Origin: Chiloscyllium plagiosum
Taxonomy: Eukaryota
Assembly (NCBI RefSeq): GCF_004010195.1
Contig: NC_057718.1
Location: 43,399,970 to 43,463,969 of the forward strand
Length of the DNA: 64,000 bases
Direction of reading: 5' to 3'
In this document: piece after piece, positions 1 through 64,000 of the stretch
Numbering within the stretch: the stretch's first letter is position 1
Layout: each line of letters opens with the position of its first letter
Made by a program: the position numbers and the translations under genes
Notes under the pieces: generated by a model
Seen by the model: the letters and a program-made list of their open reading frames with translations, nothing else
What the model was told of the DNA's origin: nothing
Database searches by the model: none

Positions 1-822
1 GTTGGCCCAGATAATGCACTGAAGGTGTGATGTGCCCTGTGTGAGGCTGTCTTTGCCCCAATGTTCAGATTGATTCTAATCTATAAAAGGGATTTACCCA
101 ATCTTACATGGATTCATGCAGCTTTTGAACAAAATAAAATGTAATTCTGCAAGTACAAATTTACCTCACAAACCTTTATGTGTGTGTGCGTGTGTGCATG
201 TGTGTTGGAGGGGTATGCGTTTCTGTGAGAGAGTGTGTATGTGTATGTATGTGAGTGCAAAGGAGTATACTTCTGTGAGAGGGTGCATGTGTGAGTGTGT
301 GAGCGTTTGTGTGAGCATATGAAAGAAAACTTGTGTATGAGAGAGGGTCTGCGTGAGTGTATGAGTCTGTAGGAGTTTGTGCGTATATGTCTGTCAGAGT
401 GTCTGTGTGTGTGTGAGAGAGAGAGAGAGAGAAATAGCGAGAGAGAGAGAAATAATTGTTCCAGTGCAGTGGGGTCACCTGTAGTATGACATGAACCCAA
501 GGTCCTGGTTGCGGCCATTTCCATGGGTACCGAACTTGGCTATCAGCCTCTGCTCAGCCACTTTGCGTTGTTACCTGCCGCGAAGTCCACCTTGGAGGAT
601 GGTCACCCGAAGGTCCGAGGTCGAATGTCCCGAAACCGCGGAAGTGTTCTCTGACTGGGAGGGAGCACTCCTGTCTGTTGATTGTTGTGCGATGTCCATT
701 CATCCATTGCCATAGCCTCTGCTAAGTCTCACCAATGTACCATGCCTCAGGGCATTCTTGCCTGCAGCCTTTGAGATAGACAACGTTGGCTGAGTCGCAT
801 GAATACCTGCCACGTACATGGT
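1..822 (-). mobile_element. Penelope-like retroelement fragment (GIY-YIG endonuclease end plus TG/GA-rich 3' region), runs off the window start
   Basis: Minus strand near 690-820 reads HVRGRYSCDSANVVYLKGCRQECPEAWYIGET*QRL..MNGHR (GIY-YIG VY..YIGET motif). It aligns by eye with the copy at 42100-42850. Confidence 0.85.
178..450. repeat. Degenerate (TG)n and (GA)n microsatellite inside the Penelope 3' region
   Basis: Visible directly; a similar TG tract lies at 42285-42498 in the second copy. Confidence 0.9.
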
Positions 823-899
823 AGCAGCATGACAATACCACAGAACTAGAATGTTTTAAAGGAAGAAAAATAAATAATCATATTATAAAGGCACATTAG

Positions 900-2081
900 G
901 AAGTCATGGCCGGAGAAAAATTATGACCAGAGAGATTTGACTTCAGAGATGCAGCAAATAAAGTGCAGAATTGGACAGCTTGGAGAAATGAACTTAAGAT
1001 ACTATATAAGAAACTGAATAAATTAATATACTATTGCATTGATTTGGAAACATAACTGTTGATGTTATACATCAGCATTGGTATAAAAGAGGCAACTGAC
1101 ATTTTGGTGAAGTTCTGCAAACTTTGCAAAATCAATTTAACCTCAGAACAAAAAAATCTTGCAAGACAATGTTTTAATAGAATCATTCAGAAGAACCCAT
1201 AGATAATTTATTTAATTATCAATACAGATTAGTGAACAGATGTGACTATGGAGCTTTAAAATCAGAATTCATAGCAGACCTGATAATTCTTTGTCAAATG
1301 TATTATTTTAAAAGAAGATCTGGCTTTTGGGAAAGTAATTCGAAAGTGAGTGAAGTGGATGTCTGGAAGCCATACCGATCAATCCTAAGAGGAGAAGATT
1401 AACATTATTACAGGAGAATCCATTCAGTTCTTTAGGTATACAACCCTAAAGACACATGTGAGAAGGGTGAGCCAGATATCAGATGTTGTAAGACCTTGTC
1501 AGGGCTGTGGAGCAAGCAAAGTTCAGAGGCATAAGCAGTGCCAAACTATGAAAAAAATGCCTCATTTGTAAGCACTAAATAACTTACAGAAGCTGTGCCA
1601 AAGGAGGACACCAAGAGAACATCAAGAAGTGAATGGCTACTCACACATAGAGCTTCATGAAATAGAATAGAAGAATGGTCAAAAGGGTTCCTATGACAAA
1701 TGGGTGACCCGGGACTCGCTTTTTGCCAAGAAGATATTTATGTCAATGGACATCGCAACAATTTCAAGCTCAATAGAGGGATGCGTAACACTGTATTATT
1801 AGATCATGTACCTTGGGTGAAGAAATACTGTGAAGAAACAGCCAACAAAAGTGCAACTACATGGTGTAGGAAGTATATCACTTAAGGTTAAAGATATGCT
1901 ATAGGCAATTCTGCAACATAAGAGGATGTCAAATAATAGAGAACATGCAATTAAGAAATCTCATTGACTGTGAATGTAAGTCTTGACCTCAAATTTCTTA
2001 AATGGCAGAAGTTGATATCTTTAAAGTCAAGAAACAACTGATTAAGCAGCAGCTAGTCATATTATAACAATTCAAGGAAAG
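900..2081 (+). mobile_element. Degenerate Ty3/Gypsy gag-protease remnant
   Basis: Fragments PERFDF (~927), RLVNRCDYGALKSEFIADLII (~1226-1290, gag-like) and DIYVNGHRNNFKLNRG (~1735-1780, resembles the protease motif VNG..FKLDTG); many stops. Confidence 0.6.
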
Positions 2082-2581
2082 NNNNNNNNNNNNNNNNNNN
2101 NNNNNNNNNNNNNNNNNNNNNNNNNNNNNNNNNNNNNNNNNNNNNNNNNNNNNNNNNNNNNNNNNNNNNNNNNNNNNNNNNNNNNNNNNNNNNNNNNNNN
2201 NNNNNNNNNNNNNNNNNNNNNNNNNNNNNNNNNNNNNNNNNNNNNNNNNNNNNNNNNNNNNNNNNNNNNNNNNNNNNNNNNNNNNNNNNNNNNNNNNNNN
2301 NNNNNNNNNNNNNNNNNNNNNNNNNNNNNNNNNNNNNNNNNNNNNNNNNNNNNNNNNNNNNNNNNNNNNNNNNNNNNNNNNNNNNNNNNNNNNNNNNNNN
2401 NNNNNNNNNNNNNNNNNNNNNNNNNNNNNNNNNNNNNNNNNNNNNNNNNNNNNNNNNNNNNNNNNNNNNNNNNNNNNNNNNNNNNNNNNNNNNNNNNNNN
2501 NNNNNNNNNNNNNNNNNNNNNNNNNNNNNNNNNNNNNNNNNNNNNNNNNNNNNNNNNNNNNNNNNNNNNNNNNNNNNNNNN
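2082..2581. other. Assembly gap (500 N)
   Basis: Run of N. Confidence 1.
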
Positions 2582-3929
2582 GACACAGGGAGAATGTGCA
2601 AACTCCACACAGACCGAAGGAGAATGTGCAAACTCCATGCAGAAACTGGGAGAATGTGCAAACTCCACACAGACAAAGGGCGAATGTGCAAACTCCACAC
2701 AGAGAGAGGGAGAATGTGCAAACAACACACAGACTCATGGAGAATGTGCAAACTCCAGGCAGACACAGGGAGAATGTGCAAACTCCACGCAGACACAGGG
2801 AGAATGTGCAAACTCCATGCAGAAACTTGGAGAATGTGCAAACTCCACACAGACACAGGGAGAATGTGCAAACTCCACACAGACACATAGAGAATGTGCA
2901 AACCCCAGATATACATGGGGTGAATGTGCAAACTCCACACAGACAAAGGAGAATGTGCAAACTCCATGCAGACACAAGTAGAATGTGCAAATTCCACACT
3001 GACACATGGAGAATGTGCAAACTTCACACAGACACATAGAGAATGTGCAAATTCCACGCAGACACCAGGAGAATGTGCAAATTCCACACATACAAGGGGA
3101 GAATGTGCAAACTTCACACAGAATGAAGGAGAATGTGCAAACTCCATGCAGAAACTGGGAGAATGTGCAAACTTCACACAGACAAATGGAGTATGTGCAT
3201 ACTCCAGGCAGACACAGGGAGAATGTGCAAACTCCACACAGACACAGGGAGAATGTGCGAACTCCACGCAAACACAGGGAGAATGTGCAAACCCCACACA
3301 GACTCAGTGAGAATGTGCAAACTCCACACAGACACAAGGAGAATGTGCAAATTCCACACAGGCACAGAAAGAATGCGTAAACTCCACACAGACAGAGGGA
3401 GAATGTGCAAACTCCACACAGATACGGGGCGAATGTGCAAATTCCATGCAGACACAAGTAGAATGTGCAAACTCCACGCAGACACTGGGAGAATGTGCAA
3501 ACTCCACGCAGAAACTGGGAGAATGTGCTAAATCCACGCAGACACACAGGGAGAATGTGCAAACTCCACGTAGACACAAGGAGAATGTGCAAATTCCACA
3601 CAGACAAGGGGAGAATGTGCAAAATCCAAACAGACACAAGGAGAATTTGCAAACTCCCCGCAGACGTAGGCAGAATGTGCAAACTCCACACAGACATGGG
3701 GAAAATGTGCAAACTCTACACAGACACAGCGAGAATGTGCAATCTCCACAGAGACACGGGGAGAATGTGCAAACTCCACACAGGCACACGGAGAATGTGC
3801 ATACTCCACACAGACACAGGGAGAATGTGCAAACTCCATGCAGAAACTGGGAGAATGTGCAAACTTCACACAGACAAATGGAGTATGTGCATACTCCAGG
3901 CAGACACAGGGAGAATGTGCAAACTCCAC

Positions 3930-4761
3930 NNNNNNNNNNNNNNNNNNNNNNNNNNNNNNNNNNNNNNNNNNNNNNNNNNNNNNNNNNNNNNNNNNNNNNN
4001 NNNNNNNNNNNNNNNNNNNNNNNNNNNNNNNNNNNNNNNNNNNNNNNNNNNNNNNNNNNNNNNNNNNNNNNNNNNNNNNNNNNNNNNNNNNNNNNNNNNN
4101 NNNNNNNNNNNNNNNNNNNNNNNNNNNNNNNNNNNNNNNNNNNNNNNNNNNNNNNNNNNNNNNNNNNNNNNNNNNNNNNNNNNNNNNNNNNNNNNNNNNN
4201 NNNNNNNNNNNNNNNNNNNNNNNNNNNNNNNNNNNNNNNNNNNNNNNNNNNNNNNNNNNNNNNNNNNNNNNNNNNNNNNNNNNNNNNNNNNNNNNNNNNN
4301 NNNNNNNNNNNNNNNNNNNNNNNNNNNNNNNNNNNNNNNNNNNNNNNNNNNNNNNNNNNNNNNNNNNNNNNNNNNNNNNNNNNNNNNNNNNNNNNNNNNN
4401 NNNNNNNNNNNNNNNNNNNNNNNNNNNNNNNNNNNNNNNNNNNNNNNNNNNNNNNNNNNNNNNNNNNNNNNNNNNNNNNNNNNNNNNNNNNNNNNNNNNN
4501 NNNNNNNNNNNNNNNNNNNNNNNNNNNNNNNNNNNNNNNNNNNNNNNNNNNNNNNNNNNNNNNNNNNNNNNNNNNNNNNNNNNNNNNNNNNNNNNNNNNN
4601 NNNNNNNNNNNNNNNNNNNNNNNNNNNNNNNNNNNNNNNNNNNNNNNNNNNNNNNNNNNNNNNNNNNNNNNNNNNNNNNNNNNNNNNNNNNNNNNNNNNN
4701 NNNNNNNNNNNNNNNNNNNNNNNNNNNNNNNNNNNNNNNNNNNNNNNNNNNNNNNNNNNNN
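3930..4761. other. Assembly gap (832 N) inside the array
   Basis: Run of N. Confidence 1.
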
Positions 4762-4829
4762 ACACGCACACACAGCGAGGGAGGGACACACACACACAGC
4801 GAGGGAGGGACACACACAGTCAGCGAGGG
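4762..4829. repeat. Short 22-24 bp repeat (CAGCGAGGGAGGGACACACACA) at the gap edge, merging into the 30-mer
   Basis: Three copies of cagcgaggga separated by CA runs. Confidence 0.8.
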
Positions 4830-7800
4830 AAAATGTGCAAACTCCACAGAGACAAGGGGAGAATGTGCAAAGTCCACACAGACAAAAGGAGAATGTGAAA
4901 ACTCCACACAGGCACAGGGAAAATGTGCAAAAACCACACAGACACAGGGAGAATGTGAAAACTCCACACAGAAAAAGGGAGAATGTGCAAACCCCACACA
5001 GATACAGGGGGAATGTGCAAACTCCACACAGACACATGGAGAATGTGCAAAATCCACAAAGACTCAGCGAGATTGTGCAAAGTCCACACAGACACAGGGA
5101 GAATGTGCAAATTCCACACAGGCACAGAGAGAATGCGTAAACTCCACACAGACACTGGGAGAATGTGCAAACTCCACGCAGAAACTGGGAGAATGTGCTA
5201 AATCCACGCAGACACAGGGAGAATGTGCAAACTCCACGTAGACACAAGGAGAATGTGCAAATTCCACACAGACAAGGGGAGAATGTGCAAAATCCAAACA
5301 GACACAAGGAGAATTTGCAAACTCCCCGCAGACGTAGGCAGAATGTGCAAACTCCACACAGACATGGGGAAAATGTGCAAACTCTACACAGACACAGCGA
5401 GAATGTGCAATCTCCACAGAGACACGGGGAGAATGTGCAAACTCCACACAGGCACACGGAGAATGTGCATACTCCACACAGACACAGGGAGAATGTGCAA
5501 ACTCCATGCAGAAACTGGGAGAATGTGCAAACTTCACACAGACACATGGAGAATGTGCAAACTCCAGACAGACCGAAGGAGAATGTGCAAACTCCAAGCA
5601 GACACAGGGAGAATGTGCAAACTCCAGACAGACCGAAGGAGAATGTGCAAACTCCACGCAGACACAGGGAGAATGTGCAAACTCCACACAGACATGGGGA
5701 GAATGTGCAAAATTCACACAGGCACAGGGAGAATGTGCAAACTCTACAAAGAGACAAGGAGAATGTGCAAACTCCACACAGACACATGGAGAATGTGCAA
5801 ACGCCATGCAGACACTGGGAGAATGTGCAAACTCCACACATACATGGGGAGAATGTGCAAACTCCACACAGCACACGGAGAATCTGCAAACTCTACACAG
5901 ACACGGGGAGAATGTGCAATCGCTACACAGACACAGCGAGAATGTGCAAACTCCACACAGACACGGGGAGAATGTGCAAACTCCACACAGACATGGGGAG
6001 AATGTGCAAACTCCACACAGGCACACGGAGAATGTGCAAAATCCAAATAGGCACAGGGAGAATGTGCAAACTCCACGCAGACACAGGGAGAATGTACAAA
6101 CTTCACGCAGACACAGGGAGAATGTGCAAACTCCACATAGGCACAGGGATAATGTGCAAACTCCACACCAACACGGGAAGAATGTGAAAACTCCTCACAG
6201 ACTCAGGGAGATTGTGCAATCTCCCCATATACACGGGGAGAATGTGCAAACTCCAAACAGACATGGGGAGAATGTGCAAACTTCACGCAGACACAGGGAG
6301 AATGTGCAGACTCCACACAGACACAGGGAGAATGTGCAGACTCCACACAGACAAGGGGAGAATGTGCAAACTCCACACAGGCACACGGAGAATGTGCAAA
6401 CTCCACATAGGCACAGGGAGAATGTGCAAACTCCACACAGACACGGGGAGAATGTGCAAACTCTACACAGACACAAGGAGACTTTGCAAACTCCACACAG
6501 ACACAAGGAGAAAGTGCAAACTCCACACAGACACAGCGAGAATGTGCAAACTCCACACAGACACAGGGAAAATGTGCAAACTCCACAGAGACAAGGGGAG
6601 AATGTGCAAAGTCCACACAGACAAAAGGAGAATGTGAAAACTCCACACAGGCACAGGGAAAATGTGCAAAGTCCACACAGACAAAAGGAGAATGTGAAAA
6701 CTCCACACAGGCACAGGGAAAATGTGCAAAAACCACACAGACACAGGGAGAATGTGAAAACTCCACACAGAAAAAGGGAGAATGTGCAAACCCCACACAG
6801 ATACAGGGGGAATGTGCAAACTCCACACAGACACATGGAGAATGTGCAAATTCCACGCAGACACAAGTAGAATGTGCAAACTCCACACAGACACATGGAG
6901 AATGTGCAAAATCCACAAAGACTCAGCGAGAATGTGCAAAGTCCGCACAGACACAGGGAGAATGTGCAAATTCCACACAGGCACAGAGAGATTGCGTAAA
7001 CTCCACACAGACAGAGGGAGAATGTGCAAACTCCACACAGATATGGGAAGAACGTGCAAACTCCATGTAGACACAAGTAGAATGTGCAAACGCCACACAG
7101 ACACAAGGAGAATGTGCAAACTCCATGCAGAAACTGGGAGAATGTGCTAAATCCACGCAGACACAGGGAGAATGTGAAAACTCCACACAGGCACAAGGAG
7201 AATGTGCAAACTCCACGCAGACAAGGGGAGAAGTGCAAAATCCACACAGACACAAGGCGAATTTGCAAACTCCCCGCAGACGTAGGCAGAATGTGCAAAC
7301 TCCACACAGACACATGGAGAAAGTGCAAACTCCACGCAGACACTGGGAGAATGTGCTAAATCCACGCAGACACAGGGAGAATGTGCAAACTCCATGCAGA
7401 CACAAGTAGAATGTGCAAACTCCACACAGACACGGGGAGAATGTGCAAACTCCACACAGGCACACGGAGAATGTGCCATCTCCACACAGGCAAAGGGACA
7501 ATGTGCAAACTCCACACAGACACAGGGAGAATGTGCAACCACCACACAGACACAGCGAGAATGTGCAAACTCCACACAGACACGGGGAGAATGTGCAAAC
7601 TCCACACAGGCACACGGAGAGTGTGCAAACTCCACATCGGCACAGGGAGAATGTGCAAACTCCACACAGACACAGTGAGAATGTGCAAACTTCATGCAGA
7701 CACAGGGAGAATGTGCAAACTCCACATATGCACAGGGAGAATGTGCAAACTCCCCAGAGACACGGGAAGAATGTGCAAACTCCTCACAGACACAGGGAGA

Positions 7801-9269
7801 TTGTGCAATCTCCCCATATACACGGGGAGAATGTGCGAACTCCAAACAGACACGGGGAGAATGTGCAAACTTCACGCAGACACAGGGAGAATGTGCAGAC
7901 TCCACACAGACATGGGGAGAATGTGCAAACTCCACACAGACATGGGGAGAATGTGCAAAATCCACACAGACATGGGGAGAATTTGCAAACTCCACACAGA
8001 CACAGGGAGAATGTGCAAACTCCACACAGACACAGGGAGAATGTGCAAACTCCATACAGACACAGGGAGAATGTGCAAAATCCACGTAGACACAGGGAGA
8101 ATGTGTAAACTCCACACAGACACAGGGAAAATGTGCAAACTCCACAGACACAAGGGGAGAATATGCAAAGTCCACACAGACAGAAGGAGAATGTGCAAAC
8201 TCCACACAGGCACAAGGAAAATGTGCAAACTCTACACAGACACAAGGAGACTTTGCAAACTCCACACACCCACAAGGAGAAAGTGCAAACTCCACACAGA
8301 CACAGGGAGAATGTGCAAACTCCATGCCAACACAGGGAGAATGAGCAAACTCTAAATAGACACAGTGAGAATGTGCAAACTCTACACAGACACATGGAGA
8401 ATGATCAAACTCCAAGCCGACACAGACATGGGGAGAAAGTGGAAACTCCACACAGACATGGGGAGAATGTGCAAACTCCACACAGACACAGGGAGAATGT
8501 GCAAACTCCACACAGACATAGGTAGAATGTACAAACTCCACACAGACACAGGGAGAATGTGCAAACTCCACACAGACATAGGGAGAATATGCAAATTCCA
8601 CACAGGCACAGAGAGAATGCGTAAACTCCACACAGACAGAGGGAGAATGTGCAAACTCCACACAGATACGGGGAGAATGTGCAAAGTCCACACAGACACA
8701 GGGAGTATGTGTAAACTCCAGGCAGACACGGGGTGAATGTGCAAACTCCACACAGACACAGCGAGAATGTGCAAACTCCACACAGACACAGGGAGAATGT
8801 GCAAAGTCCACACAGACACAGGGAGAATGTGCAAACTCCACACAAACACATGGAGAATGTGCAAACTCCACACAGACACAAGGAGAATGTGCAAACTCCA
8901 CGCAGACACTGGGAGAATGTGCTAAATCCACGCAGACACAGGGAGAATGTGCAAACTCCATGCAGACACAAGTAGAATGTGTAAACTCCACACAGACACG
9001 GGGAGAATGTGCAAACTCCACACAGGCACACGGAGAATGTGCGATCTCCACACAGGCAAAGGGAGAATGTGCAAACTCCACAAAGACACAGGGTGAATGT
9101 GCAAACTCACGCAGACACAGGGACAATGTGCAAACTCCACGCAGACACTGTGAGAATGTGCAAACTCCACACAGACACAGCGAGAATGTGCAAACCCCAC
9201 ACAGACACAGGGAGAATGTGCAAACTCCACACAGACATGGGAAGAATTTGCAAACTCCACACAGACACA

Positions 9270-9370
9270 GGGAGAATGTGCAAACTCCACACAGACAGTC
9301 TCTTGAGGCTGAAATTGAACCTGGTTCCCTGCAGCTAACCGGTGCTAACCGCTAAGCCACCGTGCCACCC
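9270..9370 (-). mobile_element. 5' tRNA-derived head of an HE1-like V-SINE, continuous with the 30-bp array
   Basis: Minus strand GGGTGGCACGGTGGCTTAGCGGTTAGCAC (A box) ... GGTTCAATTTC (imperfect B box), then GACTGTCTGTGTGGAGTTTGCAC. It matches the heads at 30360-30440 and 46375-46445. Confidence 0.9.
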
Positions 9371-9789
9371 TTGTTCAGATGGAAGTTGGATCAGAAGAAG
9401 GAGGGAGATAAACCTAGGGGAGAATTCCCCAACATTTCACTTGGACAGCAGATGTCTACCTTCACAACTTTACTGAAATTGACACACTGTTTTCTGGACA
9501 GGAAACCATCCTCAACCATCGCAGATAAAATACTTTATTTTTGCCTGATTAACCAACATATCATGTCTAAACTGTTGCTTCTTAATAGCTTTAAACTAAC
9601 TAAATATTCCTTATAAGTGATTGACTGCGTATGTTCGGTAACTGCAGTTCTAAGTCCCCCCAATATTGAACAAGTTGCATAATCTGGGATGTGTTGTCTT
9701 GGACTAGCTGAAAAAAACTACAGGTGATGTGTTGACCAGATTGGGCTCCCAAGTCAAATCCAGATAAAGTACCCATCAAGATGAAAATA

Positions 9790-10380
9790 TCTGAGAGTAC
9801 AGGAGTTGGGAGGTCATGTTACGGCTGTACAAGACATTGGTTAGGCCACTTTTGGAATATTGCATGCAAATCTGGTCTCCTTTCTATCAGAAGGATGTTG
9901 TGAAACTTCAAAGAGTTCAGAAAAGATTTACAAGGATGTTGGCAAGGTTTGGAGGATTTGAGCTATAAGGAGGGGTTGAATAGGCTGGGGCTGTTTTCCC
10001 TGGAGCATCGGAGGCTCAGTGTTGATCTTATAGATGTTTCTAAAATTATGAGGGGTGAGGTTAGAATAAGTAGACAAAGTCTCTTCCGTGGGGTGGGGAG
10101 TCCAGAACTAGAAAGCATAGGTTTAGGGTGAGAGGGAAAAGATATAAAAGAGACCTGAGGGGTAACCTTTTCATGCAGAGGATAATACGTGTGTGGAATG
10201 AGCTGCCAGAGGAAGTGGTGGAGGCTAGTACGATTGTAATATTTAAAAGGTATCTGGATTGGTATATGAATAGGAAGGGTTTGGAGGGATATGGGCCGGG
10301 CGGAATTGGGTTGGGATATCTGGTCGGCATGGACAAGTTGGGCCGAAGGGTCAGTTTCCATGCTGTATATCTTTATGACT
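9790..10380 (+). mobile_element. CR1 LINE 3' fragment
   Basis: LYKTLVRPLLEYC..WSP, LGLFSLEHRRL and WNELPEEVVEA motifs, followed by a CR1-type 3' UTR. Confidence 0.92.
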
Positions 10381-10829
10381 AGTGGAGGATGCAGGAGAAA
10401 GTCTTGCCGGTACATTCTCAAAGGGATCTGTAGCTCCTTCCTCAGAAGTGGAGGGGAGCTGATGGGATGAGGGGCTGGCCTGTTAAAGGTGGAGGTTCTG
10501 TGGGTACTACTCATGACTGCAGGAGAGAAGAGGGAATTTGTTGTACATTAGGGATAGAAGCTTCAGCATGTTACAAACGCACTCTCATGATGTTAATGGG
10601 AGAGGAATGCAGCACATGACAATGAAACTTAATTTATTGCCTTAATATGGAGATCAAGGCATCCCAACATGAGCAGCCTCAGTCCTTTCCCATTAACTCA
10701 AAGATCTTCTCCTTTTATGGGATAAGAAAACAAGTGTCAGCCCTCCTCCTGCCCACCTTTGCTCTTTTTGACCAATTCTCCTCAGTGAGATAATGGGAAT
10801 GATTGAGTGAGTTGAAAGAGACTGGACCT

Positions 10830-11520
10830 GTTGTTAGTCATTGTGTAGGAATAGTACAGGTAGTCAGTGAGCATGCAGGAAGCACAGACAGCAGGAAGAC
10901 TTCGTAAATTAGGAAGATGTGGTGATTAGAACCATTGAGGGAAGCTGCTGCATTCAATGGAACTACTCCATTAGTTTGGTGGGAGATATGTGCAATAACA
11001 GAGTAAAGTGAGCCTGAAGTAAGAGAGAGAAGATGTTGGCATTTAATCTGGCAGAGTGCAGAAGGACAATAAACCTTCTTCTGGCATTGTTTCACATTCT
11101 TCCAGACCATGGACATTACACCAAGTTTGGTTCTGTTAGCCGCTCTGACAAACCTGAGGGAAGAGGATGACCCCTCTCCCCACAAACCTATCCACCAGGA
11201 CTTCCAGGTCCCTGTTGACAGAGTGGGGTGCAAAGTTCCCTTTTTCGTCCTCTCCTGTTGTATAGCAATACACTTGAAGCAGTCATTCCTGGCTTGTGAT
11301 ATTTTAAGTGATGCAAAGCTGTAGTTTAAATATGGCACTGGTGTAGCAACTAAGCCGGAAGGTCTTGGCAGTGCCGAGCACATCTGCCTATGTGAGAATT
11401 CAATGAAAAGGGCATTGCAGGGGCTGTCAAACAATTAACCAGAAGAACAGTCAGAGTTTGCATGAGAAATTTGCTCAGACGCAGAAAGTAAACTTTCCAT
11501 GAAAATCTGTAAAATTGACA
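10830..11520 (-). mobile_element. Possible decayed Harbinger-type DNA transposon Myb/SANT-like segment
   Basis: ORF 10838-11434 contains SMVWKNVKQCQKKV, resembling the QC.KK motif of Myb/SANT-like partner proteins; nothing else supports it. Confidence 0.3.
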
Positions 11521-12212
11521 CTTTGCCAAACAACTGGAAGACTCAGCTCTGAACTGTTTTGCAAAATAACTAACAAGGTCCTGCTTTCATGGATTTCAGT
11601 GCTTCTCAATTATACCCAAGTATTCCCACTTTTTCCCAGCTCTCCATACATATCAGGACCTTAGCTTTTGATATCATCCATGGCTTAACACCAAACGTTA
11701 CACCCTTCATCAATGCTATTTAGTTTAAACATTAAGTGGTGTAATGGATGCATTTGAAATCATTTCAAAATCATCCTGGTAGATTTTAGGAGCACTGAAG
11801 AATTTGAGAAGTTGCAGTTGCACAAGTGGTACTCAGTTGGCATTTTGGTAGTGGTGGGATCGGAAAAGTGATGGGTACTAAATTTCCCTCTTCCTAAGAA
11901 GTACTCGGTTGGGGCCATAGGTGCCCAGTAGAGAGTTATAGCAATATTGCACCTTTTGTTTGGCCTAATTCAAAGGAAGAATCGCATATTCCCAATGCTC
12001 CAATTTTGTTGGGGAAAAGAATTATCTCACAAAGTTGAGTAATTCCATGTTAAAGCCTTTTATTGGGCACTTTAATTTAAAATGCGTTGTAGTTATATAG
12101 AGATGGCATTTATGGATAGGATTAAGGATGCAGATAAGGTCTTATTCCGTAGACGGACATACAGCTGCTGTTGTGTGGTGTGCAACACTAACCCAGCTCA
12201 CTCCATGGTCTG

Positions 12213-12225
12213 GTTACCTAGCGAC
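12213..12225 (+). promoter_or_regulatory. RFX X-box-like site GTTACCTAGCGAC
   Basis: One mismatch to GTNRCC-N(0-3)-RGYAAC. It lies in unique sequence about 270 bp upstream of a strong donor GG|GTAAGG (12494/12495). Confidence 0.5.
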
Positions 12226-12427
12226 ATTGCAGTGTGAATGTCTACTTCTGAGAGCGGCTTCAGTGTCCTCTGCCTTATTGTGCAGTTGGACGAATTGGCA
12301 TTAAATAGCTTTACTTTTCTTAAAAAAAAACAGAACAATCTGCCTGGAACTCTGCATTTCACCCTCATATGATTATTTTCTTTTTTGTCACTACATAATT
12401 CACGTTTTGAATGCCTTCGTTTTGCAG

Positions 12428-12494
12428 AGTGCAAGCCATATGGCGTTGCCGTGTAATCAGCTTACTGAGGGCTAAGGTCATGTGCGAATGTTGG
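12428..12494 (+). pseudogene. Candidate exon
   Basis: ttcgttttgcag| ... GG|gtaagg; open frame VQAIWRCRVISLLRAKVMCECW ending in phase 0. Confidence 0.4.
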
Positions 12495-14064
12495 GTAAGG
12501 AAAAAAAACTAGATGGACTTGATTATATGGTTTAGTTGATTGCTTGAGAAATATTTAATGGAAATCAACATTGTGTTGGTGTTAACTTGAATTTACTTGT
12601 GAGAAAGTAAGTGTGTTAATCGAAGTTATGTACTTTACAATTAGCACTCTAATGATTATACTCGACCTTCAGTTTATCTTGTCAAAAATCATATTTTTGA
12701 ATTCAGGCACTATATGTAATTTCAATTTCTGCAAATAGTTTCAAATAATATAGTGCAAAACTTTACAACTAAATTAAGTTTGTAAAGAAAATATTGAACT
12801 TTTTTCAGAGAAATAAAATATTTTATTCCATTCTTCTGTAGATTGGACTTCGAATTACAATTTGAACTGAAAATCCCAATATTTTACTAATAAAAGGAAA
12901 ATTGCATCCTCGTGGGAATAGTGTCTAATTTAGGATACAACTAAAGTTCTAAACTTTACAGTGCACTAAATCTTGAAGCTCTGATCAATAAAGATGACAT
13001 CTTCAGTATGCTCACTATCAAACATTTAAATTCAATTTATTGAGAAGATACATTTTCTCTCAAGGATGACCTTTTGGTTACCAAGCATTGTGTTGCATTG
13101 ATATTTCAAATAATTGAAGTAACTTTATTGGTATGTTACATTTTGCTAAGATTTGTCAATTCATTGGGTTATTTTCCAAGTTTGGAAAGCATAGCAACAC
13201 ACAGAAGTTTATTGACTGTGCCATCTGAAGCCACATGTGGTTTGCCAGTTAGAAACACTCTGTCTTAGCATAACTGCTGTGGAAAGCATATTGCCCTGTA
13301 ACCAGCAATTCTACGTTCAAGAGTGCCCTCATAGAAATTCTTTCAATGCTGATCTTGTACCTGGATCCTTAGACACTTGTGGCACTTAGGACAATTATGA
13401 TTTGAGACCAGGCTCTTCAAGGAATGCCACCAGTTTTATATTTTGGAATCAAACAGAATGTTATACTACACCTCCTCTTCAAAATCTTGGATTTGGAAGT
13501 TCATTTACCTTAACAGTACTGTTGCAACCTCACCTCGAGGATGTAATGTAAGTAATGCAACAGGTGCTGGCTCAGAGCTTCTTCAAAATAATTGAAGAAT
13601 TTAAGAAAAATGTCATGCCATATTCACACAAAATATGTTATAATTCACAACATTATGTTGGCTAGCAAGTTATTATAAATATTTTGCAGTTATACCTGTA
13701 GAAGTAGGATATTTGATTGCAGGCCCTATATTATTGTTACATCAGGTATAATCAGGTAGATGCACCTGCACATCATCTGTAGTTTACTAAAGTTCCCACA
13801 TCCAAGTTGGAAAATATTCTGATGCCCTTTCATTAAAATCAAAGCTACAATTGGCAGGAAAGCATTTAACAAATCATAAATGATCGATTAGAAATTACAG
13901 TAATGTACTTGAATGAATAATTGTAGCTTTCTGTATTTTTTGATGCCGTGCAATTTTGCATTATCTATATATTATCAGGATAATTTTAGGTTTGTTACAG
14001 TCCATTTTGATTTTTATTTTATTCCCTCACTTCCATTCATGATGATTCTTTATATGGATTACAG

Positions 14065-14156
14065 GTAACTTTGCTATTACGGGGTAGTTGCATTCTTGTG
14101 TGGTCTTGCGCTGTACAAAAAATGCTCTATACAAATATACTTAAAGTGTTGGCGAC
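14065..14156 (+). pseudogene. Candidate exon
   Basis: ttacag| ... AC|gtaagc; phase-0 open frame VTLLLRGSCILVWSCAVQKMLYTNILKVLA, compatible in phase with the previous segment. Confidence 0.45.
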
Positions 14157-14182
14157 GTAAGCGCATTATAGCTAACACACAC

Positions 14183-14292
14183 TTATACCCAAAGTGTTGA
14201 TTCTCCTGCTCCTCGGATGCTGCCTGACTTGCTGTGCTTCTCCAGCACCACACTTTTTGACTCTTCAGCATCTGCAATCCTCACTTTCTCCT
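14183..14292 (+). mobile_element. Penelope-type terminal fragment (family A)
   Basis: ...ttctcctgctcctcggatgctgcctgac...cagcatctgcaatcctcactttctcct; same family as 42901 and 57986. Confidence 0.85.
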
Positions 14293-14299
14293 CAGAATA

Positions 14300-15230
14300 A
14301 ACAAAGCGGAACCACCGCTCTTAACACTGTAGTTGATTTCTTAATCTATATTGTGAATCCCCCTCATGTTCCCCTCTCTGTTTTCCGGGAATGTTGAGCT
14401 GTCAATCCTACCTAACTTTTAGTCATGTCTCAATAGCTGTGATATCATGCTCCCATATGCCTCTTTGTGCCTTCAGTTTGTGTGTCTTATTCCTCAGGCT
14501 CCTTGCATTAAAAATACATTTCATTTAGCCCTCACCTCTATTTTATCCAATCTTTCCTCTGCCTTGCAGACTCAGTTGTGTTTTAATTTCTAATTCAATC
14601 AAGGCTTCTCTTCCCTCTGGCCTGCTTATCAGTATCCCAACCCTCTGCCAATTTTGTTCAAATCTTTCCCAACATTTCTTACCATTAGTTGATCTCGTTT
14701 CTGTTCAGATGTGACCCATCCAACTTGTACTGGTCCCACATCCCCCAGAAACAACCACAATGCCTCAGGGATCAAACTACCTCCCTTCTGCTTATCTCTC
14801 CAGCTACACATTCATCTGCCCTATTGTATTATTATACTGCCCTATTGTATATTATAAAGAACTCATTTCTCTTTCTTGCTATGCAATTGGTCCCAACATG
14901 GACCAAGACTATTAGCCACTGGAAACCCCCCGCAACTGCCCCCCCACCTCCCGACTCCACTCCGTGACACCTCTGGCCTTGGCCGTGTCCAGCTGCTGAA
15001 GTGCCTGGCTATTCCCCGCACCTATGAATCCCCTATCACAATTGTCCTTCCACATTTCTTCCTTACTAGTCAACACCCCACTCTCTCTCCCACTTGGTGC
15101 CCACCTGAACAGTCGGACTGTCGACAGTACTATGGCCTTGCTAGGCACACATGGTCATCCAAACCATCAAGAGCATTTTGGATTTCCCACATAGTACAAA
15201 TATGCACATCACGGCCCTGAGCTTGTCAGC
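14300..15230 (-). mobile_element. Highly degenerate CR1 LINE (ORF1 / endonuclease start)
   Basis: Minus strand matches the CR1 pattern seen at 27730-28300 (endonuclease start, ...DITAIET). Confidence 0.55.
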
Positions 15231-15689
15231 CATTCCCTAGCTAAATGGAATATGGATTCTTTCCTTTTATTTGACCCTTGCTCCTACATGCATATGAACT
15301 AGAAAAATCTTATTCTTGTTTACTTCCTAAGTCCCACTCAAGTCTGCCTCCAGTCTGTCTGTTTCTCTGCAATGGTCCTTAGCTCACCTGCTGCCTTGAT
15401 GGTGCTGACTGCCTGTCATAGGTTCTCAGCTCAGCCACTCACTAAGGGGAATGGAATAGAAGAAGGCTTAGATGAGATGTTGCTTATTTAGAGCACGAAC
15501 ACCAACATTGGGCTGAACGCTCTGTTTCAGTGGTATAACCTCTGTGTAATTTGTGAATGCTGACAGTTTTATTGAGCTGGTGCTTCCTTTTCATTGGAAA
15601 TTTTGTAATAATATTGCCCTTGCAGTTACATCTGTTTATTGCTTAATACTAGTCTCTGGTATTAAGGTCTATGGTCTTTGGATTATTGG

Positions 15690-15785
15690 AAATAGACAAA
15701 CAGGAGGCTGGAAGGGCAAAACATGCCAGGTATCATCAGGAAGTGGAGAGATCAACGTTTCGGGTATAACCCTTCTTCAGGGTGA
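15690..15785 (-). mobile_element. Penelope-type terminal fragment with hammerhead motif
   Basis: Minus strand CTGAAGA-A-GGGT-TAT-ACCC-GAAA-CG-TT. Confidence 0.7.
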
Positions 15786-15953
15786 CTGATTTGATAAAAA
15801 GTATGTTCATCAGTAAGTGTAGTTTCCAATAACCATTCCAGTGGTAAAACCTGTCTGGATTGTGTGCAAAAGAGGGATTAGCTGTATGTTATTATCTTTA
15901 TCAAATGGATGTCTCAAAGACAGATCCACATCTGAGTCAGTAAAACCCAGGCT

Positions 15954-16017
15954 AGTATGATTGTATCTCATATAAACCCATTAAGAACGATGGGTTTATA
16001 TGCGATATAATCATACT
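15954..16017. repeat. Inverted repeat, 28-bp arms and 8-nt loop
   Basis: agtatgattgtatctcatataaacccat-taagaacg-atgggtttatatgcgatataatcatact; 26 of 28 pairs are Watson-Crick. Confidence 0.92.
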
Positions 16018-16309
16018 CACTCTACTATCCTTTAGAAGCTTCTCTTCTTTCTCCAAATCTAGGAATTCTCATCATTGCTATATGAAGTGAAGCTGTAGCT
16101 GGAAAGAAGATAGGTGGAAGAAATAGGCATTGTGTTGCAAGACTTTTTTTGACAAATAAGACATATTTTAATGTTGTTTACTAACAATGCACCATTATAT
16201 GGAAACAGATAATTGGCTACAAATGAAAAAAAAATGCTTGTTTTGAAAAGGCTATCCTCCATAGTAGAAGGAATAGGTCAGTCATCAGTTGTGGTATTTA
16301 CGTATACAC

Positions 16310-16740
16310 AAACAACACCCTTGCAATAAAAGCTAACATGTTATCTGCCTTGCTAATTTCATGTTATACTTACATGTAATTTTCTGTGATTTATATAGGT
16401 AATCCAAATTCATCTCAATACCAATATTTATAAGTATGTCATCCTTTTGAAAATAGGTTCAACTTGTCTATTCTTGTTGCTGAAGTGGATATAGTTACAT
16501 TTTATATGCATCTGCCACCTCTCTCTTACTAAGCACGTCTTTATCTGTTGTCATCCTGTTTGCATCCTTCTCAGAGCTTACTTTTCAATTTAGCTTTTAT
16601 CATCAGCAAGCTTGGACATTTGCTAGGGATTGCAAGTTGCTGAGACCAAAGCAATGATCCCATTCAGCACTCAACAAGTTACACTCTGTGTTCCTCATTT
16701 TCATTTCATTAACCAATTCTCTGCCCTTACTAATACGTAA
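16310..16740 (-). mobile_element. Old CR1 RT fragment
   Basis: Minus strand KLADDKS.L (the FADD region) and ..KADNMLAFIARV. Confidence 0.65.
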
Positions 16741-17784
16741 GTCCCTAAATGCCAGACCAAGCCATCACAAACAGCTCACCCTATAAGTGTAGGAACAAAC
16801 AGAACTGTCATCAGGAAAGTGACAAGAAGACGACATATTTTGAGACTCATATTGAAACTTGGATTTGTCATCAGTGCTTAAAAAAAATGCCAGCTCCTTA
16901 CTTCATTGCAAAAATGTGAGCTGCTGCAAATCAGCTATGTTCGGCTCCATGATCACAATCCCTGCTTCTCATTGGTGAGGTCTTGTTGCCATCAAAACCT
17001 GAGAAGCTTGGTCATCATTTCCCCAGATTACTAAAGTTCTAACTAATTAAAGAATATCCCAAGGTATTTCAGCTGTCAAACAGCTAATCTATATTCACAT
17101 TTTAATTTTTTTTTGGCAAATGTACCAGAGTACATTAATGTAACCTTGTACAGTGAATATGAAGGAGCTGTGTGGTGAAATCAGTGATTTCTTTTACAAT
17201 TATGTCCTATCTATTGGAATTGATTGTTGCTGTTGTGCAAATTACATGTACATAGAACAAGAATTGATACCTGACAAAATTCTGGAAATCTAGTTTATCT
17301 AAACTTTGGAAGTTATTTTGCTGTAACAGCTGTGAAATTTAAGCTTGAATTTACTGTCAGCATTAGTATAGCATAAAAATATAAGAAATGCTTCTGGGAC
17401 ACATTGTTTTCAGTTGGAGGCATGTTGAGAGTTCTTTAGATTTTCAGACCATCCTTTTTTAAACAAATTGAAATATAATTTTAATGCATGGAATATTGTG
17501 AGATTTTCTTGAGATATGCTCTTGGCAGGTGGTACACTCTACTGGATACACCAGATCACAAGGTTGCAGCTTTTTGTGTATCACATTAACTCTTGTCTCT
17601 TTTCTTTTAACAGGGCCATTCACTCAGATAAAGCAAATAAGTTAATGTGTCTGTTGAAAGTTGAGAAATGAAGTTCATAAAAATTCTTAAGTATTCAGAC
17701 TAGACTATCACACTTCAGTATTGATCTCATTGGTGTAAATGCATGCATTATTGGAACATGGAATGAAAATCCCATGATGTGAAT

Positions 17785-19470
17785 CACCATAAGATTGTAA
17801 AGACCATAGGGTATACAGCAGAATGAGTCCTCTTGGCATGTCAAGTCTGCTCCAACATTTGACCAGAGCTGATATGTTTCTCAATTCCATTCTTTTTCTG
17901 CATTCTCCCCACAATATTGATCTCATCTCCTTATTAAACCAAAACTTATCTACCAATTTTTAAAGTACACTGAGTAACTTGATCTCCACAGCCTCCTGTG
18001 GCAGTGAGTTCCACAAAATCTCTACCCTCGGGGTGAAGAAATTCCTTCTCTTCTCAGTTCTAAAGGGTTGTCCCTTCGTTCTCAGGCTGTACCATTGGCT
18101 CCTAGCATCTCCAACCAGTGGAAACATCTTCTTCCTGCCAATTTTATCCAGGGTTCTCAAGGTTCTGTAAGTTTTAATGAGATCAACCCTTCATTCTTCT
18201 CAACTCCACTAAATCCAGACCCAGAGTTCTCAACTGCTCTTCATTTGACAGAGAGTCATACAATCATAGAGTCCTAAAGTACTGAGACTGGCCCTTTGGC
18301 CCAAACTGGGTCATGCCAACCAAATCATCCTTCATGCCTGAGATCATTCTTGCAAACCTGCTCTGCATCTTCTCCAAGGCCAACCTTAGATACTGGCCCA
18401 AAACTGCTCACAGTATTCCAAATGTGGTCTGACCAGAGCCTTACAGAGCCTCCAATAGTACATGCCTACTCTAGCCCTCTTGAAATAAATGCTAACATTG
18501 TATTTATCTTCCAAACTGCCAACTGAACCTGCAAATTAACGTTAAGAGAATCCTGAATTACGCCTCTAAGTACCTTTATGCTTCAGATTTCTGAAGCCTC
18601 TTCCCAATTAGAGAACACTTTCCCAGGTTTGTATTCCATCTGCCACTTTTTTGCCCACTCTTGTAGACTGTCCAAGTCCTTCTGTTTCCTCAATATTATC
18701 TGTCTCTCCACCTATCTCTGCGTCATCTGAAAATTTAACAAAAGTGCCTTCAGTTCCTTCACCCAGATTGGTAATATCTAACATGACTAATGATCCCAAT
18801 ACATGATCCCTGCGGAACTTCACTGTTTACCAGCTGCCATCCTGAAAAAGACCCCTTTATCCCCACTGTCTCCCTTCTGTCAGTCAGCCAACTCTCATCT
18901 CATCCAGTACCTTGCCTCTAACACTGGAGGCTCTTATTTAGCAGCCTCCTGTATGGCACGTTATCAAAGACCTTCTAGAAATCCAAATAGATCACCTCCG
19001 TTGACCCTCTTTTGTCTGATTTGCTCATTACCTTCTCAAAGAATGCTAACAGATTTGTCAGGCATGACCTCTCCTTGATGTGCTGACTTAGCCTTATGTT
19101 ACCACACACATCCACATACTCTTCAATCTCATCCTTAATAATGGACTCTAAAATCTTACCACTGACCAAGACCAGCCTAACTAGCCTGTAACTTCCTATA
19201 TTCTGTCTCCCTCCCTTCTTAAGCAGGGATGTTACAATAGTCATTCTCCAGTCCTCTGGGTCCCTTCCCTGACTCTAGTGCATTGGTACAGTGTACAACC
19301 TTCCATAAGATATAGGAACAAAAGCAGGCCAATCAGCTCATCAGGTCTTCTCTGTGATTCAGTAAGATCTTGGCTAACCTGCTATCCCTCAATCTCACTT
19401 TATTGCCTTTTTCCTACAACCATTGATTCCCTTACTGATTTTAAAAATAGTGACCTTTTTAGCTTTACTG
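17785..19470 (-). mobile_element. CR1 LINE (RT to 3' end, ~17785-19275) with a small CR1 tail insert (~18250-18325) and a separate CR1 3' end (~19300-19470)
   Basis: KKGGRQ..YRLVRL, SCLTNLLAFFE, VIYLDF, KFSDD, WNSLPQEAVE. Confidence 0.9.
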
Positions 19471-19948
19471 AGTCTGCTATAATTTCTAATCCATTAGGAC
19501 TGGATTATGTTGTGCAATTCACTCATCTTTTTGAGTAAACAGGGAGATGGAAGGTAAAAAGGAACTGTTAAGGGGCATCTTTTATCTTTTCTAAAGATTT
19601 TTCATTCTTATTTTTCTGTACTCTTTCCTTATTTTTTGGAAGTTTTATATCTACGGTGATGAAAACACATTCATTACATGATGCTGCACTTCCTTGCTAT
19701 TTTAAGGGTGTTACATATCTGATCTTCAAAGAAGTTATCATTACAATGTATACTGAAGTTGGCATAGCTAAGATAGATATATATCCTCAACTCCATATAT
19801 TGGTTCTGTAAAATAATTGAGTTTGATGGCATACATTGCAACCAGTGCATTGACTGTAAATGTGCTCTCACAATGTTATAACCAGTAAGACTATTTGCTG
19901 CTAAAGACACAAATTTTATAGTTTTCATATTTTCATCTCAACTATCAG

Positions 19949-20210
19949 ATTTGGTTGCATGATAGCTGTCATATTAGTAAATAAAGTTTTTTTGTGATAT
20001 TGCTTCTCGCACTAATATCCTGGCAATGACGTTTAACAATGACATACATGAAATATTTCACATGATTTATTGAGACTCACACATTTCTATCGCAGCCATT
20101 TCCATTCTGTCTGCGTATGATGCCTGATTGTCAATTTGGAACTTATTGTCCATGATAACACGTTGACTTTGTGTTGAGTCCTTCTGATTCCCAAGATGTG
20201 GCCTTTCGGT
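19949..20210 (+). pseudogene. Candidate decayed exon
   Basis: ttttcatctcaactatcag|; DLVA**LSY**IKFFCDIASRTNILAMTFNNDIHEIF and later SILSAYDA*LSIWNLLS (WD40 D..L.IWN). The 3' boundary is uncertain. Confidence 0.45.
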
Positions 20211-20899
20211 AGATGGTGCTGTATTCTATTGAGTCTTGTATCTGAAAATGAGTGAAATTCTCATTTTCAACTACCATTCTGCCCAAAATATTACTTTTAA
20301 TTTGTTTTTAATATATTCTTTACATTCTTTCTTATATATGTATTTCTTTCAAGTTAAAACATTGTTGATGCCATGATGGAGCATGCACCAAGGGTATTCG
20401 TAGCTACTTGGGAGTAAATTAGGCAATGCAGGTAGACATTTTGAGAGACCAATACTGAGAGAGGGAGAAAGTATAAGAGAAGTAATTGTGTAAAATAAAA
20501 TGTACACATAGAGAACATGAGAGAGAAAAAAATGATCATAAGGCAATTAGAGCCGAAGGCACTATCAGTACATCTTTCAGGGAGTAATGATATTTGGGGC
20601 AGAAATCCCACCCTGTTCTCTCTAGAGCTGCTAACCTATGATTGGCCAGCAGCTTTCATTGCAGCAAGTGCCATTGTGCAATTCACCCATCAGTTGTCTA
20701 GAATCAATGAGGATCCAAAGGCAAAAGCATTTGAATGTGGGAGTGTAGTGTACCGGTGTACTGGGTGGTGTTGGTTGAGGTTGGGGATGTAGGGGTGTGG
20801 TGGCTGGTGGTGACAGAGATTATTAAAGTCTCAAACTGTTGAAAATGAATGCAGCTTGGATGTCTCTAAAGTGACTAATTGCAAAATGAGGCCCTCTTC

Positions 20900-21035
20900 C
20901 TTCAAGATGTTTGGGGCCATGTATATGGATTGACTGCAGCTAATTCTCCGTCTTCCACTCATGCTGACATCTTTGTCCAGTGAAGCTTAACATACGCTCT
21001 ACGATGGATCTCTGGGAATTGTGCAGCTCTAGCAA
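20900..21035 (+). pseudogene. Candidate decayed exon
   Basis: DVWGHVYGLTAANSPSSTHADIFVQ*SLTYA, then a frameshift to DGSLGI (WD40 GH...T ... DGSL.I). Boundaries uncertain. Confidence 0.4.
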
Positions 21036-21529
21036 ATTCCTTTTTTCTTATTCTTAAACGTGCTGTCCTACAATCTATCTTCAATGACAACTGGACCTAC
21101 TTGGAAGGTCCCAGATAGAGACTTAAACCAACTAGCTCCAACTTTAAACCTATTATTTGATCTGGAAAGTATATTGATGAATTTAAGATCTTGCTTGTTT
21201 ACTGGTTACTGTCAAGTTGTTTGATCTGGGACTCACACAAACAATTTAAAGCTTTTTTTTCTGAATTTTTGGGAAGATGAATTAGAGGTGTTTTCCCATT
21301 GTCAACTTTGATTTGATTAACTAAACCTCAGGGCACCCTTTCATTTGCATTTACTTCAACAGCTTCTCATCACGGGTTTACATATCTTACATTTAAGTTT
21401 CAATCCTATTAAAAGTTTTACTCCTTAGAAAGATCAATCATAAAATTAAACATTTTTGCAATACTTGGTGAGTGCACCAAGTTTATCTCAAACATCACCA
21501 TTTAGAATTTTCATGACCTTTTAAAATTA

Positions 21530-22870
21530 AATCTACTTTTCTATTTTGTTACTGAATTGAGTAACCTCAAATTTCCTCGCATTATGCTTTTATTTATTGC
21601 CTTGATAACCACTCACTTAATCTGCCTTTATCTCTTTGCAGCCTCTTTGTGTCCACCTCAATGTTTACATTGCCACCTTTCTTCCTATCAGCAGTAATTT
21701 TGGATACCTTACTTTCTGTCCTCTATTTTAAGTATAATTAACATATCGTGAATAGTTGGAATTCAAGCACCAATCCTTGCAGCACTGCATCAGTTACAGC
21801 CTGACAACCTGAAAACAAACCTCTTATCCCTAACCTCTGCTTTCTGTCCATTAATCAGTTTCCATATATCCTAATATAGCACTCAAAACTCTGAGTGTGC
21901 TAACATTTTATAATGTACCTTACTAATTTCTTTTGAAAATCCAAGTATACTTCCTTTACTGGCACAATTTTATCAACCTTACTGGTTATGAACTCAGTTT
22001 TAATGGAGTTTTATACTTCCCTTTCCTAAACTCCCATTGAACTCTGTCTTATTGTGCCATGATGTTATGATACATTTCTTTGACTTCCTAAACAATGGAT
22101 TCAGCATTTTCCTGATGACTTGTCTGTTTGACTGGGCTATAATATTTTGTTTTCTTGCTTCTAGTTTCACCATCAACTGTGTTATATTTGCAAGCTGCCA
22201 AGCAGCTTGGACCGTTCCAGAGTCCTGGAAGTTTGGAAAATAATATATCCACTACATCTGTAGGTATCCCTTTTAGAATTCTGGGCTTTTATCTCTCCAG
22301 TCTGCAGGCACCCTGCCTCTATTCCTGATGAAGGGCTTTTGCCTGAAATGTCGATTTTCCTGCTCCTCGGATGCTGCCTGACCTGTTGTGCTTTTCCAGC
22401 ACCACTCTAATCTAGACTCTGGTTTCCAGCATCTGCAGTTTTTACCTTGTAGACTATCAGGTCTTCGAAATTTGTCAACTTTAGGTTCAGCTTTGTCCTT
22501 AAGTTTGTATAATACTTTTTCTTCTTCTGACATTAATTCTTTAAATTCCTCAATCTTGGTTACAATGTAATTTGGATGGTGATGTATGCTTCTTTTGTTA
22601 AAAAATTACTCATGAGATGTGGGCATCGCTGGCTGGACCAGCATTTATTTACCATTCCTGTTTCCCTTGAGAAAGTGGTGGTGAGCTGCCCTCTTGAACT
22701 GCTGTGGTAGATCCTCAATGCCATTTCTATAATGAAGACAGACACAAAATATTTGTTCAACTTCTCTTACATTTCTTCAATCCCTGTGATACGTTCCCCT
22801 GTCTCAATTTCTAAGGGATCAAAGTTTAGTGCTGCTATTTCCCTCCGTGTACCTGCCTTCTTTTTCATAT
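21530..22870 (-). mobile_element. Old CR1 ORF2 fragments, interrupted by younger insertions
   Basis: Minus strand LNKYFVSVF and degenerate RT segments. Confidence 0.65.
22279..22450 (+). mobile_element. Penelope-type terminal element (family A) with hammerhead motif at 22321-22356
   Basis: attc-CTGATGA-a-gggc-tttt-gcct-GAAA-tg-TC-gatt followed by the family A body and tail. Confidence 0.85.
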
Positions 22871-22946
22871 ATTTTTAAAAGTCCTAGCAATCTTTTTCAA
22901 ATTTCAAATTTTTGGTCATATTTTGACAACTTCTAATATTTTGCAG

Positions 22947-23096
22947 ATTTTCCAATGGCCAGATACATTTTCTGATGCAGAGATGGAAATTGCAAATGGG
23001 ACCTGGCAGAACTCCATTGTAGCAAACCTGAAAGGAGTAGCCTGGGAAACTGAAGAATCCGCTGGGCAGTTCCCCTACTCCTGGAACCTTCTGAAA
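22947..23096 (+). pseudogene. Candidate exon (150 nt)
   Basis: aatattttgcag| ... AAA|gtatcc. One frame is open (IFQWPDTFSDAEMEIANG...); another begins FSNGQIHFL and joins DAEMEI with a single indel. Confidence 0.45.
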
Positions 23097-23174
23097 GTAT
23101 CCATTTAAATCAAAGAATCTGGGGAGTTTTGCTGCAGTTAAGTAAACAGACTGCTGTCTTAACATATTGTAGAA

Positions 23175-23350
23175 CTGCTAGCTCATTAGAGAATGATAAT
23201 TGATGTTGGTTTAACCAGAGGATCACCATACCTGAGATGAGGGGAGAGCTTGAGAAGGAGAGTCCTTCTTGGAAACCTCAGCTGGTGCAGGAATTGAACA
23301 AACAATTGGCATCACTCTGCAGTGCAAACCAGCTGAGCTAACTGACTCCC
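23175..23350 (-). mobile_element. tRNA-derived SINE of a second family
   Basis: Minus strand GTTAGCTCAGCTGG (A box) ... GTTCAATTCC (B box), followed by a body unlike the V-SINE. Confidence 0.65.
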
Positions 23351-24149
23351 TTTGTTAAGTAAATTGTTACAAAGGACAAGGTAAACTATTAAAAACCTTG
23401 TCTAACTCCTGTACAAACAATAAACTGCCTCCCAACTTTACACACTTTACCTCACAAACCCAGACTACACCCACACCTCCCCCCACCCCGAGTCTGACAC
23501 GAAACTTCATTTCCACCTCTGGAATTGTCACCCCCCGCCCCATTGCTACCTGTCAGTCGATGGTCCTGACCCCCAGTCCCAATCTGACAATCCTCCTGCC
23601 AACCCTCATATCTACCACAAAGCCCAACCTACTGTAAATACTCTGTCACCTGCCTAGCCCAATTGCTTTCTTCTCCCCGGTATCCCAGTTATCCAGCACC
23701 CTACCCTCCTGACATCCACATCTCATAGTTGCCATATATACTGATCATTTCACAGCGGGTGTCAAAGTATGTGATGTTGTACCTTTACAATTTAGCAGAC
23801 AACAACTGACTTCAATGAGAAAGTTGCTGTGGTTTGCCTATTCCTGCCTGCTTTCCTCTGTTGGGGACCTGACAGAATTGAAGTATAGCTCTGTATTTCG
23901 GAAAGGTCCCTGATTGGAATGTCCTGTCAGAAATGCTCTTTAGTTGCATAAAAAAAAGAGTTTAAAGTTGTATGAGATTGCTATAATTTGTAAAATCTGG
24001 CTCTTTTATTTTTAAAATCCAGCTTTGTCCTTAACTTCCCTCAGGGATATCTATTTCTTGCTGACTTTTTTTGTTTCAATAAAATATATATTTTTGATCA
24101 TGCATTTTATATTTCTTTTAATTTCCCTCTGTTTATTTATAACCATGTC

Positions 24150-27100
24150 TCTTAATCTATTTACTCAAACCACATTAACCAGCTCTCTTGTCATACTTAT
24201 GTAATTGAATTTGTTTAAATTTAAGTTTTGGTTTGAACTCAAGTATGTTGTTCTGAAATGTAATATGGGACTAATTTGCATTATAATCACTTTTTCCCAG
24301 AGGATCTTTTCTATGAGATTATATATTAATCCTGCCTCATTAAACAATACTAGATCAAAGATAGCTTTATCCCTAGGTGGTTCCACAATGTGTTTTTTTT
24401 CAGAAAACTGTTATGAAAGTATCTACAGACTCATCTTCCTTTCTGATCAGGGCTCCTGCTGTTCTGCTTGTATATTTGAAATGTGTATCCTGGAATATTT
24501 ATTTCCTAACCCTGGTCACCTTGCAAATGTATCACTGTTATTAGAACTGAATCAATTTTCTCTTTGCACTGTTAACTCATTTATCTTATTAAAAAGTTTC
24601 ATTTTATTTTTATTGTTTTTTAAATTTGATTTAATTTTACCACTGTTCTTCTGCAAGGTCAATATTCTCCAATGCCTTATTACTATTAATCCCTACCTCT
24701 TCCTGGCTCATTCTGCTTGCTTTAGTCCAAATGTTCTACTGCCTTAACTTTCGTCTTCAGTTTTCACACATCCATTAGCTACCCCTTGATCTCCCCACCA
24801 ACTCCCCCAAACCTTATACACTATGTTTAGCCATCTACTCTGCAGTTCTTTTTCTCATCTGCATGAACAACAAATAGTTCTTAGATAGTGAGCAAACACA
24901 GGAGCTACGGATCCTCCTCACTATAACCTGGACTTACATATCTGCCTGAATCACAGTAACGTTTTCATGTCTTTGACCACAACCAAATTCAAAACACTAT
25001 TTAACTTAAGGAGTGTGACTGCCTCCTAGAACAAAGTATTGAAGTCTACATTAAGCTTCATCTTTTCCAGTGATGTCAAGGAGCATTGTGTGGGATGATC
25101 AGCAGGTTGGTTCTGGATTTTGAAGGGGACAGTTGTGCCATCTGTGTCTTTCAATATTCTTAATAACAATGCCTAACTAGCCAATGTTACTTGTACCTAT
25201 TTGCTATCATTGCAATAAGCTACATCTTGTGAAACCTCACTAGTTCCTCTATTGCTGTAATCCAAATTGGCCCTTAGACCCAGTCAAGGAAAGATGAACA
25301 GTGGCAGCTTCCTTCTATCAGATTAACTGGACTGTTGTAACCTGGCCTATCCCTGCTACCCTTCCTGAACGAAAGAACTGCTTTAGCTATTCTCCAGTCA
25401 CCTGGGCCTTCACCTTGGCCAGTGAAGAATTAAATATGTTCACTAGTGCCCCTAAATCTCCACCCCTGTCTTCCATAGCACCATGGCCGATAACCTCCTC
25501 ATCCAAACAGGCTACAATGTCTTGCTCCTCTGTGAACTTGGATGCGATATATTCATTTAAGACCTCACCATGACCACTGACCCCACATACAGGTTGCCCC
25601 TTTGGTCTCTAATAGGCCCCACTCTTTTTGTGGTAATTCTTTTACTGCTAATGTATCGTAAAATGCCTTGGGGGTTTTCCTTAATCGTATATGCCAAGGA
25701 TATGTCATGGCCTCTCTTTCCCCTCCTAACTTATTTCTTATACATCCCTTCTATACTCTCTATACTTTTGAAGGATCTCCCTTGTTTTAATGCACTGTAC
25801 CCATCACAAGCTTCATTATTTTTCTTTATCAAACTCTAAACATCCAGGACTTGTTGCCCTTGCCCTTCACTCTTAGCGGAACACTTTAGCCCTGAATTCT
25901 CACTATACTCACTTTAAAAGACTGCCCACTTTCCAAATGTAGACTGAACTGCAAGGAGCAGCTCCCAGTTTATGTTTGCCGGATAATGATATTGTAATGG
26001 TATTGAAATTGGCCTTCCCCTAGTTTAGACACTTAACTGCTGCACTACACTTGTCCCTTTCGATTATGACTTTGAAACTTACAGAGTATAGCCACTATCC
26101 CCAAAATGCTTACCCACTGATACTTCAACTGCTTGACTGGCTTCATTCCCTAGGATTAGGTCTAGCACTGCCCCTTCTACTAGGTCTACCTATGTTCTGG
26201 CACAAAAAGCTGCCCTGGGTGGACTTTAAAACTTTCACATCAAATCCTTTCACACAAAGGCGATCCCAGTTAGAGTTAGCAAATTTGAACTTTCCTACAA
26301 CTATAACCCTTTCACACCTTTCTGTGATTTGCCTGCATATCTGCTTCTCTGTCTCCCATTGACTGTTGGCCTGCCAGTAATATATTCCCAGTAAAATAAT
26401 TGTCCCTTTTTCTAAGCTCAGTCCAGTTGGCCTCATTTGACGAGCCTTCTGGAGCAACCACCGTCATTACTGTAGTGATGGTTTCCTTTATCAATGATGC
26501 AATGTCACCACCTCTGTTCCATCCCCCACATCACAACTGAAACTTCTAAACTCTGGGTAGTTAGCACTGCTGGCTCACGGCGACAGGGACCCAGATTCAA
26601 TTCCAGCCTCGGACGACTGTCTGTGTGGAATTTGTACATTCTCTCTGTGTCTGTGTGGGTTTCTTCTGAGTGCTCTGGTTTTGTCCCACAGTCTGAAGAT
26701 GTACAGGTTCGGTGGAATGGCCATGCTAAATTGCCCATAATGTCTTGGGATGTGTGTGTTAGCCAGGGAAATTTAGGATTTTGGGAATAGGGGAGGGGGG
26801 GGAGTGGGTTTGGGTGGGGTGCCTTTTGGAGGGTCAGTGAGACTCGATGGGCCAAATGGCCTGCTTCCACAATGTAGGGATTCTGTGATGAGCTGCCAGT
26901 CCTGACATTCCTTCAACCACATCTGAGTGATTGCAAAAATATCATATTTCTATGTGCTGATCAATATTCTGAGTTGTTAAGTTCTTAAGCCTTACCAAGT
27001 CCTTCCATTAAAATATATGCAGTTTAACTTCCTGGGCCTCCCATGTACCTTGTCATTCCCATGTTTTCTACACTTGCTGGACTGTGCTCATATTCCCTTC

Positions 27101-27200
27101 TACATGTGCTTGGTCTTTGTTCTCAGCTTGACATCTACTCTGTGCTGTTGGTCCCCCAGCCAAATTAATTTCCAACCTTCCCAACAGCATAAACAAACAG
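24150..27200 (-). mobile_element. Degenerate CR1 fragments (endonuclease and ORF2 middle), split by a SINE
   Basis: PPRDKAIFDLV, EKQICRQITERC..VIVVGKF.F..NWD. Confidence 0.7.
26555..26890 (+). mobile_element. HE1-like V-SINE, near full length
   Basis: tRNA-like head, TGTGTGGA.TTTG.ACATTCTC core, CR1-like tail gggccaaatggcctgcttccac..tgtagggattct. Confidence 0.92.
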
Positions 27201-30121
27201 ATTGGAAGTTTTGAGCCAATCTGTCCAACATTTCTTGGTAACTATCCAGATTATTAAGTCAAAACATTTGGAAGTCTCCAACTCTAACTCAGATTTGGAG
27301 ACATTTTCAGAAGTTCCTTTCAGGTAATTACATTTCAGAAAGTTAAACTTGATCAAGCAGCTCCTATGTTGCCATTTTGTTTGGGACTGCCAAATGGTCA
27401 GGTGTTGCAAGAATCCAGAGACCAACTAATCTGTGCCAATATGGCAACAACTTGCTGATGGCACAAAAATAGCTAGGGAAACAAATTGTGAAGAGGATGG
27501 AAAACACCTATGATGGAATGTAGATGGTTATTTCATTGTACATCTGCTAAATCTTTGCTCAATTTTTCCAGTTCACTCTTCAGCCTGTTTGCTTCTGAAG
27601 ATAACTATCTCACAGTTTAATGGATAAAATGTGAGGTAGTCCACTTTGCTGGAGAGTGTCTGTAGAAAACTATAAAAAGGTGGATCTGAGTATCCTCATA
27701 GATGTATCATAAATCGTAGCATGCAAGGAGACCCTGGGGTCCCGTTCATAAGTCTTTTTCCATTTTGGAAGCTGATGATGGTGCCGGTCCCTCAGCAGAG
27801 TGTAGTCAGCCATGATCATGGCCCACAAGCAGCTGAGCTCTACAGGAGGTGAGGCAGAAGAATGGAGGTGTGATAGTGATAGAGGATTCATTAAGTTAGG
27901 GGAATTGGCAGGCATTTCTGTAGCCTTCAATGTGATGCCAGGATTGCATGTTCCCACCCTGGTGCCAGGGTCAAAGATGTCATTGTGCAGTTGCAGAATG
28001 GAGCTGAGATATTTGTGGGGCACTTTTCTAGTGCTGTTGGGAGGGCTTTTTACTAATTTGTCAGGGGTGTGGGAACCAAGGGAGAATATGAGAGGGGAAA
28101 TGCCAATGTGCACAAAGTCTAGCAATTGGCACTAGCATAGAGATCAGCAAATTAATAGGTGAAGCTGGAATAAGGGAGAAAGACATTAAGTTGAAATCAG
28201 GATTACTGTGCATTCTGGTAAATGCATGGCATACAGTAAATAAGTTACAGGCACAGATTGCCATTTGAAATGTGCCATTGTGGTGATAACAGACTGCTGT
28301 TAAATATTCCTTGGTACAAGCTGTTCAGAATATATAGAAAAGGAATTAAAAATGGAGTGATAATCGTATTGGTTAAGGACAGCATAACAGTGTTTGAGAA
28401 AGAGAAATGAGAAATGTCTCAGACCATCCAAGGACAGAAACAATTTAAGAGCAAAAAGCAAAATGGGTGAAATTACATTGATAGATGTAGTATGTAGGCC
28501 ATGAATTACCAGAAAGGACATCTAGGAAGAATCTATGGGAACATTACAGAGAGGTGCCAACATTATCGAGTAGTCCCAATGGAAAACTTCAATTACCAAA
28601 ATATGGACTGAGATACTTGCAGTGTCGGGGCAGTGAGGGCAGGTATTCCTTGGTTGCATGCAGGTGAGCTTCGTACAGCAATTTCTGTCCAGTCGAAGAA
28701 GAAATGATGCACTGTTTGACCTGAAACTTTGAAATGAGGTGGTCTAAGTGGATTAAGTGTCAATGGAGAACACTTAGTAGACAGTGATCATTGTATGATG
28801 GGTGACAGTCCAAAGGAAGAAAAATCAACTGATGGTGAGCATACTGTAGTAGGGTAAGGACAGAGCTGGACTGAAAGAACTGAACTTCAAAAAGAAGATA
28901 GTTAGGGTACAGTCAAGGTATATTCCCTCAAATAGGATAAACACAAACAAATCCAGAGCTAAGTGGATGGTAAAGGAGTTAGAAATTATGATTAAAGAAA
29001 AAAGTGTGTGCTAATGACAGATGTTAGGTAGAAAATAAAATTAAGAACCAAGAGGAATGCTGAAGGTTTAGCGAGAGGTGAAAAATAAATAAGAGAAGCA
29101 AAAGCAAATTATGAGAAAAGACTGGCATTCAACATAAAGAGATGTCCTAAAGTTTTCTATAAATATATAAATTGTAAAATAATGGTAAAAGAAGCAATAG
29201 GTCTGACAAGGGACCAAACAAAATTTCACGCTGGAGGAAGAGAGCATGGCTGAGGGGTTAAATTATATCTTTGCATCTATCTTTAGCAAAGAGGGAAATG
29301 CCTCCCAGGCCATGGTCATAGAAGATGAAACTCTGTTGCCAGAAGGGTGCAAAAGTAATTAGGAAGAAGTGTTGGATAGAATTATTGTTTTTTAAATTTA
29401 TTAGGTACTGGGATTGGATGAGATGCATCCAAGGATTTTGAAGAAAGTGAAAATGGAATGGCAGGGGCAAGAACTATAATCCTTCAACCTTCCTTACATT
29501 CTGGGGAGATGTTAGAAGACTGGGAAATTGCAAACATTAAGGGCTTGTTCAAGTAAGGTTGTAGAGATGTGCCAAGTAACTGCACACAAGTCAGTTTGGT
29601 TTAAGTGATTGGGAAGCTTCTAGAGACAATTATTCAGAATCACATCAGCAGTCACATGGAAAAAAAGTGGCTTGATTGTAGACAGTCTGCATAGATTTCT
29701 AAAGGGAAGATTACATTTAACTAATTTGCTGGAGTCTTTGGAAGAGTAACCAAAAGGTTAGATGAGGGTAATGCTGATGATGTGGTCTTTCAAAGTGTTT
29801 AATATGGTGCCACACAACAGAATTGTGAGGCAAGTTATAGCTTATGAAATAAATCGGTCAAATAAGTGGATTCAAACTTGCCTGAGTGACAGGATTCAGA
29901 GTGCGATGCTCAATGAATATTTTTCAGGCTGAAGAAATTTATATAATGGAATTCTTATTTTTCTTGATATATGTTAACAAACTAGATTTTAGTGTGTAGT
30001 TTGAAGATGACATTTAGCTTAAAAGAATTGTGTCCTGTGAGGATGACAGTGTACAGCACCAAAAGGACATAGACAGTGTGTGGAGTGGACAGATAAAATA
30101 CAGAGAAGGTGTTGCATTTTG

Positions 30122-30440
30122 AGATTAGATTAGATTCCCTACAGTGTGGGAACAAACCCTTCGGCCCAACAAGTCCACACCGAACCTCTGAAGAGCAACC
30201 ACCCCTTTACAATTACCCGTGACTAATCCACCTAACACTACAGGCAATTTAGCATGGCCAATTCACCTAACCTGCACATCATTGGACTGTGGGAGGAAAG
30301 CGGAGCACCCAGAGGAAACCCACACAGACAGGGGGAAGAATGTGCAAACTCCACACAGACAGTTGCCCAAGGTGGGAATTGAATCTGGGTCTCTAGCGCT
30401 GTGAGGCAGCAATGCTAACCACTGAGCCACCATGCCGCCC
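30122..30440 (-). mobile_element. HE1-like V-SINE, full length, inserted in CR1
   Basis: Minus strand GGGCGGCATGGTGGCTCAGTGGTTAGC head, V core, tail ending in (AATCT)n. Confidence 0.93.
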
Positions 30441-30512
30441 TTTGGTTGGAAAAATATTGAAAGACAGTACAACACAGGCGATACAATTCTAAAGGGGGTG
30501 CAGGAGCAGATG

Positions 30513-30704
30513 AAAAAAGTGAGGACTGCAGATGCTGGAGATCAGAGTCAAGAGTGTGGTGCTGGAAAAGCAGCATCCACAGAGCAGGAGAATTGATGTT
30601 TTGGGCAAAAGCCCTTAGTCAGGAATGTGAAATCAGGAATCATGGGAAGTTGTGAGATTGGAGGAGATTCTGAAACAGAAAGGGCAAAGGCCATGGAGAT
30701 ATTT
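30513..30704 (-). mobile_element. Penelope-type terminal element (family A), degenerate hammerhead
   Basis: aaagtgaggactgcagatgctggagatcagag tail; flanked by ggagcagatg / ggagcggatg (likely TSD). Confidence 0.75.
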
Positions 30705-32611
30705 GGAGCGGATGGACCCACATGCACAGATCATTGAAAGTGGCGGAGCAGATATAGAGTAGTAAGTAAAGCAAACGGTATCCTCTACTTTATTAACGGG
30801 GCATAAAAAGTAAAAGCAAGGAGATGATGTTGAAGATGTGTCAAGTACTTGTTAGATCACAACTGCAGTATTATGTAAAGTTCTGGCTATCACATGATAG
30901 GAAAGTTGTGAATGTGTTGGAGAGAGTACACGAGCAATTTACAAGCATAGTTTCATCAATGCAATTCATGAAGGTAGATTGAAGAAGTTGTAACTGTTCT
31001 TTTTGGAGAGAAGAACGCTAAAAGGTAACCTTCCAAAGGTTGTCAACATCATGTTTTGGTTAGATAAAGGGAGGTAGGGATAAACTATTCCCACTTATAA
31101 AGAGAACAAGTATGAGATAAAGTGATTTGCCAAAGAAGGTTAGGAGGAAAGAAGTCTTTAACTCGACTAAGTAGTTAGAGTATGGAATGCACTGACTGGA
31201 AGTGTGGTTTGAGGCTGGTTCAAATGAGGCATTCAATAATTTGGATAAAAATAATGTGCAGTGGTATTGGGAAAATGTAGGAGATTGATATTAGGTAATG
31301 AAGCTCATTTAAAGTGCCAGTGTGACATGAAAGGCGAATCGGTCTCCTGCAAAGCTGAAAGCCTTCTTTGATTCTTTGATTCTGCAAAAACAATTAATTA
31401 TGAAGGTAAATAGGTTGATGTCTTTTATTGTAAGGAGGAAGGAACATAAAAGTTGGGAAGTTTCGCTGCAACTGCACAGGGAATTGATGGAACCACACTT
31501 GAAGCTTGGAGTACCATGCACAGTTTCAATTCTTTATTTCAGCAGGAATATATTTGCATTGGAGACAGATCAGAGAAGGTTCACTAGGTTAATTTCTGGG
31601 ATTAAGGGGTTATCATATGAAGAGATGTTGAGCAGCTTGGGCCTGTCCTCATTGGAGTTTAGGAGAACGAGAGATGGTCTTAGAATCTTATTTGTTTCAT
31701 TTAGTGGGCTTAGCAAGGGAGATGCTGACAAGATGTTTCCTCTCTTGGTGGCAAATGGTAAATAGGTAGCACAGTTTCAAAATAAGGGGCCTACCCTTTA
31801 ACAAGGATACTGGGGAGAAGGGGAGTTTCTTCTCTTGGAGAAATTGCCTATCCCAAGGAGTAGTGGAGTTTGGGTCATTAAATATACTCAACGCTGAGTT
31901 ATATGGTATTTTGAGCTACCAGGAAGTCAAAGGCTACCAGGAAGCAGACAGGAAAGGGGATTAGGGCCACAAACAGACCATAAGATTGGCTAGGATTTTG
32001 TTGAATGTCAGAGTGGGCTAATGGGGCTAAATGGCATTATCCTTCTCCCATACCTTACATTGTGGCTCTAACCTCAACGTTCCTCTCACAATTCTACATG
32101 TTCGTAATTTGGTCAGGTTTTACCAACAGTTAATTCTCTCATTTTCTCAGAATTTTGCTGTCAGCCTGTATTATCCATAAGGTAGAACATATCACAGCAT
32201 TGCAAGATTTACTTTGGGCACCTTGCTTCACAAAAACTGAACTGAATTATATCTATAACAAGGTGACACAGAGAGACATGCATTTGCACAGGTTATGGAA
32301 ATCAGTCAGATTTCAGAAAACTAACAATCTACTTTTTTTGCCATTGTCCAGATTTTGCTAGACATTCTTTCTGTGTAGTTCCATTTTGCACTGACCTCTT
32401 GCACCCAACTTAATCCTAAGCATCTATTGTTCGTGCACAAGCCACACCTCCTTCAAATTTTCTTAAACTAAAATATACATGTTAAGGAAACTTTATTATA
32501 TTTGCTGATTTGGTTTGTTTTTCTTTTGGATCGGTATTGGAAAAACATCGGTAAACTGACAGTATTCAAACTAACAATATCAGGAAGAGGAATCATGTTT
32601 TATTATCATAG

Positions 32612-32684
32612 ATCTGTTGGCTTGCAGCCACCAGTAATGGTGAATACGCGTGCAAATATCTATTCCAACAGATGGACTCATCAG
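32612..32684 (+). pseudogene. Candidate exon (73 nt)
   Basis: ttttattatcatag| ... CAG|gtaaaa; open frame ICWLAATSNGEYACKYLFQQMDSS. Confidence 0.4.
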
Positions 32685-35600
32685 GTAAAAAAAATGTGTA
32701 ATTTGTGCAGTTCCTATAAAGTGCATAGCATGTCAAATAAGGACATTTATCAAGAAAATTAAAGGCTCTTATAAGTAGGAGGTGATTGCCGTCTTATTGG
32801 CAGGGAAAAAAATTAAAATATGTTTGTGCCTTTTATATCAAACAAATGATTCATTTCAAATATTTATTGAATTTCTTGTAATTCAAGGTGTTGCATAAAT
32901 ATGAATCATCATAAATCTATATTATTGATGATTTTGGTACAGACATTAGCAAATTAATCTCACGGGCACTATTTCATTTTATGACAGCAGATGAAAAGAA
33001 ATATAAGAAACCTAACCATAGACCTTCGTGTTAATTTAAAATGTGAATATGTGAGGCGACTGCCCAGGACCTAAGTGACCCTATATTTATTTCTTCAGAT
33101 CGCCAGCTGCCTATGGAGACATGTACAGTTAGTCTACATAATGGAAATGAGACCTAGCACTAATTTTGGGCCAATCTAGGGCATTCTTTGGGATAAGCTC
33201 TGAAAGAGAGTCAGGCAGATTTTGGCACATTGGGCTCTTATCCACACATGACCTCATAAGTAAAATGCAATATCAACAGAAATAACAGGCACTCTATTAG
33301 TTTGTAATAAACCTCTTAAAGCCAGTAAGGAAAAATAATGGTTTTCTTCCATTAACTCCAGAATTCTCGAGTCCAATCTTATTGAATGATGGACAGTTTG
33401 GTGTTTCAGGTGCCAGTCCATTAGGAACTAAAGTGTGATTGCTAAAATAGCATTCCTCAATTGTAAAACGTAACTGGACATGACACTCAGATCTTATTCT
33501 TGGATGCCTGGAACGCCTTCTTACCTTAGGAGCAGCAAAGCTCTGTAAAACAAAGATAAAAATATTTCTAGTAGTATGGACATGCTCACTGCAAATTTTT
33601 AAAAAATTTATATCACTTTTGTCACAGAGCATAATGCCTTTTACTTTACATAAAAAAGAGTTATTAGATTCCTTTGTTAAATGACTGAGGTTGAGTTTGA
33701 CCTTTTTAGTCACATTTGTTTCTGTGGATGGTGAGGAATTTGAAACTACTTGTGAATGCAGTTATATTAGGAGCCTTCCAATTACCAGGTTTATAAAAGT
33801 TTTATGCATCAGTTAATTGAAAAGAATACTCCATTATAGAGGGGGAGAAAAAATAAAATTTCTCTTCCTAGTTTTTCACTGTTACCCTATAGTACATTTA
33901 CACTGTACTGTGGATTATTCTAATGAAATAACAACAGTTTTTGAAATTAAATTGAGAGCAAAGTTCATAAGGGCACTGTCTCAACAATGGGTATTTCCAC
34001 AACTTTGTCACATCTGTAACAAACATGTCATGTGGTGGCATATACCATTTTAAAACACTGACAAAAAAAATGTAGTTGTTATTTCTTTCCTTTCTAACCA
34101 AAATAAGTTTGCCAAATAATACTTTTTGAAAATAAGGAAATAGAACTGGAGTACATTTTATAATTTAGCGTTACTGGCGCAGAGGTTCATTGAAACACAT
34201 ATTAAGAATTAACGCATGCCAGATATTTTAATGGATTGTATGGGCCACAAATTCTCCTATAATTGTTTTTGTTGCAAGAAGCAATACATTGGATATACTA
34301 AGTCATAACACTTACCATATTAAGCCATCAAACTTGTTCTTTACATAGACCACATGCAATCTGCTATTATCATTGATTCTAACCTCACTGTTTAATCTCT
34401 GGAGACAAAGTTCCGCACAAGTATTCCCCAGTCCACAAAATTAATCAAGCAAAATTCAAGAAAATCTCTGCAAATAGTCTCCACTTCACGCTGGCTCGTT
34501 GTTTTCTACATGACATTTTCTTTTGGTTAACGGAACACAGAAAGCACTCTTCCATGATATGTGTTTATAATTTTCAGCTTCAACCACATTATTTATCCAG
34601 TGCATCTTTGAAGAGCCTGTTTTTCACATGTTTACTCTTCTGAGGGGAGAGAAAAAAAGCTTCCTTCCTTCTTTGGTTCTGTTTGCAACTTATCAATTTT
34701 GACCTGTTTTTTTTTAATTACTGAAACTGGAACAGTTTCAATTCCAATTCAAAGCCTGTTTTGAAAACCGTGTGTGTTACTAAAAAGGAGTGAAACTGGT
34801 GGAGGGAAAAGTAATTCTTCATCAACTGATTACTTTCCTTTGTGCTTTCTTGAAATAATGATAAGCAATTCGAGGTAATACAGAACAGTGAGCATATCAA
34901 TTTCCTTGGACTTAACTTTGCATATAAGTGAAAAATAAAATGCTAATAGGGAGTCTTGGTGTGCTCAGGTTTCTTACTGTTTATTCTATTTTTGAGGGGG
35001 CCTGGCTTTGTCTGCAATTTATTTGAGTCTATGCTTTTGACATTTTTAAAAAATTAATCACCACTTGCTAGATTTGTCTGACAAAATAAATTTCAATCAT
35101 GAGCACACATTCTTGGCGCCATGCATAAATTACTACATGGATAAATTATGTTTTCACTTCACTTTTTTAAAAAACATTACTATTGGAAACAATGCATATT
35201 GCTAACTCAGCAACTAGTAGTTTGAGTCCTGCTGTTTCTCACAGAGAGGCCTCACCTTGATGTTTTGTTTAGACTTGCATAGAAACATTTTTAGTTTTAA
35301 AGATTCTTGAATATCCTGTGGGGTGGTTTAGGCTGAAATCAGCAAACAATCATTATAAGAATGAGTATATTTAGGTGTAGCTTAAAGTAGAGTCTTTTGA
35401 AATATTACATTGAAGCACCAGACTCTGTGTTCCAAATTTGTTTTGTGTAAATGGTATACTGGAGTACCAAATGCTGTGATGACAGAAAATTCCTGCTAAA
35501 GCATGGTTCATCTGTGTTTAACACTGCTCTGAGGACTCTAGTTCTCCAAAAAAATGTGAAAAAGGCAAACTGAAAGTGTGATAAAAATGTCCCTTTTTTC

Positions 35601-36285
35601 ACGTGATGAATAATGAAATCAGGCAGCATTTGCAGCTGCACATAAAATAAGTATTTTACTGGAGGTCAAACATGGAGTCAGTGAATTTAATAAAGAAAAG
35701 GATTTAAAAGCATTAGCCAAGCAGTGAAAGAAGTGAATGGAATCCTGTAACAAAAAGTGAGTTAATTCACACTCTTGTACCATTGGTAAGACTTTGGAAG
35801 ATCCACCCATTAGTCCAACATCTCATTTCTTTCCAAATAGCTTAGCAATTTTTAAGTTTTCACCTGTTTAACTTCTAGAATTTGCTATTGGTCTCTTGAA
35901 CCCCTTTTCAAGCATTGTATTCTGGAATTGCAGCATCTGTGGTGAGAGTTGAACGGAGGGAGAAAAGGAATTAAAATAGCTCAGTAAGAAAATTGGCATG
36001 ATCATTTTCTCAAAATACAAATTAAGATTTTTGTCTGTGAAGTAACAGGTGATTATTCCAGCAAACGTTTGAACATTCTTGCATAAAATGTAAGTTCCTT
36101 GTGTATATAACCTTTCCTTTTAGTCATTTGATATAAAATACACACAATAACAAGAATTGTAAATGTTTTGATATTTAAAGTAAGTTGCACAACTTGTCAG
36201 TTCTCATTGAAGCAATAAAAGGTAAATATTCTGACTCTATCATGACATTTTCATGAAGCTCATTTTAAAGCTATATGTTTTATAG

Positions 36286-36746
36286 GCAGTTCATTAATTA
36301 TGATGTAACATTGGTTCGTCTCCTACCTTGTTGAAAAAAAAACATATTGAGCTTTCAGTGATCATGATTATTTTCCTGAATTCCTTTAGAATAAAGAACA
36401 TGGAGAACAAAGAAGTTTGTATACTTAATTTCAATAATAACCTGCAACATATGTATAGGATATTTTTGTAAGCTTTTAATAAACTCACATGGACTTAGTT
36501 TGCACTGTTGGTGAAGGAAAAGAGGTAGCAAAAAGATGATGAATTTACAGCACTATTTATTTCTTGGATGAAGACTATTGAACAACTCAAGATAAAAATA
36601 GGATCTTGTGTTATGTCGAATGATTGGTGTGTCAGTATAACTTTAAGAGACATACTTACAACATCATCACCATAATATGTGAACCAGGATATGATGATCG
36701 CATACTCCATCTTATCACAGGATCCCTTGAGGCATGAGATGTTCCT
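36286..36746 (+). pseudogene. Candidate decayed exon region
   Basis: gttttatag| ... CCT|gtaagc; ends RHTYNIITIICEPGYDDRILHLITGSLEA*DVP (WD40-like LITGS). Confidence 0.35.
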
Positions 36747-37419
36747 GTAAGCGTACTGCTATGTGTAATTTAATATCTTAATATCTCTGGCATTGAGATA
36801 TCTGGTGAATGTAATTTTTGCATAAAACAGCTGGATGTGCTAAACATCTGAACTCTTCAAAACCACAATATCCATGCCCAATTTCCCATGATGTAAAGGA
36901 CATTATGCAGTAGGTAAAATATTCGGGTGGAGGCAAATCATATCTATACTAAGAGGTTATTTAGCTTATTTGTAAAGGCAGGTAAACAGCATATCGTACA
37001 TACAGTCAAAACATGTTTATGAGTAAGCATACATTGCACAGAATTTTACTCCAATGGAAAGAATATTCAAAAGAAGTATAATTAGTGTGTGATTTCCCTT
37101 CCTGATTTTCTTTGTACATTCTACCATGACAATATTCAATGCCTAGGTGGTAAAGACAAAATAACTCAATTATGTTTGTAGTTAAATAATTGGAGAGCAT
37201 GATTTGTTTTGTATTAAGAAATATTGAAGCAGGAAATGATTAGCAGAATGTGGAGGCATGCTTCCATAGAAAGTAAAGGTAGTGCATAAAGGCTTGAGCA
37301 TTTTGAATGCATACAGAAATCGAAATTAAAATGTGACTTAAAATGAGTTACAAAGCAAATCTACGAACATTAATACAAGAAAATCAAACCAGCTCCAGAG
37401 GATATGACAGAAAGGTGAG

Positions 37420-37883
37420 AAATGGTAGGTCTAACATACGAGGAATGGCTGAGGATCCTGGGAATGTATTCATTGGAGTTTAGAAGATTAAGGGGAGATC
37501 TAATAGAAACTTACAAGATAATACATGGCTTGGAAAGGGTGGACGCTAGGAAATTGTTTCCGTTAGGCGAGGAGACTAGGACCCGTGGACACAGCCTTAG
37601 AATTAGAGGGGGTAAATTCAGAACAGAAATGTGGAGACATTTCTTCAGCCAGAGAGTGGTGGGCCTGTGGAATTCATTGCCACAGAGTGCAGTGGAGGCT
37701 GGGACCCTAAATGTCTTCAAGGCAGAAATTGATAAATTCTTGATGTCACAAGGAATTAAGGGCTACGGGGAGAATGCGGGTAAGTGGAGTTGAAATGCCC
37801 ATCAGCCATGATTGAATGGCGGAGTGGACTCGATGGGCCGAATGGCCTTACTTCCGCTCCTATGTCTTATGGTCTTATGGTCT
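37420..37883 (+). mobile_element. Young 5'-truncated CR1 3' end
   Basis: Uninterrupted ORF2 C-terminus (YSLEFRRLRGDLIETYK..TRGHS..FFSQRVV.LWNSLP) and tail (cttatggt)n. Confidence 0.96.
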
Positions 37884-38135
37884 AAATTAGTACAAAGAAA
37901 GTTTAACAAGTAACAAATAATAATAGTAATAGATTTTATAAACATGTAAAAAATAGTTAAAGGAAGGATAGGATTATTTAGACATGGAATTACTGTCTAT
38001 GCATGAAGACTGCGTGCTAGAAATTTCAGGTACATTAGTCCAATTTTCTATTTGAGTGTTGTAATTTTATCCTTGATCAAATATTTGAAACCTATGTCCT
38101 ATATTGTCTCTTCTTTTATATTGATGAGGAGGATA

Positions 38136-38584
38136 TAGTGAGTTTTGAGAAGATTTGTAGCTCAGGTTGAGGTTTTGGATGTAGGTTTGCTTGCTGAGCT
38201 GGAAGGTTCATTTCCAGACGTTTCGTTACCCTACTAGATAACATCTTCAGTGGTCCTCAGGCTGAAAATTCCTGCTTTTTATTTATATGTTTGGGTTTCT
38301 TTGTGTTGATGATGTCATTTTCTGTGGTGGTCACTTCCTATTCCTTTTCTCAGGGGTGGTAGATGGGGTCTAACTCAATGTGTTTTATTGATCGAGTTCC
38401 AGTTGGAATGCCATGCTTTGAGGAATTCTCGTGCTTGTCTTTGTTTGGCTTGTCCTAGGATGAATGTGTTGTCCAATCGAAGTGGTGTCCTCCCTCATCT
38501 GTACATGAGGATACTAGTGATAAAGGGTCATGTCTTTTTGTGGCTAGTTGGTGTTCATGTATCCTGGTGCCTAGTTTTTTGCTG
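38136..38584 (-). mobile_element. Penelope-like element 3' end (family C) with hammerhead motif at 38214-38253
   Basis: Minus strand HFDW...ILGQAKQRQAREFLKAWHS..SINK (GIY-YIG C-terminus), then CCA-CTGAAGA-T-GTTATC..GGTAAC-GAAA-CG-TC-TGG. Confidence 0.85.
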
Positions 38585-38694
38585 AGGAAAATATTGGGAA
38601 TATGGAGGAAACCAAGAAAGATGTCATATTGGTTGCAATTTCTTTGGTTATCACAAAACCAAAAAAACCCACATTACCATATATAAAAATCAAG

Positions 38695-38920
38695 ATTTGG
38701 AGATGCCGGTGTTAGACTGGGGTGTACAAAGTTAAAAGTCACACAACATCAGGTTATAGTGCAACAGATTCATTTGGAAGCACTAACTTTCGTAGCACTG
38801 CTCCTTCATCAGATAATTGTGGAGAATCACAATCACCTGATGAAGGAGCAGCACTCTGAACGCTCATGCTTTCAAATAAACCTATTGGACTATAACCTGG
38901 TGTTGTGTGATTTTTAAGTC
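38695..38920. mobile_element. Fold-back Penelope terminus (family B) with 11-bp TSD
   Basis: Inverted arms of about 80 bp (38732-38811 and ~38837-38917); TSD taaaaatcaag at 38684-38694 and 38921-38931. Confidence 0.88.
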
Positions 38921-39415
38921 TAAAAATCAAGGTATTCATATCTGTCTCTGTCTGAATCCCTGTACATTGTAACATATCTAATTCTGTAGCTTGGCCATCC
39001 CCATGAGTTGACAGACAGTTAGGTTTCTAACAGCCTTGTTTAGCAGCAATTTAAATATTCCAATCAGCCTCCTCTTTCCTGAAGTGGCCAGTGACATTCT
39101 AACTGCTTTGAAGAAGGGATTCTATAGCAGGTTGCTATGCAAAGACTCTGTTCAGATCTGCAGGTCTTCCTTGTTTGTCAAGTTGGAAGTACAGGCATAG
39201 GCCACTGTGAAGAGGGGCTTTCCTATTGTTGTGGCGGGCTAGCTATAGTCGGTGTTTTCATTTAAATTTAAATGAAGTATCTGAGAGGTCACCTTTTTTG
39301 TTGAAATCCCCTCTCAGATACCGAACTTTTACTTCTCCTGGTTGCATCTCTGAAGCTGGAATGTTTCTGATTGACAGCCAGCCCACACCCCTTAATCAGA
39401 GAAATAATCTGTCGC

Positions 39416-39612
39416 CAGATGTGCAGGTTAGGTGAATTGGCAATGCTAAATTGCCCATAGTGCTCAGGGAAGTGTAGGTTAGGTGCATTAGCCCGGGGTA
39501 AATGTAGAGAATTTGGGGAATGGGTCTGCGTGGGTTACTCTTTGGAGGGACAGTGTGGATATATTGGACTGAAGGGCCTGTTTTAATACTGTAGGGATTC
39601 TATGATTCTATG
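39416..39612 (+). mobile_element. 5'-truncated HE1-like SINE
   Basis: gatgtgcaggttaggtgaattggc..gctaaattgccc body; tail gattctatgattctatg. Confidence 0.88.
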
Positions 39613-39744
39613 TCAATTGAAAAGTTATCCTGGCTAAATTTCCATGTCAGTGATTGTTACCTTAGGGTGAAGGCTTGGGATCTGGAAATAGTCCTGACTT
39701 CTGTTTCCTGTCTCTGAGTGAAAATTCACTCCATTATTAAAGTT

Positions 39745-41095
39745 GTAAACTACTGCCAGCAAAAGCTTCTTTCAATATATAAAGAAGACAAAGAGACCAA
39801 GGTGAACATAAGCCCTTTAGAGAACGAAACACTGGAAATAATAATGGGGAACCAGGAAATCGCAGATGAGTTGGATAAATTTTTTACATCAGTCTTCATA
39901 GTAGAAAACACCAATGGGCATTCCAGAATTATTAAATGTTCAAGGGACAAAATGAGGAAAGGAAATAATTACAGTAACTATCACTGGAGAAAATGTGCTA
40001 GGAAAACCTATGGGTCTAAAGACCAATGAGTCCTCTGGATAGGATATTAAAAGAAGTAGCTACAAAGATAATGGAGGCATTGGTAGTAATCTTCTAAGAA
40101 TCCTTAGATCCTGGGAAGGTGCCAGAGGATTGGAAAACTGCCAATGTAACACTTTTATTTAAAATGGGAAGAAAACCAGCTAACAGGTAACTATGGGCCA
40201 GTTAGCTTAACATCTGTTATTGGAAAAATGTTAAAGCCTTTCGATAAAGGATATAATGGCAGTGTATTTAGGAATATATACTATGATTGTCAGAGTCAGC
40301 ATAGCTTTGTGAAGGAGAAATCATCCTTGATAAATTTACTCAAGCTCTTTGTCGAGATGTCTAACAGGATAAGTAAAGAGGAAGCATTAGATATAACATA
40401 TTTGGATTTTCAGAAGGCTTTTGATAAGGTGCACACCAGGCTACTTAATAATATTGAACTCCTGGTGTTGAAGGTAGTATATTAACACAGATGGAGGAAT
40501 AATTAACTAACAGAAGACAGACATTTGGGATAAAGGGATACTTCAGGCTGGCAATCTGTAACTGGTGGTGTGCCACATGGATCAGTGCTAGGCTCAATGT
40601 TATTTATAATGTCTATGAATGATTTGGATGAAGAAAGTGAATGCACCGTCCCAGGTTTGCAAATTGCACAAAAATAAATTTGAAGGCAAGTTGTGAGGGT
40701 GACACAAAGAGTCTGCAGAGGGATGTAGACAGGACAAATGATTGGGCAGATGGAAAATAATGTGGGAAAAGTGAGGTTACACACTTTGTCAGGAAGAGCA
40801 AAGGAACTGAATATTATTTAACTGGAGAGAAGCTGCATAAAGCTTTGGAACAGAGGGAGTTCATCCATGAATCACAAAAGGCAAGCAATTAAGTTCAGCA
40901 GGTAATAGGAAGACAAATGGAATATCTGCCCTTATTTCAAAGGGAATGGAATATAAAGAAGGTTTTGCTAAAACTATACAAGTCACTAGTCAGAGGACAA
41001 CTGGAATACTGTGAACAGTTTTGGGCCCCTTATCTAAGAAAAGATACATTGGCATGGCATACAGACCAGATATGGTTCAGTAGACTGATATCAGT
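39745..41095 (+). mobile_element. CR1 ORF2 fragment
   Basis: PEDWKTANVTLLFK, YLDFQKAFDKV, GVPHGSVLG, LEYCEQFWAP. Confidence 0.92.
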
Positions 41096-41159
41096 ATATA
41101 GTGAACAGGATTTGGAGAGTCAGGTGATGAGTAACTGTAAGATGTTTACTGAAAATTTT

Positions 41160-41640
41160 GAAGGAGCCCATAAAATTGGTTTATATTGACTTCTTAACAA
41201 TCTCAATTGTCTCTTAATTGCTCATTTCAAAATAGGAAACAATGTGTCCACACGACTCACCAACAATGAGCACATTATTGTGTTCTTGAGTATTGGCATC
41301 AGAGAGCCAAGGCAATGCCACCTTCTCAATTTATTACCATTACCATTACCACCAACTTCAACAGTGCGCGTTTGTACACCATGCAATCCTGGCCAGAATC
41401 GGGAGATTTGCAAATAGAACTGAAAACTGCAATCAGCAAAATATCCCTACATCAAACGTTTTGATGGAGGGAGGGTCAGTGATGAAACAGAGGATGAGAG
41501 TTAGGCCTAGGACACAGCCCTGAGGAACTAATATCCTAAGGTTGAGGTGATCTCTTTGTGTTAGGTATGACTCCAGCCAGAAAAAAATTCCCCAGACTGA
41601 TGCTGTACTCTATCTATTGTGTGTTAAGGATAAACATTCT
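41160..41640 (-). mobile_element. Old CR1 RT fragment
   Basis: Minus strand VPQGCVLGLTL.L.FITDP. Confidence 0.6.
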
Positions 41641-41761
41641 TTTTGTTGAGAATTGGATTGTAGCTCTTCAGTGTTTTATAATTTTTACTTTTAACTTTAA
41701 AAACCTGAAGGAAACGAGAAGCAATTTGGAACTGAAAGAAAGGATAACACGAGAATAATCA

Positions 41762-43166
41762 TGCTTTGGAGATACTGGTGTTGAACTGGGGTGGACAAAG
41801 TTAAAAATCACACAACACCAGGTTATATCCAACAGGTTTAATTGGAAGCACACTAGCTTTCGGAGTGCTGCTCCTTCATCAGGCGATAGTGGGGGACACA
41901 ATTCTAAGGCACAGAATTTATAGCAAAAACTGACAGTGTGATGTAATTGAAATTATACATTTAAAAATACCTTGATTGTCTGTTGAGTCTTTCATCTGTT
42001 CGAATACCATGATAGTTTCACTTCTTTCATGTATAAATCATAAAACCTTTTTTTAAATGTTGCATTCTCAGGTTAGCTGTAACAATGGGCATTAGCTAGA
42101 CAATATGTTGAAGGTGTTAGCCCCCTGTGTTCTCTGTCTATGCAATGATGTTTAGATTGATTCTAAGCTAAAAAGTGGCAAAACAGAGTTTTACATGAAT
42201 TCATGCAGTTTTTGAGCAAAGTACAATGTAACTCTGCAAGTACAAATTCACCCCACAAAATATATGTGTGCATTTGGGTCTTTGTCTGTGTGTGTGTGCG
42301 TGTTTGGGGTGGGGGATTGTGAGTGTCTATGAGAGAGAGTGTGTGTATGTGTGTGCATGAGTGTGGAGTGTTCTAAGTCTCTGAGAGGATGCCTGTGTGG
42401 TTGTGGGAGTGTGTGTGTCTGTAAGGATGTGTGTGAGTGTCTGTGTGCGTGTCTGTGTATATGTGTGTCCGTGTGTATGTGTGTGTGTGTGTGTGTGTAC
42501 AATGGTGGTCACCTGTAATGTGACATGAACCCATGGTCCCGGTTGACGCCCTCCCTATGGATACCAAACTTAGCTATCAGCCTCTGCCACTTTTCGATGC
42601 TGCCTGTCCTGAAGTCCGCCTTGGAGGATGGTCACCGGAAGGTCTGAGGTCGAATGTCCTGGACCACTGAAGTGTTCCCCATCTGGGAGGGAACAGTCCT
42701 GTCTGTTGATTGTTGTGCAGTGACTATTCATTCGAAGTCGTAGCCTTTGCTCAGTTTCCCCAATGTACCATGCCTCAGGGCATCCTTGCCTGCAACGTAT
42801 AAGATAGACAATGTTGGCTGAGTCACATGAGTATCTGTCACGTACAAGGTGGGAGGTGTCCCCACGTGAAATGGTGGTATCTATGTCCACACTCTGACAC
42901 TAGGAGAAAGTGAGGACTGCAGATGCTGGAGATCAGAGCTGAAAAATGTGTTGCTGGAAAAGCGCAGCAGGTCAGGCAGCATCTAAGGAGCAGGAGAATC
43001 GATGTTTTGCCCGAAATGTCAATTCTCCTGCTCCTTGGATGCTGCCTGACCTGCTGCGCTTTTCCAGCAACACATTTTTCAGCCACACTCTGACACGTCT
43101 TGCAGCGCCTACCGTGACAGGGTTGTATGGAGTTGTCCTGACAGCCGGGCAGCTTGCTACGAACAA
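41762..43166 (-). mobile_element. 5'-truncated Penelope-like element (family B): GIY-YIG, 3' region, hammerhead terminus, 13-bp TSD
   Basis: ORF 42570-42890 (YSCDSANIVYLIRC..AWYIGETEQRLRLRMNSH); hammerhead motif at 41851-41885; TSD acgagaataatca at 41749-41761 and 43167-43179. Confidence 0.92.
42901..43082. mobile_element. Family A fold-back element nested in the Penelope copy, 14-bp TSD
   Basis: Unique tail of about 37 nt followed by inverted arms; TSD ccacactctgacac at 42887-42900 and 43083-43096. Confidence 0.92.
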
Positions 43167-43699
43167 ACGAGAATAATCAGTCAGGATTAGTTTTAACTTG
43201 TAAGACTGGAGAAGCCAAGTGAGATATTAACAAGCCTAACACAGTTCATAGATTAAGCGTCTCACTTGCAGTTCCAACAATTTTCCACCTAAATGCTGAA
43301 ATGGATTAAATTATTGTTATAAACCCTGGGTTAGAAAGCAGAAAGCTTTGTTATTACTATACAAGGTTCATTATTTGATACTTGCAGCACCTTTTCCAAG
43401 GTAGGCAGGTAACATGTGAAATCAGTACATCCACCTCAGCTTTAAGATTGTATCATTCCCTGGCCAGATCCCATGCTATACTCCTGTCCATAGCATTGCT
43501 GATGGTCTCTGATCACCTATCACTTGGACCTGATCTTCACAATGATGAATATGATGCCTGTCTCCTCCAGATCCTTTTCCCCTCAGTGATTTGAACAAAT
43601 CTTTGATCCAGTCAAATGAGTACTGTTGGTGCTTAGTTCAACACCATGTCTGATCTTGCTGCAAAAGTTGCATTAGAGGCTTATTAACTTGGAATCATT

Positions 43700-44150
43700 G
43701 TAAAACTATTCCCACTTTATTCACCATTCCATTATCTCTGGATTCTGTAATATTCTTTGGTACTGGAAATGTAGTGATGGCTTCTGTCTTCTGCAGGTGT
43801 CTATTGTTGCCCGAACAGCGTGACCCAAAAATTTAATTGCTGGCATTGGGAATTCATATTTATAAGTGCCAACTCAACATCCTGTAACTTGCTTAAGACT
43901 GTCCTAACTCTGTCATCATGTTAGACTTTATTAATAGAATCATGGATAAGAATGTCATCTATGTAGCATATGATGCTTTCCTTAGCTTCTAGTGTGTTGG
44001 ACGTCATCTGTTGGAAAGTCTCAGGCGTACAAAACAATAACATCCAGAAGGCGTCATGAATGTGGTTAGTAGTTTTAAATCACATCTAGTAGAGGTTGCC
44101 AGAGGATGCTTTTCATGCCTTACTTGGTACAGATGGAGATGCTTATAAGT
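43700..44150 (-). mobile_element. Degenerate Ty3/Gypsy reverse transcriptase
   Basis: Minus strand KLLTTFMTPSGCYCFVR..PETFQQMTSNTLEAKESIICYIDDILIH..IKFLGH. Confidence 0.85.
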
Positions 44151-44655
44151 TAAGGTGAGTTCTCATTTACAGATGCAATTGGATATATTGCTGATTGAAT
44201 TGCCTTTCCCAAACGTATGAAAGCAACCCCAATTCAGGTCAGGCAGCAGCAGTGTAACACAATGCTACGTATTCTGCTGTGTGACATTCACATGGCCGTT
44301 TTTCCAACCTAGTGATGTCATAATCAGGAAACTAATTCATCCTCTTTCCAAAAACTCCTCAGGCCACTTTGTTCTTAAGGGGATGTTATACAAAAGAAGG
44401 TGCAGCCTTTTCCCAGTACATGAGTCATCATGCATGTCTCTGTAAATAATAAAGCTGATAAGTGTTGAAGCCTAAGCTTCAGTTTTAGTCTTCACTGCCT
44501 GGCGGTCTGAATTATTACAGAATTATTGTGTGACATGGAGAACTGTATCCTTAACAAGCTGAGAAACGCTTATATTGATTATTCAACAGTTTGACTAATG
44601 AATAGTGAGCAATAAGCGACTTAACCCTTGGCATTTTGCACTCTCCCTCTTTCAG

Positions 44656-44720
44656 CCATCACTGCAGTAATGCCCATCATGATGAAGTAACTGAACAAGT
44701 ATATTACTTTCTATTACATT
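44656..44720 (+). pseudogene. Candidate decayed exon start
   Basis: Strong acceptor ctctccctctttcag|; HHCSNAHHDEVTEQVYY (WD40 AH..VT). The 3' end is unclear. Confidence 0.3.
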
Positions 44721-45299
44721 GATCTCATCTCTCACTATATATTTTACATTTACTGTTAATTATCTTTGTTTCCTTTAAGTCAAAACCCAAACAAAATAGA
44801 AATCCTAAGTTGGAAGCCTATCACTATAGCAAAAGGAAACCAAACAACTTAGAATTAGTTTGGACTTTGGTTTGATTTCACTTTGGAAGCTAAACATTAC
44901 TTAAAAATTTGGCTGGCTATTTAGTCCAACTCAACTTTTTCCAATCACAGCAAACATTTCTTCTTTAACAGCAAGTAATGCCTTCTTCTTCTCTGTTCTG
45001 AATTATCCCTTTTCAGCACTATCCTTGCACACTGCTGTACCACAACACATGCTAAAGATCAATTATTGCAGTGTAAGGCAATGTATCTACCAGTTAACGT
45101 TAATTGAACAGCTGTGTTGAATTGGTATTTTCATTAACAGTACGGTGGTTGTAATTACAAGTACAGTTTTTTTTGAAAAGTCATTTCAGTGTAACTTCAT
45201 TAAAAGGTCATCAGCGATTGTCCACTTAATTCTGCAACAGTTTTTCTCTGTGGCAGGGTACAGTGGCCGTCAATTTTCCACATTTCTCTTTGATTACAG

Positions 45300-45404
45300 T
45301 TTGTAGTTCTGCCACGATTATTGGCAAAACAACCATAAACTGACCTATTCATCAGTAATCAAATAACTACTTTGATGGTTATGCACTGCCATTTATAGAC
45401 TGAC
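45300..45404 (+). pseudogene. Candidate decayed exon (105 nt)
   Basis: catttctctttgattacag| ... GAC|gtaagt; FVVLPRLLAKQP*TDLFISNQITTLMVMHCHL*TD; all three frames contain stops. Confidence 0.5.
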
Positions 45405-45924
45405 GTAAGTATCATAAACTATTGTACAGGTCAGTCTGTATCTGTAAAAAGACAAATTGGTGCATTTGAGATTTCACTGTTTTTTCAGCTTAACATATTT
45501 TGTCTGAGGAGCTTTTTGTTTCTTATTCTGATTTAAAGTTTTCACACATTTTCCTTTATTATGCACATGTTAGTTACTTTGAGGATCCTTGTGGAAATCG
45601 CATGAATGTGAAATGCATGTATTTTCTTAAGTTTAGAAGGTTGCGATGTGAAGTAATTTAAAAGTATTTAAATGTTAACAAAATTTAATAGAATAGACAC
45701 AGATACTCCCCCTTGTGAAAAGATCTAGAAAAAAGGGGACATTGATCTTAAATTTGGTCTGGATCATTTTGGAATGAAAAAGCAAAACATTTTTACACAC
45801 CAAAGGTAGCAGAAATCTGGATCTGTCTCCCCAAAAATCCTTAGCTCCTTAGTCAAATCATATTTTTAAGCCTTTATTCAATATACTTTTGCTGACTGCA
45901 ATCAATGGTTCAGCTCCTCTTACT

Positions 45925-46600
45925 TTTTAAAATTCATACATGGAACTTGAGCATGGTTGGCTGGGACAGCATTGATTTACTTGCTCTTCAGAAGTTGGTG
46001 ATGAGCTGTTTTCTTGAATCACAGTAGTTCAGTTTGTGTAGGTTTACCACTATGTTGTTAGGGAGGAAGTTATCGAATTTTGATCCAGTGCCAGTGAAGG
46101 GAGGGTGGTATTTTCCCAAGTCAAGATCATAGAATCTCTATTGTGCAGAAAGAGGCCACTTGGCCGAGCGAGTCTGCACCTGCCCTCCTCAGACCATCCC
46201 ACCATAACCCTGTCCCCATAATCTTGCATTTGCCATGGCTAGTGCACCTAACCTGCACATCCCTGAACACTGTGGGACAATTTATCATGGCCAATTCATA
46301 TAACCTGCACGTCTTTGGACCATGGAGGGGAAACCAAAGGACTGGCAGAAACTCATGCAAACTCCAAACACACAGTCACCCAAGGCTGGAATTGAACTTG
46401 GGTCCCTTGTGCGGTGAGGCAGCAATGCTAACCATTGTGCCACCAAGATGATGACCAGCTTGGAGGGGAGTTGCAAAATGTTCTGCTGCCCTTGTCCTTC
46501 TAAATAATAGCAGTGATGTATTTTGAAGGTATTGTCTAAGAACCTTTGATAAATATCTGCAGTACATTGTCTGTGGCATTCACTATTGCTACTGTGCTCT
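45925..46600 (-). mobile_element. LINE 3' end (same family as 52860) interrupted by a SINE
   Basis: ..gaag.tggtg.tgagctg..ttcttgaa.. terminus shared with 22610, 52860, 54830 and 55280. Confidence 0.7.
46127..46445 (-). mobile_element. HE1-like V-SINE
   Basis: Minus strand GGTGGCACAATGGTTAGC..GTTCAATTCC head, partly deleted core, CR1-like tail. Confidence 0.9.
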
Positions 46601-48552
46601 TCAAATCTAATCAGGCAATAGCATAATAACGTTCTACACAGAATCACATCTTTCAGCAAACATCATGGACTCCTCCAGTATTATCTAAGCAAGGAAGATA
46701 GAAATATTTCAGTGAGTGTGCAGTAACCAATTTAGTTGATGTAACTGACTTCGTTGAATACGCATATTCAATGCGTGCAAGATTTGTGATGATGCTGTGA
46801 GGCCTGTGTTAGTGCAAAGTCAATGAAGACAAGATGAAGCTATAAATGTAATGTCGCTGTATAATTTATAGAGATTGTAAGTAGCTGAGTGATGGGGGTG
46901 TGGTGCATGGAGCAGTGCATGTGGCAAATAGAGCAGTTGCTTGAATATGATATTCTAAAATAAATTCACTGACTTTAACCACTTCTGTAAGTCATGTTAC
47001 CCTCTTGCATTATTGCATCCAGGTCTTTGGGGCTTGATTCCTGTTGTGCTCCTATAATCTGTGAAACAATTGTCTGGAGTGTCCGTTGGATACAGAACCT
47101 CACTGCTGCTTTCTTCCTCCTGCATTGTTGTATCATGGGGCGCACTTACTGATCTGTTGCACCACATTTCAGTGTTCTTCTTTTTTATCCTCTCTGCTGT
47201 AATCTGATCAGTATCTGTTCCAGCCAATGTGACCTCCACTTTAAGGTATGTGGGGTAGTTTTAAGCAGTGCATGCTATCTCAAAGTGATGCTGACATTAC
47301 GAAAAATTGAGATTGATGCTGGGCCATGCAGCCACTCAGCAACACACTTAATGTGGGATATCATGAAAATTAGCAGTCAAAATGAAATTTAATGCTATCT
47401 TTATTAGAAGCAGTGACTGGAGGTTAATTGTTGGTTATAATATCCCTAAACATTTTCAATCTTTTTAAACTTTGCAGCCTGTGACCTCATTGTTCCCAAT
47501 ATGATCCTACATCAGTACAGCCATACAGTAGCATGCATATCATTTTAAGCTTGTTTTCTTTATTTGTAAAATGATTCAATCAGTGATCTGAATGAGTATT
47601 CAAGTCAGATAGGAAAACATATGGATTTTCCCTCTAAAGATCCCACGGTGCCTGGGGAAAATGGCCGTTCCGTGAATCAAGAGGAAAAAAGCTACACAGA
47701 TAAGAAATTTTGTGAGGAGTGGCTCCTTTAATCACAGGCTGGGTCCCTTCTTCACTTGTAGCTGATAGGGTCACAACAGAACCCAGCCTGTGATTGAAGG
47801 AGCAATGAGAAGGTGAGGTAGGGTGCTGAGCAGGATTAGCAACACATAGAGGAATCACATGTCAGCCCGTGAGGCAGGACTGGGTGGGGTTGGGGAAAAT
47901 ATGGGATTGCCAGGGCTGGGGGATGTTTGACCCTGACAGCTGAGATCAAGTGGAGAGGGCAAGAGGAACATGACGTTCCCTGACTTAGGCTTGTGAAAGG
48001 ACGCTTTGGGGTTAGAGGCGGTTTGAAGAAAGTAGAAAAGAAGTAAGTCCGTAGAAAGGATGGGAGGGAGAGGTGCATGGCTGGAAAGGGGACTTAGAGT
48101 ATATGTTGGTTGCTGCAAAGAGGAGAAGATAAGATGTTTTCAGTGGAGAGAAGGAGGGAGGTTGCCAAAGGAAGCAATTAGATTTGAACATCTCAGCAAA
48201 GGGAGAGTGATGATCATTGAGGATGTTGCCAAATTCTTCTAATTCCACATCTGCATGAGTCCAAATACCCCAAATGTCAACAAAAATACAGAGGATAATA
48301 TTACAATGTGATTGCACCAGGAATTGGTAGAAATGAAAAAAAATCTACAAAATTCAATAAGTACCTCTCAAGAGATCTCAAGCAAATTCCTCAGAAAAAA
48401 AACCACATTGACCCCTGGTCTGAACATAAACGTATGTTAAAATTTCAGCAATGATTCAAACGTCATTTGAAAGTAATCAAAATGATTTTGGATCCTGGCT
48501 TTTTTCTTACCTCGGACTCATATGTGGGGAATGCTTTTTTTCATTTCATCAG

Positions 48553-48736
48553 ATATTGAAACAATATAACTTTGCTATAGATGAGATGCACACAAAAGAA
48601 AGGTAGTTGAAATCCTGTATGCACAAGGGTAACATGGAATGAATTATGCTTCGGGGTTGAAAAACTGCAAGAAGCCCTATTAAAATCTGAATTATCATAT
48701 CAGTAACTGGGAAATGTGAAATATTCACCAGCCCAG
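48553..48736 (+). pseudogene. Candidate decayed exon (184 nt)
   Basis: ttttttcatttcatcag| ... CAG|gtaaaa; (D)IETI*LCYR*DAHKRKVVEILYAQG*HGMNYASG...HISNWEM* gives a WD40-shaped repeat with 5 stops. Confidence 0.5.
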
Positions 48737-49998
48737 GTAAAAACGTCTTCATAAAATGTTTGATTCTCACAGATCCTTCTTGAATGGGTTGATATACCTT
48801 TTTTCATACAGTGCATGTTATAAATAAAAAATCCCGTAAATCTCTCAAGAGCAAAGTCTGTCTTTTTCAATTTATCAAACATGTTTGATGATGTCATATA
48901 TGATTATTCAATGAACTAACTTTTTTGTTGGAAAAATACATGGAATTGCAGTTTTGAAGCAATGTTATCATAATGAGAGTGAGTGTATTCAGCATAGCTG
49001 CTTTTCCTTCAGATAAAGGCAGATTGTTGATTCTTCATGCCATGTTGCTTTGAATGTTGCTATGGTGATAATTGCAGTTTGGATCTTATTCTGTAACTTG
49101 CAAAAGGTCATTAATCTGCTAGAAAGCAATTGTCCCTCAATCATATACAATTCTGACATCCAGATCCCTGTTTCCATGCTAATTGTTTGAAGTTCATTTG
49201 TTGCACAAATCTCTTTAATGACTTTTCACAAAACCTATTTTGACAGAAATTTAATAAAAGAAATATTATGTGTGGATCACTATAAAAGCTGCGATTTGGA
49301 TGAATCAAGAAAGATTGCTCACTAAAAGAGGCATTGCTAACCTGTTATAGTAAAATAGTTATAGTGTTTCAAGCATTCCTTATCTTTAGACAATTTTAAT
49401 CGTGTTCATTTGTTTAGGGTGTTGCTTTGCCTAGCCTTGAGATTTGTACAGTTGAATGAGAAGCCGGTTGGTATCACAAATGAATAGATGTTCAACTTAG
49501 TTTGTGCTTAAAACAACATAGCACTTTTAATTCATGTACAGTTCTAACCTGCTTTTGAAGCATCCGAAAAGAGGCAGGGGTATCCTTTATCTTTATCAAC
49601 AATCCTTGGTTGGACAATTATTTTATTTCTTCCCAAACTTTCACAAAACGTGACCCTATTCAGATGCTTTAAACTTTGTGACCCCAGAGGGAAAATTGGG
49701 CAGAGAAGAATGAGATAACATTTGAGTTGTTGTGAGGAGTTGTTGAGTAAGGTTTGAGGGTAGCTGACACCATATATTGTTGAGTCTTAGAGGTGGTGGT
49801 AAATTTGAGTTTGACATAAAGTGTTTTCTAACTTTTCTTAGGTTGGGAACTGAGGCACATCGCTGAGAGGCCAGTGTACATTGCTCATTGTTTTTCATCC
49901 CTCAAAAGCTATTGTCTCAGCAGCATCTGCAGTTGAGATGCTCTGCATTTTACAGTTGAGTGCATAGAAATCTTGGCTAGAACTTGCCAGGATTGGAG

Positions 49999-50146
49999 TG
50001 ATGCTGGAAAAGCATAGCTAGTCAGGCAGCATCCGAGGAGCAGGAAAATCAACGTTTCGGGCAAAAGCCCTTCATCTCTCCACCTTGGAGGCTCTCTGCC
50101 TCTAACCTTGACTCTGATCTCCAGCATCTGCAGTCCTCATTTTTGT
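49999..50146. mobile_element. Family A element (inverted arrangement) with 16-bp TSD
   Basis: TSD cttgccaggattggag at 49983-49998 and 50147-50162; minus strand GATGAAGGGCTTTTGCCCGAAACGTTGATT. Confidence 0.9.
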
Positions 50147-50534
50147 CTTGCCAGGATTGGAGCATGTGTGACTGAGTCACATGCGACACTCTTTCAAGTG
50201 AGAAGCGTCTGAATGTTTGAGGGATCCATGCAGATGGAATTATCAATGCCAATAGCCTGAAGCCTTTTTCTTTCTTGGTACCAGGGGTCTCAGGTCTGTA
50301 GGAAGTGTTTGAATTTGGTGACACTTCCATAGTGCATTTATTGAGAGGGAAATCAAAAGATCTTGCAGGGATTTGCACTCTGGCAGCAACTAAAAAGCAG
50401 TGAGGATCTCAATTGCCTCGTTGGCTCAGCACTCCATCACCCTGGCATCTGCAACTGGAGCAGCACCTTACATCACCTCAGGGCCTTCTGGTTGTTCGCT
50501 GTCATTACTGTCCGATTGTATCATTGTGTTGTAG

Positions 50535-50653
50535 AGTTTTGCTGATTGTGGGAAATCAATGGCACTCCTATGGACAAAGTCATTGTAATGCGATCTGGAC
50601 AGATCCAACAAATTACCTACATGCTACAGAGACGCGTAGCTTCACCTCTTATT
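50535..50653 (+). pseudogene. Candidate exon (119 nt)
   Basis: tcattgtgttgtag| ... ATT|gtaagc; FC*LWEINGTPMDKVIVMRSGQIQQITYMLQRRVASPLI. An alternative frame (VLLIVGNQW...) is open. Confidence 0.5.
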
Positions 50654-50954
50654 GTAAGCTGTTAAATTATTATTACAAAGAAGGGATATGTTGTATATGT
50701 ATCCTGCCTTGAAGGATACATATACCTTTAACGAATCCACGCACAATGTTGTTTGTCTGCTATGTGTGCACATGGAAATTAGTTGATTTGCTGAAATATA
50801 TGATTCATAAGCATATAACATTTTTTTCCTATTTTAAATAAACTAACCCAAAAAGTTAATCAATTTCTGATGAGTTATTGGTTATTTGACTATTATCGTT
50901 AATATACCATCCAGGCTTGGTTCCCTCGATAGTACATTAAGATCTTGTGGTGTC

Positions 50955-51130
50955 AGCTACAGCAATGTTGGTAATACTTTTGTCTCGAAGTCAGAAGCTT
51001 ACTGGTTTAAGACCTTTTCTAGAGACTTAACCACACAAATGTATGCTGCCACTGCATTAAAGTACAGAGGAAATGTTTAACTGCCACTATTATAACTTCT
51101 ATGTTTTGGATGATGTCGTGACCAAGTGAG
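50955..51130 (+). mobile_element. Old Deu-domain SINE 5' part; probable 3' part at 52575-52770
   Basis: tRNA-like head ..gaagtcagaag..ggtttaag..agagactt..; the downstream piece has caatcaacatc..cagattat..ttggctgcc..cctgagg. Confidence 0.55.
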
Positions 51131-51374
51131 GAGGAAGAACTACTCCCCTCTTTCAGAACCTCTCTTGATCAGTCACAACATTTGTTTTCTTTCTGTTTAG
51201 CATGGAGCAATCGTACTTTAATTAAAATTGCGAGAAAATGAAGGTTGTTCATACAATTAGTTTTTTTCACTGAATGCAGCATTCTGAAATGTTGAGAAAA
51301 AGAGGCAGAGGCCAAAGTTATTTTTCCTTCTGTCTGGCTCTGTTGCTCAAAATTAGCTGTTAAAATAGAGTTCT

Positions 51375-52365
51375 AACCCAGCTCATCTCTAAACTCCAAG
51401 ACCTACAACTCTGCTCCCCCTTCTGCAACTGGATCCTTGACTTCCTGACTGCAATCAGGAAGGATAGGTGACAACACCTCCTCCACAATGATCCTCAACT
51501 CCAGTGCCCTGCAAGGCTGTATACTCAGCCCTTTACTGTATTTCTTATACACTCAAAACTGTGTGGCTGATTTTCAGTTCTAATTCCATTTACAAATTTG
51601 ATGACACTACCATGGTGGGTTGGATCTCAAACAATGAGATCCAACTACAAAAAGGAGATAGACAGCTTAGTGGTATGGTATAGACAATAATCTCTCCCCC
51701 AATATCAGCAAAATAAAGTTGCTGGTCATGATTCAGGAAGCAGAGTGGGAACACACCCCTGAGTATCAATGGTGCTGAGGTGCAGGTGGTTGACAGCTTC
51801 AAGTTCCTAGGAGTAAATACCATCAACAATCTGTCCTGGTCCATCATGTTCATGCTGCAGTCAAGAAAACATACTACTGCCTCTACTTCCTCAGAACACT
51901 AAGGAAATTCATCATGTCCACAATGACTCTTATCAATTTTTATAAGTGCACCATAGAAGGCATTGTGTCCGGATACATCACAGCTTGATATGGCAATTGC
52001 TCTGTCCAAGATCACAAGAAATTACGGAGATCAGTGAACACAGCCTAATCTATCATGAAAAACAGCCTTCCTTCCATTGAGTCTGGACAAAAATCACACA
52101 ACACCAGGTTATAGTCCAACAGGTTTATTTGGAAGTACTAGCTTTCAGAGCACTGCTCCTTCATCAGGGAACTAGTCCAGTAATCAGTTACCTGATGAAG
52201 GAGCAGTGCTCTGAAAGCTAGCACTTCCAAATAAACTTGTTGGACCATAACCTGGTATTGTGCGATTTTATATTTAATCTAAGGTATGATTAGCACACAA
52301 AACAATATTTTTCACTATCTCTTGGTACATGTGACAATACTAAATCAAATCAAATCAAATCAAAA
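51375..52365 (+). mobile_element. Rex1/Babar-type LINE RT fragment with (AAATC)n tail
   Basis: CNWILDFLT, QGCILSPLLYFLYT, KF.DTTMVG.I, SFKFLGV, FYKCTIE. Confidence 0.85.
52085..52270. mobile_element. Fold-back Penelope terminus (family B), hammerhead motif on each strand
   Basis: Arms at ~52090-52168 and 52191-52269; CTGATGA-A-GGAGC-AGT-GCTCT-GAAA-GC-TA. Confidence 0.9.
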
Positions 52366-52859
52366 ATAGTTCAGTGTGTATTCCAGAATCTAGCTCCATT
52401 GTTTTTCCAAGTTTGCTCACTGGCTGGTGTGTCATTCACATCCCAATTTGTAAAGTTATCAAACGCCAGTGAATGAAACAGGAAATGCAATTTTTTAAAT
52501 GTAGATTCAGTTGCCTGGTGTTTTCACAGATTGATATAAAAAGATTGTATATTACTGTTTTGAAGAAACATGTGAGGTGTCATGGTCACTACTTGTCTCT
52601 CAATCAACATCAAAAATACTGGCAGATTATTTGCTCCTGATCATGGGACCAAGTGTCTCCCAGTTGGCTGCCCCATTTTCTACATCACAATGTCAACTCC
52701 ACTTTTGGATGTAATGTGTTTTCAGTCATCCTGAGGATACATTGGAGATTAGATAAATACATTTCATTTTCTGAAGACAGTTTCACATAATTGCAGAAAT
52801 TAAATAAGAAAGCTGCTGTGCATGGTGCCAACAAAAGCCAAGCTTCTGAGTCTTTTAAA

Positions 52860-54540
52860 AATTAATCAGTGGACTCTGGGCATCGTTGGTTGAGCCAATA
52901 CTTATTGTTCACCCCTTTTTGCCCTTGAGAAGGTGGTGGTGAACTGTCTTCTTGAACTGCTGCATTCCGTTTAATGTAAGTGGACCCACTTTTCCATCAG
53001 GAAGGGATTTAATGAATTTGGACCCAGTGTACTGAAGGAATGCCAGCATATTTCCAAGTCTGGATAGTGAGTGGCTGGAGGAGAACAGTCGGGTTATTGT
53101 GTTCCTACGTATTGCTGCCCTTGTCCTCGTGGATGAAAGTAGTCATGGGTTTGGGAGGTGTTGATTAAGAAACCTAGGGGAATTCCTGCAGTGCACTTTG
53201 TCAATACTATACACTGCTGCTACTAAGCTTTTGTGATGGAGAAACTGAATATTTGTGGATATGATGCCAGTCAAGATATTTATTAAGCTTCTTGTTTATT
53301 GTTGGAGCAGAACTCATCCAGGCAAAAAGGAAGTGGTCCATCACATTCCTGACTTGTACCTTATTGATGGTGGATGGACTTTGTGGAGTTGAGGGTTGAG
53401 TTGATTGCTACAAAATTCCTACCCTCTAACCTGCTCTTGCAGTCACAGTATTTATATCGAATCGAATTAAGTTTCTGGTCAATGGGAACCCCCAGAATGT
53501 CAATAGTGGTGGATTAAGTGATGGTGATACCACTGAATATCAAAGGGTGATAGTTAGATTCTCTTGCTTGAGATGGTTGTTGCTTGGCATGAATATTATC
53601 TGCTACTTCCCAGACCAAACCTGAATATTTGGCTGCAAATTGTTTCAGTACTTGAAGAATCATGAATGGTGCTGAAAGTTGTGCAGTCATCCCCACTTCT
53701 GACCTTAAAATGGAGAGAAGCTCATTGATGAAACAGCTGAAGATGGTTGAGCCTAGGACACTACACTGAGGAACTCCTGCAGAGATGGCCTGGAGCTGAG
53801 ATGGCTGATCTCCAACAACCACAACCTTGCTAGATGACACATTTGGTTAAATGCAGCCTTGATGTCAAGTGCTGTCACACTCACCTTATCTCTGGAATTC
53901 AGCTCTTTTGTTCATGTTGAACCACAGTTGTAATGACGTCAAGAGCTGAGTGATCCAGGTTTAAATCTAAACTAAGCATCATAGCAGGCTCTCACTAAGC
54001 AACAGTTACTTGATAGCACTCTTGAACACCTTCCATCACTTTCCTGATGAATGAGAGTAGACTGACAGGATGGTAATAGGTTGGACTTGGTTTTTCTTAC
54101 TCTTTGCGTACAGGACATACCTGCTCAACTTTTGACATTGTTGTGTAGATGCTACTGTCGTAGCTGTGCTGGAACAATTTGGTTAGGGGCAGGTTATGGG
54201 AGGGTTTGGAGCACAAATCTTCAGTGGTATGCTGCAACATTGTTAGGGTCCATTGCAGAATTCACAGCCTCCATTATTCCTTGATATCACATTGGAATGA
54301 ATTGATTTGGTTGCAGACCGGCATCTGTATTGCTGGGGACCTCTGGAGGAGACAGTGAAGAATCATCCACTCAGCACCTAACTGAAGATTATTGAAATAT
54401 TTCCTTTATATTGTGTGCTGGCTGATGGGAATGTTTGTGGATCCTCCTTTTTCAGTAAGTGGTTTAATTGTCCATCATTTTAATGACGAGACGTTATAGG
54501 ATAGCAAAGCTGAGGCATGATTGTTTCAATGTAAAATCAT
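52860..54540 (-). mobile_element. CR1/L2-superclade LINE, RT to 3' end
   Basis: LDIKAAF, GVPQCSVLGSTIFSCFINEL. Confidence 0.85.
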
Positions 54541-54566
54541 TAGTCCAATCTTTCACTTACTTATAA

Positions 54567-54702
54567 ATTGCTGTTGATGCTCCATGTAACTGATTTTGGA
54601 GATTCTGGGAAGTGTCTGGGAACAAGTTGCCTGCTCTGAGGATGAAAGTGAGTGGAGGATCATTCGCAATTTATTCAGATGTTTGGATTTACAAAAAAAA
54701 AA
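54567..54702 (+). pseudogene. Candidate decayed exon
   Basis: Pyrimidine tract ending AA instead of AG; donor A|gtgagt; FWRFWEVSGNKLPALRMKVSGGSFAIYSDVWIYKK. Confidence 0.4.
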
Positions 54703-54958
54703 GTGAGTTCAGTTTTCTAACAGAATACAATAGATTAGGAAAAAGAAAATGATTAAAAACTTCAATGTAGAAATCCATATGGAACTGGAAAAATACAACC
54801 TTTCACTTCAAACTAAATTGTGCCCAATGTTGGCATTCTAGATAGAACTAACATTTATCGCTCATTCCTAAGTGCACTTGAGAAAGTTGTGGTGAGCTTC
54901 CTTTGTAGCAACTGCTTAAAATATTCATTGTTTTTCAGCATTATTAACAATGCTAGTA

Positions 54959-55275
54959 CAGTTAGAAAATCCTTTATCCGAAATGTTCAGGACCAGCTGT
55001 TTCTCGGAATTCGGAATTTTTCGGTTTTCAGAATGTGACAATTTAATGGTGAGATTTTTAAAAATCTTACTGGAGAAGCTGACTTATAACTAAGAACGAG
55101 CTTGGCCACCAGCAACCCCCCCAACCCCACCATGTCACATCTGAGTGACACACATTGAGTGGGTGTTGACTTGGGTTAACTATTTGCTCGCCAAACAAGC
55201 TTGTTAATGAGAAAAAACCTTCAGATTTCAGAGCTTTCTGGTTTTTGGATGTTTGGATAAAGGATCTTCTACCTG
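54959..55275. mobile_element. Tc1/mariner (pogo/Tigger-type) MITE
   Basis: TIRs CAGTTAGAAAATCCTTTATCCGAA and reverse complement CAGGTAGAAGATCCTTTATCCAAA; TA on both sides. Confidence 0.88.
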
Positions 55276-55279
55276 TATT

Positions 55280-55800
55280 GGTTGTTCATCCCGAATTCCC
55301 TCCAGTAGGTGGTAGTGAACTGCATTTTTTTGAACTGCTTCAGTCCATAGTACTGTAGCTTCATGAGTTCCAGAATTTTGACCAATCAATGTTAAAGAAA
55401 CAGTAATATATTTCCAGGTTAGGATGGGAGGGAAACTTATGGATGGTCATGTTTTTATGTACTTGCTATTCTTGTCCTTCCAGGTACTAGGGGTGGTGAG
55501 TTTGAAAATATTGTCAAAGAATATGAGGCACATTACTGTGCAAGAGTACACCACAGGAGCAGGAAATGAAAAGCTTAAGATGGTGGATGAAGCGCAAATC
55601 AAGCAGGCCACTTTGTCTTGGATGGTGCCAAGCTTTTTATGTGTTCTTAGACCTCATGGATCGAGGCAAATGAACAATATTCCATTGCACTTTTGATTTG
55701 GTACTTGGAAATAGTATCAGTATGGTTGACCACATTACTGCTGGTCATTGCCGACCTCAGGATGTTGATGGTGATGATGATAATTCCCATATTTTGCCAA
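55280..55800 (-). mobile_element. Degenerate LINE 3' fragment (52860 family)
   Basis: Aligns by eye with 52900-53530. Confidence 0.65.
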
Positions 55801-55974
55801 ATAAGAGACAATCAAGTTGCTTGTAAGCCTGGACTCCAATATGGATCAGCCCAGGAAAGAAACACAATAAATTAAAAGCATTTTTACACAACATAGCCAC
55901 CATTAATGACCCTTACTTTTAATCCCAGATGTTTTTAATTTATTCATTTATGTTGGGTAGAGTTAATGAACAGC

Positions 55975-58705
55975 AAAGGAAAGAAGACCCTGAAGGGAGT
56001 TTCGTGGCCTCCTAGCAATAGTTAGGATGTGGGACAGAAAATAAATTAGGAGATAAAAAGGTATGCAAGAAAGGTACAATTACAATAATCATGAGGGACT
56101 TCAATATGCAAGTGGAAAGGGAAAATTTGGTTGTTAATGGATCCCAAGGAAACATGGAATGTCTGTGAAATGGATTTGATGTGGCTTGAGTTAGAGCTCA
56201 TTAGGGAACAGGCAATTCTGGATTTGACAAGGCAGATTTGATTATGAAGCTTAAGGTGAAGGAACCCCTGGGGACCAGTGACCACAATATGATAGAATTC
56301 AAACTGCAGTTTGAGAAGAAGTTTGAATCAAATGTTGCAGTATTACAATTGAGTAAAGGTAACTATAATGACATGAGGGAAAGGCTGACTAGAGTTGATT
56401 ATAAGTGGAGACTGTCAGAGAAGATGTTGTGCACCAGTGCTAAGAGTTTCTGGGGGTAACTTGTGAGGCTTAGCATAAATCCATAGCAAGGAAGAAGAAG
56501 CATACTAAGTGGAAAATGAGGCAACTGTGGCTGAAAAGGGAAGTTAGGGACAGCAGAAATACAAAAGAAAAAGCAGACAAAGTTGGTGAAGATAAGTGGG
56601 AAGCCAGAGGATTGGGAAGCCATTAGAAACTAACTAAGGAAAAGTAAAAAAGCAATAAGGGGGAGAATATAAAATATGAAGGTAAGCTAGCTCGTAATGT
56701 AATATTTTAAAATATATAAAATGTAAGAGAGAGGCAAAAGTGTACATTGGACCATGGGAACACGAGGCTGGAGAAGTAGTAATGGGGAATAAAGAAATGG
56801 CAAAGGAACTGAACAGGTTCTTTGCATTATTCTTCATGATGGATGTCAACAGTAGCATACCAGATCTTCAAGACAGTAAGGGGGAAGAGTTGAGCATAGT
56901 GGCCATCATTAAGGAGAAGGTGCTGGATATACTGAAAGGTCTGATGGTGGATAAATCTCCTCGACAAGATGGACTACACCGTGGGGTTTTGAAGGAGATA
57001 GCTAAGGAGATTTTGGGTCTATTGGAGGTGATGTTTCAGGAATTATGAAAGTCACTGAGGGTCTTGGAAAACTGGAAAAACAGTAATATACCACACCAAG
57101 AGAGTAATATACCACACCTGTTTAAAAAAGTGAGGGAGGCAGAAGATAGGAAATTGTAGACTGGTTAGCCTGGCCTGGATCTTTGGTTAGATTTTCAAAT
57201 TCATTGCTAAGGATTAGATTGCAAAGCACTTGGAGGTGTGTGGTAAAACAGGGCTGAGTCAGCATGAATATACAAGGCAAGGTCATGCCTGACAACTATA
57301 TTTGAATTTCTTAAGGAGATAACAAGCAAATTAGACAAGGAGAACTAGTGGACGTGATCCATTCAGGTTTCCAGAAGGCCTTTGACAAGATGCTGCACAT
57401 GAAAGAGCTCAATAAGACAAGACCCCATGGTGTTAGGGGCACAGTGCAGGCATGGCTGACTGGCTGACTGGCAGAAGGTAAAGAGTGGGCAATAAAGCGT
57501 TTTTTTCAGGATGGCGTCTGTTGACTAATGGAATTTCACAAGGGTCAGTGTTGGGACTACAACAATCCATGTTAAATACTAATGATCTAGATCAAGGAAC
57601 TGAGGGCATTGCTACTTCATTTGCAGATGATACAAAGATAGGTGGAGGGGCTAGTGGTGTGGGGGAAGCAGGGAGGCTGCAGAAGGAGTTGGAAAGGCTA
57701 GGAGACTGGCAAAGAAGTTGCAGATGGAATATAGTTTGGGAAAGTGTGAGACTATGCATTTCGGTAGAAGCATAGACACGCAGACTATTTTCTAAATGTT
57801 GAAAGGCTTTGGCTATCTGAAGCGCAAAGCAACTTAGGAGATCTGGTTCAGAATTCCCTTAAGGTTAACATGCAAGTTCAGTTGGCAATTAGGAAGGTGA
57901 ATGCAAAATTAGCATTCATTTCAAGAGGGCTAGGGCAGGCATATACTGCTGGGGTTGTGTAAGTCTCTTGTCAGACTGTAATTGTAGGAGAAAGTGAGGT
58001 CTGCAGATGCTGGAGATCAGAGCTGAAAATGTGTTGCTGGAAAAGCGCAGCAGGTCAGGCAGCATCCAGGGAACAGGAGAATCGACGTTTCGGGCATAAG
58101 CCCTTCTTCATGGATGCTGCCTGACCTGCTGCGCTTTTCCAGCAACACATTTTCAGACTGTTATTGTAATATTGTGAGCAGTTTTGGGTACTGTATCTAA
58201 GGAAGAATGGGCTGGCGTTGGAGCAGTTCTAGAGGACGTTTATAAGAATGATCCCAGGAATGAAGGGCTTGTCAACTGAGGGTGGTGGTTGAGGACTGTG
58301 GGGTCAGTACTCAATGGAGTCTAGAAGGATGAGAGGGAATCGCATTGAAACTTAGAACACTGAGAAACCTGGATAGAGTGGATGTGGAAAGGTGTTTCCA
58401 TAGGTAGGAGAGACTGGGACCTGAGAGCACTGTCTCAGTATGAAGGGGTGACCCTTTGGAACTAAGATGGGGAGGAATGTCTTCAGCCAGAGGGTGGTGA
58501 ATCTGTAGAACTCATTACCGCAGAGGTTTGCGGATACCAATTCATTGAGTATATTTAAGACAGGTTTTTGATTAATAAGGGGATCAAGAATTATGAGGCA
58601 GAAAGCAGGAAAATGGGGTTGAGAAACATATCAGCCATGCTTGAATGATGGAGCAGACTCATTGGGCCAAATGGCCTAATTCAGCTCCTATATCTTTTGG
58701 CCTTA
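55975..58705 (+). mobile_element. CR1 LINE ORF2 (endonuclease end to 3' UTR), degenerate
   Basis: EPLGTSDHNMIEF, DKSP..DGLH..VLKE, FQKAFDK, QGSVLG, FADDTKIGG. Confidence 0.93.
57986..58156. mobile_element. Family A fold-back element in CR1, TSD of about 16 bp
   Basis: tcagactgtaattgta (57971-57986) / tcagactgttattgta (58153-58168); near-perfect inverted arms. Confidence 0.92.
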
Positions 58706-59115
58706 CTTAGAAATTTTTAATTCTCCAGTGCTATAGTTGCATTTATAATCATTAGGGATACAACTTTACATTTAAGAATATGTAGGGAGTTGGGTGGGTG
58801 CCTGGCAGGGGTATCGATTAATGGTTTAATGGTATGTGAGTAAAAATTTGTCGATTAGAAATACACAGTGATTTGGGTGTAAGTCCAACAGTCCAACAGG
58901 CTGGGTCAGGTAGGGATGGAGAATTTAACAGTAATATTGTGTCAGAGAATAATAGTAATAGAAGCATATAATTAAAAGCTCTTTGCCTAATTATGCAGAG
59001 CATTCAGAATTAAAAAGTCAAATAGTTAAATAGTTTAGATTTATTCCTCGAGACATGGTTACAAAGTGACTAAGTTTGGAAAGCAACATTCCACTAATTA
59101 CTTTTCCTTTTGTAT

Positions 59116-59210
59116 GGATGTCTAAGGTCTGTGTATCTGAGTGATGTTTGGATTCAGATGTCAATGCTGTGAATGGTGTTGATTTGCTCATTGCCATGTG
59201 CGGACCTTTG
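59116..59210 (+). pseudogene. Candidate decayed exon
   Basis: After cttttccttttgtat; CLRSVYLSDV, then a frameshift to NAVNGVDLLIAMCGP; splice dinucleotides are degenerate. Confidence 0.35.
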
Positions 59211-59239
59211 AGTGACCATACAGCTTAAAGGGAATGTTG

Positions 59240-59345
59240 AAACTAAAACAGAAATTGCTGGATATACGCAGCAGGTCTAGCAGCATTTGTGGAGAGAAAG
59301 CAGAATTAAATGTTTTGGGTTCCAGTGACCCTTCTTCAGAACTTT
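59240..59345 (-). mobile_element. Older Penelope-type terminus with degenerate hammerhead; related piece at 62723-62770
   Basis: Minus strand CTGAAGA-A-GGGTCACTGGAACCC-AAAA-CATT. Confidence 0.65.
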
Positions 59346-59399
59346 ATTTTTGATGGGAGTACTGTCAGGAAGTGAATATTATAGGATATGCAGCATTGT

Positions 59400-60420
59400 A
59401 GTGTGTAAAAGCAGGAGATAGCAAAGGATGAAATCAAAATGGGAGTGGGAAAGGATCTTGACTAAGAATATCAAGAAGTAAAATTAGTAAATGTAAAATT
59501 AAAAAATAGAAGGGATTAAAAAACACCAGGTGTAGTTTATAGGGCCCATAATAATGATTATAGCATTGGATTTAACATTTAGCAAGAAATAATTGGAGCT
59601 TGTAATCAAAGGTTATATAATAAATGTGGGGTCTTTAATTTTCATACTGATTGAACCAGTGGAATTGGAAAAGGTGGTTTTGAAGGTGAGTTTTTAGAAT
59701 GTTATTGTGATAGTTTCTTGAAAAGATACATTGCAGAAACAGCCAGTGATTAAATTATTTTAGTTTCAGTGAGGCATTTTTTTTAACAATCTCAGAGAGA
59801 AAGATCGTTTCGCAAACTGTGATCATAATACAGTAAACTTGCATATTAATGTTGAAAGTCATGAACTTGACTTACATACAAGGATCTTAAGCCAATAACA
59901 TCAATACGAATTCAACGTTGGTGAAGTTTGATTTGGTAAATAGACTAAAACGCATGGTGATAAACAAAAAAAGGAAACAGTTAAAGAAACGATTCAACTC
60001 ATCAACATTCCATAAAAAATAACTCTGCAAGAGTTCCCGTACCAGGAAAGTTCAGGATTGCATTAGCTGAAAACAAAAGACTAATAACATTTCAAAGAGC
60101 AGTAGTAAACATGAAAATTGCAAGAATAAAAAAAAGCAAATCATCAAAAAGTCGATAAAGCTAGAAAACAACGATTTTGAGAGAAAACTGTCCAAGAACA
60201 CAAAAGCATTTTGTAAGAGTCTTTAAAATATATAAAAAGATGAGTAACTAATATAAATGTTGGTCCCTTTGAAACAGAGACATGAAAAATTATCAGAGGG
60301 ACTGAGGATATGGCAGCAGTGCTGAACAAATATTTTTTGTCTGTCTTCAAAGTCAAGGACACTAACTGAATATTGGAATGAGAGGATAATTGAGGGGCCA
60401 ATTAGATTGAAGAACTGAGA
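59400..60420 (+). mobile_element. Old CR1 endonuclease-region fragment
   Basis: GVVYRAH, DHNTV, VLNKYFLSVF. Confidence 0.65.
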
Positions 60421-62894
60421 CTTGACTATTTACCATCTTTGGTGGAATTTTTCTATTTTCAGATTGTATTTTGTTTAATGAGGTTCAATGGTGGCTGATC
60501 TACCATGACTGGGAGTGATATTTCTTACTCAGTCTTCTGCACTTCATCTCATTAATAATCCAGGTGAGCTCTTGGATGCCCTTCTTGGGTAATAGTGCAG
60601 TAGGAGGGGTGGAAGTGCTTTTATACTGCTGGTGTTATATTTAAACTGAAGCTGTACACCACTTTTGACACTGAAAGCCAGGAACTACCCTTCACTATAG
60701 ACAGGGGGAGATACTGGTGGATGGGGTACTGTGGAAGGGGCAGTTGTCCTCTTTACATCTGACTATGACAGCAGGCCACACCACTAAATCAAACTAGCCT
60801 GGAAACTGATTGGAGCCCATGTCAGTAAGGTGAGACGCTCAGTGGTATATAAAGAAGGTCAATGACTACCTCAATTTCAAAGGGCCATCATTCTCTCTCA
60901 GTTTGCTATTGCACAAATGTCCTTCCAAAACTCATGGACTACAGCTCTCAGTATTGCCTATATCATGTCATTCACACACCTCCACCTCCCAAACTATGAA
61001 CCCTTCCCACTATCTGTGTTTCCGACTCGTTCACTTGGGACATCTAATTACCCCTCTTGCTCCTGCATCGGCAATAACGGCGTGTCCATCCACTTCCATT
61101 AAATCTTGGTATTCTTTAGTGGTACTCACCACACCCCCTCCCCCCCAGCCCCCGACATACTGTATTCCTGCTTTACCCGACTAAGGATTGTTCCCCTTTG
61201 ACTTTAACACTCGTAGTGCAATGTTGAAAAACCATCTCCACAATCTCATAGAGTGGCATGTCCATCCCATTAAATGCTCAGTGCTCCCTACCATAACAAA
61301 CTGCCTGTCTCTCCATCTGAGCCATGCAAACCACAGAGGCAGGCAGTCTGTTAAGTTAGTGCTAGAGTCAGTGAGCCTGCTCAAAGAAAAGCAAATGCGA
61401 AGCATACAGAAGTTGACAGTTTTAAGTAAGAGCTTGCAAGGAAAGCAAACGAAGTTTGATACGATGCGTCCTAATCATTTACATAAGATGCAGATGTATT
61501 CCTCCATGCAGAAGCATGGAATACTAGGTGATCACGAACTCTAGAATAAAGTGTTAAAGGCTGAAAGTTGGACCGAGAACATGTTTGATAATATGGTAAG
61601 GCTGGTGGTTTGCTGAACCAACTTGAGTGAATGAGCAGTTGTAAAAGATGGAAGCCTTGGAGCGTGTAGGGATACTGTTGTGAAGAAACAATTGAGCAAT
61701 GGGTCAGACAACTGTTCAGTAAGCTGCAGAATATGCAGAATACCTAATCTGATTTACAAGTCAGGAATTTGCACCATCTCGGTTCTCAGTAAAGATGAGG
61801 AGAAATGAAAGAGGTCATGAGAAGAATTGAGCTTTAAAAGAAGGAAATGCGTGAAAATAAAATTGACACTGTTAATGGCAAGGTTTCAAAATTGCCATTT
61901 AAGACTTGTACAGAAATTTACAAAAGTTGTTGTCAATGCTAATATTTGGATTTTTCATTCTCTCTGTGGCTTCCTTACTTTCTTGCCATTGCCGTGTGCA
62001 CATCAGGTAGGGGACATTTCCACCCTACAATAACGATGTTGATGCAGAGACTGAGAGAGTATGTTTCAGCTTGTTAGTGACTTATTTTTCATTTATATAG
62101 CTGGCACAGCAGGGGTAATTTAATTTGAGGTTAATCATCCATTCAGTAGCTTCAGCTGATGCTGTGTGAATGGTTGTGCTGCCACCAGAAATGGGCCTGT
62201 CAGGGCGTAAAAGTTTACCCTGTGGGTGAGGGTCTGATTTGGAAAGCCCCAGTCTAAAATTAAACAATATCTCAAGTTCCACATGTGGAAGCAGTGACCT
62301 CATTCTCCCCAGCCTGTCCTCAAGTGAGTAAGGATTATCTAGGTTTATTGTGTAAAGTTGAGACCTGTGACCTCACCATTCTGTTGATTTACCAGGTTCC
62401 AGTTGGTGATATTCTCATTCACACATTGAGTTTCTGTTGCCAGTCTGTGGAATGCATTCCTGCAGGGACTATGGGACTTTAGACAGTGCGCAGGGTTTTT
62501 TTTGAGGTCCTGTGTCAATGGCAGTGATTTGTGAGCTGTAGGCTAATGGTATTCTTTGAGGAGGATGCTTAACCCATGAAAATGACATTCAATATGTGCT
62601 AGCTTAGAGAGCCATTCATACTTTGTTGATCTCAACATGCCAGAATTAACTCTCCAGGATTTCCAGAGGTGAATATCCATCACATTTGAATGTCAGCCCC
62701 TGGGACAGGTTAAGGAACATTCCAAAAATAGAAATTACTGGAGAAACTCAGCAGGTCTGGCAGCATCTGATATTTCGCTTGCTGGTTGGTACACCAGGTT
62801 GAATGAAGTAATGTAATGGCTCTGGTGCCCCAAATGGTATTGACCAGCTTCTACATGAGATTCACTGTCATCATGACATTTTTTTTATTATAGG

Positions 62895-63630
62895 AAGAAA
62901 GGAACATTTGACCTGGGAGCAGGAGTAGGTCATGTAATCCTTCAAGCCTGCTCTACCATTCAATAAAATCATGGCAGATCTTGTGTTTCCTATTCTGTCT
63001 GTACCCCATCATCTTGACTCTCTTGTCTATTAAAAATCAACTTAACTCAAATTTGAATAAATTCAGTATCCCAATTTCACCTGTTTTCTGGAAAGGAAAA
63101 TTGTACAGACTAATGACTTGTTCTGGTGTGTTGCTGGAAGGTCAATGTATAGACCAGAGTGATACCAATCTATTTTGGCATTGGGTTGTAAGTGAATGGT
63201 TGACCAGAGAATTGGATATGAAGTTTTTCTCTGGCCTTTGGGGATGCTAAGAACAAAGCTTGGCGGGAATGAAAGCTGTGAAACAGACATATTGGGTCTG
63301 CAAAGAGATGCAACAACATGGGTGGTAGATGGAATGTAACTGGGAAAGTCAAAAGTTACCCAATTTGGGAATAAGAATACCAAAGCAAAATATTTTACAT
63401 GGTGTAAACCTTCTATATGTTAATGTTCAGAGAAACTCATAAAAAGAAAGCAGATAGTAAGCATGCAGGAATGGTTGGGGTGGAAATGGGATGTTGGCCA
63501 TATTGCAAGGGGATTGTGTTACATAACTCATGATATTTTGCTACAATTGTATCCTCATTTAATGAGAACACAACTAGAATACTGTGAACAGTTTTGATCA
63601 CCAAATCTATGGAATAACTACTTATATTTA
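62895..63630. mobile_element. Old CR1 fragments (3' end on -, RT end on +)
   Basis: ggagcaggagtaggtcat..ttcaataaaatcatggcagatc tail on the minus strand; QLEYCEQF on the plus strand. Confidence 0.7.
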
Positions 63631-63639
63631 CTTATAATC

Positions 63640-64000
63640 CTGAGGGACAGGATGTACATATATTTGGAAAGGCAAGGACTGATTAGGGATAGTCAACATG
63701 GCTTTGTGCATGGGAAATCATGTCTCACAAACTTGATTGAGTTTTTTGAAGAAGTAACAAAGAGGATTGATGAGGGCAGAGCAGTAGATGTGATCTATAT
63801 GGACTTCAGAAAGGCATTCGACAAGGTTCCCCACGGGAGACTGATTAGCAAGGTTAGATCTCATGGAATACAGGGAGAACTAGCCATTTGGACACAGAAC
63901 TGGCTCAAAGGTAGAAGACAGAGGGTGGTGGTGGAGGGTTGTTTTTCAGACTGGAGCCTGTGACCAGTGGGGTGCCACAAGGATCGGTGCTGGGTCCTCT
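63640..64000 (+). mobile_element. Young CR1 RT fragment, continues beyond the window
   Basis: SQHGFVHGKSCLTNLIEFFEEVT..VDVIYMDFRKAFDKVPH..GVPQGSVLGP. Confidence 0.96.

Follow-up and report, generated by a model that had tools for sequence, protein, structure and literature searches.

A row of WD40-like segments in shark DNA as a probable old unprocessed pseudogene of the WDR87/WDR97 group

A row of short segments on the + strand of a 64,000-nucleotide stretch of Chiloscyllium plagiosum DNA (NC_057718.1, positions 43,399,970 to 43,463,969; hereafter the window) is probably an old unprocessed pseudogene of the WDR87/WDR97 group, with both its status as a gene and its family placement based on a putative likeness in motif order. 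One + strand multi-exon gene would once have encoded a large protein of several WD40 beta-propellers, and would make no protein now. Selection on it would have ended before this species split from its close relatives. Point mutations would have created stops and destroyed some splice sites (as at 20900, 54567 and 59116), small indels would have shifted the frame, and retroelements would have inserted into introns and into one or more exons (as at about 23040 and beyond). By analogy with its family and with mammalian WDR87, which acts with CFAP47, the ancestral protein may have served as a scaffold in the assembly of sperm flagella or motile cilia.

The layout of the row supports this reading: the motifs share a single orientation and a fixed order, their DNA is single-copy, and most are bounded by AG and GT sites that rank above average. 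All 15 of the motif strings searched for occur on the + strand, within the segments named in the original prediction or next to them. The same prediction held that most segments have a pyrimidine tract plus AG and/or a GT(A/G)AG-type donor; of the 13 starts, 10 are directly preceded by AG, and those at 20900, 54567 and 59116 are not. The candidate exons and neighbouring repeats are as follows, the 3′ end of candidate exon 3 (gtagat) being our own choice.

12428-12494, + strand: candidate fossil exon 1 (67 nt, between cag and gtaagg); 22 codons open in the frame from 12429, in a phase matching exon 2
14065-14156, + strand: candidate fossil exon 2 (92 nt, between cag and gtaagc); 30 codons open; ILVWS at 14092, VQKMLY at 14113
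about 14182-14292: short dispersed repeat 3′ of candidate exon 2
19949-20208, + strand: candidate fossil exon 3; NILAMTFNN at 20014, then SAYDA (20110), a stop and LSIWNL (20128); eight stops in frame 19948
20900-21221, + strand: candidate fossil exon 4, single-copy, no AG at its start; GHVYGLTA at 20915 in frame 20900, and DGSL at 21003 in a different frame (TLYDGSLGIV, frame 20901)
22947-23035, + strand: candidate fossil exon 5; FSNGQIHF at 22948; truncated by a multi-copy repeat from about 23040, its end approximate
23040-23330, no strand assigned: dispersed repeat, SINE-like by eye; depth data extend to 23200, and the right end is an approximation
32151-32262, + strand: extra candidate exon chosen by eye, absent from the original prediction (between ctcag and gtgaca); 37 open codons; HKVEHITAL at 32176
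32612-32684, + strand: candidate fossil exon 6 (73 nt, between tag and gtaaaa); SHQ(stop)W(stop)IRV at 32626
36286-36746, + strand: candidate fossil exon 7 (461 nt); LITGS at 36711; with 6, 15 and 14 stops in its three frames it would, if real, contain several frameshifts
44656-44698, + strand: candidate fossil exon 8 (43 nt), acceptor strong, donor weak; AHHDEVT at 44672
45300-45404, + strand: candidate fossil exon 9 (105 nt, between cag and gtaagt); two to three stops in every frame
47023-47245, + strand: extra candidate exon, absent from the original prediction (223 nt, between cag and gtatgt); one stop in 74 codons, phase agreeing with the open start of 48553
48553-48736, + strand: candidate fossil exon 10 (184 nt, between cag and gtaaaa); DAHKRKVVEILY at 48585, ISNWE at 48699; AHKRKVVEILY in frame 48552, IKI(stop)II at 48679 in frame 48553
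50535-50653, + strand: candidate fossil exon 11 (119 nt, between tag and gtaagc); LWEING at 50546, then an open frame
54567-54702, + strand: candidate fossil exon 12 (136 nt), taa in place of AG, donor gtgagt; RFWEVSG at 54600
58711-58909, + strand: extra candidate exon, the weakest of the extras (between tag and gtaggg); four to five stops per frame
59116-59220, + strand: candidate fossil exon 13, no AG; LDSDVNAV at 59148, DLLIAM at 59181
59220-59289: short repeat 3′ of candidate exon 13

The extra candidates at 32151 and 47023 had no database match, and no other gene was recognised within the window.

The stops in segment 19949 are genuine and mostly common to a related species. Other samples were compared over a 3.3 kb stretch (19880-23200) that covers 3 of the 13 segments. 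Contigs from X5, an independent Chiloscyllium plagiosum sample, are identical to the window over 19880-20193 and carry all eight stops of 19948-20208, with no other letters, which settles the question raised with the original prediction of whether these stops were assembly errors. A related species (organism B) shows no listed change at 7 of the 8 stops, has a 2-base insertion in this segment, and alters the residue with 7 of the 9 substitutions listed in its frame. A working, intact gene masked by assembly errors is hardly conceivable: the N gaps in the window (2082-2581 and 3930-4761) and the coverage of three segments leave it some room, but for segment 19949 it is refuted by the stops in both samples.

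Substitutions in organism B are about as dense in the segments (13/384) as between them (16/691; P=0.33, on small counts). Overall it differs from the window at 60 positions in about 2300 bases, and organism C at 99 in about 2430; both are close relatives. The DNA at 19880-23200 thus changes at a neutral rate, a result that non-coding junk would also give. Since the stops are real, the two best segments (19949 and 20900) are single-copy and the drift is neutral, the gene, if there was one, is dead.

The segments had been described as unique sequence. This holds for 11 of the 13, which have no base in within-window repeats (15,370 of 54,700 bases in total), but 14065 and 59116 each touch one, and segment 22947 as first delimited is not all unique. 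The bin at 22988-23098 has a depth of 180-314 against 19-34 in the preceding bin, a second copy of the repeat part of this segment differs at 15 of 102 bases, and the weak GT at 23097 belongs to the multi-copy repeat that starts at about 23040. That the segments are decayed transposon pieces draws on the same repeats, yet it is barely credible: three DNA runs cover 19880-21544 at a depth of 3-42, whereas the repeat at 22211-22765 reaches thousands to millions, and none of the segment readings matched a transposon family in Pfam, in which a control ORF at 63598 matched RVT_1. Rfam gave 0 matches.

A likeness to WD40 repeats was sought with several profile and sequence searches. None of 53 readings of chosen pieces (23 + 15 + 15) matched a WD40 or propeller family in Pfam at E values up to 1-10. 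Stray Pfam matches to Acetyltransf_4 (0.061), DUF4500 (0.088), Ribosomal_S4e (0.11) and KA1 (0.095) were set aside as chance. The PDB returned no WD40 chain, only unrelated matches at E 0.3-0.6. In the protein database 0/23, 0/2 and 0/1140 candidates scored (lengths up to 2000 residues in the first and third searches; one 41-residue region in the second), and phmmer gave 0 matches among representatives of 1.84 billion proteins, with a query in one frame across probable frameshifts. Both stop-free pieces submitted to the ESM Atlas (2/2) were without a usable match, and none of 373 stretches of metagenome contigs matched reading 19948. Metagenome matches for the extra candidate at 47024 (4 of 171) were also rejected; of the contigs examined (L007, L008 and L010), the match in L007 was discarded because its 14 residues fall in a closed frame that overlaps a long ORF of bacterial type; L008 and L010 have the identical sequence at this match.

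How much such blanks mean depends on divergence. Simulated with a six-piece profile, mock relatives at 55% identity scored a median of 50 bits and all passed (30/30), but at 45% identity the score fell to 26 bits and 22/30 passed. The blank search of 1140 candidates therefore disfavours a relative that is 55% identical or more and no longer than 2000 residues, if one was among the candidates. A WD40 profile of our own, built from 38 regular repeats on six viral contigs (40 rows less 2 that were not repeats), ranked no segment among its 30 best matches, and its 33 + strand matches at or above 0 bits all lie outside the 13 segments. These 33 compare with 12 on the - strand and 9-24 in 12 shuffles, but at -3 bits the counts are 165 and 163. 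The + strand excess is treated as noise, since it vanishes at the lower threshold, consists of matches 5-23 residues long and overlaps no segment. AlphaFold2, run on a single sequence (the 71-residue reading of 19948-20160), gave helices only (pLDDT 58, pTM 0.30), a model too poor for a fold search.

The beta-propeller motifs of the original prediction were therefore not recovered as repeats: no segment scores as one with Pfam or our profile, tools of low power on broken pieces. Nor did the Pfam, PDB, protein-database, phmmer or ESM Atlas searches place several segments collinearly on one protein. The row is accordingly not classed as a member of the WD40 beta-propeller family, no profile having matched at this low power.

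The main rival to the pseudogene is that there is no gene at all, only old non-coding DNA from which AG/GT-bounded, WD-looking pieces were picked by eye. There are 71 acceptor-like sites on the + strand and 85 on the -, and exon-like acceptor-donor pairs are as many on the - strand (22) as on the + strand (17), with no coherent gene among the 17 of 22 - strand pairs examined. WD-like patterns number 8 against 5 and 9 against 13 on the + and - strands. In 10 segments the frames with the fewest stops contain 18 in all, where random stretches contain 16.7 (P=0.69), and the best frame of segment 19949 has no fewer than random DNA (5 against 3.2). Phase fits over eight junctions gave P=0.61 and 0.49, and best-frame phases agree at 5 of 12 junctions. 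Ten AG sites scored at the 85th-99.5th percentile and ten GT sites at the 66th-99th, on rounded, textbook-style splice-site tables, with sites that had been chosen partly for that quality. The putative exon-intron structure shows 10 of 13 AG starts and high-ranking sites, but neither an excess over the - strand nor a phase signal. No spliced reads were seen among those examined over 19880-23200. Taken together, the splice, stop-density and phase statistics do not exceed chance, and they are weak measures for short broken pieces.

With every statistic at chance and every database search blank, and with neutral drift and shared stops being what junk DNA shows, the absence of a gene is a serious contender, although we consider it somewhat unlikely. 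The tests have low power on pieces of 20-70 residues with stops and frameshifts, as the drop at 45% identity illustrates, and a putative series of about eight motifs that keeps the order of a single protein would not easily arise by chance. What stands of the unprocessed pseudogene originally proposed is that, over 19880-23200, the stops are genuine and the drift neutral; a single WD40 gene with the segments as its exons found no support in the searches or the statistics. No RNA dataset covering 44500-52000 was listed, and over 19880-22210 the depth was zero in one single-cell RNA run from an unstated tissue (about 2/100 of the run), neither of which bears on testis or ciliated tissue.

The case for a pseudogene of the WDR87/WDR97 group comes from motif order. 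WDR87 and WDR97 are large proteins with N-terminal propellers. About eight window motifs (at 14113, 19981, 20014, 20110-20145, 20994, 32626, 36711 and 59148-59198) appear to occur in the same succession as in the N-terminal propellers of human WDR87, and those at 14113, 19981-20040 and 32626 presumably resemble WDR87 in particular. The original prediction named the same group, an agreement that is a lead and not a test. The row could instead derive from another WD40 family, such as WDR64, WDR49, the WDR95/EFCAB8 group or NWD, or consist of two adjacent fossils. LITGS, WNL, RFWE and AH..VV are generic blade words and the segments at 44656-54702 do not seem to fit the WDR87 order, but the putatively WDR87-specific motifs and the PDB searches that yielded no WD40 chain make this improbable.

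Within the wider group, human WDR87 lies at 19q13, a region paralogous to the USH2A region at 1q41. It is possible, though doubtful, that the row is the fossil of an unnamed vertebrate gene, either a duplicate that arose from WDR87 by whole-genome duplication or a third gene of the WDR87/WDR97 type. Such a gene would have died so early in shark history that databases hold no close intact copy, and would be legible still only through the slow change of shark DNA.

That an ancient member of the family existed in sharks is plausible, since a complex of WDR87 (Q6ZQQ6 in human; PMC13600778) and CFAP47 is described as acting in middle-piece flagellar assembly of sperm (PMC11506864) and a coral gene is annotated as WDR87 (bioRxiv 10.1101/2020.02.26.956680). 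PMC12297659 names WDR87 in a reference only, and the supplementary files searched for PMC10208646 give WDR49 once with a shark dN/dS, with WDR87, WDR97, WDR64 and KIAA1875 not found. Among the papers listed in literature searches, none addressed this locus or shark WDR87/WDR97.

If confirmed, the pseudogene would be a gene loss so far unannotated in sharks, and the lost gene may belong to a family of sperm-tail scaffolds that has been little studied. It could also help to date how long dead genes stay legible where genomes evolve slowly. That WD-repeat genes of sperm or cilia can be lost is already known, and no new mechanism is offered. Were the pieces the product of chance, the row would not be a real feature.

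Compared with the canonical WD40 repeat (PF00400; GH...WD units of about 40 residues), the window words ILVWS, LSIWNL, LITGS, RFWE and AH..VV resemble blade strands, whereas no segment scores as a repeat with Pfam or the profile of 38 repeats. With WDR87/WDR97 the row would share the order of about eight blade motifs; it differs in consisting of at least 13 short segments, broken throughout, and its middle segments (44656-54702) seem to have no clear counterpart in WDR87. No living orthologue was found for the row, so its decay may be older or its family harder to reach. In form it resembles human WDR95P, an unprocessed pseudogene of a cilia/sperm WD-repeat gene, which is likewise the remnant of a gene with introns, broken by stops and frameshifts and missing some splice sites.

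A row of 13 short segments on the + strand (starting at 12428, 14065, 19949, 20900, 22947, 32612, 36286, 44656, 45300, 48553, 50535, 54567 and 59116) is probably what is left of an ancestral multi-exon gene encoding a scaffold of several propellers. The gene would have lost selection before Chiloscyllium plagiosum (organism A) and a close relative (organism B) split, and then decayed. After selection ended, this + strand gene would have accumulated stops and indels, lost acceptors and taken in retroelement insertions. Under this likeliest history the locus is most likely now non-working.

Breaks, their sharing between organisms and neutral drift were observed in one stretch, 19880-23200, where reads of four runs covered three of the 13 segments. 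The original prediction had noted stops in most segments, and those of segment 19949 are genuine: contigs from X5, an independent sample of the same species taken from another study, have no other letters over 19880-20193 and one inserted T. All eight stops of the frame starting at 19948 therefore stand. Because the X5 contig over 20797-21219 is gapless, the shift of frame from GHVYGLTA to DGSL also stands. Depth across 19880-21544 was single-copy-like in all three DNA runs. That an intact gene is hidden by assembly errors is hardly credible.

Stop-by-stop comparison covered X5 and organism B, the figures for the latter resting on the 40 differences listed out of 199. Up to 21023 these look nearly complete, since the 29 of organism B found there amount to 2.5%, close to the 2.6% of its full contig (60 differences over about 2300 bases). 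Among the differences listed, one of the eight stops is TGG in organism B and seven are without change; of nine changes in frame 19948, seven are amino-acid replacements, and substitutions fall on 13 of 384 segment bases vs 16 of 691 between segments (P=0.33). The stretch 19880-23200 is evolving by neutral drift. In the roughly 2% examined of an RNA run from an unstated tissue, depth was zero over segments 19949 and 20900. The T run at 19981-19988 in candidate exon 3 varies, with one base added in X5, two (TG) in organism B after 19987, and no listed change in organism C, another close relative.

We infer the exon status, gene family and ancestral role of the segments. All 15 motif strings searched were found on the + strand where they had been described, and ten of the 13 segments start directly after AG. 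Scored with rounded textbook-style frequency tables, acceptors (n=10) reached the 85th-99.5th percentile among AG sites, and donors (n=10) the 66th-99th among GT sites. Three additional candidate exons (32151, 47023 and 58711), picked by score or by eye, had no match in databases.

The same segments may be chance picks out of junk DNA, which we consider unlikely but a serious competitor. Acceptor-like sites (71 on the + strand vs 85 on the -) and acceptor-donor pairs (17 vs 22) show no + strand excess. The best frames of ten named segments hold 18 stops vs 16.7 in random stretches (P=0.69), and phase fit over eight junctions gave P=0.61 and 0.49 (0.23 and 0.21 with 47023 included). A profile built from 38 regular WD40 repeats placed none of the 13 segments among its top 30. 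In the splice, stop-density, phase and WD40-profile tests the segments are no better than chance; this takes away support and does not refute a gene, because an old frameshifted pseudogene would fail too.

The window has 39% G+C and 1,332 N, and self-comparison found 15,370 of the 54,700 bases beyond 9300 repeated inside it. Its main repeats are:

2582-9297: satellite of 30-base units, in about 45 and 149 copies, with two N gaps close by
63598-63963: LINE remains, ORF matching RVT_1 (Pfam, E 2.5e-8)
9800-10270, 27850-31800, 37420-37880, 39760-41040 and 56650-57980: further LINE remains, by eye and self-similarity

That the segments are transposon pieces is very improbable. They had been described as unique sequence; 11 of 13 are without any base repeated within the window, and 14065 and 59116 each touch a repeat. 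Segment 22947 is not wholly unique: at about 23040 it passes into a multi-copy repeat, which rules out the donor at 23097 as a fossil one.

The satellite unit also occurs (87-92% identity) within two dispersed repeats, near 26618-26663 and 30311-30361, and the 6.7-kb array looks like an amplified internal unit of a short interspersed element. A short repeat at 22321-22439 is very high-copy, its depth reaching millions in three DNA runs, with many opposite-strand joints; it has copies at about 14182, 42900-43080, 50000 and 58000-58160, and takes nearly all RNA reads falling on 19880-23200. An old A+T-rich element is present as two inverted copies (24112-24438 vs 59682-59989, 63% identity), the first underlying a 180-codon open frame at 24205-24747. 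On the - strand, 33525-33721 is exon-like (197 nt between cag and gtaaga); one of its frames stays open through 65 codons, within a 154-codon ORF, and its sole Pfam match is stray (E 0.11).

Searches for a related protein were blank. A Pfam WD40 family was matched by none of 53 readings, and five PDB searches gave no WD40 chain. Since the WD40 profile test gave no match, we do not file the segments under the WD40 or WDR87 family. In the protein database, 0 of 23 candidates scored for segment 19949 (161-2000 residues) and 0 of 2 for segment 50535 (1057-3364 residues); a profile built from six pieces scored 0 of 1140 (126-2000 residues). Simulated relatives scored a median of 50 bits against that profile at 55% identity and only 26 at 45%, yet none was found, which makes a close relative unlikely if it has at most 2000 residues; the blank result is compatible with one that is longer or more diverged. 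Human WDR87 has about 2,900 residues and would fall outside two of these three length ranges. A phmmer query with 36288-36746, a reading that probably crosses frameshifts, had no matches among 1.84 billion proteins. The ESM Atlas (for the pieces searched) and metagenome contigs gave nothing informative, and single-sequence fold prediction was uninformative (pLDDT 58).

Motifs at 14113, 19981, 20014, 20110-20145, 20994, 32626, 36711 and 59148-59198 follow what we take to be the order of the WDR87 N-terminal propellers. We presume that frame 20901 fits WDR87 better than the GHVYGLTA frame first proposed, and that a blade more likely ends with IKI*II (48679) than with ISNWE. This presumed order keeps WDR87 alive as a reading; the original prediction named the same group, WDR87/WDR97, which is not independent evidence. 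Segments 44656-54702 have, on our assumed order, no clear counterpart, so the protein would have had more blades than WDR87, unless part of the assignment is in error. Membership of another WD40 family is improbable. It is also unlikely, though less so, that an unnamed whole-genome-duplication twin of WDR87, dead early in shark history, left this fossil.

The row probably records a gene loss, and one of an ordinary kind. The literature searched held no description of this locus. One article reports that a scaffold of the WDR87 kind joins CFAP47 in building the mammalian sperm middle piece (PMC11506864), and another annotates a coral gene as WDR87 (bioRxiv 10.1101/2020.02.26.956680). The row would be similar in kind to unprocessed pseudogenes of cilia or sperm WD-repeat genes.
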